From Candidatus Latescibacterota bacterium (GTDB taxonomy: Bacteria > Latescibacterota > CBDEFO01), in assembly GCA_965248755.1 (NCBI GenBank), contig OZ252149.1, positions 544,001 to 608,000 of the forward strand: 64,000 nucleotides of DNA, in the 5' to 3' direction. Below the pieces are notes generated by a model, which made no database searches, was not told the DNA's origin, and saw nothing but the letters and a program-made list of their open reading frames with translations. Both the position numbers and the translations under genes were made by a program. How positions within the stretch are numbered: the first letter of the stretch is position 1; every line of letters begins with the position of its first letter. Shown in pieces: positions 1-64,000 of the stretch.

Positions 1-363
1 GACGTCAGGACCCTCCTTGGACTTACCTCTATCTATCTGTCCTAGGATCCTGTTCACCTCACTGCTCCTCAATGGCTCGGGGTTTTTCCCGGAGCCCACA
101 AAGCTTGTGACCCCCGGTACGTTTGTCACCAAGTACCAGGTGTCCCTATCTACTTCCATTTCCACAAGTACATAACTCGGAAGAAACTTCTTGGTCAAAG
201 TCATTCTCCGTCCATCCTTTATCTCCATGACTTCCTCAGTAGGGACTACTACTCTGCCTATCCTCTCTTCAAGATCTGAAATGGCAATAGCGTTCTCCAG
301 ATAGTTTTTCACCTTATTTTCGTGTCCAGAATAAGTATGGATAACGTACCACTTTTTCGCCAT
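1..363 (-). CDS. nusG: Transcription termination/antitermination factor NusG (3' part runs off the window)
   Basis: Manual translation from ATG at 363: MAKKWYVIHTYSGHENKVKNYLE...KKFLPSYVLVEME...WYLVTNVPGVTSFVG; follows secE. Confidence 0.95.
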   Translation of the reverse strand, partial: MAKKWYVIHTYSGHENKVKNYLENAIAISDLEERIGRVVVPTEEVMEIKDGRRMTLTKKFLPSYVLVEMEVDRDTWYLVTNVPGVTSFVGSGKNPEPLRSSEVNRILGQIDRGKSKEGPDV

Positions 364-375
364 TATAAGGTACCC

Positions 376-558
376 CTACTTGACCAGTTCCAAAAATTTG
401 GCTAATATATTATCCACAAGAAAAATAAACACTGCAAACGCTAAGCTTGTAACTATCACGACGCCAGTAGAGCTTGTCAATTCCTCCCTTGTTGGCCAGG
501 TCACCTTGCTCATTTCGCTTTTAACCTCTTTTAGAAACTGTGTGGGCTTTTTGAACAT
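376..558 (-). CDS. secE: Preprotein translocase subunit SecE
   Basis: FLKEVKSEMSKVTWPTREEL motif plus one TM helix; between tRNA-Trp and nusG. Confidence 0.95.
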   Translation of the reverse strand: MFKKPTQFLKEVKSEMSKVTWPTREELTSSTGVVIVTSLAFAVFIFLVDNILAKFLELVK

Positions 559-590
559 CTTTTCCTTTTTCGTTACTACGTATTAGAAAT

Positions 591-668
591 TGGCAGGCCA
601 GGGGGGACTCGAACCCCCAACCATCGGATTTGGAGTCCGGCGCTCTAGCCAATTAGAGCTACTGGCCT
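591..668 (-). tRNA. tRNA-Trp (CCA)
   Basis: Reverse complement folds as a cloverleaf, anticodon loop CTCCAAA, TTCGAG T-loop, encoded CCA end. Confidence 0.95.
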
Positions 669-675
669 TCAAAGT

Positions 676-828
676 CTATCTAGTCTCCTTATGAACTGTG
701 TGGGTCCTGCAGAGTGGACAAAACTTCTTATATTCTACCCTGTCGGGATGAAGTCTTCTGTTTTTGGTCGTCCTGTAGTTTCGCCTGTTGCAGACTCCGC
801 ACACTAAAATTATCAAATCTCTTGGCAT
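676..828 (-). CDS. rpmG: 50S ribosomal protein L33 (zinc-ribbon type)
   Basis: Manual translation [50 protein letters not shown]; too short for the ORF track. Confidence 0.95.
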
Positions 829-949
829 TTATAGATTCCGAATAACATCTGATTCAAGATAGGCGTAGCGTCAAAAGCCACCTGCGAGGGCACAAAGGGC
901 AGGTTTACATACTTAAAGGAGACTACTTACGATTCCCAAAGATTCAAAA

Positions 950-1025
950 TGGAGCCGACGACCGGAATCGAACCGGTGACCTCATCTCTACCAAAGATGT
1001 GCTCTACCTACTGAGCTACGTCGGC
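950..1025 (-). tRNA. tRNA-Thr (GGT)
   Basis: Cloverleaf, anticodon arm CATCT-TTGGTAG-AGATG, CCA end. Confidence 0.93.
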
Positions 1026-1205
1026 CCTATTATCAAAGCAGAGATGTTACTGTCACACCCAGATAGAACAAGATGGATTATCTTTCTATCCGATCTACAG
1101 CCTTCTTAAAGGAGAATTCCGAGCCTTTGGACCATTCGGCTATAGAAAAAGGGAAAAACATAACCCGCAACATTTAAAAGCCATCACGGGTTTGTATCTT
1201 GTTAG

Positions 1206-1281
1206 TGGAGCGGGAAACGGGATTCGAACCCGCGACCACCGGCTTGGAAGGCCGGAGCTCTACCATCTGAGCTATTCCCGC
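1206..1281 (-). tRNA. tRNA-Gly (TCC)
   Basis: Cloverleaf, anticodon arm CCGGC-CTTCCAA-GCCGG, CCA end. Confidence 0.95.
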
Positions 1282-1296
1282 CTGAGCTATTCCCGC
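1267..1296. repeat. Perfect 15-bp tandem duplication of the tRNA-Gly 5' end
   Basis: CTGAGCTATTCCCGC at 1267-1281 and again at 1282-1296. Confidence 0.9.
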
Positions 1297-1470
1297 GTAT
1301 AGCAACTACCTCATCGCCTCAACTTACGCAGGCATATCCAGACTTAATAATATAAGTGGATTTGAATCCTATGTCAAGAAATTTTTGTATATTTTTTCTT
1401 TTTGAATCCCCGAAAAGATCGACTCCCGATCTGTTGGGCAAACAGGGAGTCTTTAGTCTATTCAATAGTA

Positions 1471-1555
1471 TGGTGGGGAGGGAAGGATTCGAACCTTCGA
1501 AGGCAACGCCGACAGATTTACAGTCTGTTCCCTTTGACCACTTGGGTACCCCCCC
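1471..1555 (-). tRNA. tRNA-Tyr (GTA)
   Basis: Cloverleaf with long variable arm, anticodon arm ACAGA-CTGTAAA-TCTGT, CCA end. Confidence 0.95.
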
Positions 1556-1762
1556 AAAGATAGGTGATAACTATCGAGAATAACAGTGCTACCCCTTATG
1601 GAACGGGCTTGTCCAATTGAGGAAGGCTTGCCTGGAAACATAGAAAATATTTATTGAAAAGTCAAGGGAAATCTCGCCGTGGGGTTTACCCTGGACCCCT
1701 CAGAAATGTTTATTATGTTGAGCAAGGCGCTTGGGCTGCCCGTAGCGTAAAGGGACAGAGTC

Positions 1763-2512
1763 TTAATCCTTGGCCAGAAGTCCCAGTGCCTCCTGTTGCA
1801 TCTTTGTCAGCTCCTCAATGCCCTTTCTGGCAAGGGCTATCATCTTGTTCATTTGATCCTCTGAGAACGTCCCACCTTCGGCGGTTCCCTGTACCTCTAC
1901 AAATTTTCCCGATCCAGTCATGACAACGTTCATGTCAACTTGGGCCGAAGAATCCTCCTCGTAACAGAGATCTAGAGACGGAACTCCCCCGACTATTCCC
2001 ACGCTTACCGCCGCCACCGAGTCAGTTATAGGATCCTTTTCTATTATCTCCTGCTCCAACATTGCCCAGATGGCCTCCTTTAGGGCCACATAAGCTCCCG
2101 TTATGGCGGCCGTCCTTGTGCCGCCGTCAGCCTGTATGACGTCGCAGTCTATATCGATAGTCCTTTCTCCTATCTGATTCAGATCGATAATGGCCCTTAG
2201 AGATCTTCCGATGAGCCGCTGTATTTCAAAGGTTCTGCCCCTGACCCTTCCCGAAATCGATTCCCTGGTGTTTCTGGTTTTGGTAGCACGCGGCAACATG
2301 CCGTATTCTGAGGTAAGCCAGCCCTTTCCTGTATTATAAAGGAACGGTGGAACGCGGTCTTCCAGGCTGACAGAACAGATAACCTTTGTATTTCCCATCT
2401 GTATCAGAACCGATCCCTCTGCATGTATGAGATAGCTTCTTGTAATCTGAACAGGCCTCAGCCGGTCGGGTCGTTTTCCAGCCGTCCGAGCAGAGCCTCC
2501 ATCAAAAGTCAA
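1763..2512 (-). CDS. rph: Ribonuclease PH
   Basis: [55 protein letters not shown] motifs. Confidence 0.97.
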
Positions 2513-3420
2513 TTCGTCCCCCCTATCTCAAAAGATCTTTCCAGTTTGAGGCGATAATCGGGCGATTTTACATTAACGATGTGACACATCTCCGCAAAAC
2601 GGGAATATATTCTGCCTCCCGCCAAAGATTTCACCTCGTCCAGGTTCAGGTTAGTCGTAACCGAAGTCAACCTCTCCTGCCCGTATCTGGTATCCACAAG
2701 GTCGTAAAGCATCTCTTTTTCCCAATCTGTATTGCGTTGGACACCGAAGTCGTCTATAACAAGGAAGGACACTTTACTTACGTACTCTACTATTTCGAAA
2801 GCGCGTCCGTAATCATCGCTCCCACGGTTGAAGGTGTCCCTGAGCTTTTGGAAATAACTAGAGGATAGGTTAAGATATCTCCCCTGTCTTTGGCAGTGCA
2901 GCATAAGCTCATTCAATAAGATGCATCCTGCCATGGTCTTCCCATTCCCAGTGTTTCCCCATAAAAAGAGACCCCTACATGGAACGCCACTTTCGCACTT
3001 TTCGACTATGTTGCTTATAAGACCTTTCAATTGAGGGACTCCCCTAATTTCAGCACCCGTGGGGTCCTTTTCTTTATAGTCTTTCAGAAACTTGAACTTA
3101 AATCTTTCGGGGATATCCGAAGCTGCGAATATTCGCTCCACCTTGTCTATCTTGTTGCGATACTCCCGGCACTGGCAGAATCTGGCCTGATCTCCTTCAA
3201 AATACTGGTAGGGGCTTTCTCCGCTGCACTGACAGATAACATTGCTGCAATCGCAGATGTCGAATATCCCACCTTTTTTCCCACTGCGGTAGTAGATTCC
3301 TATGCCATCGCATTTTTTGCACATCTTCAGGCTCCAGACAATTCTTGCAGAGCATAAAAAGCTCACCTTCGACGACGTACCGGTCGCAAGGACTAGAACA
3401 AGGCCGGGCTTAACCTTCAC
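2509..3420 (-). CDS. DnaC/IstB-like AAA+ ATP-binding protein with Cys-rich N-terminus (start may be ATG at 3324)
   Basis: Walker A GNTGNGKT, Walker [33 protein letters not shown]-terminal CKKC/CDC/CQC/CQC. Confidence 0.8.
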
Positions 3421-4924
3421 TCAGTTCAGACTCGTGCTCGATCTTAAATTCCTTGACTGCCTCATAGATAGCCCTTGCTATCTTCTGGCGGAACGAGGTC
3501 CTTTTTAAGAGCTTTTCCTCTGTGGGATTGGATAAGAACGCTGTCTCGACCAGCACGCTGGGCATATTTGCAAGTGTTCCCTTCATCACATAGAAGCCCG
3601 CCTGTTTAACCCCCCTGTTCTTCAGGTTTGGGATTTTACTCATCTCGTCCTGTATCAAAGCTGCAAGGTCCTGGCTTTCTTTCAGGAAATTGCCGGACGC
3701 CATATCTAAAAGGACCTCGTACTGTATATCCCTCAACACGAAGTCCTGGGGATCTACGGAGGCTATCCCGGGGACGCCCGTGTCAAAAGCTAAAACTGAA
3801 TTTTCCTTTTGGGCGACCTGTTTTGCTTCCTCCGTCTCAGCCTCAGATAGAAAATACGTCTCCGACCCTTCGACTCTCCTCGACTTATTCGAATTGCAGT
3901 GGATACTTATGAAGACCTTGCCTCTGTCCTTCGTGGCTATCCGAGAGCGCTCCGTAAGGGGGACATAAACGTCAGATGATCTCGTCAGTACCGTTTGAAC
4001 CTTGAGGCGCTCTTTCAACAACTTACCTAGCCTTTTTGCAACGTCCAACGTTACGTCCTTCTCCTTAAGGCCTGTTGGCCCTATAGAACCCGAGTCTTTG
4101 CCTCCGTGTCCCGGATCTATAATTACGGTATTTATAGACCACGTCTCCTGGTCAATCTCTATCTCCTGAGCCCTCCTTAATGACAGGACGATCTGTCTGG
4201 GACTGTCCCTCGTGGTGATGTCGTAGTTGCTTATGTCTTTATCAAGGAGAAACAAAATTTGAGCTGAGTCTTTATTTTGTACAGCCAGTATCTTTCTAAC
4301 TGCTCCTTTTTTGGGAGATCTCTCTATCTTCTCAGGGTCAAGGCTCCCCCCAGAGACCGTTAGGTGCAGCCACTTAGGTTTACTGGTGTAGTCCTCTATC
4401 TCTTCTAACTTAAAATCTTTTTCGGTATATATAAAGACAATCGTCCCGTTGGTTCTTTCCTCTATCCTTAAAGAGGAGATATTGGCCACAGATGTCTCAA
4501 CCACAAGGGTTTTGAACTTTTCCTGCCATCGGAGCTTCCCGGGAACAGTCTTGCTCAGAAAATGAACAAAGGTTTTGGCTGGAACATAAACAGAACCCTG
4601 ATGGAGAAGGGAGGGAAGAGATAGGTTGTAGCTGTTGTCGTCAACGATGATCAGAGGACTAAACGCTGTAAGGGTGATACGGCTATCGCCCATTCTAAGG
4701 ACCATCTTTTTGGTCAGAGGATTCCAGTAGGGCAACTGCAGACCGTCGAATTGACGCCCCAGCGATATGGCTGATATGTAGGTCACCTCGTCAATCGTTA
4801 CGATGTCTAGCTTTCCCTCTTGGCTCCCGTCAGTATAGATGACCTTAGCTTCTTCAGCTAGTACATCTGTCCAGAATATCGCAAAAACAAAAATAAGAGC
4901 GGCAAACAATATGATCCTTAGCAT
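3410..4924 (-). CDS. N-acetylmuramoyl-L-alanine amidase (Amidase_3, AmiC-like) with signal peptide
   Basis: VIIDPGHGGKDSG, EKDVTL, FISIHCNS, MPSVLVETAFLSN. Confidence 0.93.
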   Translation of the reverse strand: MLRIILFAALIFVFAIFWTDVLAEEAKVIYTDGSQEGKLDIVTIDEVTYISAISLGRQFDGLQLPYWNPLTKKMVLRMGDSRITLTAFSPLIIVDDNSYNLSLPSLLHQGSVYVPAKTFVHFLSKTVPGKLRWQEKFKTLVVETSVANISSLRIEERTNGTIVFIYTEKDFKLEEIEDYTSKPKWLHLTVSGGSLDPEKIERSPKKGAVRKILAVQNKDSAQILFLLDKDISNYDITTRDSPRQIVLSLRRAQEIEIDQETWSINTVIIDPGHGGKDSGSIGPTGLKEKDVTLDVAKRLGKLLKERLKVQTVLTRSSDVYVPLTERSRIATKDRGKVFISIHCNSNKSRRVEGSETYFLSEAETEEAKQVAQKENSVLAFDTGVPGIASVDPQDFVLRDIQYEVLLDMASGNFLKESQDLAALIQDEMSKIPNLKNRGVKQAGFYVMKGTLANMPSVLVETAFLSNPTEEKLLKRTSFRQKIARAIYEAVKEFKIEHESELSEG

Positions 4925-5028
4925 AATACTCTCAAATCCCCCAATGATAAGTGGACAGCATACAGGGACGGTAGATAGTCTAAGTGAGATTGCTTCGCTA
5001 TCCCAAGGGAGGGAGGGAGGTGGCCTGT

Positions 5029-5481
5029 CTACTGTCTACTTGCTTTGAGGGCCCTGTCGATCTCCATCTGCGCTGCTTTTCTTGCCATATCCTCGCGCTT
5101 GTCGAACACCCTTTTGCCCTTTGCCAGTGCAATCTCGACCTTAGCTTTTCCTGAGCTGTTGAAATATACCTTCAGCGGGACGAGCGTTAGCCCGCGCTCT
5201 TGGACCCTTCCGATGAGCTTCTTTATTTCGTATTTGTGCAACAACAATTTTCTGACCCTTTCAGGATCGTGGTTGTGCACTCCGCCCTGTTCGTATGCGC
5301 TTATGTGCATATTGTAAAGCTGTACCTGGCCCTTTTCGACCCTTGCATAGCTGTCCTTTAAGTTGGCTTTGCCCTGTCTTAAGGATTTTACCTCAGTGCC
5401 TTTTAGTTCTATTCCGGCTTCAATTGCGTCGAGTATATGGTAATCGTGCCGAGCGCGCCGGTTTTGTGTTATGATCTTCAT
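5029..5481 (-). CDS. smpB: SsrA-binding protein SmpB
   Basis: NRRARHDYHILDAIEAGIELKGTEVKSLR, RKLLLHKYEI, GKRVFDKRE. Confidence 0.97.
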   Translation of the reverse strand: MKIITQNRRARHDYHILDAIEAGIELKGTEVKSLRQGKANLKDSYARVEKGQVQLYNMHISAYEQGGVHNHDPERVRKLLLHKYEIKKLIGRVQERGLTLVPLKVYFNSSGKAKVEIALAKGKRVFDKREDMARKAAQMEIDRALKASRQ

Positions 5482-5587
5482 CTTCTACATATATCCTTCA
5501 CAGCTTCCACCAACGTATCGAGTTCTCTTTCCAGCGTAAAGAACCTCACAGACACTCTAACACCGTCGAATCTCAGCTCCGTGGATC
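5478..5587 (-). pseudogene. 3' remnant of a class-V PLP aminotransferase/cysteine desulfurase-like gene
   Basis: Manual translation ...DGVRVSVRFFTLERELDTLVEAVKDICRR*, resembling the class-V C-terminal RxSxxxxNxxEEID motif; stop overlaps smpB ATG; cut off upstream by the MITE. Confidence 0.5.
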
Positions 5588-5842
5588 TGGCCTGATTAAT
5601 TCATAAATTTCGTGAAGTCATTGCGAGGAGCAAAGCGGTCCCCGATAGAATCAATCGGAGAAGCAATCTCAAGGTTTTATAGTGGTCTCCTATGAGATCC
5701 GGAGACTATTACATCTACAACAGAATCCAGATTGCTTCGCCTTCGGCTCGCAATGACACCGAAGGTGGTTAAACAGCATAACTATAATATAATACAATCT
5801 CTTAATTAATACACAGCCCTTTTTTGTGAATTATTCGGGTTA
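5588..5842 (-). mobile_element. MITE family A, copy 1 (about 255 bp, REP-like GTCATTGCGAG/GAAGCAATC hairpins inside)
   Basis: Reverse complement aligns along its length with 14829-15103; ends TAACCCGAATAATTCA / TGAATTAATCAGGCCA. Confidence 0.8.
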
Positions 5843-6194
5843 GAAGATCTACTATGTGTTTGTGCTGTCGAGATCTGCTCAGAACAGGGATCTCCTGCCC
5901 TCCTTCGACTATGAGCTTTTTCCAATTTAACTCTACGGCCGCGTCTATTGAGTCTTTTGTCTCCTCTATGAAGTCCTCTCTGTTGGAGGGATCGACCAGC
6001 GATCCGCAGGAGTTGAGAAAAGCTGCTATCTCCATGCCAGATACTGAAGCCGTTGACTTGACGGCATCCAGCTCCTTGTCCCTCCATCTCCAAAACTCAA
6101 ATGCCTTAAGACCAGCAGAACCCAGCTTTCTTATCCTCTCCTTGATCGGAAGGTCCTTATAGAAAGATTCTATGCATCCTGAAAGTCTGATCAG
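5802..6194 (-). pseudogene. 5' fragment of a hydroxypyruvate isomerase (Hyi)-like TIM-barrel gene, truncated by the MITE
   Basis: In-frame upstream extension LIRLSGCIESFYKDLPIKERIRKLGSAGLKAFEFWRWRDKELD...SLVDPSNREDFIEETKDSIDAAVEL; frame ends inside the MITE. Confidence 0.7.
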
Positions 6195-6215
6195 TGGATC
6201 TGTCCTTGTGAGACC

Positions 6216-7448
6216 TTATCTTCCAGGATACGCCCTGTTTTCAAGCTCAGCGATGAACTTCTCGGCCTCTATGGCAGCCGCCGCTCCCGTCCCTGCCGCC
6301 GTAATCGCCTGGCGGAAGACGTAATCCTGCACATCCCCGGCGGCAAAGACACCTTCGATATTTGTGTGCTGGACCCTGTCAGTTATGATGTAACCCACCT
6401 CGTCCATTTCGATCTGACCTTTGAAGATCTCCGTGTTGGGATAGTGGCCGATGAAGATGAACACTCCATCAACAGGCTTTATCGCCTCCTCGTCTGTCTT
6501 GACGTTCAAGAGACGGCTGGAAGTAACACCATTTCCGTCCCCGATAATCTCGGTGACTTTTGTATCCCAGATGAAGTCTATTTTATCATTTTTCCTGGCT
6601 CTGGTCTGAAGGATCTCGCTGGCTCTCAGTCTGTCTCTCCTGTGGATCATGGTCACCCTGGTGGCAAATCTGGTCAGGAACATCCCTTCCTCCACGGCGG
6701 CATCTCCTCCTCCGACCACTACTATTTCCTTGTCCTTGAAGAAGAACCCGTCGCATGTAGCGCAGTAGGACACACCCTTTCCTATGTATTCCTGCTCTCC
6801 GGGAATCTGCAGCATTCTGGGGGATGAGCCTGTGCTTATCACCACAGCTTTTGCGATATACTCAGTGTCATGCGTCCACGCTTTGAAGGGATAGCTCAAG
6901 AAATCCACCTTGTGCACGTAGTCGTACACTATCTTAGCTCCGAATCGCTCCGCCTGCGCTGTCATCTCCGCAACAAGTTCGGGTCCCTTTATTCCGTTTG
7001 TAAAACCCGGATAGTTTTCTATGTCCTCCGTAATAGATATCTGTCCTCCATGCTCCTTACCCGTTACCACTACGGTATCGAGTTCCGCCCTTCCAGCGTA
7101 GAGCGCAGCGGTCAGTCCGGCAGGTCCTGAGCCTATTATGAGGATCTCTGTAGACTTTGAATTGCCATTCCCCCGGTTTTCCTCTTTTGTTTGGTCCGAT
7201 GCCATATCGTCTAATTCCCCTGAAACTGCTAAGTTGTAAAGATCGTCATCGTCTCCTACGTACTTATCGTCTATGAATATCTGAGGGACGTCTCTGCGTC
7301 CCCCTGTCAGCTCCATTATTTTGTCCCTCATTTCCAAATTTCCGAATATATTTATCTCCTGGTAGGCGATTTTCAATCCATCGAGTATCTTTTTAGCCCT
7401 GTCGCAGTAAGAACAGTATTCCGTCGTGTAGATCTTGACCTTCTTCAT
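6216..7448 (-). CDS. trxB: Glutaredoxin-thioredoxin-disulfide reductase fusion
   Basis: N-terminal Grx domain (CSYC, DVPQIFIDDKYVG) followed by TrxB (IIGSGPAGLTAA, GVSYCATCDGFFF, VVGGGDAAVEEG, HRRD, GDVQD..RQAITAAGTG). Confidence 0.92.
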   Translation of the reverse strand: MKKVKIYTTEYCSYCDRAKKILDGLKIAYQEINIFGNLEMRDKIMELTGGRRDVPQIFIDDKYVGDDDDLYNLAVSGELDDMASDQTKEENRGNGNSKSTEILIIGSGPAGLTAALYAGRAELDTVVVTGKEHGGQISITEDIENYPGFTNGIKGPELVAEMTAQAERFGAKIVYDYVHKVDFLSYPFKAWTHDTEYIAKAVVISTGSSPRMLQIPGEQEYIGKGVSYCATCDGFFFKDKEIVVVGGGDAAVEEGMFLTRFATRVTMIHRRDRLRASEILQTRARKNDKIDFIWDTKVTEIIGDGNGVTSSRLLNVKTDEEAIKPVDGVFIFIGHYPNTEIFKGQIEMDEVGYIITDRVQHTNIEGVFAAGDVQDYVFRQAITAAGTGAAAAIEAEKFIAELENRAYPGR

Positions 7449-7727
7449 TAGCCCCTTATTCCCACGGCTTTTTCGGCTTACTCAGTTAAGTTTGAGGCGA
7501 ATAACTACAGTTTTGAAGTATAAGATAGACGGCAGGGAAAGTCAAGAATGAAAATCCGAAGCCAGACACATGAACTACTAAGCGTAAGGAAAGTCCCATA
7601 TCTCGGGGCATAACTCAAGAACGATTATTCTTCAATCCCAAATAGATGCGGTCGGTGATCTGCGTCCTTCAAACACACAGCGGAAACTTGGCAAGTATTA
7701 AGGCTATCCGACTTTCTCCTATCCTGC

Positions 7728-8453
7728 CTAGCCCATCTTGCTCAAGAAATACACCCAAATCACACCTGACGCTGCATAAGGAACCCACAGTCCAAATACG
7801 ATGCTTGTCCCCTTGCTCGTGGACATTCTGGCTACAATCCCTATTCCTATTGCCAGGATACAAAGATACCAGATTGTGAAAATATCGATCTTGTATGCGA
7901 CAGCGTACCAGACGGAGTCCTCCATATCGGGTGGCAACAGGAAAGTCAGACTTGTAAGGACCTCCATTGTCCCCTTGTTCAACATCAAAAGTGTCTTAAC
8001 GACTGTCTCCACAGTTACTATCAACCAACTGTAAGACACGACTGAAAACATCTGTGTGTAGTCCGTCTTTCCTCCCAGTACCACATTCACCATAAACAAA
8101 AACACAACCGCCTGCACAAGAGCCGTAAAGATAACACCTATGCCTCCTCCGACCGCAGTCATCGCACCCATTTGGCCTTCTGCCTGCCACAACTGCTCTA
8201 ACATCTCCTGCTTCTGCTCAGAAGACATACTCTCATTCTTCTCAATTGCAACTCTTTGCTGCTCTACCATAAGCGGTCTTAAAGCATTTCCCGCAGCGAT
8301 TACCACAATCACAGCAATAAGAAGCGGAACCGCCCAGTCGATCCAATGCATTTCATCTCTTACGGCCTCAAACGTCCTTTTAGGCGAGAAGAAAACCCCA
8401 ACTATCCTTGACATCAGCAGAACGTTGTCCCGCTTTGAAGTCTCATCTGACAT
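7728..8453 (-). CDS. Yip1-family membrane protein
   Basis: RIVGVFFSPKRTFEAV motif, multiple TM helices, IDIFTIWY. Confidence 0.75.
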   Translation of the reverse strand: MSDETSKRDNVLLMSRIVGVFFSPKRTFEAVRDEMHWIDWAVPLLIAVIVVIAAGNALRPLMVEQQRVAIEKNESMSSEQKQEMLEQLWQAEGQMGAMTAVGGGIGVIFTALVQAVVFLFMVNVVLGGKTDYTQMFSVVSYSWLIVTVETVVKTLLMLNKGTMEVLTSLTFLLPPDMEDSVWYAVAYKIDIFTIWYLCILAIGIGIVARMSTSKGTSIVFGLWVPYAASGVIWVYFLSKMG

Positions 8454-8558
8454 AAATGAATTACCTCATTTGATTATCTTGGATTCCAAAAACGATAGAA
8501 TTGGGATCGCTTCGCTTTGCTTTTATGACGTTGCTCGACCTCGGCCTTCCGTGCACTT

Positions 8559-9248
8559 TCACGTACCACCCTCAAACAATATAACGTGAACCTCCTTGGG
8601 ACCGTGCACACCTGTAGCTAAAGTAAGCTCAATATCCGCAGTCTTACTTGGCCCCGTAATGAAATTTATGCAGTTCGGTGTATTTTGGACTAGTCCTTCA
8701 TCCTTAAAAGCGGCAAAAAGATCGAAAAGATCGGGGACCACCTGTTTTGGCTCCACAAAGGCAACGTGAATCGGGGGAAGGAGACTAACGGAACGTCCTC
8801 TGTGGGAATCTGACACCAACACCAGTGTCCCTGTCTCGCCGACAGCCCAATCTACGTCTGAAATCCCCATGTCCGCGTTGAACATTATCTCAACTTTGTT
8901 ATCGTCATCCTTCAGTTGGTCCCACCTCCATACTTTAACGCCATTGGCCTTTAAGGCACCCTCCATTTTCAACCTATCCCAAAGCGGGAAATCCCATCTG
9001 ATAATAGATTCGACTCTACTTTCTTTTATGATTTTCAGCATCACATCGATGGTCTCATCCCTATCCTTCGTCCTATAGACCCTCATCCCCACCTTTTGTG
9101 CCTCAGACGCAAAATGCTCTAAAATGTCGTCTCCCGCCCCCAGGTAACCCGCGTTTTCATCCACATTGTGATCGTGATCGTAGTCGAATGTCCCCCTGCT
9201 CAAAGCCCTCTTCACTCTGGCTAAAAACATGTCCTTAGACGTGCTCAT
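8559..9248 (-). CDS. lutC: Lactate utilization protein C (LUD domain)
   Basis: AVGETGTLV, RSVSLLPPIHVA, FITGPSKTADIELTLATGVHGP. Confidence 0.9.
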   Translation of the reverse strand: MSTSKDMFLARVKRALSRGTFDYDHDHNVDENAGYLGAGDDILEHFASEAQKVGMRVYRTKDRDETIDVMLKIIKESRVESIIRWDFPLWDRLKMEGALKANGVKVWRWDQLKDDDNKVEIMFNADMGISDVDWAVGETGTLVLVSDSHRGRSVSLLPPIHVAFVEPKQVVPDLFDLFAAFKDEGLVQNTPNCINFITGPSKTADIELTLATGVHGPKEVHVILFEGGT

Positions 9249-9257
9249 CTTTTTACC

Positions 9258-9590
9258 CTATCGCTTGAGTTTCTTTATCTCCATTACCAGAATAAAAAGG
9301 CCCAGCCCCAGGATAATTGTCCCTATGATACTCTGGAAAGAGCTGATCCTGGTGTAAAACACGTCAGCCGACTCACCCCAGGGGATGCTCATTTGGCCGG
9401 CGTCCATTTTACGGTAGACATCGCTCTTCCATTTCTCTATTATTATTAAACCTATCACATCTGTCCACGCTATATAGATTGCAAGGAACATAAGTCCCTT
9501 CAGATGCACAGTAGCGTAAGCCCAGATAGCCGTCGCCATAAGAACGATCTTCAATATAAAGACAAGGATCGCTATCACAGAATCGAACAT
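9258..9590 (-). CDS. Small hypothetical membrane protein between lutB and lutC
   Basis: ATG at 9590 after AAGGAGG; three hydrophobic segments; the longer ORF-track start lies in repeat DNA. Confidence 0.6.
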   Translation of the reverse strand: MFDSVIAILVFILKIVLMATAIWAYATVHLKGLMFLAIYIAWTDVIGLIIIEKWKSDVYRKMDAGQMSIPWGESADVFYTRISSFQSIIGTIILGLGLFILVMEIKKLKR

Positions 9591-9737
9591 AGCATCTACC
9601 TCCTTAATAAGTAAACAGTAATCAGTAGACAGGAGCCCATCCTCCCCCCTACGACCGTCATTGCGAGCAAAGCTAAGCAATCTCGTAGACAGTAGACGGG
9701 GAGGAGTAGGGATGCCCTGTCTACTAACTACTGTCTA

Positions 9738-11132
9738 CTATTTTATATCTTTCCACATTGCTCGAAACGGCTTTTTAGCAAATGCCGGAAAATCCCTCTT
9801 ATCCGTCCATCCTGAAATTGGGAGTGGGAGCCGTTTTATCCATCCGTCCCGCGCGGATAGGTTAAAAAGGAGTCTGGAAGCCCATGAGCCCAGACGATAA
9901 AGGACGCTTGAGGACAGCCCCATTGCCCAGAGCTTAAATATGAACCTTTCGCCCCAGGATGCGATCTTCCTCTTTACAAGTTGATTCCTCCACGTAATAA
10001 GCATCCTTGGAATCTGTATTCCCACAGGGCAGACATCCTGACACGCACCGCATAGAGAAGAAGCATGCGGAAGTTCAAAGAACTCCTCATCTCCTTCGTA
10101 AAACGGTGTCAGTACTGAACCTATCGGTCCCGAATAGACGCCTCCGTAGGCGTGCCCGCCGACTTTTCCGTACACAGGACAGACGTTAAGACACGCACCG
10201 CATCTAATGCAATATAAAGACTCCCTAAAAGGGCTCCCCAAGATCTGCGACCTGCCGTTGTCCATAACGATAAGATGAAACTCTTTTGCGCCGTCCAGCT
10301 CATCCGGAGCCTTAGGACCGGTTACAAAAGACACATATATCGACATCTTTTGACCGGTTGCACTCCTGTTTACAAGCTTTAAGAACACAGGAACGTCTTC
10401 CAACTTCGGTAGAACCTTTTCCATGCCCATAATCGCTACGTGAACGTCAGGCAGAGTCATGGTCATCCTGGCGTTCCCCTCGTTCGTGATGACCAAAACC
10501 GTCCCCGTCTCGGCGATAGCGAAGTTCACTCCCGTGATCCCCATATCGGCGTTTTTGAATTTTTCCCTCAGAACTTTCCTCGCTTTGCCTGCGATCGCAT
10601 CGGCTGAAGGGGGAAATTCTTCTCCAAATTCTTGAGAAAATAGCTCTGCAGTCTGTTCCTTCGTCTTGTGGATCATAGGAGCCACAAGATGAGATGGTCG
10701 CTCCCCCGCAAGCTGAATGACGAAGTCCCCCAGATCTGTCTCCGACACCTCAATTCCCGCACTCTCCAAAGAAGCATTAAGCTCGATCTCCTCGGTCGTC
10801 ATAGACTTCGATTTTACGACAGACTTAACTTTCCTGTCCTTAGCTATCCCAACGACAATCTTCCTCGCCTCATCAGCATCTGAGGCCCAGTGGACAATTC
10901 CCCCGGCACGAGATACATTTTTTTCAAGCTCATCTAAATATCTATCCAGACCCTCGATAGTCTTCCTTTTGATCTCCCTTGCCCTCTTAACCAGGGCCTT
11001 CCTGTCGGGAATCTCAGCAAATGACTTTATCCTCCCATCCACAAACTTATCAGTCGCTCTCTTTACCGCAACCTGAAGAAGCTCGTCCTTGATAGCTTCT
11101 GAGCTTTCCTGTGTAAAGTTATGTCTGTTCAA
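9738..11132 (-). CDS. lutB: Lactate utilization protein B (LUD plus 4Fe-4S)
   Basis: KSKSMTTEEI, ETDLGDFVIQLAGERPSH, CIRCGACLNVCPVY, SSLCGACQDVCPV. Confidence 0.95.
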   Translation of the reverse strand: MNRHNFTQESSEAIKDELLQVAVKRATDKFVDGRIKSFAEIPDRKALVKRAREIKRKTIEGLDRYLDELEKNVSRAGGIVHWASDADEARKIVVGIAKDRKVKSVVKSKSMTTEEIELNASLESAGIEVSETDLGDFVIQLAGERPSHLVAPMIHKTKEQTAELFSQEFGEEFPPSADAIAGKARKVLREKFKNADMGITGVNFAIAETGTVLVITNEGNARMTMTLPDVHVAIMGMEKVLPKLEDVPVFLKLVNRSATGQKMSIYVSFVTGPKAPDELDGAKEFHLIVMDNGRSQILGSPFRESLYCIRCGACLNVCPVYGKVGGHAYGGVYSGPIGSVLTPFYEGDEEFFELPHASSLCGACQDVCPVGIQIPRMLITWRNQLVKRKIASWGERFIFKLWAMGLSSSVLYRLGSWASRLLFNLSARDGWIKRLPLPISGWTDKRDFPAFAKKPFRAMWKDIK

Positions 11133-11188
11133 GTATAGCTCCCAGAAAACAAGCAGACAGTAGACAGGGGCACCTCACCCCTCCCTGT

Positions 11189-11929
11189 CTACTCTTTAGT
11201 TGACTCTACACCTCTCCCTTTTACTAAAAGCTCCGCAATATGCATTACCCTTGTCTCGATCCCCCTTCTTTTCAATCCTCCTGCTATATTCATCATACAG
11301 CCCGCATCGTTTGCAATTACCACTCCTGCCTTACATCCCGCAATCGAGTCAGTCTTATCCTTCAACATAGCACCGGAGATCTCGGGGTACCTCACGGAGA
11401 ACGCCCCGCCGAATCCACAGCATTTATCCATTCCCTCCATCTGGATGTACTCTGCGCCCTTCACGCACTCTATCAATCTGACCGACTCATCGGTAAGACC
11501 TATTGCCCTTTGATGGCAGGAAAAATGATAGGTCACCTTCCCTTCAAAGTGCGCATGCACATCCTTAACACCGAGGACATTTACCAGAAAATCGGCAAAT
11601 TCATAGCACTTTTTCCCCAACTCTTCAGCTTCTCTTTTCATCCTGTCGTCGTCTTCAAAGAGCAGAGGATAGTACTCCTTCACCATAGCGACGCACGACC
11701 CCGAAGGAGCCACGACATACTCACTCTTTTCAAAGACCCTTATCATCCTCTTGGCAAGCCTTCTCGTCTCATCCCAAAAGCCGTTGTTGAAAGCGGGCTG
11801 ACCGCAGCACGTCTGGCCCTTTGGAAAATCCACGTCCACGCCCAGGCCCTTCAGCACTTTTACAGAGCACACTCCTGCCTGAGGATAGAACAGATCAGCT
11901 AGACAAGTGATAAAAAGCGAGACTTTCAA
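11189..11929 (-). CDS. lutA: Lactate utilization protein A (two CCG domains)
   Basis: LFITCLAD, QTCCGQPAFN, PSGSC, CCGFGGAFS, DAGCMMNI. Confidence 0.93.
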   Translation of the reverse strand: MKVSLFITCLADLFYPQAGVCSVKVLKGLGVDVDFPKGQTCCGQPAFNNGFWDETRRLAKRMIRVFEKSEYVVAPSGSCVAMVKEYYPLLFEDDDRMKREAEELGKKCYEFADFLVNVLGVKDVHAHFEGKVTYHFSCHQRAIGLTDESVRLIECVKGAEYIQMEGMDKCCGFGGAFSVRYPEISGAMLKDKTDSIAGCKAGVVIANDAGCMMNIAGGLKRRGIETRVMHIAELLVKGRGVESTKE

Positions 11930-11979
11930 TCTATCTCCCGTTCAGTTTTAAAGACTAAGCTACTACCTCATAAACGACC

Positions 11980-12101
11980 TTAGATACTTCTCCGTCTTCG
12001 GGCCAGTAGCCTTAGCGGGCTTGTTTTTCCCTCTAACGCTATTGACACAAATCCGTTGTAGCCCACGTTCCTCAATAGTGGGAATATCCTGTCATAATCT
12101 A
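11980..12101 (-). pseudogene. 3' remnant of a sugar phosphate isomerase/epimerase (TIM-barrel) gene
   Basis: LDYDRIFPLLRNVGYNGFVSIALEG resembles the xylose-isomerase-like C-terminal motif; directly adjoins the tandem repeat. Confidence 0.5.
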
Positions 12102-12317
12102 AGACCCTATCTTTTCTAAAGACCTCATCTTTTCTAAAGACCTCATCTTTTCTAAAGACCTCATCTTTTCTAAAGACCTCATCTTTTCTAAAGACCTCAT
12201 CTTTTCTAAAGACCTCATCTTTTCTAAAGACCTCATCTTTTCTTATGACCTTATCTTTTCTTATGACCTTATCTTTTCTTATGACCTTATCTTTTCTTAA
12301 GACCTTATCTGTTCTAA
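12102..12317. repeat. Tandem repeat, 12 x 18 bp (AGACCTCATCTTTTCTAA and variants)
   Basis: Units at 12102, 12120 ... 12300; in one minus frame they read RTDKVL, RKDKVI x3, RKDEVF x7, RKDRVL. Confidence 0.95.
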
Positions 12318-13151
12318 CTTTGTGTCCTCCAGTCCCCTTGAAAACATGTACATTCCTCCAGAAAAAACAAACGCGGCTGTGATCACAAGGGAAAGCGGAG
12401 TGTGAACGACCTCCTCTGTGCAAGGAATAACATTGTAACCTGGGATAGCGAACGAATCTCCGGCATTTAAGAGCACTATCGGAAGGAGATTGAACAGACC
12501 GTGAGCCAGAATCGAAGGGAACACCGAATTTGCCTTCAAAGCTATAAATCCCAGGGTCAATCCCGCCGGAAATGCCCCGAAAGCTTGCCAGGGAATCATG
12601 TGAAACACGGCGAAAAATAGGCTCGAATAGAACACACCTTTAAGCCTCCCCCTATTCTTAACCAGCCCGTATTGGAAAAGCCCTCTGAACAACAATTCCT
12701 CTCCCACAGGAGCCACAATCGCAATGAAAAATATCACCTCCAAAACCCCTGTCCAGCTATTTGCTGTCATAAGATCTACAAACATCTGGGTCACAAAATC
12801 GGGCGCAGGGAAAAACTCCTGTATTATATTATCCAATTCGCTTATCAACACCGATAAAGACAAGGAGATAAGCACTACGGGCCAAAGTATCCTCAATGGA
12901 AATTCTCTTAAGCCCAAAACCTCCCAAACCGTCGCATGACCCCTTTTTCTCAGGCCCAAACCGATCAAGAAAGCTATTGTCCCCAAGCTGATCAGCAGAA
13001 GCTTCAGGTTATCCGTCAGAACAGGAATAGGGAAAAGCATCAACCCCAGTACGGTAGATGCACCCCAACCTATAAATATGAGAAATATGCAGTTTGATAC
13101 GTCAGGATAGACCTTATCTCTATCTTCACCAGTATCCCTGTCCTCGTCCAA
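12297..13151 (-). CDS. CPBP (Abi/CAAX) family intramembrane metalloprotease
   Basis: EELLFRG, FAVFH, HGLFN motifs with many TM segments. Confidence 0.9.
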   Translation of the reverse strand: MDEDRDTGEDRDKVYPDVSNCIFLIFIGWGASTVLGLMLFPIPVLTDNLKLLLISLGTIAFLIGLGLRKRGHATVWEVLGLREFPLRILWPVVLISLSLSVLISELDNIIQEFFPAPDFVTQMFVDLMTANSWTGVLEVIFFIAIVAPVGEELLFRGLFQYGLVKNRGRLKGVFYSSLFFAVFHMIPWQAFGAFPAGLTLGFIALKANSVFPSILAHGLFNLLPIVLLNAGDSFAIPGYNVIPCTEEVVHTPLSLVITAAFVFSGGMYMFSRGLEDTKLEQIRS

Positions 13152-13360
13152 GATTTAACCTCCTGTAAGTGCTATTGTTCCGACCTCTCATATTTATAAG
13201 ATCTGGGAGATATTTGGATACTGGATGCGAACAGACTGAGGCTTGTGTAAAGTTAGAAAGATGAGAACCTTCTAGATGAGCTGCCAGATGAACTGATAAA
13301 GTAACAGAGCCATTTCTGTAAGATCCCGTAGGGCAGATTAAAGAGAAACTACGAAGGCTA

Positions 13361-14083
13361 TCACCTAGTCTGGATCGTCCCCTCGTGGATATCGATCTCG
13401 TCCCTGTTCCTTACCTGGTCAACAGCTCCATCTCTCAGATCAACTACCCTGTCGGAGGCTACTAACATCTTGTGGTCGTGAGTGTTAGTTACAACTGTCG
13501 TTCCAATTTCCTTACTCATCACCTTCAGCAATTCGATGATCTCGGCGCCCGTTTGGAGATCCAGATTTCCCGTGGGCTCATCCGCCAGGATGATCTTGGG
13601 ATCGTTAGCCATAGCCCTTGCGATAGCGACGCGCTGTTGCTGGCCGCCCGATAGCTCAAAGGGTTTATGGTGCAGGCGATCTCCAAGTCCCACTTGTTCA
13701 AGCTTGCGAGCTGCCTTCCGGTCATATTCCTCCCTGCTTAGCCCGGCAAAGACCATAGGAAGTGATACATTTTCCAGCGCCGTCATAACTGGAATCAGGT
13801 TGAACGTCTGGAAGATATAGCCGATGCTGTGACAGCGAAGGTATGCAATATGGTATTGATCGAGGCCGCCGATGTCCGCCCCGCCGATGAGCACCTTTCC
13901 TTTTGACGGTCGGTCCAGCGCACCGATCATGTTGAACAGAGTAGTCTTTCCTGAGCCTGAGGGTCCCATAATAGAAAGATATTCCCCCTGATACACCGTA
14001 AGATCGATACCCTTTAAAGCGTCCAGCTTAACGTCGCCCATTATATATGTCTTCCACACATCATGAATCTCTATGATATTCAT
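13361..14083 (-). CDS. ABC transporter ATP-binding protein (LolD/MacB-type), no permease adjacent
   Basis: GPSGSGKTT, LSGGQQQRVAIARA, ILADEPTGNLD, THD; ATG at 14083 after AAGGAGG. Confidence 0.9.
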   Translation of the reverse strand: MNIIEIHDVWKTYIMGDVKLDALKGIDLTVYQGEYLSIMGPSGSGKTTLFNMIGALDRPSKGKVLIGGADIGGLDQYHIAYLRCHSIGYIFQTFNLIPVMTALENVSLPMVFAGLSREEYDRKAARKLEQVGLGDRLHHKPFELSGGQQQRVAIARAMANDPKIILADEPTGNLDLQTGAEIIELLKVMSKEIGTTVVTNTHDHKMLVASDRVVDLRDGAVDQVRNRDEIDIHEGTIQTR

Positions 14084-14195
14084 GTTCTCCTCCTTGACGT
14101 TTTTCAACAGATGAAAATCAACGGTAAAAGTTCAGTAGGGATCTCTAAAGGACATCATTTCAGCGTAGCGCCAAGGTAAGCCTTTTCCCAAAAAG

Positions 14196-14262
14196 TGTGG
14201 TGGGTCAGACATTCCTGTCTGACATGGATACTTTGAGGACAGACAAGAATCTCCGTCCTACT
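14196..14262. repeat. REP-like palindromic doublet (GTCAGACATTCCTGTCTGAC family)
   Basis: 28-bp TGTGGTGGGTCAGACATTCCTGTCTGAC identical at 14196-14223 and 39650-39677; companion ACAGACAAGAAT motif at both loci. Confidence 0.8.
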
Positions 14263-14346
14263 CTTGGTGTCCCGAGACCCTAAAGGGACGGGAGAGGTGC
14301 CCCTGTCTACCCCCATAGATTCAATCAGAGGTCTACGCTTTGCTGT

Positions 14347-14604
14347 CTACCTGATTTCTCCGTCGTATCTTCCTCTTGCCCGCCTGAAGATGACAAAATG
14401 CAAGATGATGCCCACAAAGAGTCCGAGCACATAGAGCCCCGTCGCGCCGACGCTTTCGGTAAAATGTTTTACTGCCATTCCTCCGACGAACATCGGTATT
14501 ACGGTGATCATAATCTTTGCAGTCGAATCGCCAAATTTCGGAGCGAGGAATCTGATCAGGCCTCCAACGATCAGGCCGAAGATGATCGAAGCGATTATGA
14601 TCAT
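14347..14604 (-). CDS. Small hypothetical membrane protein
   Basis: 85 aa, three hydrophobic segments; start overlaps the stop of the upstream ORF. Confidence 0.55.
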   Translation of the reverse strand: MIIIASIIFGLIVGGLIRFLAPKFGDSTAKIMITVIPMFVGGMAVKHFTESVGATGLYVLGLFVGIILHFVIFRRARGRYDGEIR

Positions 14605-14792
14605 TTTCTTTTCTTCCCAGACGGGGATCTGGCGGACTGTCTTTTAAGTCTTTGATTCACAATGTAAGGATGAGGAATATAGCGGCGCAGATATTCGAGC
14701 GCCCTCTTTCGAGTGCGTTCTTTTCCCTCATTCGGGAGGGGCTCTTGCGGTTCTTCAAAATTCTTGTCCGTCTTACCTTTCAAAGATGACAT
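14601..14792 (-). CDS. Small basic hypothetical protein
   Basis: 63-aa ORF with AAAGGGA upstream, ATGA-coupled to the next gene. Confidence 0.4.
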   Translation of the reverse strand: MSSLKGKTDKNFEEPQEPLPNEGKERTRKRALEYLRRYIPHPYIVNQRLKRQSARSPSGKKRK

Positions 14793-14828
14793 TGCAACAT
14801 CCCTTTCGCTGTGAACGTTTTTCTCAAT

Positions 14829-15103
14829 TAACCCGAATAATTCACAAACAAAGGTCGTATATTAATTAAAGGATTGTATTATATTATAGTTATGACGTTT
14901 AACCACCTTCGGTGTCATTGCGAGCCGAAGGCGAAGCAATCCCCCCGATAGATTTAATCGGGGGTTACTGTGGTAGATGTAATACTCTCCGGCTCTCATA
15001 GGAGACCACTATAAAACCTTGAGATTGCTTCCCCGACGGATTCTATCGGGGATCGCTTTGCTCCTCGCAATGACTCCACCAAGTTTATGAATTAATCGGG
15101 TTA
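14829..15103 (+). mobile_element. MITE family A, copy 2 (about 275 bp)
   Basis: Terminal inverted repeats TAACCCGAATAATTCA ... TGAATTAATCGGGTTA; homologous to 5588-5842 but carries an extra CCCCGATAGATTTAATCGGGG hairpin. Confidence 0.85.
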
Positions 15104-16029
15104 AAAAGCCTTTCAATAGAGTCCAGCATTTCGAGCGCGTCTTCGTATCCCATATTCAGCGTTTCGACTATCTTTTTTCGGTCCTTCGTTATTTTACCTG
15201 CAGGCGTCTTAGCCTTGGGACGCAATACTACGGTAGTTTTTTCCTCTCCATTCGGTAGTAGAGTCCCAGCCTCTCGTTGAGATATGTAAGAAATCGTCTC
15301 ATTGTACGTATTGTGCCGGTTCTGTATGGCCCCCATAACCCCGGACGCTGCATTCTTGAAGTAATTTCTAAATATCAAGAGTTCTGCATCTGATTGTCTC
15401 TTCTTCTTGTACCCCTTCATCTGTGTCAGTACAATAAGAAGGTGTGTGCATCCCAAGTCCAGGGCTTTCTTGACGGGTATGGCGTCGGCTATGCCTCCGT
15501 CTGTGTAGAAGGCTCCATCTATTTCAACTTCCGAGGGACAGGCTCCCGGAAGCGAAAGACAGGCGTAGATCACCTTAAGCAGATCCTCACTTCGGTTTGT
15601 GAAATATACCGGTTCTCCCGTCCGTGCATCGGCAACAGTAAAACAGCATTCGATGTTGGAGCCCTTGACCTCCTCAAGGCAAAGGGGAACCCTCTCGGCA
15701 AAGACTTTATAGACCAGGTAATCCAGGTTCAGCAGGGGATATTCTTTGTATCTTTGCGTAAGACCGCAGATCAGATTGGAATATCTGACGAATCTGTCCC
15801 CGTGCAGGTGGTTCTCCCATATTTCGACCATGTCATCGTACTGCCCGCTGGAAAAGTAGGCCAAAGTAGGGACGCTTGATGACGTGGCAAAGGCATAGTT
15901 GAAGCCTGTAAGACCATTTTGGGAAAGGGCCTTCAAGACGCCGACGACGTAAGCGCCTCTGAGCCCGCCGCCCTCCAGGACTAAACCGATTCTTTTGGTC
16001 GAATCGCTCATAGGAGTCTCTAATTTCAA
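15085..16029 (-). CDS. Patatin-like phospholipase family protein
   Basis: LVLEGGGLRGAY, YTDGGIADAIP, LIVLTQ; last codons and stop lie in the MITE. Confidence 0.85.
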   Translation of the reverse strand: MKLETPMSDSTKRIGLVLEGGGLRGAYVVGVLKALSQNGLTGFNYAFATSSSVPTLAYFSSGQYDDMVEIWENHLHGDRFVRYSNLICGLTQRYKEYPLLNLDYLVYKVFAERVPLCLEEVKGSNIECCFTVADARTGEPVYFTNRSEDLLKVIYACLSLPGACPSEVEIDGAFYTDGGIADAIPVKKALDLGCTHLLIVLTQMKGYKKKRQSDAELLIFRNYFKNAASGVMGAIQNRHNTYNETISYISQREAGTLLPNGEEKTTVVLRPKAKTPAGKITKDRKKIVETLNMGYEDALEMLDSIERLFNPINS

Positions 16030-17072
16030 TGAAGCTCCACAGCCTGCCCCGTCCGCGCCGATCGATAAGCCGCTTCCACTACTTCCACCACATCCAGGCC
16101 ATGGGTTGCGGGCGATAAGGGCTCCGCTTTCCCAAGTATGACATCCAGGAAATTGGCCACCGGCCCCTCCACCTGCCTCATATCCGATTCTTCGAGCGTC
16201 ACCGGGGACGATCCGGACTTTTGGAACGTAACTCTAAAGGGGAGTCCCTCTACCTCAAGGGTGCCTTCAGAACCGAAGTAGCGCTTCTGTACTCGGCGGT
16301 CGATTATTTCGCTATCTCCTACTCCCAGAATAGAACAGATCGAACCGTTCTCCATTTTCATAGATACGGCAGAACGCAAATCCATATCCGGATTGTCCAT
16401 GAAGGCGTAAACTTCCACTGGCCTTAGGCCGGTCGTCCACAGGACCTCCGAAACAAGGTGCGAAGCGCCGTCTATGAAGTACCCTCCACCGCTCAAGGAG
16501 GGATCGGATCTGTAGAGCGTAGGAGGGACGACTCCCGGAAGCGATTCGGGAGCAGGGACCTTTCCGAAGACATGTCCTACGTTGCCCACCCAACTTAACG
16601 CTAAAGCCTCTATCTTTCCTAACTCGCCAGATCCAATAAGGTCCTTAACATAGTTTGTATGAGCCCCGTAAGGGGGATTCAGAGCCACTATAAGAACTGA
16701 TCCCATCCCATCTGAAAGTTCTACAAGCCTTTTGGCTTCATCAGAGGTTAAAGTCATCGGCTTTTCTAATAAAACGTGCAGGCCTCCTTCCAGAGCGAAG
16801 ACCGTCTGTTCGTAGTGCAGCGATGGAGGCGTGACGATCACAACACCGTCCATTTCCACCGACTCTATCATCTCTTTGTAATCGGTGAATGTGCGCTCCA
16901 CACCGAAGTAATCGGCCATCTTTTTGAGCTGAACCTCGCTGCGCCTGCAGATAGCCACAATCTCGGCATCCTGCGATGCTGCAAGGTCAGGCATATGCCT
17001 CCTTGAGGCGAACCATCCCGCTCCGATCACCCCTATCTGCAATTTCCGCTCCGTGCTCATAACAGAAGGCAT
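16026..17072 (-). CDS. Gfo/Idh/MocA family oxidoreductase
   Basis: IGVIGAG, VTPPSLH, HVLLEKP, SGGGYFIDGASH, VVEAAYRSA. Confidence 0.9.
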   Translation of the reverse strand: MPSVMSTERKLQIGVIGAGWFASRRHMPDLAASQDAEIVAICRRSEVQLKKMADYFGVERTFTDYKEMIESVEMDGVVIVTPPSLHYEQTVFALEGGLHVLLEKPMTLTSDEAKRLVELSDGMGSVLIVALNPPYGAHTNYVKDLIGSGELGKIEALALSWVGNVGHVFGKVPAPESLPGVVPPTLYRSDPSLSGGGYFIDGASHLVSEVLWTTGLRPVEVYAFMDNPDMDLRSAVSMKMENGSICSILGVGDSEIIDRRVQKRYFGSEGTLEVEGLPFRVTFQKSGSSPVTLEESDMRQVEGPVANFLDVILGKAEPLSPATHGLDVVEVVEAAYRSARTGQAVELH

Positions 17073-17322
17073 TGAGGCTGTCCGATCTACCTGAAAGAGA
17101 GGTTGCCCATCCTCCTTTCCTGCAAATACTACTGTCCCCGTTAGTAGGCGAAGACGCGAGCGTCTACCCTCTAAATACGCTTAAATCGGGCACAGACTCA
17201 GGGCCGACCCCACGCAAGTCTATATCAAAAAGTGCTTGCTTTAAACCAGCATATCTGTTAGATTTTATCTTTATCTCTTTCTTAAAACAATTCAGAAAAA
17301 TAGAAAGTGAGGTCAACTTAAC

Positions 17323-17553
17323 ATGGCAAGGAGATGCGAAATCTGCGGCAAAGGTCCTGTCAGCGGCAATACCGTTGCGCGCAGAGGATCACCCAAGAGA
17401 AAGGGCGGAGCCGGAAGGAAGATCACCGGCATCACCAAACGCACTTTCAAGCCTAATCTACAGAGAACGAGAGCTGTGGTGGACGGATCGCCGAGAAGGA
17501 TAAAAGTCTGCACCCGATGCATACGCTCCGGCAGAGTAACCAAAGCAGCGTAA
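17323..17553 (+). CDS. rpmB: 50S ribosomal protein L28
   Basis: MARRCEICGK..GN, TKRTFKPNLQ, IKVCTRCIRSG. Confidence 0.96.
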   Translation: MARRCEICGKGPVSGNTVARRGSPKRKGGAGRKITGITKRTFKPNLQRTRAVVDGSPRRIKVCTRCIRSGRVTKAA

Positions 17554-17790
17554 CACTTTGAATTTCAGCTCGACCGGCGCAAGTTCCTGAATACAGATGT
17601 GCGTATCAGTCCGTCCTCTTTTCTGTCCTTTGTCTGCAGGCAACGATAAAGGCACAACTCGATTCCCTCGAAATCCAACCACTCATCTCTCTACTGAACC
17701 AGAACAAGGGCGATATCATTTTGATTTCATCTGGATGATAGACAAAATAGGGAAAAGAAACTCAAAAGTCAAGTAAGGAAAAAAGTTGTT

Positions 17791-18624
17791 TTAGCCGGCA
17801 AACTCCACCTGAATCTGCTTGGGGATCACACCCTCCTCAAAGCCCCGTCCGAGGAGCGTCTCTATCGCCTTTTTACCTCTCTGTCCGCAGTCGAGTGTGT
17901 AATCGTTGACGTACATCCCGATGAACGTATCGGCCAAGTTCTCATCCATACCCCTTGCCCAGTTTAAGGCGTAAGACAGGGCCTCCTTTCGATGATCCAG
18001 TGAATATTGTATGCTTGCGCGCACTATCCGCCCGATAAGTTTCATCTTCTCCTCGCCCAAATCCTTCCTAACCACATTTCCCCCTAAGGGCAGCGGAAGT
18101 CCCGTCTCTTGATGCCACCACTCTCCTAAATCTATAATCTTGTGGAGTCCCATCTTTTTGTACGTCAACTGGCCTTCGTGTATGATAAGACCCGCATCTG
18201 CCTTCCCATCTGCTACTCTTTCTAATATCTGATCGAACGGAACTACGATATATTCAAATTCTGTGGTGAGGAGGTTCAAGGTCAAAAAAGCCGTAGTCAT
18301 AGTCCCCGGTATCGCTATCTTCTTTTCCACAATCTCATCTGCAGTAGTAAAATGCGAAGAAACCAGCAGTGGACCGTAGCGGTCCCCCATGCTCGCCCCA
18401 GAGGTCAAGAGAGAATAGTTATCCGAGACGTAGGCGTAGGCGTGGATTGAGATAGCCGTCACCTCCAACTCACCGCTGAGAGCCCTTCGATTCAAGGACT
18501 CTATGTCCTCCACCACGTGTTCAAACTCAAGCCCATAGGTGTCTATCTTCCCTTCAGCCAGACCGTAGAACATAAACGCATCGTCCGAATCGGGGCTGTG
18601 TCCGAGTCTTATGGCATCTTTCAT
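17791..18624 (-). CDS. mqnD: 1,4-dihydroxy-6-naphthoate synthase
   Basis: LGHSPDSDDAFMFY, DIESLN, GLIIHEGQLTY, TGLPLPLGGN, MYVNDYT. Confidence 0.92.
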   Translation of the reverse strand: MKDAIRLGHSPDSDDAFMFYGLAEGKIDTYGLEFEHVVEDIESLNRRALSGELEVTAISIHAYAYVSDNYSLLTSGASMGDRYGPLLVSSHFTTADEIVEKKIAIPGTMTTAFLTLNLLTTEFEYIVVPFDQILERVADGKADAGLIIHEGQLTYKKMGLHKIIDLGEWWHQETGLPLPLGGNVVRKDLGEEKMKLIGRIVRASIQYSLDHRKEALSYALNWARGMDENLADTFIGMYVNDYTLDCGQRGKKAIETLLGRGFEEGVIPKQIQVEFAG

Positions 18625-18627
18625 CTA

Positions 18628-19245
18628 CTATTCTCCCGAACTTTTCGAACCTTGCCACTCAGGGTAGAGTTTGTGCTCTATTCCCAAGAGACTCAAAACG
18701 CGTCCTGCGATGAAATCTCCCAGGTCGTCGAAGGTTCTGGGCTTTTGATAGAACGCCGGCATCGCAGGCACCACCCTTGCACCGGCTTCAGCTACCGCTA
18801 CCATATTGCGGAGTTGTATCAGGTTCATCGGCGTCTCCCGCGGGACGATGATCAAGGGCTTGCCCTCCTTGAGCGTCACATCCGCAGCCCTTTCAAGCAG
18901 TGTGCTTGAAGACCCACAAGCTATTGCAGAAAGCGTCTTTGCAGAGCAGGGAACCACGACCATGCCGTCCGTCTTGACAGAGCCGCTTGCCAGAGTCGCC
19001 GAGAGGTCGTTTATGTTGTGCTCCTTTAGGATGCCATTTCTGACTTCGTCCCCGTACAAGCGTATCAGAAAATCGCTGAACTTCTCCTTGGACGGCTCAA
19101 AATCGGTCTCGTCCTGAAGCAGAAAACGGCCGTACTTGGATATAACAAGTCCCACCTGATGACCCTCCACAAGGAGGGCTCTTAGAAGCCTCAACGCGTA
19201 GACGGCCCCGCTGGCTCCTGTTATAGCCACAACAATATGTTTCAT
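18628..19245 (-). CDS. ubiX: Flavin prenyltransferase UbiX
   Basis: VAITGASGA, ASGS, PCSAKTL, RAADVTLKE, RETP, PAMPAFY; real start ATG at 19245. Confidence 0.93.
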   Translation of the reverse strand: MKHIVVAITGASGAVYALRLLRALLVEGHQVGLVISKYGRFLLQDETDFEPSKEKFSDFLIRLYGDEVRNGILKEHNINDLSATLASGSVKTDGMVVVPCSAKTLSAIACGSSSTLLERAADVTLKEGKPLIIVPRETPMNLIQLRNMVAVAEAGARVVPAMPAFYQKPRTFDDLGDFIAGRVLSLLGIEHKLYPEWQGSKSSGE

Positions 19246-19249
19246 TCTT

Positions 19250-20128
19250 CTACTCGATAAAGATAGGCTGAGTCCACGCCATCGCTCCGCCGGAGCCGTA
19301 GCACTCAGCCCTGACATAGACCAGCTCGTCTGGTTCTATATTTTTAAACTCAGAGATCGAAAACGAAGCATGAGGAGCATCTACGGTGGAGCGAATCGCG
19401 CCGTATCTTGTTATAAAGCGTATCCTCTGGCAGTTCTCCGTAGAGACAAAGATCGTATCTCCATCCACCCTAAAATCCCTGATCTCCACACCTGTGGATG
19501 AGTAGAATGACCCATTCCTTATCGCCTCCAATATTCCTTCCAGGCTATTATCGTTCGTCTTGACCACAATCCACGCCTTCTCCACGTCACCGGGAATGTG
19601 TGAATCGTCATTGGCGAATCCCCATGTCCTCCTTCGCAGAGATAACAACATATCCCATTTGTCCGTCGCAAGGGAAACCCCCGGTTCGCGCTCGATCACT
19701 CCGTTGTAGATCTCTATCCCTGCATAGCCATCTAAAGTCCGCATCAACTCATGTGGGCAATGATTGAAAGCTTCCTGCCAATTCGGGTGATTCAGGATAG
19801 CCATCGCCCCCTGAGCGTTTATTTTTTCGATCACAACCTGCCTGTCGGAATCTGGCTGGATCCTCTCTTTCGTCCCCACATGAAGGATGTGAGGACCGTT
19901 AGCAGTGACTTCCACACCCGGAATTAGCGTCATCTTCGTAAGACTCTGATAATCCTCAGGCTTTACCAGTCTATCGTGATCTGAAATAGACAAAAAATCG
20001 TATCCCCGCTGATCATAATCGGCGATAACCTCCTCAGGAGGACGACTGCCATCGCTCAGCGTCGTATGCGTATGCAGATTTCCCTTTAACCAACGCCCAC
20101 CTTCGATGTAAGAACTGACAAGTTTCAT
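19250..20128 (-). CDS. PHP-domain (CehA/McbA-like) metallohydrolase
   Basis: WLKGNLHTHTTLSDG, ISDHD, NHPNW, ANDDSH, YVRAEC..AWTQP. Confidence 0.8.
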   Translation of the reverse strand: MKLVSSYIEGGRWLKGNLHTHTTLSDGSRPPEEVIADYDQRGYDFLSISDHDRLVKPEDYQSLTKMTLIPGVEVTANGPHILHVGTKERIQPDSDRQVVIEKINAQGAMAILNHPNWQEAFNHCPHELMRTLDGYAGIEIYNGVIEREPGVSLATDKWDMLLSLRRRTWGFANDDSHIPGDVEKAWIVVKTNDNSLEGILEAIRNGSFYSSTGVEIRDFRVDGDTIFVSTENCQRIRFITRYGAIRSTVDAPHASFSISEFKNIEPDELVYVRAECYGSGGAMAWTQPIFIE

Positions 20129-20222
20129 CTTAATAGCATTTACCTGTGATTAAGGTTTGTAAGAATGCTTGGATTGACTCGTATCGGGGAGAATATTTGG
20201 CTTTCTAATAGCAAATAATATA

Positions 20223-20468
20223 CTACCTGGCAGTGTCAAATTTCCTCTTACTCGCATGAAGAAGCGTCACCACTATTACCTCTGCCTTTTCGTACCTGAT
20301 AATAATATAATCATCGGTAAGCTCACTTTCATCAGCGTGACGTGACTTTTTGAAGTTTAGATACACTACATCCGCTCCCTCGTCATAGCTGTACCAGATC
20401 CGCTTAAAAGGTATGTTTAACAGTTGAGGAACAGCGTTTAGAATATCTTTAATTTCTACTGTGGCCAT
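20223..20468 (-). CDS. DUF2283-like small protein (toxin-antitoxin-associated)
   Basis: YSYDEGADVVYLNFKK..ADESELTDDYIIIRY; a short partner-gene remnant (FYTRRID*IQRRTRLWPQ*) overlaps its start. Confidence 0.65.
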   Translation of the reverse strand: MATVEIKDILNAVPQLLNIPFKRIWYSYDEGADVVYLNFKKSRHADESELTDDYIIIRYEKAEVIVVTLLHASKRKFDTAR

Positions 20469-20517
20469 AATCTTGTCCTTCTTTGGATCTAGTCAATTCT
20501 CCTCGTATAAAAAGGTA

Positions 20518-21348
20518 TTAGATGGCTTTCACTTTTTCTTTTCTGAAAGGCATTTTGTTATAAACTGCCTTTACAGACTCATCGGTATCAAGCAATAATT
20601 GATTTGGACAATAATGAGTCTGATCTAACAACGTTCCTTGTCCGTATCCTTTTTCATCTTCAACAAAACCTAAGAAATGAATTCTTTCCTGTATATTCTT
20701 TGCAGCCCGAAGAGGATTATCATTCTCAAATATCCCTTCGATAGGTTTGCCGTTCCAGCAATTTACCCATCTATTCTTAGATGCTAACCCAGACTTTCCC
20801 TGTGCAATTTCATCATAATCAAAAACATCGCCACCGCCATCAAGATAGCCTCTCATATCAACCAAGATTAGACTAAAAACATTGTCTGAAATAGGAGGGA
20901 ATTTAATAGGCTTATCGTTTGAGTACACCTTTTCCCCTACTTTTTCTTGAAGCTTGATAATCTCACCCTCCACGCTTTGCCTTTTATCCTCTGCATCAGA
21001 CCGTAGAAGGGTAGTGGACAATAGTCCTTCATCTTTTGTTGCACGCTTTACGGCATCACTTATATTTATGCTTACAAGCTCGATCAACCATGAAGAATCA
21101 TCTTTAATTCTAAAATCCACAGTGGAGTTTTTCATACCAGCTTTATGTTCATAGTCAGCCGATAATCCTAAATGATACAGTTCCGCTGCAAACCGTAATT
21201 CGAAAAGAAGCGGTTTAGTTTCTTTACAAATTCCACCCCCTTTTTCAATTTTTTTGATCAAGGGTTGGACCCATGGGCAATATTTCAAATCAATGAGAAG
21301 GCATAAACAATAATCCCGTTCCTCTTTTGTTAGAAAATCAGTCCACAT
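20518..21348 (-). CDS. Hypothetical protein, AT-rich gene, possible PD-(D/E)xK-like fold
   Basis: 276-aa ORF visibly more AT-rich than its neighbours; FELRF..YEH..VDFRI..WLIELVS pattern. Confidence 0.6.
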   Translation of the reverse strand: MWTDFLTKEERDYCLCLLIDLKYCPWVQPLIKKIEKGGGICKETKPLLFELRFAAELYHLGLSADYEHKAGMKNSTVDFRIKDDSSWLIELVSINISDAVKRATKDEGLLSTTLLRSDAEDKRQSVEGEIIKLQEKVGEKVYSNDKPIKFPPISDNVFSLILVDMRGYLDGGGDVFDYDEIAQGKSGLASKNRWVNCWNGKPIEGIFENDNPLRAAKNIQERIHFLGFVEDEKGYGQGTLLDQTHYCPNQLLLDTDESVKAVYNKMPFRKEKVKAI

Positions 21349-21382
21349 GTCTTTTATCTATTAGGGCTTGCGTTTTCTATAG

Positions 21383-22276
21383 CTAACCATTGAGCAGAGA
21401 AGGCATTTTGCTGTTGCACAAGATATCCCCCAAAGTAAATGCGAAATAGAGGATGCTGACAATTCCGTTCATATTGAAAAAGGCGACATTTACCTTAGAC
21501 AGATCATCGGACTTTACAAGGCTATGTTCGTAGATCAAGACTGCCCCGACGATTATCACCCCTGCAAGATAGATACTGCTCAGCCCTAACAGAGCCTTGA
21601 TAGATAAAAGCAAAAACAGCGAGATTATATGAAATATGCGCGCTGTTATTAGTGCCCATCTGATTCCAAATCTCTGAGGGATGGAGCAGAGCTTATTGGA
21701 AGTGTCAAACTCGTAGTCCTGACAGGCGTATATAACGTCGAAGCCCGAAACCCACATCAGAACCGCGAGACCCAATATAAGCGGCGCGGCGTCCAGAGTG
21801 CCCGTTACAGCTATCCAAGCTCCTATGGGGGCAAGGCTCAACGATAAGCCCAAAAAAAGGTGAGTCGCCCAGGTGTACCTTTTCGTATAAGAGTAAAGAA
21901 AGACAATAGCCAAAGCCAGAGGCGATAGATAGAAACACAACGGATTCAGGTTGTATGCCGAAAATACCAACACCAGCGACGAAAGAACGACAAATATCCC
22001 CACGGCGGGAGGCGACAGGAGTCCCTGCGGCAGTTCCCGATTGCGAGTTCTGGGATTTACTTCATCTATCCTTCTGTCCACCAGACGGTTGAATCCCATC
22101 GCCGCGCTCCTCGCTCCCACCATAGCTAAAACTATCCAGAACACCTGCTGTGAACTTATACCCACTTTTGCCGCCGCCAAAACTGCCCCAGATAAGGCAA
22201 AGGGGAGCGCAAAGACGCTGTGGGAGAACTTGATCATCCTACCGTAGGTGACTATAGTATTCGTCAGCCTGTTCAT
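21383..22276 (-). CDS. mqnP: UbiA-family prenyltransferase, menaquinone MqnP type
   Basis: IKFSHSVFALPFA, ARSAAMGFNRLVDRRID..NPRT, YSYTKR, GFDVIYACQD, AFFNMNG. Confidence 0.9.
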   Translation of the reverse strand: MNRLTNTIVTYGRMIKFSHSVFALPFALSGAVLAAAKVGISSQQVFWIVLAMVGARSAAMGFNRLVDRRIDEVNPRTRNRELPQGLLSPPAVGIFVVLSSLVLVFSAYNLNPLCFYLSPLALAIVFLYSYTKRYTWATHLFLGLSLSLAPIGAWIAVTGTLDAAPLILGLAVLMWVSGFDVIYACQDYEFDTSNKLCSIPQRFGIRWALITARIFHIISLFLLLSIKALLGLSSIYLAGVIIVGAVLIYEHSLVKSDDLSKVNVAFFNMNGIVSILYFAFTLGDILCNSKMPSLLNG

Positions 22277-22411
22277 CACTTTTGTAACCGATCTGCCGAA
22301 GTTCCAAGCACACTTACCAGTAGGCCTGTTGGATTGTAGTCCGGAGGCATCCCACAACGCAGGCCAATCCTGCATTATCCTGAGGGAAGCAGGGCCTATG
22401 ATCCATGATTT

Positions 22412-23632
22412 TCAGGTCGATAGAGGTTCGATCATCTTCTGTTCAACCGATTCAACTAAATATTCGTAAGGATCTTTCACTGTTCTACCGTCTAAACCTA
22501 TGGCAATCATACTCGCTGCTTTGCCCTTCCGTATGCTCCCTACATTCTTATCCAGCCCCAAAGCCGTAGCTCCGTTCAACGTTGCCATCTCCACAATCCT
22601 TTGCGGCGCTACGTCCGGATACAATTCGTGCATAGCCTTCATCTCGTTGAACAGATTCAGGTCTTCCACGCTGGCAAGGCTGTCCGTCCCTATACAGACG
22701 TTTATATTAGCATCCATAAACCGACCGAGGGGGGCCACGCCGACCCTCAAGTTCCTGTTGCTGCGGGGGCACAGACACACGCTCACTTTCCTTTTCTTTA
22801 ATATCTCGATATCCTCATCTGTAGGATGCACAACGTGCACAGCCAGCGTCTGAAAGTCCCAGAAATTCAGCTTATCCAAATATTGCACTGGAGTGGTTTC
22901 GGGGATCTCCCATTCACTGTCCCATGCGCCTGCGAACTGGAGGAATCTCTTGAATCTGCCCTGTCCCGTATCTATAAAAAGAATCTCCTCCTCTGACTCG
23001 CAAAGGTGAACAGTCCTGATCTGATCACGCTCCCTTATTTGTCTGAAAAGCTGAGGTGAGACAGAGTAGGGAGCGTGCGGACTCAGAGCATATTTTAGGC
23101 GTTTGCTTTCGGGAAAGTCGCTAAGAAGCTCCGTGCCCTTTTGAAAAACCTCTTCCGCCTTATCTTCAGCAAATCCGATCAATTCGTGGAAAATTACGCC
23201 TGTAAGCCGGCTTTTGTATATCAAAGGGACAGAAGACCCCGTATTAGTCACGTCACCAATAGCCACAGTCCCCGTAGAGATCACTTCGCCGATAGCCTGC
23301 TCTATGGCCTCTTCATCCTTTTCCGGGCTGCGCCTCCACCTTTTTAGTACGAGCTTCTTAATCCAATCGACGAAATCCCCTTCGTTTCTTATCTCTCCTT
23401 TTAGAGAAGATAGCTCTAAATGCGTATGGGCGTTGACAAGACCCGGAAGGATAATCGTATCATCAAAGTCAGAAATTTCTCCGCCGTATGTCCCCAGTAT
23501 ATCCCGTCTCTTTCCAAAATCCAGGATAGTCGAATCGCGAATAACTACGGCTCCGTCCTCTATCGGCAGAGTCGCGACGGGCAGCACCCACTTGGCGGTG
23601 TAAATCTGTTCGATCTGTTCCGAGATCTCTAT
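22412..23632 (-). CDS. Amidohydrolase, probable aminofutalosine deaminase
   Basis: PGLVNAHTHLE, PHAPYS, VHLCES, CPRSN, GTDSLAS; lies inside the mqn operon; frame extends upstream through IYTAKWVLP to an ATA at 23632. Confidence 0.8.
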   Translation of the reverse strand: MEISEQIEQIYTAKWVLPVATLPIEDGAVVIRDSTILDFGKRRDILGTYGGEISDFDDTIILPGLVNAHTHLELSSLKGEIRNEGDFVDWIKKLVLKRWRRSPEKDEEAIEQAIGEVISTGTVAIGDVTNTGSSVPLIYKSRLTGVIFHELIGFAEDKAEEVFQKGTELLSDFPESKRLKYALSPHAPYSVSPQLFRQIRERDQIRTVHLCESEEEILFIDTGQGRFKRFLQFAGAWDSEWEIPETTPVQYLDKLNFWDFQTLAVHVVHPTDEDIEILKKRKVSVCLCPRSNRNLRVGVAPLGRFMDANINVCIGTDSLASVEDLNLFNEMKAMHELYPDVAPQRIVEMATLNGATALGLDKNVGSIRKGKAASMIAIGLDGRTVKDPYEYLVESVEQKMIEPLST

Positions 23633-23640
23633 GGAACTCC

Positions 23641-24453
23641 TTACCTGTTGTAAAACCTGATTTCGGGCATCCGTTCCCCGGTTAAATCGGGGATCAACCC
23701 CAGACCGCTACTATACCTAAAAAACTCTCTAAGTCCCTCAATCTCTCTGTCACCGAGGATGTAATTTATCTTATTTTTTAGATAATCCTTGTAAACCTCC
23801 GATGATCCGGGATGATTCTGGGCGTATTCGGAGGATATTTCGTCTATATGACCAGTTCCGACTTCTGCAGCCTGAATCAACGTTTGAACACTCTCTTGAG
23901 ACAGAGCGTCCCTGCGTCCCGACCAGAAGGCGTAGACAAAGGGGAGTCCCGTAAGCTCCGTCCACTCGTCTCCCATATCGAGTCTTGGGATCTCAGCCAG
24001 ACTGTCCAACACACTGTCTCCAATCATCAACGCTGCATCGGCTTTCTCGAGCATAGAATCCAGGTCAGGACGGCATCGTATAAAATGAGGCTCTATCCCG
24101 TATTTTTCCTTTAAAACGATCTTCGTCAACGCTTCAGACGATCTCGAATTTCTGTCAACCGCCACAGTTTTGATCTTGCCAATCTGTTCAATCTGTGGGG
24201 CAAAAAACCCCACGCTCGCTACAGGACCATACGAAGATATGCATATTTGGGGGACTATATGATAAGGGTCGGGACTCCTGGCGTACTCAATAGAAGGTAT
24301 CAGGCCCACTTCGGTCTCGCCGCGCGCAAGTTTATCCGAACAGGCGGATGGAACGTCGAAGATAATCTGGAAGTCGTGACTGATCAGGCATCTTTCTAAA
24401 GCGTATAAAAGCGGCTTGGAATTTAGAAAACTTACAGCGCCTAAGACTGGCAT
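23641..24453 (-). CDS. mqnA: Chorismate dehydratase
   Basis: GAVSFLNSKPL, PSIEY, SRSS, LMIGD, DMGDEWTELTGLPFVYAFW. Confidence 0.92.
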   Translation of the reverse strand: MPVLGAVSFLNSKPLLYALERCLISHDFQIIFDVPSACSDKLARGETEVGLIPSIEYARSPDPYHIVPQICISSYGPVASVGFFAPQIEQIGKIKTVAVDRNSRSSEALTKIVLKEKYGIEPHFIRCRPDLDSMLEKADAALMIGDSVLDSLAEIPRLDMGDEWTELTGLPFVYAFWSGRRDALSQESVQTLIQAAEVGTGHIDEISSEYAQNHPGSSEVYKDYLKNKINYILGDREIEGLREFFRYSSGLGLIPDLTGERMPEIRFYNR

Positions 24454-25559
24454 CGCTCCTCGGAAGAATCTAATATCTGATATTTCGTATTCCTGCGGCG
24501 CGGCTCATAACCCGCATCAGTTATAAGATGATGTATCTTCTCAATCGACATTTGGAATCTGGTTCCTGCCGCACTCACCACGTTCTCCTCCATCATTGTG
24601 CTGCCGAAGTCGTTGACCCCGTACTTAAGCCCGATCTGAGCTATCTTCTCCCCTTGCGTTACCCACGACGCCTGAAAGTTGTCTATATTATCCAGCATAA
24701 GGCGTGCGACAGCTATGGTCCTCAGATAATCGTAGCCGGTGGCCTTCTTTCCGTTCCAGCCGCCGCTCCGGGCAAGCTCGGTTTCGTCCGGCTGAAAGCT
24801 CCACGCTATAAACGCCGTGAAACCTCCCGCTTCGTCCTGAAGCTCCCTTATCCTCAGAAGGTGCTCCACGCGCTGTTCGTCGGTCTCGACCGACCCGTAC
24901 ATCATAGTCGCAGTCGTCCTTATACTTAAATTGTGCGCCGTTTGATGCACCTCCAGCCACTGTTGGGTCGTATCCTTCCTGAAGGCTATCTGGTCCCGAA
25001 CATCGTCGGATAAAATCTCCGCCCCTGCTCCGGGGATAGAATCCAGGCCTGCGTCCCTTAGCCTCTCTATCGTCTCTTTTATAGCAAGGCGCGAGATATG
25101 GGCTATATATATAATCTCCGTGGCTGAAAGAGAATGTATGTGCACGGGGAAGCGCTCCTTGATGGAGCTTAGCAGATCCTCATAGTAATCTATCCTCAAC
25201 TTGGGGTTGAGTCCGCCCTGCATCAGGATTTCACATGAGTAGGGCTCGGCCCCCCCTACATCTACCAACTCCTGGATCTTGTCGAATATCTGTTCCTTTG
25301 AGAGCAGATATCCCTCATCAGATCCGGGCGGGCGGTAGAAGGCGCAGAAAGAACATCTCACCCAGCAAACGTTCGTATAGTTGATGTTCCGACCAATATT
25401 AAAGGTCACCATCTTGGCGGGATGCTTCTTGTGCCTTATATAATCGGCTAACATTCCCAACTCAGGCAGGTTGTGATGCTTAAACAACCTGATGCCGTCT
25501 TTAAATTCCAATCTCTCTTGGGAGAAGACCTTTTCTGCTATATCTGAAATGCCTTTCAT
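24441..25559 (-). CDS. mqnC: Cyclic dehypoxanthine futalosine synthase (radical SAM)
   Basis: RNINYTNVCWVRCSFCAFYR, LMQGGLNP, PGAGAEIL, QASWVTQG, NDFGSTMMEENVVSAAG; start ATG at 25559. Confidence 0.92.
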   Translation of the reverse strand: MKGISDIAEKVFSQERLEFKDGIRLFKHHNLPELGMLADYIRHKKHPAKMVTFNIGRNINYTNVCWVRCSFCAFYRPPGSDEGYLLSKEQIFDKIQELVDVGGAEPYSCEILMQGGLNPKLRIDYYEDLLSSIKERFPVHIHSLSATEIIYIAHISRLAIKETIERLRDAGLDSIPGAGAEILSDDVRDQIAFRKDTTQQWLEVHQTAHNLSIRTTATMMYGSVETDEQRVEHLLRIRELQDEAGGFTAFIAWSFQPDETELARSGGWNGKKATGYDYLRTIAVARLMLDNIDNFQASWVTQGEKIAQIGLKYGVNDFGSTMMEENVVSAAGTRFQMSIEKIHHLITDAGYEPRRRNTKYQILDSSEERCQS

Positions 25560-25591
25560 ATCTATAGGCCTTATATAGTAGACATCAAAAA

Positions 25592-25652
25592 GTAGGGTCA
25601 GACGCACGTGTCTGCCCTGAAACTTTGGGCGAACACATGGGTTCGCCCCTAC
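25592..25652. repeat. GTAG-type REP doublet between mqnE and mqnC
   Basis: GTAGGGTCAGACGCACGTGTCTGCCC ... GGGCGAACACATGGGTTCGCCCCTAC; its end overlaps the mqnE stop. Confidence 0.75.
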
Positions 25653-26746
25653 ATTCTGTCTACTGGTTCATTGATCACATTATACATAGGATCACGCTCA
25701 GTTGGTTCACGTCCCGCCTCTGTTATCATATCTATCAACTGCTCCCGCGTTAGTGCCTGTTCTTTTCGTCCATCCTCCGGCCGGGTGATCTCGTACTCCA
25801 CAATCGTCCCGTCTATATCGTCTGCTCCGTACCACAGTGAGAGCTGAGCCACCTCGGGAGTTATCATAATCCAGAACGATTTTACGTGATCAAAATTATC
25901 CAACATCAGACGGGCTAAAGCCACCTCCCTTAAGTCCATACATCCCGTCGGGCCCGGAAGATGGTCCAGCTCGGTGTTTTCAGGATGGAAGGACAGTGGT
26001 ATAAAGCTCAAAAATCCCCCCGTCTCGTCCTGAAGTTCCCGGAGTTTAATCAGATGCTCCACCTTCTCCTCAGGATACTCCATATGTCCGTAGAGTATCG
26101 TAGCGTTGGACTTCAATCCCACCTGATGCACAGAACGAGCCATACTGAGCCATTCGTCCGCCCCTATCTTCAGCGGAAAGAGCTCCTCATGCACGCGCTC
26201 TGTCATTACCTCTGCTCCACCTCCGGGGACAGCGTCCATGCCCGCCTCTTTAAGCTCTAAGAGCGTCTCCTCCAGTGGTTTTTTGGCCACTCGCTCTATC
26301 TGGACGAGTTCCACCATTGTAAAGGCTTTCAGATACGCATCGGGCCGAATCTGCTTGATCGCCCTCAAAATATCCAGATAGTACTCGTACGGCAGTTTTG
26401 GATTGACGCCTCCCACCATGTGTATCTCCATGATAGGGACGTCTATATGTTCTAATAGCTTGGCCTGAATCTCCTCCGGTGAAAGCGTATAGGCGTTTTC
26501 ACCTTTCGGCACATCGTAGAACGAGCAGAACGTGCAGAATTTGTTGCACACATTTGTGTAGTTGATATGTTGATTCCTGACGTAGTAAGCCCTGTTGCCG
26601 TTCTTACGTTCCCGTACGATGTTAGCCAGATACCCGACGGCGCTTAAATCGTCCGACCTATAGAGCTGGGCACCGTCGTCGAACGAAAGCCGCTCTCCCC
26701 CCATCACCTTTTTGTATATATCCCCTAGTCCGGCCCCTTCTATCAT
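25649..26746 (-). CDS. mqnE: Aminofutalosine synthase (radical SAM)
   Basis: NQHINYTNVCNKFCTFCSF, EIHMVGG, LKAFTMVE, NATILYGH, FDHVKSFWIM, GADDIDGTIVEYEI; exact start uncertain. Confidence 0.9.
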   Translation of the reverse strand: MIEGAGLGDIYKKVMGGERLSFDDGAQLYRSDDLSAVGYLANIVRERKNGNRAYYVRNQHINYTNVCNKFCTFCSFYDVPKGENAYTLSPEEIQAKLLEHIDVPIMEIHMVGGVNPKLPYEYYLDILRAIKQIRPDAYLKAFTMVELVQIERVAKKPLEETLLELKEAGMDAVPGGGAEVMTERVHEELFPLKIGADEWLSMARSVHQVGLKSNATILYGHMEYPEEKVEHLIKLRELQDETGGFLSFIPLSFHPENTELDHLPGPTGCMDLREVALARLMLDNFDHVKSFWIMITPEVAQLSLWYGADDIDGTIVEYEITRPEDGRKEQALTREQLIDMITEAGREPTERDPMYNVINEPVDRM

Positions 26747-26769
26747 TCTTTCCCCGATTAAATCGGGGA

Positions 26770-28212
26770 TCAGATTCCCAGTTGTTCCCATATTTGATCT
26801 ATCCTATCCTTTACCTCCCTGGACATTTCCATCACATCTGGCCACTCCCTCAGAAAACCCTCATCCTTCCACTTCCTCGTAGCGTCAATGCCCATCTTCG
26901 TACCATAGTCCGGAAGCTGTGTCGCAAAGTCCAGAACGTCAGCGGGACCCTCGCCAAATACCACATCCCGCTTGGGATCTATATGAGTCCCAACCTTCCA
27001 TACCACCTCCTTCAAGTCCTGAACATCGCAATCCTTATCCACCACTATGATCACCTTCGTAAACATCAACTGTCCTAAACCCCAGAGGGCGTGCATCACC
27101 TTCTTGGCGTGTCCCGGGTATCTCTTGTCCATGGAGACTATCGCCAGATTGTGGAAGATGCCCTCTATAGGCAAATGCATGTCCACTATCTCCGGAATAC
27201 TCGTTTTGACCAGCGGCAGGAAGAGCCGTTCTGTAGCCTTTCCCAGATAGGCATCCTCCATAGGAGGAGGTCCTACGATTATGGTCGGATATATGGGGTC
27301 ACGCTTGTGCGTAACACAAGTCAGATGAAAGACTGGATAATCGTCCTCCATCGAGTAGTACCCGGTGTGATCTCCGAATGGACCCTCAAGTCTCCGCTCG
27401 CCTGGCTCTGCGTATCCCTCGAACACGATCTGAGCGTTTGCAGGCACCTCTAAATCCACAGTCTTGCACTTTACAAGCTCCACTCGCTTCCTGCGCAGAA
27501 ATCCCGCAAACATAAACTCATCTATCTCATCCGGAAGCGGCGCAGTTGCGGCATACAAGGTAGCAGGGTCAGGCCCGAGGACAATTGCCACCTCAAGCCG
27601 CTGCCCTAACTCCTCGGCCACCCTGTAGTGTTGCGCTCCACCCTTGTGCCTCTGCCAGTGGGCCCCGAGGGTGCGTTCGTCGAAGACCTGAAACCTGTAC
27701 ATCCCCACATTGCGCGTACCCAAGGTCGGATGCTTTGTAATCACCTGAGGCAACGTAATATATCGTCCCCCATCCCCGGGCCAGCACTTGATGATAGGGA
27801 ACTTGTCGAATGAGGGATTCTCGGTTTCAACCACCTCCTGACATGCCCCTTTACTCACCAGCTTGGCGGCAAGGTCGCCCAAACGCTTCAACTTGGGGAG
27901 CATCTCCAGCTTTCCGATGAGCGTGGCAGGCATCTTCGGCTCCAGAAGCTCCTTTATCTCCCCGGCTATCGTCTCCAAACTGTCGGACTCCAGCGCCAGT
28001 ACCATGCGCTCCATCGACCCGAACGTATTGATAAGCACAGGGACGCTGTGACCCTTTACATTAGTAAATAAAAGAGCTGGACCGGCATTCTTGACCGTTC
28101 GATCCGCTATCTCGCTGATCTCAAGCTCCGCGTCCACCTCCACGTCTATCACCTTAAGCTCATTTTTCTTCTTCAACGTCTCGACGAATTCGTTAAGGTC
28201 TTTGTAAGCCAT
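26770..28212 (-). CDS. Menaquinone biosynthesis decarboxylase (UbiD family)
   Basis: GPALLF, WPGDGGRYITLP, RNVGMYR, EGPFGDHTGYYS, PPMEDAYLG, KMGIDATRK. Confidence 0.93.
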   Translation of the reverse strand: MAYKDLNEFVETLKKKNELKVIDVEVDAELEISEIADRTVKNAGPALLFTNVKGHSVPVLINTFGSMERMVLALESDSLETIAGEIKELLEPKMPATLIGKLEMLPKLKRLGDLAAKLVSKGACQEVVETENPSFDKFPIIKCWPGDGGRYITLPQVITKHPTLGTRNVGMYRFQVFDERTLGAHWQRHKGGAQHYRVAEELGQRLEVAIVLGPDPATLYAATAPLPDEIDEFMFAGFLRRKRVELVKCKTVDLEVPANAQIVFEGYAEPGERRLEGPFGDHTGYYSMEDDYPVFHLTCVTHKRDPIYPTIIVGPPPMEDAYLGKATERLFLPLVKTSIPEIVDMHLPIEGIFHNLAIVSMDKRYPGHAKKVMHALWGLGQLMFTKVIIVVDKDCDVQDLKEVVWKVGTHIDPKRDVVFGEGPADVLDFATQLPDYGTKMGIDATRKWKDEGFLREWPDVMEMSREVKDRIDQIWEQLGI

Positions 28213-28467
28213 CTTTTATCCTCTCAAATCAAAACACATTGCTTTACATAACCAAATATAACGATTTTAATCGGGTTGTCAATCTTTTGTATCTACTTTA
28301 ATGCAAATTGGAGATTGTCAGGTATGCTGTTGTAGTAATGGAGAGGTAACCTCAAGCTTGTCCTCACGAAAGTGGGGAGCTGAACTAAATTGAAACTTTT
28401 TCTTGACATCTTTTTCGTCTCTCCTTATACTTGTGACTTGTGTCACAGGAAAAACACTTAGATTTAG

Positions 28468-30093
28468 CCCCCATTCGCCATATTAGACCCGAAAAATGGT
28501 TGTCAAAGTCGCCAGAACATGTTATATTACAATAAATAAGACTCATAAATGGCGGATAAATATTGATCATCCAGAGGGTGAAAGAATCAAAGTAGGTTTT
28601 GATGGAGGAATAAAGCTTGAATTTCATGGTGCAAAGGTGACATCAAACGGTGGACTTCTTGCGTATCGTGACCTTGATTACGCACTGGGATTATTTGATT
28701 CGGTATCAGCGGTTTTTACCGATAAACGCACAGGCCGTAATATCCAACATGATATATCTACTCTCCTGCGTCAATCGATATACAGCCGTCTTGCAGGATA
28801 TGAAGATGTAAATGACGCCGAGCGATTATCCGTTGATCCCGTCATGCGAGCGATTACCGGAAAGAAGGACAAAGGCAGGCAAGCTGCCAGCTCCAACACG
28901 ATAGGACGTTTTGAAACTGATATACTGACTCAGCATGACAATCTCAGAAACTTGTCAGATATCAATGGCAAGTGGGTTCAAAAAGCGATGAGTAAAACAC
29001 AGCATCAACGAATCATTCTGGACATGGACAGTTCGGAGAGTCCGGTACATGGCCAGCAGGAAGGATCAGCTTACAACGGTCATTTCGGATGTACCTGTTT
29101 TCATCCAGTGTTCTGCTTCAATCAGTTCGGGGATTGTGAAGGAGTCCTACTTCGCTCTGGTAATGTTCACAGTGCTGATCGTTGGAAGGAAGTTCTGGAA
29201 CCGATCGTCAAGAGATACGAGAGCAAGAAGAATAGGAAATACTTTCGAGGCGATGCTGCATTCGCAAAGCCTGAGATTTATGATTATCTGGAGGGAAACG
29301 GCTATTTGTATGCCATTCGGCTTCCCGCAAATGAGATACTCTATGAAAAGATACGATACCTGCTGACTCGGCCAGTTGGACGACCGCCGAGGAAACCGAT
29401 TGTATCGTTATATGAATTTCAATATAAAGCGGCCAGTTGGGATCAATCGAGGCGAGTGGTCGCCAAGGTTGAATGGCACCAAGGGGAGTTATTCCCAAGA
29501 GTGGGATTTATCGTGACCAACATGAGCGCCAAGCCAGAAGGCGTGGTACACTTCTACAATGGCCGTGGCAGAGCTGAGCAGTGGATTAAGGAGGGCAAGT
29601 ATGCTCTGAACTGGACCCGACTCTCATGCAAGCGTTTCGTCTCCAATCAGGTGAGGCTCTGGCTGTTTGTTCTGGCTTACAACTTGGGCAACTTCCTGCG
29701 ACGTTTTGTTCTTCCGAAGAAAATCAAACACTGGTCACTACGCAGCCTCCTCGTGAAATTTATCAAAATCGGAGCGAAGATTGTCAGACACAGCGGATAT
29801 ATTACGTTTCAAATGGCTGAGGTTGGGATAGACAAGAGGTTATTTGCCGAAATATTATCCCGGATTGAACGATTGCGATGTTATTCTGTTTAAACTGCCA
29901 CATTTTTTTGTGAGTCGATGGAGAGGTGTCTCTAATTGGAGGATTTAAACACAAAGAAAGTGATAATTCAGAGGAAAATACTATTTTAATTGAAAAAAGT
30001 ACTTGTTGAAAAATGTAAAAGTGGTAATATTAATTCAGAAACAAGAATGTATCGAAATATAATCCCTCATGAATGTGATATGGGGAATGTCGG
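28468..30093 (+). mobile_element. IS1380-family insertion sequence, copy 1
   Basis: Imperfect 16-bp inverted ends CCCCCATTCGCCATAT / ATATGGGGAATGTCGG around a transposase; second copy at 43205-44830. Confidence 0.88.
28496..29893 (+). CDS. IS1380-family DDE transposase
   Basis: KVTSNGGLLAYR, RLAGYEDVNDA, LDMDSSESPVHGQQEGSAYNGHF, RGDAAF, FYNGRGRAEQWIKEGK. Confidence 0.93.
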   Translation: MVVKVARTCYITINKTHKWRINIDHPEGERIKVGFDGGIKLEFHGAKVTSNGGLLAYRDLDYALGLFDSVSAVFTDKRTGRNIQHDISTLLRQSIYSRLAGYEDVNDAERLSVDPVMRAITGKKDKGRQAASSNTIGRFETDILTQHDNLRNLSDINGKWVQKAMSKTQHQRIILDMDSSESPVHGQQEGSAYNGHFGCTCFHPVFCFNQFGDCEGVLLRSGNVHSADRWKEVLEPIVKRYESKKNRKYFRGDAAFAKPEIYDYLEGNGYLYAIRLPANEILYEKIRYLLTRPVGRPPRKPIVSLYEFQYKAASWDQSRRVVAKVEWHQGELFPRVGFIVTNMSAKPEGVVHFYNGRGRAEQWIKEGKYALNWTRLSCKRFVSNQVRLWLFVLAYNLGNFLRRFVLPKKIKHWSLRSLLVKFIKIGAKIVRHSGYITFQMAEVGIDKRLFAEILSRIERLRCYSV

Positions 30094-30374
30094 TTCTTAT
30101 GCCTTAACGTCGTTCCTATCGTCCTGCCGCCGCTACGCGAGCATATCGAGGACCTTCCCTTTTTCCTTGTCGATTACTTTATTGAGAAATACAATCAGGA
30201 GTTAGGTGGAAGGGTTAAGGGGGTATCGTCAGAGGTGATGCAGGCATTTTTGTCCTACTCCTGGCCGGGTAAATCCGGGAGTTGGAGAACGTCATCAAGC
30301 AGGTCATTGTGATGGGTAAGGAGGGAAGTATTTGCCTGGAGGATCTTCCACCTGAGATAACGTGTGTAAAATAA
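30094..30374 (+). pseudogene. Frameshifted fragment of a sigma-54-dependent (NtrC-type) activator
   Basis: LNVVPIVLPPLREHIEDLP...YSWPG, frameshift, IRELENVIKQ...LEDLPPEI; begins exactly at the IS1380 right end. Confidence 0.8.
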
Positions 30375-30376
30375 AC

Positions 30377-30604
30377 TAAGTATCTTGACAAAATTTGTCG
30401 GAAATATTAAGTCAGTACAGGTGAGATTGCTTCGCTATCCCCGATAGATTCAATCGGGGATCGGAATGACGGTCGCAAGGGACCCGCAATGATATTACTT
30501 GGCTTTTGCTTATTGTCATCGCGAGGGGCACTTGCCCAGACCCTGTCAGGAGATGCGAGAAGCGGAACCAATCTCAAGGTAAGGGAGGCAGTACCCTGTC
30601 TACT
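30377..30604 (+). repeat. Composite repeat block: MITE family B left end, REP hairpins, CCCCGAT hairpin and heptamer motif
   Basis: TAAGTATCTTGACAAAA...TTAAGTCAG...GGTGAGATTG resembles 46691-46750; contains CCCCGATAGATTCAATCGGGG at 30439-30459. Confidence 0.65.
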
Positions 30605-30607
30605 TGT

Positions 30608-31340
30608 TTACGCTACCTCTTTTTCGAATATCTGGATCTTGAATGCGGCCTTAAGGACATCATCTATACTTTCGGCAAGTATGAACGTCATCTTGCCTTT
30701 GATATTCTGGGGCACATCCTCCAGGTCTTTTTCGTTCTTCTTGGGGAGTACGACGGTCGTTATGCCCGCCCTTTGAGCCGCAAGCACCTTCTCCTTGACT
30801 CCCCCTATCGGTAGGACCTTTCCCCTCAGCGTGATCTCTCCGGTCATGGCCACGTCCCATCTTACAGGATGACCCCTCATAAGGGAAACTAAAGCCGTCA
30901 CTATGGTAACTCCGGCAGAGGGTCCATCTTTGGGGATAGCTCCTGCTGGCACGTGGATGTGAATATCGTTCTTTTCGAAGAAATCCTCGTTTATGCCCAG
31001 ATCCACCGCTTTCGATCTCACGTAGCTTAAAGCCGCCTCGGCCGATTCCTTCATTACGTCTCCGAGTTGGCCTGTGAGGGTCAAGACCTTGTTCCCCTTC
31101 ATCTTCGTAGCCTCAACAAACAGAATATCCCCTCCTGACTCAGTCCATGCCAATCCGGTGGCGACCCCAGGGTCGCTGACCCTTTCGGCTACATCCGAAA
31201 AGAATCTGACAGGACCCAGGTATTTGTGGAGGTCGTTCTTTCCCACCTTAAATGGGCCCTTTTCTCCCTCGGCTTTCCTTTTTGCAATTTTTCTGTATAT
31301 AGCCCCGATCTCCCTTTCGATGTTCCTCAATCCAGCTTTA
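30608..31340 (-). pseudogene. lon: C-terminal fragment of Lon protease (no N domain or Walker motifs)
   Basis: [65 protein letters not shown]; no upstream lon sequence. Confidence 0.85.
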
Positions 31341-31463
31341 GTTATCTTCCATTAGTTAACTTTTCGTAGAGGCAAGCTTACCTCGCCTTTACGGAAACAC
31401 GAGATATTGTTCGACTCCTCAAAACTCACCACAACACATTTCAAAGCAGGGGGAATAATAAAA

Positions 31464-34400
31464 ATGAACACCAAAAAGGATAACTTCAAAGCAATTCTGA
31501 TTGGTATTTTGGTATTGGGCTTTTGGTTGTTTGCATTTGCCCCTTCACCTGCTGCTGCACCAGGCGACATCAATACCGTGGCGGGAAATGGCACTTTTGG
31601 ATTTTCCGGTGATGGCGGTCCAGCTACCAGTGCGAGTATGTCTAATCCTGAGGGCGTATTTGTGGATGGATTGGGCAATATCTATATTGCGGATGAGAGA
31701 AATCACCGGATACGTAAGGTGGATACGTCGGGCAACATCACCACCGTGGCCGGAAATGGCATTGCTGCATTTTCCGGTGATGGAGGTCCAGCTACCAGTG
31801 CGAGTTTACGCTTTCCTACTGGCGTATTCGTGGATGGATCGGGAGTTATCTATATTGCGGACAGCCAAAATGACCGGATACGTAAGGTGAATACGTTGGG
31901 CATCATCTCCACTGTGGCAGGAGGTGGCTTTGCTGAATTTTTCAGTGCCGGGCGTCTAGCTACCGATGCGAGCTTGGCTGGCCCTACTGGCGTATACGTG
32001 GATGGATTGGGCAATATCTATATTGCAGATACGGGTAGTCACCGGTTACATAAGGTGGATACGTTAGGCATCATCTCCACCGTGGCAGGAGATGGCACTG
32101 CTGCATTTTCCGGTGATGGCGGTCCAGCTACCAGTGCGTGGTTGAGCCTGCCTCGTGGCGTATTTGTGGATGGATCTGGCAATATCTATATTGCGGATTA
32201 TAACAATCAGCGGATACGTAAGGTGGATACGTCGGGCATCATCAATACTGTGGCCGGAAATGGCACTGGTGGATTTTCCGGTGATGGAGGTCCGGCAACC
32301 AGTGCGAGCTTGAATTTTCCTGTTGGCGTATTCGTGGATGGATTGGGCAATATCTATTTTGCGGATAGTAGCAATCATCGGATACGCAAGGTGGATACGT
32401 CGGGCAACATCTTCACCGTGGCAGGAAGCGGGGGTACTGGTTTTGGCGCCGGTGGATTTTCCGGTGATGGAGGTCCGGCAGCAAGTGCGAGCTTGAATTT
32501 TCCTAATGGCGTATTCGTGGATGGATTGGGCAATATCTATATTGCGGATAGCAATTATCGGATACGCAAGGTGGAGCCTGCGCCCGATATAGCTGTGAGT
32601 CCGGGTTCTCTGAATTTCGGTCTTGTAGAAGCGGGAGTCCAGAAGTCAGATACTTTGACGGTGAGCAACGCCGGTTATGATACGCTGAGAATCTCCAGCA
32701 TTACTACAAATACGTCCCCTCAACCGTTTGATGCATTCCCAGTTGGTCCATTGCCGGCAGCTGTCCCTCCGGGCGCATTAATGAAGATCGTGGTTCAGTT
32801 CCGGCCTCCTTTTGTAGCTACCGTTAGCACCTTTACCGATACTGTGAAGATTACCAGCAACGACCCGGACACTGGTATTTTTAGAGTTCCTCTGATCGGA
32901 CAGAGCCCTTCACCTAATATAGTTGTTAATCCGACTTCCCTGAACTTTGGTCCTGTGGACGTGGGCGCTTCCAAATCAGATAGTGTGGTGGTGACAAATA
33001 GCGGAACGGATACACTGAATATCTCCACCATCTCTACCTCTCTGCCGTTTAGTGCGCTCCCAATTGGCCCATTAGTTGTCCTTGCGGGCGGATCGTCCAC
33101 GATCGAGGTTCGCTTCGAACCCGGTAATGTGGGGGTATTTAGTGATAGTTTAACTATCAACAGCAATGACCTGGATAGTCCTGTTGTTAAAGTCCCTCTG
33201 CTTGGATTTGTCCCTCAAGCTGCTGAACCGAGCATCATCACCACCGTGGCAGGAGATGGGTTCAGTGATGTGTTTGGGAACGGAAGGTTTTCCGGTGATG
33301 GAGGTCCAGCTACCAGTGCGAGTATGTTTAGTCCTAAGGGCGTAGCTGTGGATGAATTGGGAAATCTCTATATTGCGGATGAGAGAAATCACCGGATACG
33401 TAAGGTGGATACGTCGGGCAACATCTCCACCGTGGCGGGAAGCGGAACTGCTACTTTTGGTGGATTTTCCGGTGATGGTGGTCCAGCTACCAGTGCGAGC
33501 TTGGCGTTTCCTAATGACGTATTTGTGGATGGATCTGGCAATATCTATATTGCGGATACAGTCAATAACCGGATACGTAAGGTGGATACATCTGGCATCA
33601 TCTCCACCGTGGCAGGAAATGGTATTCTTGCATTTTCCGGTGATGGTGGTCCAGCTACCAGTGCGAGCTTGTTTTTCCCTAATGACGTATTTGTGGATGG
33701 ATCTGGCAATATCTATATTGCGGATACAGAAAATAATCGGATACGTAAGGTGGATGCGTTGGGCATCATCTCCACTGTGGCAGGAAGTGGCACTTTTGGA
33801 GATCTCGGTGACGGGGGTCAAGCTACCAGTGCAACTTTGAGAGTTCCACGTGACTTATTCGTGGATGGATTAGGCAATATCTATATTGCGGATAATAGCA
33901 ATCAGCGGATACGTAAGGTGGATACGTCGGGCATCATCTCCACTGTGGCAGGAGGTGGCACTTTTGGAGTTCTCGGTGACGGGGGTCCAGCTACCAGTGC
34001 GTACTTGGGGGGTCCTGTTAGCGTATTCGTGGGTGGATTGGGCAATATCTATATTGCGACTGTGAACGATAACCGGATACGTAAGGTGGATACGTCTGGC
34101 ATCATCTCCACCGTGGCAGGAAATGGCATTGCTGCATTTTCCGGTGATGGAGGTCCAGCTACCAGTGCGAGCTTGGATCGCCCTACTGGCGTATTCGTGG
34201 ATGGATTGGCCAAAATCTATATTGCGGATTCGGTAAATAACCGGATACGTCTGGTGAGGTTTGGGCCCATTATAGCTGTTAATCCTCCTTCTGTGAACTT
34301 CGGTAATGTGAAAGTGGGAGGTGGCAAGGTAGATACTGTGGAGGTGAATAATACAGGGATTGGCACCTTGAGTATCTCTAGCTTCTCTACCTTTGCACCG

Positions 34401-37397
34401 TTCAGTGCAGTCTCAATTGGCCCAGTATCTGTGCCTCCGGAAGGATTGTCCGAGATCGAGGTCACATTCCAACCCGGTTCTGTGGGCGCATTTAACGATA
34501 CATTGACTATCAACAGTAACGATCCGGAAAGTCCTGTTGTCAAAGTCCCTCTGAGCGGAATAGGCTTTGTCCAGCCTCCTGTTGGTGATCTTTCCAACAC
34601 TAAGATCGCCTTTCGCTCAGACCGCGATGGCAACAATGAAATCTACGTGATGGACGCAGATGGCAGAAACCTGATCAAGCTGACCAACGACCCGGGGAGT
34701 GACGGGGGGCCTAGTTGGTCACCTGACGGAACGAAGATCGCCTTTGTGTCAGAACGCGATCTCAACAGCGAGATCTACAAGATGGACGCAAACGGGACAA
34801 ACCTGCTCAATCTGACCAACGACCCGGCCAGTGACGGGCGGCCTAGTTGGTCACCCGACGGGACAAAGATTGCCTTTAATTCAGACCGCAATGGCAACAA
34901 TCAAATCTACGTGATGGACCCTGACGGGCTAAACCAAACAAGACTGACAAACAACCCGGATAATGACAGGCATCCTAATTGGTCACCTGACGGAACGAAG
35001 ATCGCCTTTGTGTCAGACCGCAATGGCAACAATCAAATCTACGTGATGGGTGCTGACGGCTTGAACCAAACAAGAGTGACAACCAACTCGGCCAATGACG
35101 GGGGGCCTAGTTGGTCACCTGACGGAACTAAGATCGCCTTTGACTCAGACCGCGAAGGCAACACACAGATCTACGTGATGGACCCTGACGGGCTAAACCA
35201 AACAAGACTGACAAACAACACGGCTAATGACGGGCAGCCTAGTTGGTCACCTGACGGAACGAAGATCGCCTTTTTCTCAAACCGAGATGGTGACGAGGAG
35301 ATCTACGTGATGGACCCTGACGGGCTAAACCAAACAGAACTGACAGGCAACTCGATCCGTGACGATCAGCCTTCTTGGTCGTCGTTCCTGCCTTCTCCTG
35401 GGCCCAAGATAGCTGTAAATCCGGATTCCGTGAACTTCGGCACTGTGTCAGTAGGTGGTTCTAAGTTGGACACAGTGATGGTGAACAATGCAGGAGGTGA
35501 CACGCTTGATATAACTGGCCTTTCTCCGGCACCGCCTTCGCTGCCGTTCAGTGCGTCCTTGATAGGCCCAAACAGAATCGCTCCGGGCGGATTCACTAAA
35601 ATCGAGGTTAAGTTCCAACCCGATTCTGTGAGGGTATTTAGCGATAGTTTGACTATAATCAGCAACGACCCGGATAGTCCTGTCAAAGTTCCTCTGACTG
35701 GAGAGGGCGCACTTAATCCTGGACCCGATATATCCAATGTATTCCCTTCCAGAGATCTCGTTCCAATCGGCGCTCATGTGCGGATCTTCGCTGATGTGAC
35801 CGATGAAGACGGCGTAGCCTCGGTGACAGCCAATATCTTCGACGCGAACGATGCGGGCTTTACTCCTGCGCAGTTGACGCTCTTCAATGACGGGGAGCAT
35901 AAAGATGGGCTACCCGGAGACAGGTTGTGGGGAAGCGAGCCCTGGCCTACTCCCGCCGATCGTCCCCGTGAGTTCCTTGTGAACATCTTGGCGGCTGACA
36001 GCTTGGGCGCAGAGAGCCATGCAGACAGCGCCGCCTCGTTTGCGACAGCCGACTCCTCAATCTTTGTCACTGTGGGAGCGGGAGATGAAATCGCAGGCCC
36101 CGGCGGTCAAGCGGAAGTTTCTATCTTTGCTTCTAATCTAACAGGTCAAAACGTGCTATCAGGCGAGATAACGCTCGGTTTCGATCCAGCCCTTGTGCAA
36201 TTTGTGAGAGCATTTCCGGGACAACAACCTATCGAAGGTTTCGACTCTAACTCCCCAGAGCCCGGTAAAGCTATAGTAGTCTTTGCCTCAACGTCCCCGC
36301 TTCTTGATACTCCAGATAGTACCTTAGCAGTTGTGCTATTCCAAGTAAACCCCAATGCACCGTTAGGTTCAAGCATGCGCGTATCTGTGGAACAAGCCAA
36401 CCTGAACGAGGGATTTCCTCCTATAGTCACGTTTGATGGAACTGTCACCGTTAAACTTGTTGGAGACCTCAGCAGAAACGGTGAGGTTAAGGCTTTCGAT
36501 GTTTCACTAATGCTGATGCACCTGGTTGAAATTAAAAATGTAATAGATGAATTCTTTGGCGGTGATGTAGGACTATTCGTTGCGATCTCCGACGTGACTC
36601 GCAATGGGGGAGTAACGTCTTTTGACGCTGCTCGGGTACTCCAATTTTTGGTCGGAAAGATCCCGGGACTCCCATTCCACGGGCACGATAGTATTCCGAA
36701 AGCCGTGGATGTTGCTGCTCGTACAGTTAGCATCTCGGATCGATTTGAATTATCTGATGACACTATAAAGTTCCCTCTCTCCATAGACGATATGTCAGGA
36801 GTGCTCGGAGCGGATATATCCCTAAGCTACGACGCATCGAGACTGAAGCCAGTAGGTGTATCTCCTTCAGATATGTTGTCCTCATTTATGTTCCAAAGCA
36901 ACATAGAGGACAACGAGGTTAAGATAGCCTTTGCCTCCGCAGAAGGAGTAGAAGGCAGCGGAGACGTAGCCTACATCGAGTTTGAGATCATCCCTGGTGC
37001 GGGTGACAACCTAGGTGATGACCTGTTGAAGATCTCAGACGTCCAACTCAACGAGGGGTTGATCCCCGTAGTAATTGAGCAGACGGAACTATCGTTGGCT
37101 GTCATTCCCGAAGTCTACGCCCTCTCTCAGAACTATCCTAATCCCTTCAACCCTGAGACAGTGATACATTATGATCTCCCTGTGAGAAGCCGCGTTGACA
37201 TCTCTGTCTTCAACCTGATAGGGCAGAAGGTAGCAACGTTGGTGGCCGTAGAAATGGATGCGGGGAGTCACTCTGTGGTATGGAACGCTAAAGATAGCAA
37301 CGGTGAGAACCTTGCCAGCGGAGTTTATCTCTATCGCATGGAAGCGGGTGGATCGGAAACATTTGTTCGGACGAGGAAGCTGATACTGTTGAGATAG
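31464..37397 (+). CDS. Large secreted protein: two NHL propellers, four Ig-like (ASH/choice-of-anchor D) domains, PD40/TolB-like propeller, cohesin-dockerin-cohesin, FlgD-Ig/T9SS-type C-terminal domain
   Basis: Signal peptide; repeated FSGDGGPATSASL..P.GVFVDG.GNIYIAD; repeated PSWSPDGTKIAF; GDLSRNGEVKAFD / SDVTRNGGVTSFD dockerin loops; YALSQNYPNPFNPETVIHYDLP...LASGVYLYRM. Confidence 0.88.
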   Translation: MNTKKDNFKAILIGILVLGFWLFAFAPSPAAAPGDINTVAGNGTFGFSGDGGPATSASMSNPEGVFVDGLGNIYIADERNHRIRKVDTSGNITTVAGNGIAAFSGDGGPATSASLRFPTGVFVDGSGVIYIADSQNDRIRKVNTLGIISTVAGGGFAEFFSAGRLATDASLAGPTGVYVDGLGNIYIADTGSHRLHKVDTLGIISTVAGDGTAAFSGDGGPATSAWLSLPRGVFVDGSGNIYIADYNNQRIRKVDTSGIINTVAGNGTGGFSGDGGPATSASLNFPVGVFVDGLGNIYFADSSNHRIRKVDTSGNIFTVAGSGGTGFGAGGFSGDGGPAASASLNFPNGVFVDGLGNIYIADSNYRIRKVEPAPDIAVSPGSLNFGLVEAGVQKSDTLTVSNAGYDTLRISSITTNTSPQPFDAFPVGPLPAAVPPGALMKIVVQFRPPFVATVSTFTDTVKITSNDPDTGIFRVPLIGQSPSPNIVVNPTSLNFGPVDVGASKSDSVVVTNSGTDTLNISTISTSLPFSALPIGPLVVLAGGSSTIEVRFEPGNVGVFSDSLTINSNDLDSPVVKVPLLGFVPQAAEPSIITTVAGDGFSDVFGNGRFSGDGGPATSASMFSPKGVAVDELGNLYIADERNHRIRKVDTSGNISTVAGSGTATFGGFSGDGGPATSASLAFPNDVFVDGSGNIYIADTVNNRIRKVDTSGIISTVAGNGILAFSGDGGPATSASLFFPNDVFVDGSGNIYIADTENNRIRKVDALGIISTVAGSGTFGDLGDGGQATSATLRVPRDLFVDGLGNIYIADNSNQRIRKVDTSGIISTVAGGGTFGVLGDGGPATSAYLGGPVSVFVGGLGNIYIATVNDNRIRKVDTSGIISTVAGNGIAAFSGDGGPATSASLDRPTGVFVDGLAKIYIADSVNNRIRLVRFGPIIAVNPPSVNFGNVKVGGGKVDTVEVNNTGIGTLSISSFSTFAPFSAVSIGPVSVPPEGLSEIEVTFQPGSVGAFNDTLTINSNDPESPVVKVPLSGIGFVQPPVGDLSNTKIAFRSDRDGNNEIYVMDADGRNLIKLTNDPGSDGGPSWSPDGTKIAFVSERDLNSEIYKMDANGTNLLNLTNDPASDGRPSWSPDGTKIAFNSDRNGNNQIYVMDPDGLNQTRLTNNPDNDRHPNWSPDGTKIAFVSDRNGNNQIYVMGADGLNQTRVTTNSANDGGPSWSPDGTKIAFDSDREGNTQIYVMDPDGLNQTRLTNNTANDGQPSWSPDGTKIAFFSNRDGDEEIYVMDPDGLNQTELTGNSIRDDQPSWSSFLPSPGPKIAVNPDSVNFGTVSVGGSKLDTVMVNNAGGDTLDITGLSPAPPSLPFSASLIGPNRIAPGGFTKIEVKFQPDSVRVFSDSLTIISNDPDSPVKVPLTGEGALNPGPDISNVFPSRDLVPIGAHVRIFADVTDEDGVASVTANIFDANDAGFTPAQLTLFNDGEHKDGLPGDRLWGSEPWPTPADRPREFLVNILAADSLGAESHADSAASFATADSSIFVTVGAGDEIAGPGGQAEVSIFASNLTGQNVLSGEITLGFDPALVQFVRAFPGQQPIEGFDSNSPEPGKAIVVFASTSPLLDTPDSTLAVVLFQVNPNAPLGSSMRVSVEQANLNEGFPPIVTFDGTVTVKLVGDLSRNGEVKAFDVSLMLMHLVEIKNVIDEFFGGDVGLFVAISDVTRNGGVTSFDAARVLQFLVGKIPGLPFHGHDSIPKAVDVAARTVSISDRFELSDDTIKFPLSIDDMSGVLGADISLSYDASRLKPVGVSPSDMLSSFMFQSNIEDNEVKIAFASAEGVEGSGDVAYIEFEIIPGAGDNLGDDLLKISDVQLNEGLIPVVIEQTELSLAVIPEVYALSQNYPNPFNPETVIHYDLPVRSRVDISVFNLIGQKVATLVAVEMDAGSHSVVWNAKDSNGENLASGVYLYRMEAGGSETFVRTRKLILLR

Positions 37398-37431
37398 GCT
37401 CCTTTCCTGCATGTCTCCAAATCTCTAAATT

Positions 37432-37460
37432 AGGCTCAGTCCATTCGGACTGGGCCTTTT
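37432..37460 (+). terminator. Intrinsic terminator
   Basis: AGGCTCAGTCC-ATTC-GGACTGGGCCT followed by a T run. Confidence 0.75.
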
Positions 37461-37643
37461 CGTTTGTCCATAAGCTTGATTTTTGCGCTATGTATCGTTA
37501 CATTTTTGGGCGGAATACCGCTTTACTGAATAGCCCCGCCATTTTAGCTTGACACAATTGCGTTAATTGATTAACTTGAATACTGTGAAAATTCCTCTTT
37601 AATAAATGCCCTTCAATTCTTATTAGATAAGGCAGGTGAAAAG

Positions 37644-38525
37644 ATGCTGAATCTGAGAGGATCGTTTGTCGCCCTCGTCACGCCCTTTAAAGATGGAAGG
37701 CCGAATGAAAAGAAGCTCGGGGAACAGGTCGAATTCCACATCGAAAACGGGACGGACGGCATAGTCCCCTGCGGGACAACGGGCGAATCTGCCACTATGA
37801 CTCACGAGGAGCACCACAGGGTGACGGAAGCCATAATCGAGGCTGCCAACGGCAGAATATCCATTCTCGCCGGAACGGGCTCCAACAACACGGAGGAGGC
37901 CCTGACCCTCACAAAGCACGCCAAAGCTGCCGGAGCCGACGGGGCGCTTCTGGTCAGCCCATACTACAATAAGCCCACGCAGGAGGGCATCTTTCAGCAC
38001 TACAAGAAGATCAACGACGAAATCGATTTTCCTTTAGTCCTCTACAACGTCCCCGGCAGGACGTCCAGCAACATACTCCCTGAGACCACAGCCAGGCTCT
38101 CTGTTCTTTCAAACATAGTCGGCATAAAAGAGGCCAGCGGCGATTTGAACCAGATCTCCACGGTGGTGCTAAAATCCTCGTCCGACTTTGCCGTTATCTC
38201 CGGCGACGACATGCTCACTTTGCCCATACTCTCCGTCGGAGGCAGTGGCATCATTTCAGTTGTCGCCAATATAGCTCCCAAAGAGGTTGCCGATATGGTC
38301 AGGCACTGGGAGAACGGAAAGTTCGACGAAGCCCTTAAACTCCACAAGAAACTCCTTTCACTTTCACAGGCAATGTTCTTCGAGACCAGCCCTGGCCCAG
38401 TCAAAACAGCAATGAACCTTTTGGGGATGGACGCCGGAGAACTGAGACTTCCCCTTTACAGGATGTCTGAGGATAATCTCAAAAAACTCAAAGCCGCAAT
38501 GAGAGAATTCGGCTTTTCCATCTGA
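37644..38525 (+). CDS. dapA: 4-hydroxy-tetrahydrodipicolinate synthase
   Basis: ALVTPF, CGTTGES, PYYNKPTQEG, LYNVPGRT, GIKEASG, SGDD. Confidence 0.97.
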   Translation: MLNLRGSFVALVTPFKDGRPNEKKLGEQVEFHIENGTDGIVPCGTTGESATMTHEEHHRVTEAIIEAANGRISILAGTGSNNTEEALTLTKHAKAAGADGALLVSPYYNKPTQEGIFQHYKKINDEIDFPLVLYNVPGRTSSNILPETTARLSVLSNIVGIKEASGDLNQISTVVLKSSSDFAVISGDDMLTLPILSVGGSGIISVVANIAPKEVADMVRHWENGKFDEALKLHKKLLSLSQAMFFETSPGPVKTAMNLLGMDAGELRLPLYRMSEDNLKKLKAAMREFGFSI

Positions 38526-38630
38526 TAACCTCAGGGAATCAGATTCAAGACACAAAAGCGTCAGGTTCTTGATGAGACCCGGCGCTTTTGGCTTTTAAGA
38601 TAAGAAGGAGAGATGGAAGTTGGCCACCAA

Positions 38631-38671
38631 CCCCCCTTTAATTCCCCCCTTGTTAAGGGGGGATATAGGGG
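38631..38671. repeat. GC-rich intergenic hairpin (CCCCCC-TTGTTAA-GGGGGG type)
   Basis: CCCCCCTTTAATTCCCCCCTTGTTAAGGGGGGATATAGGGG between dapA and dapB. Confidence 0.55.
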
Positions 38672-38756
38672 CGTGGCTTGCTACCTCCCCATCAAAGCGG
38701 CCACGCCGCCTAATTTTAATAGCTTTGTGCCTTAATAGCTGAAAGGAGAAGTCCCG

Positions 38757-39560
38757 ATGACAAGAGTGGTCGTCTGTGGGGTAGCCGGAAGGATGGGTGT
38801 GAGGCTGTCCAATCTCATCCTCGAAAGCGACGACCTGGAACTTGTGGGCGGGACGGAAACTCCAGGTCACAGCGCTATAGGCGCCGACATCGGAGAGACC
38901 GTCGGCGCCGGTAATTTAGGGATAAGTGTCTCTGACAATTTGGAGGAAATTACATCCCGGGCCGACGTAGTCACCAACTTCACCGCGCCCCGTGCCACAG
39001 TCGAAGCCGCCGAAATCTGCGGGAGAACTGGTGTGGCCATGGTGGTCGGCACCACGGGACTGGACGAAAGCCAACTTTCGCAGTTTAAGAGGGCCGTATC
39101 CAACATCCCATGCGCCTTTGCTCCCAACTTCAGCGTCGGAGTCAATCTCCTTTTCAAGCTCGTAAAAGAGGCATCGCAGATACTTGGTGACGCCTACGAT
39201 GTTGAGATAATAGAGACGCATCACAACCTCAAGAAGGACGCCCCCAGCGGCACTGCCGCCAAATTAGCCCAAATAGTCGCAGAAGCATTAAAAAGAGACC
39301 TTTCCGACTCTACTGTCTACGGTAGAGAAGGCATGATAGGTGAGCGCACCCAACAAGAGATAGGCATCCACGCTGTAAGGGCAGGAGACATAGTCGGCGA
39401 ACACACTGTCCTCTTCGGAGGCACAGGTGAGAGCATCCAGCTTCTGCATAGAGCCCAGAGCAGAGACTCCTTCGCCACAGGAGCTTTAAGGGCTGTGAGA
39501 TTCGTGGCAAGAGCAGAACCCGGACTCTACGATATGACAGATGTGTTAGGGATAAAATAA
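38757..39560 (+). CDS. dapB: 4-hydroxy-tetrahydrodipicolinate reductase
   Basis: GVAGRMG, VVGTTG, APNFSVGVN, ETHHNLKKDAPSGTA, RAGDIVGEH. Confidence 0.97.
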   Translation: MTRVVVCGVAGRMGVRLSNLILESDDLELVGGTETPGHSAIGADIGETVGAGNLGISVSDNLEEITSRADVVTNFTAPRATVEAAEICGRTGVAMVVGTTGLDESQLSQFKRAVSNIPCAFAPNFSVGVNLLFKLVKEASQILGDAYDVEIIETHHNLKKDAPSGTAAKLAQIVAEALKRDLSDSTVYGREGMIGERTQQEIGIHAVRAGDIVGEHTVLFGGTGESIQLLHRAQSRDSFATGALRAVRFVARAEPGLYDMTDVLGIK

Positions 39561-39718
39561 GTAGGCAGCAACGAGGGCATCCCTCCTCCTTCCCAATTAA
39601 AAAACAGACAAGAATGTCTGTTCTACCAATTACATTATCAACACACTCTTGTGGTGGGTCAGACATTCCTGTCTGACGAGGGAAGGGAAGCGGTGCCACT
39701 GTCCACTGACTACTGATT

Positions 39719-40996
39719 ATGATGGCAGCCTACAAAGACACAGCCTTCTTCGCAGTTGTTATAGCGCTATTTGCGGTCTATCTCACGGTATCTTTTCTCC
39801 TGAAAGACAGGAAACTTCCGGCAGGGATTCAGGATCTGATAGATTCTAAGATTCACTATGCCGCGATCGGGGCCCTCCTAATGGCGCTCCTGCCGGAGCC
39901 TATCCGACCATATTTTGGGCAGGGACGTGATTATATTCTCACGATTCTGGTAGGATGGATAGGATTCGATCTCGGAAGACATATCGAGCTCAGACGCCTC
40001 ACAAAGATATCGGGCTGGCTCTTTTCGACGATTACATTCCAGGCGCTATCAACTTTTACCCTCATCTTTCTGGCTCTCTACATTCCTATGCCTCAACTGC
40101 CCGGTGTCTTTGCACAACTGCTACCGTACAGGACTCAGATCGCCCTCGTCCTGGCTGCCGCCTCCTCCACAATGGCCGTCAGGAGAACTTTCCACGTCGA
40201 TTCCACAGGACCGGTCACCTCTTATCTGACAGAGGCTCCGCCTTTGGCAAACTGCTTGATAGTGCTGATTCTGACGGTATACACAGTCCTTTCACAGGAA
40301 AGGGGAGACATCATTATCAAAGAGATAGTAGTGTCTGGTTGGGTCGCAAAAATGGGGGTATCTGTGATCCTGGGCTTCGGTACAGGGATACTACTGGACA
40401 TGCTCTCCAGAGACGATCTGGACTACAAAAGGAAGACAGCACCGATGCTCGGCGCCCTCATCTTGGGATGCGGCCTTGCGGCTGCTCTCCGACTGCCCGT
40501 CATACTCATCGGACTCGTCTCAGGGGCCTGGCTTATCAACACTACGCTCAGGCGAAGAGAGGTCATTAACCTTGTAAATCCCCCGTCAACTTTCCTCGAA
40601 GGAATATTCATGATCCTTTGGGGGACCCTGATCGGTGAAAAAAGCGCGCCAAACCTTTACTTGGTCCTCGTTATGTCACTGCCCCTTTTTGCCGCAGCGG
40701 CAGTCGCCAAGATCCTAGGAGCCCACATAGGGGCATGGCTGTTCACCAGAGAAATTTCCAAAGGCAGAGAGGTCTTTGGACTGGGTCTCCTGCCCTGTGG
40801 GAGTATTTCGCTTGTTCTGGTTCTAATAGGCACAGATGCTCTGCCCATTCTCCCTCAGAACATAGCCCTAATCTCTATACTCACAGCGACGATACTCAGC
40901 CGGCTTGCTGCTCCTTATTCCATATTGACAGCTTTGACCAGGACCGGAGAGGTCAAAACGCAATATCAAGCTTCCAGACAAGCAGGTAGTAGATAG
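39719..40996 (+). CDS. Polytopic membrane protein, cation:proton antiporter-like
   Basis: About 12 TM segments, VGWIGFDLG, AAVAKILGA, GLGLLPCGSISL. Confidence 0.55.
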   Translation: MMAAYKDTAFFAVVIALFAVYLTVSFLLKDRKLPAGIQDLIDSKIHYAAIGALLMALLPEPIRPYFGQGRDYILTILVGWIGFDLGRHIELRRLTKISGWLFSTITFQALSTFTLIFLALYIPMPQLPGVFAQLLPYRTQIALVLAAASSTMAVRRTFHVDSTGPVTSYLTEAPPLANCLIVLILTVYTVLSQERGDIIIKEIVVSGWVAKMGVSVILGFGTGILLDMLSRDDLDYKRKTAPMLGALILGCGLAAALRLPVILIGLVSGAWLINTTLRRREVINLVNPPSTFLEGIFMILWGTLIGEKSAPNLYLVLVMSLPLFAAAAVAKILGAHIGAWLFTREISKGREVFGLGLLPCGSISLVLVLIGTDALPILPQNIALISILTATILSRLAAPYSILTALTRTGEVKTQYQASRQAGSR

Positions 40997-41039
40997 TAGG
41001 TAGATCGAACCATAACCTTAAAGATAAGGACAGCCCCCT

Positions 41040-42350
41040 TTGAGAAGTATTATTGTATTTGTCATAACGATTAGTTTAGCCTATCTGGGAAAAGAGAGCG
41101 GACTTTCTGGGTCTGCCGAACCCCTGTGGTCTTTGGGATGTCTCCTCATATTGGCGTCTGCAGTCGGATCTCTCCTTGGGAGAGTAAAGCTCCCCTTGAT
41201 CGCAGGATATGCCGCTGTCGGAATCGTACTTTCTTTTGGACCTGTGGGTATTGTTTCAAGGGGCATTGCAGACTATCTATCCCCTCTACTGGCCCTGTCC
41301 GCAGGCTGGATAGCTATGCACATCGGAGCGCAGCTTTACGGATCTTTACAGATATTCAGATGGAGAAACGCTCTAATTTCTCTCCTCCCACCTGTCGCCT
41401 CTTTCCTTGTGACTACAGTGCTCTTAAAGCTCATTTTTGCGGAGCTTCCCACTCCTTTATTACTGCTCCTTGGGACGGTAGCTTCTGTCCTTGCCCCGTT
41501 TGCTATCTTCTCCTTGCAGTCAGGCGGAGCGTCCACCGCACTGCTTGCATTCATTTCCCTTGGAACAGTCACATCCTTCATCGTCTGGTCTATCGTCGTA
41601 GCCCTGGTGCGAGCTGAGCATATCCAGGGACTTTCGCCGTACCAGATTGCTCTCCCATCTGTCGCCATTTTCGGCTCGTTGCCTTTGGGGTTGATATTAG
41701 GAGAGATAGTGGGCACGTTCTACAGCAGCTTGAGGCGTCCTCCTGTCTATATTCTCCCATTTGTCGCTATCTTCCTCTCACAGATCCTATCGCAAATGAC
41801 AGGCACAGATCACATACTGGCATCTATGCTAGCTGGGATCTTTGCCGAAAGACGCTTAAGATCGGGAAAAGACGGAGGGATATCCTTGAACTCTGTGTTC
41901 CAAGCAAGCGAACCTGTGACGCAAACTTTTCTGGTCGTCACCTTTGGTGCACTTGGAGCCCAGATCCTTACTCCCAGCCCCCTGTACAGCCTCTGGAAAA
42001 TAGGCCTGGTCTATGTAATTTCCTCATCAGTTGGCAGAGCTGCAGGTGGCTTTATCGCAAGCAGGATGCTTACGTCCCGACCTTTGCAGGCGAGAGAGTT
42101 CTTGATCGGTTGTCTCCCACAGGGTGTTGTAGCGTTTCATCTCATTACGAAGACTCACGATACGATCTCTGAAATCTCCTCCTTGAGGGCATATTCAGAC
42201 ATATTTGTGACAACAGCCACAGCAGGTGTACTCATCGGAACCCTTATATTTTCCATCCCCGCGGGGTTTTTGATGAACTCAAGGTCGAACGTCAATTCCG
42301 TGAGGGACAAAGATGAGCTTCAGGAAGCCATGGAAACAGATAGGATATAA
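41040..42350 (+). CDS. Polytopic membrane protein, cation:proton antiporter-like
   Basis: KLPLIAGYAAVGIVL..GP, WIAMHIGAQL, FGALGAQI, CLPQGVVA. Confidence 0.6.
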   Translation: MRSIIVFVITISLAYLGKESGLSGSAEPLWSLGCLLILASAVGSLLGRVKLPLIAGYAAVGIVLSFGPVGIVSRGIADYLSPLLALSAGWIAMHIGAQLYGSLQIFRWRNALISLLPPVASFLVTTVLLKLIFAELPTPLLLLLGTVASVLAPFAIFSLQSGGASTALLAFISLGTVTSFIVWSIVVALVRAEHIQGLSPYQIALPSVAIFGSLPLGLILGEIVGTFYSSLRRPPVYILPFVAIFLSQILSQMTGTDHILASMLAGIFAERRLRSGKDGGISLNSVFQASEPVTQTFLVVTFGALGAQILTPSPLYSLWKIGLVYVISSSVGRAAGGFIASRMLTSRPLQAREFLIGCLPQGVVAFHLITKTHDTISEISSLRAYSDIFVTTATAGVLIGTLIFSIPAGFLMNSRSNVNSVRDKDELQEAMETDRI

Positions 42351-42384
42351 TAACGCAGTCAGTTCTTCTAAAATCCAAGACCTG

Positions 42385-43188
42385 ATGAAGATCGCAAGAT
42401 TCAAAAAAGTTATAATCATTCAAGGACTTGTCCTTATAACCACTTTTTTTCCCGATAGCTCTTCTGCTTTGTCCCCTCTTCCAGGAAAGTATGTCTATTC
42501 CATAAAATATGCCAACATCCCTGCCATAGAGGTGCAAGTTAACATCACGCCACTTATCAAAGGCGGTGCGGTCACTCCGTACAACAAAGGACATTCTGTC
42601 TACAGCATCCGAGCGAGCACAAAGTCCAACAGGTTCTTTTCTTCCTTCTTCAAAGTAGACAACACGTACGCATCTACGGCAGACCTGGAGAGCGGATACT
42701 CCATAGACTTCAGCAAGGACATCCGTCAGAGCAACATAACGCAGGAATTGAAAGTCCGATACGACCAAGAGAATCACAGAGCCGAGCGCGCTGACGGGAG
42801 CACTTATCCTGTCCTCCCGAACACGCACGATCTTCTATCTTTTCTCATATACACAGCCGCACAGCCTCTATCAGTTGGAGATAAGCTCCAAATGAGCATA
42901 GACGTGGAAGGAACCCCCTGGCACCTTGTGGCAGAGGTGATATCCAAGGAAAAGGTGAGGTCTCCCTGGGGAAGAATTGACGCAATACTTTTGAAATCAA
43001 TCTTTACAAAAGTGGGAGAAGGCAGACCTGATATCTGCAAGACAGACCTGCTCACCAACAACCTTATACGAGCAGATACAGAGCTAAGAGTATGGCTTTC
43101 AGACAACAAGGATAGAATCATACTCAAGATCGAATATGGCCGACCGCCCTTCAAAGTGTCTATGGAATTAAAAGAGATGATCAGATAA
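42385..43188 (+). CDS. DUF3108-like exported protein
   Basis: Signal-like N-terminus, YVYSIKYANIPA, FFSSFFKVDNTY, HDLLSFL, VWLSDNKDRIILKI. Confidence 0.6.
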   Translation: MKIARFKKVIIIQGLVLITTFFPDSSSALSPLPGKYVYSIKYANIPAIEVQVNITPLIKGGAVTPYNKGHSVYSIRASTKSNRFFSSFFKVDNTYASTADLESGYSIDFSKDIRQSNITQELKVRYDQENHRAERADGSTYPVLPNTHDLLSFLIYTAAQPLSVGDKLQMSIDVEGTPWHLVAEVISKEKVRSPWGRIDAILLKSIFTKVGEGRPDICKTDLLTNNLIRADTELRVWLSDNKDRIILKIEYGRPPFKVSMELKEMIR

Positions 43189-43204
43189 AGCGATGCGATC
43201 TTAA

Positions 43205-44830
43205 CCCGCATTCCCCCTATTAAACCAGAACAATGCTTTGATAATATGTCATAACATGTTATTATGTGATAAATAACATTAGAAAATATATGGCAAGTAC
43301 TGGTCGCCCGGAGGGTGAAAGAATGAAAGTAGGTTTTGATGGAGGAATAAAGTTTGAATTTCATGGTGCAAAGGTGACATCAAACGGTGGGCTTCTTGCG
43401 TATCGTGACCTTGATTACGCACTGGGATTATTTGATTCGGTATCAGCGGTTTTTACCGATAAACGCACAGGCCGTAATATCCAACATGATATATCTACTC
43501 TCCTGGGTCAATCGATATACAGCCGTCTTGCAGGATATGAAGATGTAAATGAGGCCGAGCTATTATCCGTTGATCCCCTCATGCGAGCGATCACCGGAAA
43601 AAAGGCCAAAGGCAAGCAAGCCGCCAGCTCCAACACGATAGGACGTTTTGAAACTGAGACACTGACTCAGCACGACAATCTCAGAAACTTGTCAGATATC
43701 AATGGCAAGTGGGTTCAAGAAGCGATGAGTAAAACACATCATCAACGAATTATTCTGGACATGGATAGTTCGGAGAGTCCGGTACATGGCGAGCAGGAAG
43801 GATCAGCTTACAACGGTCATTTCGGGTGTACCTGTTTTCATCCAGTGTTCTGCTTCAATCAGTTCGGGGATTGTGAAGGAGTCCTGCTTCGCTCTGGTAA
43901 TGTCCACAGTGCTGATCTCCCCTATTGAATCTATCGGGGACGAATCGTCAAGAGATACGAGAGCAAAAAGAATAGGAAATACTTTCGAGGTGATGCTGCA
44001 TTCGCAAAGCCTGAGATTTATGATTATCTGGAGGAAAACGGCTATTTGTATCCATTCGGCTTCCCGCAAATGAGATACTCTATGAAAAGATTCGATTCCT
44101 GCTGACTCGGCCAGTTGGACGACCGCCGAGGAAACCGATTGTGTTGTTATATGAATTTCAATATAAAGCGGCCAGTTGGGATCAATCGAGGCGAGTGGTC
44201 GCCAAGGTTGAATGGCACCAAGGGGAGTTATTCCCAAGAGTGGGATTTATCGTGACCAGCATGAGCGCCAAGCCAGAAGGCGTGGTACACTTCTACAATG
44301 GCCGTGGGACAGCTGAGCAGTGGATTAAGGAGGGTAAGTATGCTCTGAACAGGACCCGACTCTCATGCAAGCGTTTCGTCTCCAATCAGGTGAGGCTCTG
44401 GCTGTTTGTTCTGGCTTACAACTTGGGCTACTTCCTGCGACGCTTTGTTCTTCCGAAGAAAATCAAACACTGGTCACTACGCAGCCTCCTCGTGAAATTT
44501 ATCAAAATCGGAGCGAAGGTTGTCAGACACAGCGGATATATTACGTTTCAGATGGCTGAGGTTGGGATAGACAAAAGGTTATTTGCCGAAATATTATCCC
44601 GCATTGAACGATTGCGATGTTATCTGTTTAAACTGCCACATTTTTTTGTGAGTCGATGGAGCGGTGTCTCTAATTAGAGGATTTACATACACAGAAAGTG
44701 ATAATTCAGAGGAAAATGCTATTTTGATTGAAAAAAGTACTTGTTGAAAAATATAAAAGTGATAATATTCATTCACAAACAAGATTGTATCGAAATAAAA
44801 TCCCTCATGAAAGTGATATGGGAATGTCGA
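43205..44830 (+). mobile_element. IS1380-family insertion sequence, copy 2; transposase inactivated
   Basis: Closely similar to copy 1; ends CCCGCATTCCCCCTAT / ATATGGGAATGTCGA; stop created by a hairpin replacement at 43918-43943 and a 1-bp deletion near 44051. Confidence 0.88.
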
Positions 44831-44893
44831 TTAGAATCTAAGCGCTGAGACTTCCCAGCGTCGTATTAGTGTCACGGAAGGAGGCATAGTTCA

Positions 44894-46394
44894 ATGTCAC
44901 CGAAGATACTCGCTGGCCCTCTCTTGGGCCTCGAGGGAGATACCATATATACCATCTGCTTCCTATCGAATCAGCACACTGCAGCTCCCGAGGTCGTTGT
45001 CGACGACATTACTTATCCGGCTACACGAGTTCAAAGTACACCAAGCGGCGTCTTCTAGCGTGCAGTCGTTCAGGTGCAGAAACCGGACCAAGGCAAGTTC
45101 TCTGTCTACCAGATCCGGTCCGGTGGCTCCCGAGTGCCGGATGTTCGTCGCCGCAGCCAGTGGGAGTTCTGGGTGCCTGGAAATGAGGAGCCGAGGATCG
45201 CCTACGCGTCGTGCAACGGTTTCTCAAGCGGCGATGCGAGGACCAAGCTTGCAGAGCCCTACGCTCTTTGGAAGCACATGGTCGAAGATCACAGGCAGTC
45301 GCCCTTCGCGCTGCTCATCATGGGGTGGCGACCAGCTCTATGCAGACGAACTCTGGGAGAGCCGGCGGGCACCTTCTATCGCGGCCTGGTCCGAGCTGGA
45401 TCGAAAGCAGCGTATTAAGCGGGCCGCGGGTCCCCGGTTGCACGGCCAACTCGATCGCTTTTACGAGGATCTCTATCTCCGCCACTGGAACCAGGAAGAG
45501 ATGTCGCTAATGATGGCGTCTATTCCATCGATCATGATGTGGGACGATCATGACATCTTTGACGGTTGGGGTTCGTATCCACGTGATTTACAGACCTGCC
45601 CCGTCTACAAGGCGGTTTTTGGAGCTGCGCGCAAATACTTCGAGCTTTTCCAGATCCGCTCGAACGCCAACACAGCGCTTCTGAACGGCGGTAGCGGACA
45701 CTACTCATTCGGCATTCGCTTCCGTGGCTACGGAATCCTGGGGCTGGACAATCGGTCGAATCGCACCGATAAGGTTGTGATGAATGCACAGAACTGGTCG
45801 GACGTGAAAAACTGGCTCAGCGCAAACAGCGGACGGCACCGCACACTGCTCGTGCTTTCGGCGGTACCGGTCGTCTACCGCGATTTCGGAAGGAGCGAGA
45901 CCATCTTAGAACTTACTCCGTGGGAGGAAGAGCTTAGCGACGATATCCGAGACCAATGGCGCTCGAAGCACCACGAAGGCGAGCGCATGAGGCTGATAAT
46001 GAATCTGCTCAACTTCAGGACGCGCTCCCAACCATCCGACGGAAAGACGGTAATTCTCTCAGTGGATGTGCACGTGGGCTGCCTCGACGTCATCCGTGAC
46101 CAGCGCAACCCCCTTGCGACACGGAGGATCTACCAGGTTGTCTCTTCGCCTATCGTGCACCCGGCGCCGACCTGGATCCAGTGGAGAGGGGTCGTCGCCG
46201 GAAGCAACGACGATCCGGAGAGCCTCGATGATGGTCAGATCGTCACCGAAATCATCATGCCTTACGGAGCTGACGACAAATTCCTTCGGACTCGCAACTA
46301 CGTCACACTACAAGAGGGCAATGATAGCAAACTCTGGGTCAACTGGATCTGCGAAAGCGGTATAGCACCGGTCTATGTCATTGAAGGGTCCTGA
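44894..46394 (+). pseudogene. Alkaline phosphatase D (PhoD)-family gene with in-frame stop and frameshift; GC-rich
   Basis: MSPKILAGPLLG..., TAG near 45056, IAYASCNGFS, frameshift at LLIMG/GDQLYAD, MMWDDHDIFDGWGS, LDNRSNR, LSVDVH. Confidence 0.8.
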
Positions 46395-46690
46395 TGACAC
46401 AGACCGTGATCTGTCCTCGGCCGTAGTACCATATCCAACGTATAATCTCAGGGTCCTCTTCGCAAAAGTGGAACGGAGTAACCCTGCACTGGCGGCCAGT
46501 CTTCGACGCACTAACATAGAATGTATTACAATTACTGGGGTAGGTCACTGCAGCTGGTTTGGAGAAGGACCAGCATGTGTATCGCTATCTCGCAAGGGAT
46601 ACAAAGAATAGCCGAATCGCTGTTGTATACATGGATAGCAAGCTGAGATAAAAATGAGCGCTTAATAGACTCTGCCTGCTCGTACTATAC

Positions 46691-46870
46691 TAAGTAGCAT
46701 AACAGAAGTTGTGGGATATGTTAAGTCAGAAGATAGGTGAGATTGTTTCGGAGCTAACGCTCCTCGTAATGACCCAGGGTCGAAGCCAGGCAGTTGAAAG
46801 ATACAGATAAACCGTCATTGAAAGCGAAGCAATCTCGTGATTTGTCCAGACTATTTTGACCTGATACTTA
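46691..46870 (+). mobile_element. MITE family B (about 180 bp, REP-like hairpins inside)
   Basis: Ends TAAGTAGCAT / CTGATACTTA; internal GAGATTGTTTCG..CGTAATGAC and GTCATTG..GAAGCAATCTC; left end homologous to 30377. Confidence 0.6.
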
Positions 46871-47349
46871 ATCTCTGGCTCCAAAGTAAAACTCATATAC
46901 TTTCCTGGCTTCGTCTTAGCATTTTCTTCCTATCTTTAAGGCGTCTTCAGCGTCTTTCACGTCAAATATCTCCGATGGACCCACTCCTGCAGATTCGTCC
47001 CATAATCTTATAAGAGATGGGGTTTTCTCCCCAAAAAGTTCTTCGATACTTTCTGGGGACCCCGATCAAATCCTAACTTATCGAACAGAGGTAGAGCTTC
47101 CTCGATCACTGCGACCAGGGACGCGTCAAGATTCCCATTTTTCAGCAACCGACGAATCTGATCGGACGGATTATGAGTTGTTTCGACCGGACTCATCGCT
47201 GCAATAATAGCTTTTGCCCCATTTTCAACCGACATTTGAGAATTATCTACATACGATCTTCACCGTGAAAGTTTGAAATCCTCCTCGGCCTCCTTTAAGA
47301 AACCCTCCGCCAACCTCAGCCGATATGCCGAATCAGTCCGAGGCATCAT
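46868..47349 (-). pseudogene. HEPN-domain protein, disrupted
   Basis: YRLRLAEGFLKEAEEDF, in-frame TGA, SQMSVENGAKAIIA..THNP; 42-bp hairpin insertion and further stops. Confidence 0.7.
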
Positions 47350-47850
47350 AATATCCTCGCCAATCTATTCCCCATTCCACTTTAGGCTGAAACTTCCATT
47401 CCCAGTGTACCTCACCGTTTTCCTCGACTCTTTTTAAACCAGCCTCGGCTATAATCTCCCTGATCCTCTTCAATCTGTTCTCCATAAATCCATCAGTATC
47501 ATAGATCACGATGCCGTCCAACCCTAAATCCAGGAAAAAGGAGGGAAATTCCTCCTCAAACTCGTCCTTTGTCTTGACTATCAGATTTGCCCGCTCTTGT
47601 AGCTTTCCCGCCATACCCTCTCTGAGAGAATAAGCCGCTCCATCCTGCGAAGAGGGAGCTTTCTTGCAACTACAAAAAGGTCGTAATCGCTGTAGGTATC
47701 ACCCTGTCCCCTGGCTCTCGAACCGAAGAGCACAACGGCCACAAGGTTATCTCCTAAATGTTCCAAGAAGACGCGCTTTGCTCTATTGAAAAAGTCTTTT
47801 TCAACCCGTAGTGGGCGTACCACTTGAACTTTACGTTTAGCAGCGGACAT
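47333..47850 (-). pseudogene. Minimal nucleotidyltransferase (MNT), frameshifted; partner of the HEPN gene
   Basis: LGDNLVAVVLFGSRARG..YSDYDLFVV in one frame, FFLDLGLDGIVIYDTDGF..HWEWK in another. Confidence 0.75.
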
Positions 47851-47860
47851 CGGACTCTTA

Positions 47861-50602
47861 TCACTTTTCATCCAGCACGTGCACGCCTTCCCAATCATCA
47901 GCCGGAGGATCCTTCTTCCCGCTTTTAAAATCCTGGGCCCTTTTGAGAAATACCTTCGACGGACCATCTGTGCTGTTTATTTTCAGCACCCTTTCGAAGA
48001 ACGAAATGGCTTTGTCCCACTCCATCTGTCTATGCATCTCAATCCCACTTGCAAACAGTTCTACGACGTCCGCCTTCTTTTGATCCAGCTCGCCTTTTTT
48101 AGCCAGGACCTCATAAATCCCCCTCGAATCCTTCTTTCCAACCACCAGAACCCTGTCAATTTCTCGAGCCTCGATGACATCCTTTGCCGCTTCGTAGCAT
48201 TCATCGCTTATCATGATCGACGTGCCATACTGCTTGTTGATCGGCTCAAGTCGCGCCGCTAAGTTCACCGCATCGCCCATGATCGTATAGTCCATCCTCG
48301 ATCTGGAGCCCATGTTTCCCACGACCATAGCACCTGTGTTTATACCCATCCTAACCTGCATATTCACCACTACGTCTGACCAGCCTTCCACCTTCCACTT
48401 CCCTTTAAGCTCTAAAAGTTTCTTCTGCATTTCCAGGCAAGACAAGCACGCATTTTGGGCGTGTTCCTCAAAATATATGGGAGCGCCCCAGAAGGCTATT
48501 ATAGCGTCACCCTCGAACTTGTCCACTGTACCCCTGTTTTGCTCTATGGTGTCCGTCATATCGCCCAGATAGTCGTTCAAAAGCGCTACGAGCTTTGTAG
48601 GCGTCAAACTCTCAGAGATATTTGTAAATCCAGCCACATCGGAGAAAAAAGCCGTTATGACCCTTTCCTCACCACCCAACTGAGGCATATCCTTGTTTTC
48701 AACCATCTGCTCTACTACAGCAGGAGACAGAAAGTGTCCGAACGTCCCTTGAATGAATCTCTTTTCCTGTTCCTCATTTATATAGTTGTAAATAGTTATG
48801 CTCAGATAGCCCAACAGTAAAGTGGACACCGGACCTATCATATCCATCAGCGTCCCGAACCTCAGAAACATGGCAAAGTAAGAAAAGACTAAAAAGAGAC
48901 CTAAAGCGCAGAATACAAAGGCCGCTCCAAGAAATGGTGGTAATCTCGGTATCAAAAGACCTACTAGAACTCCGAAACCGAACATTATCAATATATTGGT
49001 AGACTTAGAAGTCCTTTCCAGAAAGTTGCCAGTTATGATAGTGTTAAAGGCATTTACGTGGAGGCCCACCATAGGATAGCGCTTTGAGTGGGGAGTCGGG
49101 TTCAGATCGTGAGTTCCAGCCGCTGTGGCACCCACGAAAAAGACTGTACCTTCAATATCCTCAGGTGTGATCTCCACTCCGTCGAGGACCCTTGGATAAA
49201 AGTAGAGCGGATGGTCTTCGGGCTTGATGCCACCGTTTTGAATCAGGCTTTTGATTTTGTGGTAGTTAGTCGCCATGTCTTTGACATTCTCTACGCCGAG
49301 TCTTTCGGCGGCCGCTTCCAGGATCAAAGTCGGATCTTCCTTCAGCATATCCGCCAGCGTAATATTAGTCTTTATCTGATTGAACATATCGACAGCCGGT
49401 TTGGGAATGCTAGCCACATCCACTCCCTGAAGCTCTGCAAACTTATCCAGCGTTATACCTGATTGTATCACACTCTCAAAGAACATAGAAACATCCACAT
49501 CGTTGTATATATCCTCCACAACCGTTGTGTCCCCCAGATCCTGCGACATCACGAACGCTTTAGCTTCTGCCGGTTTCTCCCTGAATTCAGGGTGCTCGTA
49601 AAGTATTTTCTTTATATTACTTAATATATCAACCCTCGGAAAGTCGACGACAAAATTATACGGGTAGTGAGAGAATGTCTCGTGATAGTCTCCAGCCCAA
49701 TTTACCATCATTTCACATTTTTCGTTGACCGGGATTGTAACATCCTGCACTGTTCCGTCCGGAAGATGGGCGTTCGGCAATCTTAGGTATTCTCCCGGAA
49801 CGATCTGCACGTTTTGCAACGGGACATCCAGAAAGTCACAGGCAGATATGAATCCTAAAGCGAAAAAGATCCTGTCGTCGTACATAACGATCAAACGGTA
49901 GCGTCTGACCACGCCGTCGCTGTCGGCATCGGGCGTAGCAAAGCCGACGCCCCTCACGGCCTTTACAAAAACCCTCAGGGGAACGTCTATGTCAGTCATT
50001 TTGAAGATCTGGGTCTTGTCGCCCTCTGGATAGTCAAGAGAAAAATCTTTCAACAGGCCGAAGATCTCGTCCTTTTCGCCAGTTCTTGCCTTCGTATTCA
50101 TTTTGATAAAATCTATATCTTGATTTTCCGACGGCTCGAACGTCTGAGCTAAATACACGTTCCCCGCTTCCTTCATCGCCCTTGCCATATCCTCATCGTA
50201 ACTGCTCAGGAGATTCCGTACAGCTTCTGCCGTGTACTCTACCCCGTCGCGCAGTACATTCTTAGGTATTGTACGGGGACTCGGCTCGTAGAAGAATACA
50301 TCAAATACCGTCAGTTTAGCTTTGTATCTGGCAAGAATGTCTACGGCCTTTGCGTGTTTATCCCTGGTCCATGGCCACTCTCCCTGGGTCTGAAGAGCTA
50401 CTTCGTCTATATCCATAGTGGCGACCTTGGGAAACTGTTCTATCTCCCCTCTGAACTTGAAGAAAGAGTCGTGCAACCTGAACTCCAACTGGTCATACAG
50501 ATGCGTCCAATGTGCTATTGCCACGGCTATGCTCACAGCTATTGCAAGAATAAGGTGAAGATAGCTGAACTTCCCCTTACTCTTTTCTTTTTTTTCTGGC
50601 AT
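47861..50602 (-). CDS. CHASE2-domain membrane class III adenylate/guanylate cyclase
   Basis: DIDE..GEWPWTR..FDVFF..DSDGVVRR (CHASE2), three TMs, FSDVAGFT, DKFEGDAIIAFWG, RMGINTG..GNMGS..DYTIMGDAVNLAARLE. Confidence 0.93.
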   Translation of the reverse strand: MPEKKEKSKGKFSYLHLILAIAVSIAVAIAHWTHLYDQLEFRLHDSFFKFRGEIEQFPKVATMDIDEVALQTQGEWPWTRDKHAKAVDILARYKAKLTVFDVFFYEPSPRTIPKNVLRDGVEYTAEAVRNLLSSYDEDMARAMKEAGNVYLAQTFEPSENQDIDFIKMNTKARTGEKDEIFGLLKDFSLDYPEGDKTQIFKMTDIDVPLRVFVKAVRGVGFATPDADSDGVVRRYRLIVMYDDRIFFALGFISACDFLDVPLQNVQIVPGEYLRLPNAHLPDGTVQDVTIPVNEKCEMMVNWAGDYHETFSHYPYNFVVDFPRVDILSNIKKILYEHPEFREKPAEAKAFVMSQDLGDTTVVEDIYNDVDVSMFFESVIQSGITLDKFAELQGVDVASIPKPAVDMFNQIKTNITLADMLKEDPTLILEAAAERLGVENVKDMATNYHKIKSLIQNGGIKPEDHPLYFYPRVLDGVEITPEDIEGTVFFVGATAAGTHDLNPTPHSKRYPMVGLHVNAFNTIITGNFLERTSKSTNILIMFGFGVLVGLLIPRLPPFLGAAFVFCALGLFLVFSYFAMFLRFGTLMDMIGPVSTLLLGYLSITIYNYINEEQEKRFIQGTFGHFLSPAVVEQMVENKDMPQLGGEERVITAFFSDVAGFTNISESLTPTKLVALLNDYLGDMTDTIEQNRGTVDKFEGDAIIAFWGAPIYFEEHAQNACLSCLEMQKKLLELKGKWKVEGWSDVVVNMQVRMGINTGAMVVGNMGSRSRMDYTIMGDAVNLAARLEPINKQYGTSIMISDECYEAAKDVIEAREIDRVLVVGKKDSRGIYEVLAKKGELDQKKADVVELFASGIEMHRQMEWDKAISFFERVLKINSTDGPSKVFLKRAQDFKSGKKDPPADDWEGVHVLDEK

Positions 50603-50741
50603 TTTGAAACCCCCTTGGCAAAAAACAAGAGGGCAATCCCAACCGAGACTGCCCCGAATCTGCGTCTTTTGCGGACATCATACTACGAAATGCCCGTTGC
50701 ACTACCCAAAATGCAAATCTGGCTCCCCCAAGCAGGAGCGA

Positions 50742-51689
50742 TTATCTAAAATAGTCAAACGTAAATACACCAATCATCATCAATATCACGAGTACAATCA
50801 GTACAATCCAGAACCTTTTGTTGCTCTGCTCCTCCGCGTGGCCGACCTGGATCTCAGGTTCAACTTCCGTTTCAGGTACGTCCTCTATAGCAGATAACTT
50901 GGCTGTCTTGTCCACGTTTTCTTCGTTCCCGTCCTCTTCATCTACCTCCTCATCCCCCATCACAGCTAAAATGGCAGAAACGTTATCGTGTCCCCCGTTC
51001 TGATTCGCCATTGAGATAAGCTGCCTGCACACAGCGCTCGGATTCCCGCTGTCCAGAATAGCTCTCAAAATGTCGCTATCTTCAACTGGCCCGGAAAGCC
51101 CGTCACAACACAACAAAACACGGTCTCTCTTCTTCAGCGTGCCTGTATAGATGTCCACCTCCACTTCCGTATTTATGCCCACACACCTGGTGACTATGTT
51201 TCTTTCAGGATGATGTCTGGCATCCTCGGGACTTAATGTCCCGCCGTCAACCATCTCCTGAACTAACGAGTGATCCTTGGTGATCTGAGTTATACCCCCA
51301 TCGCGAATCAGATATGCCCTGCTGTCCCCCACGTGACTAATGATGTAGCTTTCACCTTTGATCAGCATCGCTGTAACTGTAGTTCCCATTCCCTTTTTGG
51401 CAGGCTCGTCTTCTGCCATCTGGAATATCATGCGATTAGCTGACTTTACAGCATCTTTCAAAATCTTTCCGTACGCGCCTTCATCCCCCTCCTGGACCTC
51501 CTGTATCTTTGAAACCACATCCTGGTTTATAGATTCCACAGCAGCGGTGCTGGCTACTTCTCCTGCGGCGTGCCCACCCATTCCGTCAGCCATTATGAGC
51601 AGGCTCTGATCTTTATCTATGGAGAAGCTATCCTCGTTGTGATCCCTGATCACCCCTACATCTGTGTCCCCTGCAACGTTTATCTTCAT
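50742..51689 (-). CDS. PP2C-family Ser/Thr phosphatase (PrpC/Stp1) with C-terminal TM
   Basis: DVGVIRDHNED, ADGMGGHAAGEVAS, GMGTT, HVGDSRAY, LLCCDGL, GGHDNVS. Confidence 0.95.
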   Translation of the reverse strand: MKINVAGDTDVGVIRDHNEDSFSIDKDQSLLIMADGMGGHAAGEVASTAAVESINQDVVSKIQEVQEGDEGAYGKILKDAVKSANRMIFQMAEDEPAKKGMGTTVTAMLIKGESYIISHVGDSRAYLIRDGGITQITKDHSLVQEMVDGGTLSPEDARHHPERNIVTRCVGINTEVEVDIYTGTLKKRDRVLLCCDGLSGPVEDSDILRAILDSGNPSAVCRQLISMANQNGGHDNVSAILAVMGDEEVDEEDGNEENVDKTAKLSAIEDVPETEVEPEIQVGHAEEQSNKRFWIVLIVLVILMMIGVFTFDYFR

Positions 51690-51844
51690 AATTTTACTCC
51701 CACGCGAGGGCCTAAAACTCGAAGAGGTTATTAAATCGTCAAAATAAGAGCGATCAGCTTTGAATTACTCGCTACTGCCTGTATCTTCCCCTTTTACTAT
51801 CTGATTGCAGGTAGACACGAGAAGGAGGATACTCTGTCCACTGT

Positions 51845-54004
51845 TCATTTACTTTTGGCGCATCGGAAGCCGTAAGTGTTATCTTTCCTTCCAGGGTTAT
51901 CCCTATATCTGTAAGTCGTCCTAAGGTCTGAACTGGCATAGTACCACGAACCGCCCCTCAGGACTTTCTCCCGGCCCGAGGTAGGTCCTTTGGGATTGCG
52001 ATTTGACGTATCTTTATAGTATTCCTCAGAATACCAGTCGCTTACCCATTCCTTCGCATTTCCCGCCATGCCCAAAACCCCGTAGGGGCTCTTATCGTCT
52101 GCAAAGCTTAAAATCGGAGCGGTGAATCTATATCCATCTTCATCGTAACTGCCAGGATCATAGTTGGCTCTGTACTTCCCTCCAGCATCGGGGGCTGAGT
52201 TTCCCCACGGGTACTTCTGTCCACCTGTGCCTCTTGCCGCCTTTTCCCATTCTGCCTCTGTAGGCAATCTCTTGCCCGCCCACTCACAATAATCGTTGGC
52301 GTCCTGCCCGCTGACGCCAATAACAGGATGATTGGAGCCGTTGAATTTGGAATCGTCCCAATATCTCGGGTCTCTCCGTCCAGTATCCAAAATGAACTTT
52401 TCGTAATCGGACACGGTAACTTCGTTTTTGTCTATATAGAAGGAGTTCAGATAGACCTTATGCGCCGGGCCCTCGTCCGGGTCACCGTCATTAGCTCCCA
52501 TCATAAATTCACCGGAGCCAATCAAGATCATATTAGCGGCAAGCTGTCTTTGCCTGTTCACCTCAGCTGAGCTACGGGCCTCTGCCTCCTGCTGCCTTCT
52601 AAGTTCAGCCATCCTGGCTTTTTCCTCTCCCTCTTTGGCCTTCCTTTCTGCCTCTGCCAGTTTTACACTGTCCTGTCTTGCCTGCTCAAGACGCTCTGCT
52701 TCACGCTTTGCAAACCTCAAACTGTCCTCCCTTGCTTGCTTTCGTGTCAGAGCTAAACTTACCGCTTTTTCTTCAGCTTCCTTCTGCTGATTCCATATAT
52801 AAAAGCCTGCAATGGCTAAGACCGCCACTATCACCGCGCCCGCTATGGCGAAGAGCTTGGTTTTAGACTTCTCTTCGACCCTGACTCTCCTAGTGGGAGT
52901 TGTCGGCGCCCTCCTTGGAACAGCAGTCGTCGTTGCGGCTTCGGTCTGCTGAATGACCACAGGACCTTCGCCCGACTCTATGATCTGGAAGTCTGCAGTC
53001 TCCAGGGAGTTTGAAAGATCGTCTGCGTTCTGGAATCTGTCCTCCGGCTTCTTCTCAAGGCACTTCATCACAATCTTGTTCAGGCCGTCCGGCAGTGATG
53101 GATTGATCTTTTTAGGCTCGGTAGGAATGTCGTGGACGTGCTGGTACATAAGCGCCGTAGCATCGTCACTCTTGAAGGGGACCTCCCCGGTCAGCATCTC
53201 ATACAGAGCAACTCCTAAACAGTAGATATCACTCCTGCCATCTACGGGCTTTCCTCTGGCTTGCTCAGGCGACATATACTGAGGCGTCCCGATGGCCACC
53301 CCTTTTGGGGTCGTAAGCTGTACACCGGACGCCGCCTTGGCGATGCCGAAATCCGTCACCAGCACCCTGTGCTGGCTGTCCAGCATGATGTTATCGGGCT
53401 TTATGTCCCTGTGTACTATCCCCCCGCTGTGAGCGTACGAGAGGGCTTTGCTGACTTCCTGAGCGATGAAGACAGCCTCGTCTATGGACGAGATCTCCCC
53501 GTCTTCGATCATCGAGGACAGCGATTTTCCGTCCACAAACTGCATTGAGAAGTAGTTAATCGGACCTGCCTGATCCACATCGTATATCCTGACGATGTTC
53601 GCATGATCCAGGCTGGCGGACATCCTGGCTTCATGATGGAATCGCTTTACGAACTCCTCGTCAAAGGAGTACTCCTGCGGGAGGATCTTCAGTGCATCCA
53701 TCCTGTCAAGACCTAAATGTCTGGCTTTATACACGACAGCCATTCCGCCCCTACCCAGCTCAGTTATAATCTCGTATTTATCCGAAAGATGACGCTTCAG
53801 GAGTTCATCTAAATCCTCCTCCCCTCCTTCTACAGGCTGCGCGAACAGCTGAGTCGCTCCCGTATCCTTGCCCTGACCTCCCATCTTGCCTGCCCCAGGA
53901 GCATCTATGCTTTCAAGTCCGTCCTTAGGCGTGTCAGAGGACTTTTCCCCACTTTCCGAACTATCTGTCCTCCGCACTCCGTCCTTAGGCGTATCCGATC
54001 CCAT
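51845..54004 (-). CDS. Hanks-type Ser/Thr kinase with TM, coiled coil and extracellular FGE-sulfatase (CLec-fold) domain
   Basis: LGRGGMAVVY, ALK, HRDIKPDN, DFGIAK, GTPQYMSPEQ; then FMMG..EGPAH..RLPTEAEWEKAARG..RGGSW..GFRC. Confidence 0.95.
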   Translation of the reverse strand: MGSDTPKDGVRRTDSSESGEKSSDTPKDGLESIDAPGAGKMGGQGKDTGATQLFAQPVEGGEEDLDELLKRHLSDKYEIITELGRGGMAVVYKARHLGLDRMDALKILPQEYSFDEEFVKRFHHEARMSASLDHANIVRIYDVDQAGPINYFSMQFVDGKSLSSMIEDGEISSIDEAVFIAQEVSKALSYAHSGGIVHRDIKPDNIMLDSQHRVLVTDFGIAKAASGVQLTTPKGVAIGTPQYMSPEQARGKPVDGRSDIYCLGVALYEMLTGEVPFKSDDATALMYQHVHDIPTEPKKINPSLPDGLNKIVMKCLEKKPEDRFQNADDLSNSLETADFQIIESGEGPVVIQQTEAATTTAVPRRAPTTPTRRVRVEEKSKTKLFAIAGAVIVAVLAIAGFYIWNQQKEAEEKAVSLALTRKQAREDSLRFAKREAERLEQARQDSVKLAEAERKAKEGEEKARMAELRRQQEAEARSSAEVNRQRQLAANMILIGSGEFMMGANDGDPDEGPAHKVYLNSFYIDKNEVTVSDYEKFILDTGRRDPRYWDDSKFNGSNHPVIGVSGQDANDYCEWAGKRLPTEAEWEKAARGTGGQKYPWGNSAPDAGGKYRANYDPGSYDEDGYRFTAPILSFADDKSPYGVLGMAGNAKEWVSDWYSEEYYKDTSNRNPKGPTSGREKVLRGGSWYYASSDLRTTYRYRDNPGRKDNTYGFRCAKSK

Positions 54005-54084
54005 CGCAAACGTCCTTGAACCTTGTGTATATCTTGTTGTTGAATACTCTTGCTGACCAGAATACTTACTATCACTACTATGAC

Positions 54085-57000
54085 CTAACGCATCAGCATC
54101 AGTTTCCGCGTATATGCCTGTCCATTAGCCTTTAGCCGGGCTATATACATCCCACTTCCCACCAACTGGCCGCGATCGTCCTGTCCATTCCAGATGACTG
54201 AATGGGCACCAGGGCCAAACACCACATCGTCCAACAGCGTCCGCATCGACTGTCCCAGCAAGTTATAAATCACCATAGAAACATGGTCTGTCCGAGGTAA
54301 CTCGAAGCGTATCGTGGTGGTGGGATTAGCTGGATTGGGAAATGAACTCAGCGATACACGGGGCTCCGCTTTCTTTGCCCCACCCTGCACGAGTTTCCGC
54401 CCTTCAAGCTTGGCTTTCACCATTAGCGTCTCAGTCCAGTCGGGATAGGTAGCTGCAATCTGGGCGAATATCTCAGTGGCTCCATTTGCATCCTTGTAGG
54501 TATAGTCCAGAAGAAATGCCTTCTCTAGCAGAGCATACGGCACATAGGGAGAGGTTGGATGATCCCTAAGAATCTGATCTATCCTCGACAGTGCCTCGGC
54601 TGGTCTCCCCTGCGAGACGAGCCCACTTATAGAGACGTACTGCGCTGCTGCTTTGACCTCCGATGCTCTTTGATTCTGGAGATTATTGAGATAGGAAAGG
54701 GCTTCTTCTACCTCGTCAGGGGTCTGGGACGCAAACATGACCCAGTGGATAGCCGTCCGGGTTTCCTGCTGGGAAGTGGAGGATGCAATGATGGTCTTGA
54801 AGTCGGCCTTCGCGCCGGAGCGATCTCCTGACCTCAGCTTCTCCTGTGCCAGCGCCATAGGACTCGTGTCAACCACGATCTTTGCCGGTGTGGATCGGGA
54901 ATTCGCGGTGGTGATGTTATACCCAGGATGGGCGTGATCCACCACTGGATCTCGGAGTGGACCGCCAGTGTCGTAGCCCCAGAAGTCCCCATCAGCGTCG
55001 ATGTCACTAAAGACATCTGTATTCGCATACACATCGTACACTGAGTTATGCGGGGACGGGTAGGAAAAGTTGTTGTTAGGACCCAATACAGGATCTGCTG
55101 CGTTCACACAATAAACCCCAGTAGAATTGTCATAGATGTCGCTGGGAGAAGTGACGTTTGGACGGCTGTTGTTGGTGTTGATGCCGTAGTAACCCCCATG
55201 GAAACTGCAATCATCTAGGGTAGGCGGTGATGATCCTCCAGAGACGTAGATGCCAGCGTTGCCTGAAGTTGTGCCTCCTTGGAAATCGCAGTTACGGAAG
55301 ACAACACCGCTACCACTGTTGATCACCTCCACGGCGTTCTCAAAATACGCACCGAACGTGATGTCCTCGACTAGGACATCATTGACCCCACTCAAGGTTG
55401 CAGCCACTGTGAAAGTTGGAGGCCAGATCGTTACTGCCCCTGAGCCTTTCAGATCCACACCGCTTTTCATATTAAAGCTCTGGCTGTAGGTACCAGCTGA
55501 CACCTTTACCGTTGTCCCCGACAAGGCCGCCTTATCTACTGCTGTTGAAATAAAGCTATAGTTTCCAGGTACATAGATGTTACTTGGACCAATGCCATGA
55601 TCCCCGAATGCATCGATGATTTTCGTATCGTTGGGAGTACCGTTTGATAGGTTGCCATCGTTATCATCCGCCCGCAACATGTTATCACAAAACTCCACGA
55701 AAGTGTCTGGATGGGGGGTGATCTCCATCGCCTCTATCCAGAGATCATCCGCTGTCGTTTGTCCCACTTGCGTCCTTAAATCCCATAGAGCTCCTCCGAT
55801 TATCTCACCGTTGTGTTCGGTAGGATTCTCGCCTCCACTGGTTATAAAATCATCAGGATATTTCTTGCTGTTAAGCAAGAATAAAGTTTCTGCGTCAGAA
55901 CTCTCTCCCACAGTCATTTCGTTGCTAATAGTTCCAGCAAGATAGTTAGGGAACCCTTCATTCATGGCGTTACCCTGGCTATAAGGATCTCCAGCCGGAT
56001 CTATATTGTTACCATATATATCAAATATAAGGACATGCCCATACTCGTGGTATATGATATCCCTTTCCCCAGCGCCATCAAAAATTTTGTTAAATTTTAT
56101 CGTTCTGGGAAAGTCCGTTAGGGCTACTGCTCCTGGACTTATCGATGCATCTACGTGTGCGTCAACTTGGAAATCGATTTGTCTAAAGTTATTTACGTGA
56201 TCCCGGGCTAGGTTAAGGTGGTAGAAGACATTTGTTTCTTCATAATCTATATCCCATGTCCAATTATGCTGGATAGGGGGATCCGGTATTTCAGGACCCC
56301 ATTCGTGATAATTCTCATTGCCATCGTCGTCGAAGATCTCTACATATGGACCTTCAAGCCAGCTCTTTATCCAATAAGAATTATAACCGCCATTCCAAGT
56401 AATGTTATAATCTCCAGTGGTGTTGGTATTCCCAGAAGTTGCCTTACCAGTAATAGTCCACACCTCCACTTCCTCATGTCGAAAATTCTTAGTTACTAGC
56501 GGGTCAGTATCGTGTTCAAGGTACACCTTACCCTGCACTTTCCCGTAGAATTTCATCACATGACTTGTGGCTTTCCATTCCTCTACAACTGTTCCGTCCG
56601 TTGCATCTATAAAATATATCATACTCTTCGAGGGCTTCTGAGAGGACAGTCTAAGTTGCCGCGTCAGATGATATTCTATACTTCCATTGCTCTCCTTGGG
56701 AAAGACAAACAACAATGGTTGATCATTAACGGTGGCATCTAACGATCCTAATCTTTCCTTGGCTATATCTATGGTTCTATCCACACTAACAACCGGCGTT
56801 GTAGAGACATCTATGTGAGGATGAAAATCAGAGCCCATTAGGATAACGTTCCAGTTAGAGTCAACTGTGAAGCTGACATAGGCACCATACACGGGAACCC
56901 CTTGATGTGTCTGCTGAAAGGTAACATACCAATTTCCGGAACCTTGACTCGCCTCCTTAAACTCAATGTTAGACATCTTCACCTGAAGAACATCTTTGTA

Positions 57001-57270
57001 ATCGGCTATGAAACTTCTACTTATAGCTTCAACATTGCCCTTCTGAAGCGATACAGCACCCGACAAATATCTATCGATCTTGACCCCATGACCCATTATC
57101 CTGTGGGGGCTTCTGGTGATCGGATTCTGAAACGCGATAAGCTCGTTGCCATATCTGTCCACGAGCATCTGTCGTTCCAAGTCTGGCTGGGCATAGGAAG
57201 GCCTGAAAAAAGCAAGGAATAAGACTATGCCCAAGAATAAAGCCATGTACCTGCAATTTGAATATTTCAT
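54085..57270 (-). CDS. Secreted M4/M36-like metallopeptidase with propeptide, beta-helix, TPR-like region and FlgD-Ig C-terminal domain
   Basis: VTFQQTHQGVPVYG, YFIDATDG, IIYHEYGH, AMNEGFPNY, HNGEIIGGALWDLR, SSFPNPANPTTTIRFELP. Confidence 0.8.
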   Translation of the reverse strand: MKYSNCRYMALFLGIVLFLAFFRPSYAQPDLERQMLVDRYGNELIAFQNPITRSPHRIMGHGVKIDRYLSGAVSLQKGNVEAISRSFIADYKDVLQVKMSNIEFKEASQGSGNWYVTFQQTHQGVPVYGAYVSFTVDSNWNVILMGSDFHPHIDVSTTPVVSVDRTIDIAKERLGSLDATVNDQPLLFVFPKESNGSIEYHLTRQLRLSSQKPSKSMIYFIDATDGTVVEEWKATSHVMKFYGKVQGKVYLEHDTDPLVTKNFRHEEVEVWTITGKATSGNTNTTGDYNITWNGGYNSYWIKSWLEGPYVEIFDDDGNENYHEWGPEIPDPPIQHNWTWDIDYEETNVFYHLNLARDHVNNFRQIDFQVDAHVDASISPGAVALTDFPRTIKFNKIFDGAGERDIIYHEYGHVLIFDIYGNNIDPAGDPYSQGNAMNEGFPNYLAGTISNEMTVGESSDAETLFLLNSKKYPDDFITSGGENPTEHNGEIIGGALWDLRTQVGQTTADDLWIEAMEITPHPDTFVEFCDNMLRADDNDGNLSNGTPNDTKIIDAFGDHGIGPSNIYVPGNYSFISTAVDKAALSGTTVKVSAGTYSQSFNMKSGVDLKGSGAVTIWPPTFTVAATLSGVNDVLVEDITFGAYFENAVEVINSGSGVVFRNCDFQGGTTSGNAGIYVSGGSSPPTLDDCSFHGGYYGINTNNSRPNVTSPSDIYDNSTGVYCVNAADPVLGPNNNFSYPSPHNSVYDVYANTDVFSDIDADGDFWGYDTGGPLRDPVVDHAHPGYNITTANSRSTPAKIVVDTSPMALAQEKLRSGDRSGAKADFKTIIASSTSQQETRTAIHWVMFASQTPDEVEEALSYLNNLQNQRASEVKAAAQYVSISGLVSQGRPAEALSRIDQILRDHPTSPYVPYALLEKAFLLDYTYKDANGATEIFAQIAATYPDWTETLMVKAKLEGRKLVQGGAKKAEPRVSLSSFPNPANPTTTIRFELPRTDHVSMVIYNLLGQSMRTLLDDVVFGPGAHSVIWNGQDDRGQLVGSGMYIARLKANGQAYTRKLMLMR

Positions 57271-57812
57271 GGTAATTTCTCCTTTCTTGTCCCGCTCCAA
57301 ATTCCGGCATCAACTTGGTAACGATCTCCGTCTTTAATTCCAAATTCTTCATGTGATCCTTCTACCATATCGTCCATGATAATTCCTTTCATGAGCTTAT
57401 ATGTAATGAAGAATCCGTCAGCGCTAACAACGCCAAGCTCCAGGCCTAATCCCCACGTTAAGGAGAACCCTCCCCTAACTACTAAGGTATCTACTTGATT
57501 ATCTGATTGTATCTTGAATACCCCGTTGACACCAACTGGCAGGGCTGCGATTTTTGGACTACTCTCAATAAGATCCAAATAGTACGGAGGCATTATGTCA
57601 TCATTAAATCCATAAGACAATATAGCCTCATAGGTCTTTTCCTGCCCTGTGTTTTCGCTGATCAGGTTGCCTGTCCACAAACCATTTATGATCTCTCCCG
57701 GATCAGGTTCTTCATCTTCACCACACCCTGCTAAGAATACAGATATTATTACGACACTAGCTGGGATTGTGACAAAACATTTTCTAACCAAGCATTTTAT
57801 TTGTCTGTCCAT
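57267..57812 (-). CDS. Hypothetical lipoprotein
   Basis: Lipobox FLAGC after a hydrophobic stretch; stop overlaps the peptidase ATG. Confidence 0.6.
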   Translation of the reverse strand: MDRQIKCLVRKCFVTIPASVVIISVFLAGCGEDEEPDPGEIINGLWTGNLISENTGQEKTYEAILSYGFNDDIMPPYYLDLIESSPKIAALPVGVNGVFKIQSDNQVDTLVVRGGFSLTWGLGLELGVVSADGFFITYKLMKGIIMDDMVEGSHEEFGIKDGDRYQVDAGIWSGTRKEKLP

Positions 57813-57933
57813 TGCAATATTCCCTCTGATCAAGATTGAATTGGAGAATGTTGTTTGTAGCTATAGGCTTTGCTTTATTGTAAACCCTCCTCCTTTCCTT
57901 CGCCCGAAATAACTGCCGTTTGTTGCTATCTTC

Positions 57934-58472
57934 TCACCTCATCACGAAATAGGCCACAACTGCTATTATAATTATGACTACTACCACGATGGCGATTATC
58001 TTGCCACTTCCACCTTTCTCCGGCTCTCTGGGTGGTCTCCTTGCAGGCTGAGGTCTGCCAGGTGCAGCGGCGGGCTCTTCTTCCTCTTCATCCGAGGGTA
58101 CAGCCTGTCTCACCATAGTGGCTCCTGTATCCTCCGGGACAGCCTGTCTGACCATAGTGGCACCTGCATCTTCCTTTCCCGCAGCGACATCATCCACAAA
58201 GGCGAACTCCACCGTATGGAATTTGACCGTCTGACCATTCTTTAACACGTGTCTTGTGACCTTCTGTCCATCCACATAAGTCCCGTTTGTGCTCCCCAGG
58301 TCCGCACTATGTATCCGTCGTTCTCCTTTTTAATCTCAGCATGATTACGCGAGATTCCATCATCTGTCAGAACGATGTCATTTTCCTCATCCCTTCCGAT
58401 CTTATAACTTTCCGCCGTCAGTTCTAACTCTTGACCATTTAGACTCCCAGATTTGCAGAGAATCTTCGCCAT
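57934..58472 (-). pseudogene. FHA-domain membrane protein split by a 1-nt frameshift near 58305 (real or sequencing error)
   Basis: KIGRDEENDIVL..ISRNHAEI in one frame, DLGSTNGTYVDG..LKNGQTVKF, linker and C-terminal TM in the next. Confidence 0.8.
58096..58173. repeat. 39-bp tandem duplication encoding ED(A/T)GATMVRQAVP twice
   Basis: Two near-identical units 58096-58134 and 58135-58173. Confidence 0.85.
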
Positions 58473-58490
58473 AGGAATACCCCCTAAAAT

Positions 58491-58662
58491 CAGTAGACAG
58501 TAGACAAGGCACCTCCCCTCACTCCTTGTCCCCGACCCCCAACTGAATCTATAGGGGGTTCAATCGGGGATTGCTTCGGGGATAGCGAAGCAATCTCGAC
58601 AGACAGTAGTCCGGGGTTGGGAAGACTACCCTGTTTGCTGTCTACTGCCTTTATGCTGTCTA
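58491..58662. repeat. Composite repeat block: AGTAGAC heptamers, nested CCCCGA hairpins and a REP half
   Basis: CAGTAGACAGTAGAC; CCCCGA[CCCCCAACTGAATCTATAGGGGG]TTCAATCGGGG; GATAGCGAAGCAATCTC; TGTCTACTG. Confidence 0.75.
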
Positions 58663-58666
58663 TTAT

Positions 58667-60178
58667 TTACCCACTTATAAGCTCAGTCACAAATCCACTT
58701 AGGTTGGATGCCGATATCTTCTTTTGATACTTTTTTGCAAAATCTCCAAATTCTCTGTCCAGAATCTTCTGTACACTCCTATTTATATCCTTTGCATTAG
58801 TTAAGTAGTCTGTCATAAGTCGTATCAAGCCATCCCGAACTGTCTCTATACGACCAGCCATCTTTACCGCTGCTGTGTTCGCGATAAACCTGTCCCCATC
58901 GAAGTTGAACCCATCTGGAGTCAGTCCCACCCCCTGGAAGAGATCAGGCAGCTCTGCATATGCACGGCCCAGGGCTCTGGCGCCCAACTGGGCAGCTGAC
59001 TCTCCGGATCCTTCTGCAGCCTCTGAGACTGTCCCAAAAGCGTCCTGACAAATTTCGACCATTGTGCCAATATGATCGGGCGGAATGAAGAATTCATCGC
59101 TCCAGTCGCCCTCTGTCAAGTCAGCATAGAACTCCAGGGTCATCTTCCCACCCTTTGCAGCGCCTTTGACGCCACTTATAAGTTCCTCCACAACGTCCCC
59201 ATCTTTGGAGGCCCTATCCGTAAGGTATAGATCTGAAGGCTGTCCGTCAGCAAGCTTTACCAGAGATAGAGTGTCCCCGGCTACGACGGATATGATGCCA
59301 GAAGAGGCTGATCCCATGATACTCTGCATAAGCTGATCCACAGAGTCGCCATCTACCACTTCTTTCCTATCTGCTGTCTCCTTAAACACCACACAGAGAA
59401 TGTCGAGAAGTCTACTTTCGGCGCGACACACAGCTACTTTTATCTGCGCGTTAGACTTTGATATGGAAAAGAAGGTCTGGAAATCTGTGGCCTCTAAAAA
59501 CCCGGCATGCTCTCTCCCGGCCCCTACCATCTTTCCATCCCTGAAGAGCATAAACAACTGATTGGCTCTCAGCGCAAGCTGGAGATAGCCGCAAAAGGTT
59601 TTGTCGGTCCTTGAGATATCGTGTACGATCAGGTCTAGGTTATGAGCTGGAAGTTCACTCCACTGGCACACAATGTTTTGATACGGCAGTCTTAAAAGCC
59701 CCATAAGCTCGGCTCTCATATCCTTTGTGCCGTCGTCGAAGTCGAACTCCCACTTATCGAACCTTAAGACGTCGCCGTTTTTTAGCCCCCCTACGGCCAC
59801 TTGCTGATCGTTTACGAACGTCCCGTTCGTGCTCCCCGAATCCGCTACTGTGTAGCTGTCGCCGGCCCTTTCGATCTTGGCGTGGCATCCAGACACAGTC
59901 TCTTCAGACAGCACCAGCTCACAGGAAGAATCCCTCCTCACAGTAGTCGTCTCTTTATCCAGAGAGGACTCCACCCCGCTATATCTGCCACTCCTTCCCA
60001 CGAGCTTGGCTGCTACTCGGGCTATTGTAAACTAAAACTGAACCAGATCGAATCTGATAGTCTGACCTGGCATCAATACTTGGCGGGATACTCTCTTGTC
60101 GTCTACAAACGTGCCGTTGGTACTACCTGCATCCACCACAACGTACGTATTCCCCTCAGTACGAAGCTTCGCGTGGCC
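58667..60178 (-). pseudogene. Tandem-FHA protein with a large C-terminal domain; in-frame TAG at 60032 and 5' end lost at the island junction
   Basis: HAKL..DAGSTNGTFVDD..IRFDLVQF*FTIARVAAKLVGRSG..VSGCHAKI..DSGSTNGTFVND, all in one frame. Confidence 0.75.
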
Positions 60179-60742
60179 CCCCACTTCGACGCCCGGGGGA
60201 ACGTTACGCGGGTGGACTTCTGGCTGTTCTTCAAGGCACTCGACTACCACGAGGGCTTCCAGCACGCCCACACCCTCAAGGTGCTCCGCTGGTCCCAGGA
60301 CGCCACCTATGAGCTGGACCTGGTCAACGACCGCCAGCGGCGCTTTCACGTCGAGCTGATCTTCCCGGACTTGGAGTCGGATCTGGCGGCCGACGGGGAC
60401 CGCTGGGGCGAGTACAAGGTGGAGAACCGGGAGATGTTCGAGCGGATCGATCAAGCACTGCTCGAGGAGCACATCGAGATCGCGGAGAACTGGCCATCCT
60501 GAAGCTGAGATACATGGTCGAGTACGCGCTGCTCGACCGCATCCGGGCGCCAAATGGGTCGTCAACCGGCTGGTGGAGAATGAGGTCCAGTCAATGCCCG
60601 AGGATTTCCTGGCCTATCACCAGTCGACCGTCTCGCCCTACCGTGGCATGCGCGGGGCCGTGGTCGAGACCGACGAATACCCGTCAGCCGAGGTCTGCGC
60701 CAAGTCAATCCTGGGCAACATCGCCTCCGACCGCATCGCCTG
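60178..60742 (+). pseudogene. GC-rich fragments of one or two hypothetical genes
   Basis: HFDARGNVTRVDFWLFFKALD...AENWPS* has no start; the next ORF (MVEYALLD / HPGAKWVVNRLVENE) appears frameshifted. Confidence 0.45.
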
Positions 60743-60832
60743 ATTTGGGACAGGGTGAAAACCTTTGCGCCGCAAGGAGATCACCGGCAGCGACATTCAT
60801 GCGCCCGCTCTCGGGCTCGTCCTCGTACTCCC

Positions 60833-61443
60833 CTATTTGTAATAGAGCGCGATATAGCCGTGAAAGAGGCCCAGGATGACCGTCAGCGCGTCCAGCATCA
60901 CGTGGATAATCCCCCAGGAGGCTGTGTAAGATCTGTTGTGAATCTTGATTCCAACGGGACTCGCCACTCCAACCACCAAGTTGCCCAGGAAAACCCAACT
61001 CAGCACGGCTAGGTACCCGTAGCCGATCTCTATGCTATGAACGTAATGCTATGAACGTAAAAGAGCGCCACGACAAACACGCCACTCCTTTGATGGAGCG
61101 CTATTAGGCGGCCGACCTTCCATCGCTTAAGCCGCGCCAGGAACAGGTACCACTGCCATCCGACATACAGGATCAGACAGGTGCCGGTGGCATATTTGAA
61201 GCCGTCGACCGCTTTGAGTTGGTAAAGCCACTCCCACCGAAGATCGATGGCGTCTTGGACAAGATATACGAAAACGAGAACGACGACCGCAAGCCTCCAT
61301 TTCCATTCGGACCGCCTCGATGATATGAGTCTGCTGGCACGGATTCGAAACTGGAATCTATTGCGACCTTCGGTGTTCTCAGAGGCGGCCACTGTGGTTA
61401 TCTTTCTTGGCTGATCGCCAGGATTTCGTGCACACGGAATCAC
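60833..61443 (-). pseudogene. Membrane protein of the cytochrome cluster, frameshifted by a 14-bp duplication
   Basis: ATGCTATGAACGTA duplicated at 61032-61059; removing one copy restores FYVHSIEIGYGYLAVLSWVFLGN...HGYIALYYK*. Confidence 0.7.
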
Positions 61444-62255
61444 TCCTTGGCTCGTTGAAGCGCAAGGAGCTTTCGTAATGTCCTGGGGGACGCTCTCCGT
61501 TCCGCTTCTCCCATAAAGACATCGGCGGACGGCAAGAAGTAACCATCGGCAGGCTAGTTGTCGCCGACGGCAGGGGGGGTGGAGAATGTCGCCGCCTTCG
61601 CCAGGTACTCTCCGTAGGCTTCGTTGAATCCCTGTCGCAACGCGTTCACCATGGAGAACGCTTCATCCATGCTGACCTCCGCCTTCGGGTAGGACCAGGT
61701 CGTCTCACCCATGATGTCGCCCAACATCCAGTCGGTCTTCGTCGTTTCCGGCTCATTGTTGTGACAGCTGACACAAGCTTCAGCGACCGCGATGTCCGAG
61801 AACATGGCGGTTTAGAATTTGATGTCGTCATCGAAAAAGAACTGTGGCTCGCCAGTTCTTTTGATCTCGTTAAAGTATGTGGTCTGTAGATCTGTGAACT
61901 TGTTAGCGTCGTTGATCGGAAAGGCGGAGCCCAAGAAGAGATAGAGAGGCACCGGGTTTCGCCGCAGGCTCTCCGCAGGCTCTCGGAAAAACAAGGCGGG
62001 CAGAGGACCGGCTTCGACGTCTTGTTCCCGCCAGTCCTTATCGAACTTCAGCCATATCTCTTGACCCGCTCCCACGATCTGCTTCGTCCACAGCTCGCGC
62101 ACCGCATCGTTCTCCGCTTCGAGAATCGCAAAGACACTCGCGATGGGAATGAGTGACCCGCCAGCGGATGTGTCGCTGTCCGGGGGTGGGGCGTTCACAA
62201 TGATAACGGTGACAATGATCACGACGAGAGCGGTGGCAACTACGACAGTCTTCAT
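61440..62255 (-). pseudogene. Tll0287/DUF3365-like single-heme protein with two in-frame TAG stops
   Basis: GPLPALFFRE, LFLGSAFPIN, KF*TAMFSDIAVAEACVSCHN..WMLGDIMG, GDN*PADGYFLP. Confidence 0.7.
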
Positions 62256-62965
62256 TGTGTCCGGCCTCCCTTCGTCTTGGACGGCTCAACGATCTTTTGC
62301 AGGGAGTACGGTGACGGAGCGCCGTTAAAGTAGCTCCAGACCCGCTCCTCGGACACACCTTCCTCGATGCGTTGAGGGGTAGTGATCTTGTGGTTTCCGT
62401 GGAAGTCGTGCCATTGGAGGCAGGTGTCCCAGGACTCACTACGCACGAGTTCCACATGCGTGGGCGAGATCGGATCGTTCTTGAGCTCGGTACCTTGGTG
62501 GCAGTGCGTGCAAAAGCCGATCGTCGGCAGCGTGACCCGTTTGCCCTGGTGCTCCGTGTGACAAGCCATGCACTCGTAGACCTTGATATGCCCACGCACT
62601 TAGGCAAACCGCGGCTCGAGAAAGCGGGAGATCGGATGCCGGTCGTGGGGGCGCTCATGGCACGCCAGGCAGTCCTTGCTGTCGACGTCTTCCGATCCGA
62701 AGCCAATGGTGGATTTACGGAGACCGAGCCAGTGGTAAACGTTGGAACTCACTTGCTGCGCGACGGTGCCTCTCACCGGCGCGTGGCATTCCTGACAGCC
62801 AAGCCCCTCGTGTCCCGTATTCAGCGGGCCCTTCGCAACCACGCTGTTCCTCCCGGGGAAATTAAGAAATCCCACTAATAGCAGGCCCAGCGCGATTCCG
62901 GCGAGCAACCCGATATACCGCCACTGTTTCAGTAGCGTTTTGAGGAGAGCCGTCTTCATAGGCAT
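62252..62965 (-). pseudogene. Multiheme cytochrome c (about five heme motifs) with an in-frame TAA
   Basis: CQECH, CLACH, stop at 62600, CMACH, CTHCH, degenerate CLQWH. Confidence 0.8.
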
Positions 62966-63171
62966 GGATACAAATCAGGCTCCTACGAGGACGTTTATGC
63001 GCGGACGTTCCAACGACGCGATGGGTCCCGAAATTACGGTAAAGGATGGGTACGGCCTCGGTACGCGAGCCCCGGAAATAGCACCAGACTCCAAAAAACA
63101 TCTCTATAAAGAATCGATGGTCATTCGTTCCTCAGAGAGAAGTCAACGCCATTGTCGGGAAGCGGTGTCGA

Positions 63172-63479
63172 TCAGGCGGGCTCGTAGCGTTGGACGCTGA
63201 CCTCACTTGCTCGGGCGCGCATCTGGCGAGACCTCGTACCAGGCCTGCATCCGCAGCAGCATGTCCATACTCACGCCGAATGCCTTCTCGATGCGTAGCG
63301 CCATCTCCGGCGACAGCGAGGCGTTGCCGTTGAGCAGGGCCGAGCGTCGCCCGGCGAATCCCCAGAATCTCGGCCGCCCGAGTCACGTTCAGGCCCAATT
63401 CCTCGATGACCTCCGTGCGGATGAAGTCACCCGGATGGGAAGGGGCCATGTTCACTTTGATGCCGTTGGTAGCCATCAC
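63172..63479 (-). pseudogene. higA: HigA-family antitoxin, frameshifted
   Basis: PSHPGDFIRTEVIEELGLNVTRAAEILGIRRATL then, in another frame, LLNGNASLSPEMALRIEKAFGVSMDMLLRMQAWYE. Confidence 0.8.
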
Positions 63480-63660
63480 TGGTAATCCTCCAAGTTCAAG
63501 CGGTCGATGTAGCTGTCCTCTTTCTTCAAACGTGATCCACCAGTTTCTGGAAACCGAAACGCTCCATTCATCCTTCCTGCCGCCTGTGAGACGATGGAGG
63601 CGCCAGTCACGAGGTGCATCAGAAATAAGACCTCTTCAACTCCCCAGCGTCATGATCTTG
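63476..63660 (-). pseudogene. higB: HigB/RelE-family toxin remnant
   Basis: WRLHRLTGGRKDEWSVSVSRNWWITF...IDRLNLEDYQ*, overlapping the higA start. Confidence 0.7.
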
Positions 63661-63783
63661 CACACCCCTTGTGATCAAGTTGGGCAAGAACCGAGGTTTA
63701 AGAAAAGAGCCTATTGCGTTTCTCCCCTGGCCGGTAGAACCTCCCCCGGTCCACCGCCAGAGGCGGCGGGCTTGAGATGAGAA

Positions 63784-64000
63784 TTAAAATTCCATAAACA
63801 AGCGCGTGTACCAGAAGGCGCCGTTGTAGTCCCAGGGGGTGCTCTCCGGGCGCAGATTGCCCTGGCCCGCGGTCTCGTCGGGGTCGGCATCGGGCACCGA
63901 GTCGAGGATGTTCTGCGCCCCCAGGCCGATCCGGTAGCGCTCGCCTAAGGCATAGCCCACCTCGGCGTCGACGATGACGCCCCCGTCAAAGGAGTCGAGA
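63784..64000 (-). CDS. C-terminus of a TonB-dependent receptor (gene begins beyond the window)
   Basis: IVDAEVGYALGERYRIGLGAQNILDSVPD...PWDYNGAFWYTRLFMEF*, ending in Phe. Confidence 0.75.
   Translation of the reverse strand, partial: LDSFDGGVIVDAEVGYALGERYRIGLGAQNILDSVPDADPDETAGQGNLRPESTPWDYNGAFWYTRLFMEF

Follow-up and report, generated by a model that had tools for sequence, protein, structure and literature searches.

Hairpin copies in the window and their hosts

The window (the whole 64,000-nt stretch that was analysed) derives from a Candidatus Latescibacterota genome, here the source genome (G000), which was compared with a 95%-identical sister genome (G001). The nine hairpins listed in the initial annotation were all located to within 1–2 nt of its coordinates and are the sole copies in the window when counted at up to four mismatches (long form) or up to two (short form). 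The copies and their hosts are as follows.

5591..5839, unstranded: IS1380-type MITE copy of 249 bp with terminal repeats, of a family with defined ends and 4-bp YTAR duplications
5639..5661, + strand: 23-nt element (T..A), a MITE passenger in a CGTC-type REP inside the 249-bp MITE
14309..14331, + strand: 23-nt element in degenerate form, set within a CTGTCTAC/GTAGACAG-type repeat; site occupied in the sister genome
14832..15100, unstranded: IS1380-type MITE copy of 269 bp with a TTAA duplication and two hairpins
14942..14964, + strand: 23-nt element (C..G, TTT-loop variant) carried as a passenger by the MITE; paralogs without it are shorter by 20 nt
15030..15052, + strand: 23-nt element (T..A), likewise a passenger of the MITE; paralogs without it have TTCGTCG here and are shorter by 20 nt
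23675..23693, + strand: 19-nt short form, lying inside a PF02621 (menaquinone biosynthesis) ORF at its 3' end; site occupied in the sister genome
26751..26769, + strand: 19-nt short form where a UbiD-family ORF meets a radical-SAM (CofH/MqnC-type) ORF; site occupied in the sister genome
30438..30460, + strand: perfect-consensus 23-nt element within a CGTC-type REP; site occupied in the sister genome
43918..43940, − strand: 23-nt element inside a dead copy of IS1380 (PF13701); site occupied in the sister genome
58529..58570, unstranded: nested composite, in which an inner 23-mer (58536–58558) replaced TAGA of the outer copy

The contexts had been described as unrelated, but three copies (5640, 14941 and 15031) are passengers in copies of one IS1380-type MITE. 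The copy at 5639..5661 is oriented opposite to most paralogs of that site. Contigs of runs X4, X5 and X7 were found to be without the MITE at 14832..15100, the joint skipping 273 bases (14828–15100), and contigs of other runs over 13500–31500 displayed no element-only polymorphism among the matches listed. The sister genome has a copy at 23676, 26752, 14311, 30439 and 43919 as well, so the empty forms of these sites were not seen there. At 43919, intact IS1380 copies do have the TGATCG noted in the initial annotation; the clean insertion that it assumed does not hold, 26 bases replacing 23 bases of the intact copies.

Unit, copy number and variants

The source genome contains 570 copies, 530 of the long form (23 nt) and 40 of the short form (19 nt). 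Genome-wide enrichment was confirmed, with CCCGAT-N7-ATCGGG occurring 278 times and CCCGAT-N3-ATCGGG 22 times, versus about 0.8 expected per gap length. The size originally given, 15–21 bp, is too small: among 333 de-duplicated sites, the outer pair is complementary in 256 versus 147 for shuffled sequence, whereas the next pair outward (95 versus 113 shuffled) is not paired. The limits of the unit were shown to be the last base pair of the stem. The closing pair covaries (T·A in 153 and C·G in 101 of the 333 sites), and a compensatory G-C to A-T stem variant was found. The stem comprises 8 bp (−7.5 kcal/mol), with the 8–9 bp length and complementary A/T first positions characteristic of CGTC REP/SRM sequences.

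A 3' CAGG was observed on 48 of 74 ATTC/ACTC variant copies versus 68 of 783 other copies (not de-duplicated), and the linkage between variant and flank gave p ~0.002 at several positions. Variants thus arrive at unrelated sites together with the closing pair and 3' CAGG tail that belong to them, indicating that copies are donors. Within the phylum, two of 168 genomes carry the element at hundreds of copies, a number that other equally stable hairpins never reach.

Several other accounts of the repeat were discarded. One-armed products, predicted by recombination at a coupling sequence, are rare (13 of ~370 cores). A terminator role is contradicted by the even orientations between co-directional genes (146 versus 143), and frequent flipping in place by its detection at just one of 113 sites shared with the sister genome. 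The copies at these 113 orthologous sites, in an independent genome and with normal divergence, exclude a sequencing or assembly artefact. No exact match to the element was detected in viral contigs as a possible phage source, and 118 looser matches there are unrelated hairpins. No paper on the 23-nt element was listed in searches of mostly open-access literature.

Empty and filled alleles

The hairpins are real and mobile. The element was gained between the sister genomes, with both filled and empty alleles observed, and the view of the initial annotation, that this is a micro-insertion element which encodes nothing, is mobilised in trans and can be compared with the SDRs of cyanobacteria, is supported. 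Insertion polarity is evident from broken or lengthened genes plus nesting.

Of 84 events between the two genomes, 66 were anchored; these are partly dependent, in that some are paralogs and nested composites may spread by conversion. In 42 of them 3–5 target bases are replaced (four in 26, three in 8 and five in 8), and nine add four extra bases, often as a 4-nt duplication. Clean insertion (0) was observed in none of the 66, and the same applies to +1, −1, −2 and −3. Net gains are +19 in the first class, with 23 bases in place of 4 (the short form giving +15), and +27 in the second, where four are added to 23. Multiples of 19 were found at once-empty sites (+38, +58 and +61). The copy at 43919 also indicates that the 4-nt rule is not absolute. 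Inside genes, the in-frame +27 is favoured by selection.

The absence of target duplication, as initially claimed, does not apply throughout: duplicated 4-nt flanks occur at 15 of 333 sites versus 2.2 expected, although this is not the MITE-like pattern of a fixed duplication at most copies. In raw anchors, the mismatch frequency at the junction is 0.27, 0.20 and 0.13 at positions 1–3, versus ~0.06 farther out. Paralogous empty sites in another phylum gave +27 and +20, also +14 and +12, and no +19.

Target choice and nesting

Insertion at YGATC^G was proposed in the initial annotation, and as a general rule it is largely refuted. In silico excision rebuilds YGATCG/CGATCR at 78 of 333 sites, equal to the 77.9 obtained with shuffled flanks, and only three of 41 real empty sites contain it (background 0.5%). 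At 15031 and 5640, the actual empty allele is TTCGTCG and not CGATCG. CGATCG is depleted in the source genome (observed/expected 0.56) and is not iterated. Guidance by a methylated site, suggested on the basis of this motif, is not supported; guidance by break repair is plausible.

The target bias is one of TC^G microhomology and of other small repeats. TCG/CGA was found at 10 of 41 empty-site centres versus a background of 10.5%, and YGATCG is a minority case of this bias, a weak microhomology, (R)TC^G, to the ends of the element. Among 440 de-duplicated copies, 198 are no more than 58 nt from a repeat of four small-repeat classes, versus 9% of intergenic controls. Hairpin context is weakly enriched at empty targets (p=0.017 versus whole-genome background). 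No single target is used more often than TAGA within the element itself: 45 of 69 nested copies replace 4 nt, and 44 use this same window, the mirror of which was used once. The other 24 nested copies deviate from the 4-nt rule, three of them being clean. Nested composites sharing one inner variant recur.

Relationship to REP sequences and Ssn nucleases

Ssn GIY-YIG ssDNA nucleases are described as cutting ssDNA beside such NTS/Ssn-related hairpins, SsnA requiring the tag and cutting upstream of it (PMC11893778); NTS-ssnA-NTS as a mobile unit is raised there only as an idea (Chenal et al., 2025, PMC11893778). No transposase was found for CGTC REPs (Di Nocera et al., 2013, PMC3733652), and their movement is shown in neither account (PMC3733652; PMC11893778).

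At Deltaproteobacterial loci, a tagged form was found that reads GTCA-T-CCCCGA[AGT]TG-nnn-CTATCGGGG-A-T, and the element differs from this REP stem-loop solely in the loop and one stem base. The tagged form is present in 8 of 12 relatives with the free element versus 2 of 29 without it, these kin not being independent. In the source genome, an unpaired CGTC/TGTC tag at the stem foot is present on two of 570 copies, while tagged relatives elsewhere possess it. The published degenerate SRM search string matches 0 of 570 copies, and as the regular expression used here it likewise failed to detect the REPs on either side of the L341 GIY-YIG gene. Sequence comparison makes it likely that the element originated as the stem-loop of a CGTC/SRM-type REP minus its GTCA tag. 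This origin and the 4-nt replace/duplicate geometry are both missing from the initial annotation.

A hairpin flanking a putative Ssn (cd10448-type) gene was found for the tagged form in two genomes: in G065, the tagged REP lies 8 bp before an Ssn-like match, and in G076, 153 bp from it (Pfam GIY-YIG matches). Both contain REP and Ssn and lack the exact free element. In the sister genome, CGTC REPs enclose a GIY-YIG gene of 107 aa, and the source genome is without that gene at the same locus; the Ssn of the sister genome is flanked by a different hairpin. In the source genome no such flanking arrangement was found, nor any small GIY-YIG gene, the only frame being one of 608 aa and tblastn returning REP-derived bits only. 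Of 12 genomes that carry the free element, 5 have Ssn homologs, as do 9 of 29 that do not carry it, so that there is no co-segregation. No gene family is enriched beside copies in the source genome or at 164 other loci. Among the kinds of gene suggested initially as co-occurring, methyltransferases (several N6/N4 genes) and reverse transcriptases (two) were recovered in the source genome, while RAYT and small GIY-YIG genes were not.

Proposed mechanism and alternatives

The explanation tentatively preferred, at slightly less than an even chance, is that the 23-nt hairpin, a tagless CGTC/SRM REP stem-loop, inserts at new sites by replacing about four bases or adding four, through an ssDNA intermediate, with Ssn as the candidate for release and host repair for patching. 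An Ssn-type nuclease, acting episodically from a mobile REP-ssn-REP cassette, would cut the hairpin free as a folded single-stranded oligonucleotide, which exonucleases may trim to the stem with 0 or 4 flanking bases kept. Its terminal 2–3 bases would pair with the target, and ligation would then join it, as a bulged three-way junction, into either a gap or a displaced flap of 4 nt; replication would then fix the insert, with host repair performing the patching. An Ssn-type GIY-YIG nuclease is a likely candidate for the releasing enzyme, and this step is the weakest of the model. Lineage-specific gains are still seen in the source genome, which is without a small GIY-YIG gene. SsnA cuts upstream of the tag, whereas insertions in CGTC REPs fall 11–14 nt inside, with none 1–14 nt upstream of the tag. 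More broadly, it is possible, if doubtful, that these repeats represent a minimal class of mobile DNA, in which a folded 19–42-nt ssDNA hairpin from Ssn-associated REPs is spliced into ssDNA targets by a nuclease plus a ligase, with a fixed four-base register and no transposase. If true, such splicing would be the missing propagation route for CGTC REPs and SDR-like repeats.

A dedicated enzyme may not be needed at all. Exonuclease-resistant hairpin fragments from replication or DNA turnover would anneal by 2–3 nt of microhomology at ssDNA gaps and be built in by host repair, the REP origin being incidental; this resembles short-patch illegitimate recombination. The source genome has no Ssn, Y1 or Cas1 gene, junction mismatches increase toward the insert, TCG/CGA is over-represented at empty centres, and one inner variant is met repeatedly among nested composites, as conversion predicts. 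However, the sharp +4/−4 register with no clean insertion in the 66 events, the 44-to-1 use of the self-target window over its mirror, and the restriction of such copy numbers to this hairpin make the proposal rather unlikely. Lower still is the probability of peel-and-paste by a HUH tyrosine transposase (RAYT/IS200-IS605 TnpA), with the hairpin and a 4-nt tail placed 3' of a tetranucleotide. The 27-nt units do resemble a hairpin plus 4-nt tail, TTGA/TCAA, CAAG and CAGG account for 24 of 32 apparent duplications, GTAG-type REP hairpins are present in the source genome, and Y1 genes are common in four Deltaproteobacterial carriers. Peel-and-paste removes no target bases, though, while the main event class loses four; no fixed target tetranucleotide was found, and neither sister genome has a PF01797 match.

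Guidance by a methylated or cut YGATC^G, as for SDR5 at HIP1, is very improbable. The motif exceeds its background at empty sites, several N6/N4 methyltransferase genes exist in the source genome and CGATCG is avoided as a restriction site would be, but 38 of 41 empty sites are without YGATCG, excision equals the shuffle and the commonest target is the element's own TAGA. Slightly less credence still attaches to the hairpin being an ultra-short MITE that mimics an IS1380 end and is moved by the DDE transposase. The MITE end CCCGA(T/A)TAATTCA and the element arm agree at 11 of 13 bases (a post hoc comparison), and an intact IS1380 with such ends and 4-bp duplications is present in the source genome. 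Against this, MITE duplications are YTAR and those of the element are not, most events involve deletion rather than duplication, and co-segregation is negative: G055 has 51 such ends and no element, whereas in G041 a single weak end accompanies 18 exact elements. Templating of the hairpin from one master RNA by a retron-like reverse transcriptase is exceedingly unlikely. One of the two reverse transcriptase genes in the source genome is retron-like, but it is interrupted by an IS; beside either gene, the best hairpin match has at least 9 mismatches in 21, and many variant subfamilies with their own flanks argue for many DNA donors.

Comparison with known systems

Small dispersed repeats SDR1–8 of Nostocaceae were reportedly described by Elhai et al. 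in 2008, and cyanobacterial SDRs measure ~21–27 nt. The element is similarly 20-odd nt long, non-coding, repeated hundreds of times and nested, and it agrees with the SDR definition in being very small, dispersed and mobile as judged by filled and empty alleles. Unlike SDRs, it occurs in another phylum, overwrites or duplicates four bases, has a traceable REP parent and was not found to insert precisely inside a HIP1 target (GCGATCGC). SDR5 does so (PMC4390886).

REP/REPIN sequences with RAYT are likewise hairpin-based non-autonomous DNA, thought to move as ssDNA (PMC3116915). REPINs are stated there to move as doublets, with singlet excision not seen (Bertels and Rainey, 2011, PMC3116915), whereas here a lone hairpin moves, with neither a GTAG tag nor a RAYT gene. 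Rickettsia RPE-4/RPE-6 are CGTC-family palindromes lying in-frame in genes with the tag kept (PMC3733652). The element shares the palindrome family and the in-frame gene insertions, but is tagless and mostly frameshifting (+19) unless selected.

With CGTC REPs and Ssn motifs, the element shares an 8-bp GC-rich stem with an A/T foot and occasional in-frame intragenic copies. It differs in having neither tag (barring the two copies noted above) nor CCA tail, in occurring as single units rather than dimers, in entering arbitrary sites, other repeats and itself in a 4-nt replace/duplicate register, and in the absence of an Ssn gene from its source genome. There it is a steady mutagen, adding 5–9 residues in genes, killing IS copies and remodelling intergenic repeats. 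For the question of how SDRs and CGTC REPs spread, the element supplies dozens of before/after junctions, the sharp +19/+27 signature, the preferred self-target and a named candidate enzyme family.

Structure and abundance of the hairpin element

The nine hairpins that the initial annotation had placed in the window were all found, at positions accurate to 1-2 nt. The source genome (G000), a single contig of 4.54 Mb containing the window, has 278 occurrences of CCCGAT-N7-ATCGGG and 22 of CCCGAT-N3-ATCGGG, versus about 0.8 expected per gap length; 530 long-form copies (21-mer, at most three mismatches) and 40 short-form copies (17-mer, at most two mismatches) were counted. The bases directly flanking the 21-mer are complementary at 256 of 333 de-duplicated sites (147 when shuffled), as T·A at 153 and C·G at 101, whereas the second pair outward is complementary at 95 (113 when shuffled), that is, unpaired. 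The unit is therefore 23 nt long (19 nt in the short form), its limits being the end of pairing. It folds into an 8-bp stem of about -7.5 kcal/mol, is most variable at the loop centre, and in one variant shows a compensatory G-C to A-T change. The short form is probably a long variant less four loop-side bases, judging from their sequences. Copies avoid genes, with 97 of 570 lying within ORFs of at least 150 aa, which a crude ORF caller assigns to 73% of G000; no orientation bias relative to genes was detected in this genome.

Insertion and target preference

The hairpin element is real and mobile. The sister genome G001, of the same genus and about 95% identical, contains 313 copies at one mismatch, and the element is scarce in the phylum: a looser pattern finds nothing in 162 of 168 genomes and one or two matches in four others. 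Comparison of G000 with G001 took in 2.8 of the 4.6 Mb of the latter. Among sites aligned well on both flanks, 128 of 224 in G000 and 116 of 232 in G001 were equal in length between genomes. Filtering reduced 116 candidate events to 84 after anchoring and 66 after a second anchoring, including a few paralogous repeats of one another. In 26 of these events the 23-mer takes the place of four target bases, in 8 of three and in 8 of five, and in 9 it is accompanied by four extra bases; the other 15 show larger or secondary changes, and none is a clean insertion. In a polarity test, filled alleles were observed to lengthen the products of five genes intact in G000 by 5, 6, 7, 9 and 9 residues and to put two IS ORFs and another ORF of 151 aa out of frame, with three further ORFs giving no clear readout. 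For one IS, 15 copies are filled and 55 are empty. Increases in length by 38, 58 and 61 at empty sites are consistent with insertion having been repeated or composite.

Nested copies demonstrate insertion directly: four bases of the parent copy are replaced in 45 of 69 (24 deviate), and these are the same TAGA/TCTA in 44 of the 45, with the mirror position used in one. Head-to-tail tandem 27-mers (23-mer plus CAGG) were also observed inside paralogous genes of G001, at L060:138-400 and L060:3014.

The proposed insertion rule, YGATC^G, was not borne out as a general target. Excision in silico rebuilds the motif at 78 of 333 sites versus 77.9 with shuffled flanks, and it is present at 3 of 41 real empty sites (background 0.5%). 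TCG/CGA occurs at 10 of the 41 (background 10.5%), so the target shows microhomology with the TC..GA ends of the element itself, YGATCG being a special case. CGATCG is under-represented across G000; the same genome strongly avoids CTAG (O/E 0.25) and is depleted in many of the six-base palindromes that have TCGA at their core. Stronger than the microhomology is a bias to other small repeats, near which 198 of 440 copies lie versus 9% of intergenic controls. Four-base duplications, mainly TTGA/TCAA, CAAG and CAGG, lie on either side of the element at 15 of 333 sites, where 2.2 would be expected. A 3' CAGG is found in 48 of 74 ATTC/ACTC variant copies versus 68 of 783 others and accompanies these variants to unrelated sites; thus, some extra four-base tracts are donor-derived.

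Copies in the window and their carriers

Element copies in the window
5640, 14941, 15031: passengers in an IS1380-type MITE with YTAR duplications
14828-15100: MITE, missing from contigs of three other runs
43919: within a dead IS1380; 26 bases replace 23
58530: nested composite
14311, 23676, 26752, 30439: filled in G001 too

An intact-looking IS1380 (G000:C1:2921195-2922841; 448-aa frame, CTAG duplication) has ends in common with some 37 MITEs, 120-270 bp long, including 5591-5839 and 14832-15100 in the window, which captured CGTC REPs first and hairpin elements afterwards. The fragmented assembly G055, which lacks the hairpin element, has 51 ends of a related MITE. The intact IS1380-family transposase (PF13701) at 28496-29893 of the window is one of about 55 family members, whose ends differ from those of the MITE. 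Elsewhere, an IS carrying a hairpin element cuts the 3' end of a retron-like RT gene (G000:C1:3731484-3733370; 301-aa partner upstream).

Probable origin from a tagged repeat

Among the matches listed, the exact 21-mer occurs outside the phylum in Deltaproteobacteria/Thermodesulfobacteriota genomes and in one archaeal-labelled contig, a short one assigned to Nanoarchaeia that holds the sole copy in that genome and may be mis-binned. Of 41 relatives of G041, 12 carry it, as do at least 120 metagenome stretches; viral contigs gave no match. At the deltaproteobacterial/Thermodesulfobacteriota loci, a TGTCA-tagged REP, often dimeric, has this same hairpin as its stem-loop, except that one stem position is A/G/T and the loop varies. 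This REP belongs to the CGTC class, for which PMC3733652 found no transposase; Ssn GIY-YIG nucleases, as described in PMC11893778, cut CGTC-class repeats as ssDNA a few bases upstream of the tag. The tagged form is found in 8 of the 12 relatives with the free element versus 2 of the 29 without, and lies 8 bp and 153 bp from an Ssn-like gene in two genomes (G065 and G076, respectively). The many-contig G065, where this gene is at C14:119028-119315, has 60 tagged copies, frequently direct pairs about 200 bp apart, a good natural REP/Ssn pair. Just 2 of 570 G000 copies keep the tag. Net gains at paralogous empty sites in the other phylum were +27, +20, +14 and +12, with no +19. Sequence resemblance suggests that the element derives from a CGTC/SRM REP.

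Mechanism and classification

Most likely, the intermediate would be a single-stranded hairpin trimmed to the stem plus zero or four flanking bases, whose end bases may pair with an exposed target strand; the hairpin would then be ligated over a four-base gap or flap and fixed by replication. Ssn is the best-named candidate for hairpin release. This role is weakened because the presence of Ssn homologs does not follow that of the free element (5 of 12 genomes with it versus 9 of 29 without), no Ssn gene is present in G000, and insertions in CGTC REPs lie inside the REP, not at the published Ssn cut site. Patching of the hairpin by the host alone, without a dedicated enzyme, is a close rival to the Ssn reading. 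Models of mobility based on RAYT, Cas1, RT or IS1380 proved weak when tested.

In G001, a 107-aa Ssn-like GIY-YIG gene (L341:1447-1767) is flanked by two inverted CGTC REPs, the hairpin of which differs from the element; the corresponding locus of G000 lacks the gene, which suggests a mobile cassette. Its neighbours are toxin-antitoxin-like genes and a duplicated flank. Many REP types remain in G000 although no RAYT or Ssn gene is left.

No published description of the hairpin element was found in the literature searched, the SDR paper of Elhai 2008 lying outside its scope. By their defining features, SDR5, CGTC REP, REPIN and MITE families do not include the element, which works like one of the small dispersed repeats (SDR) of cyanobacteria.
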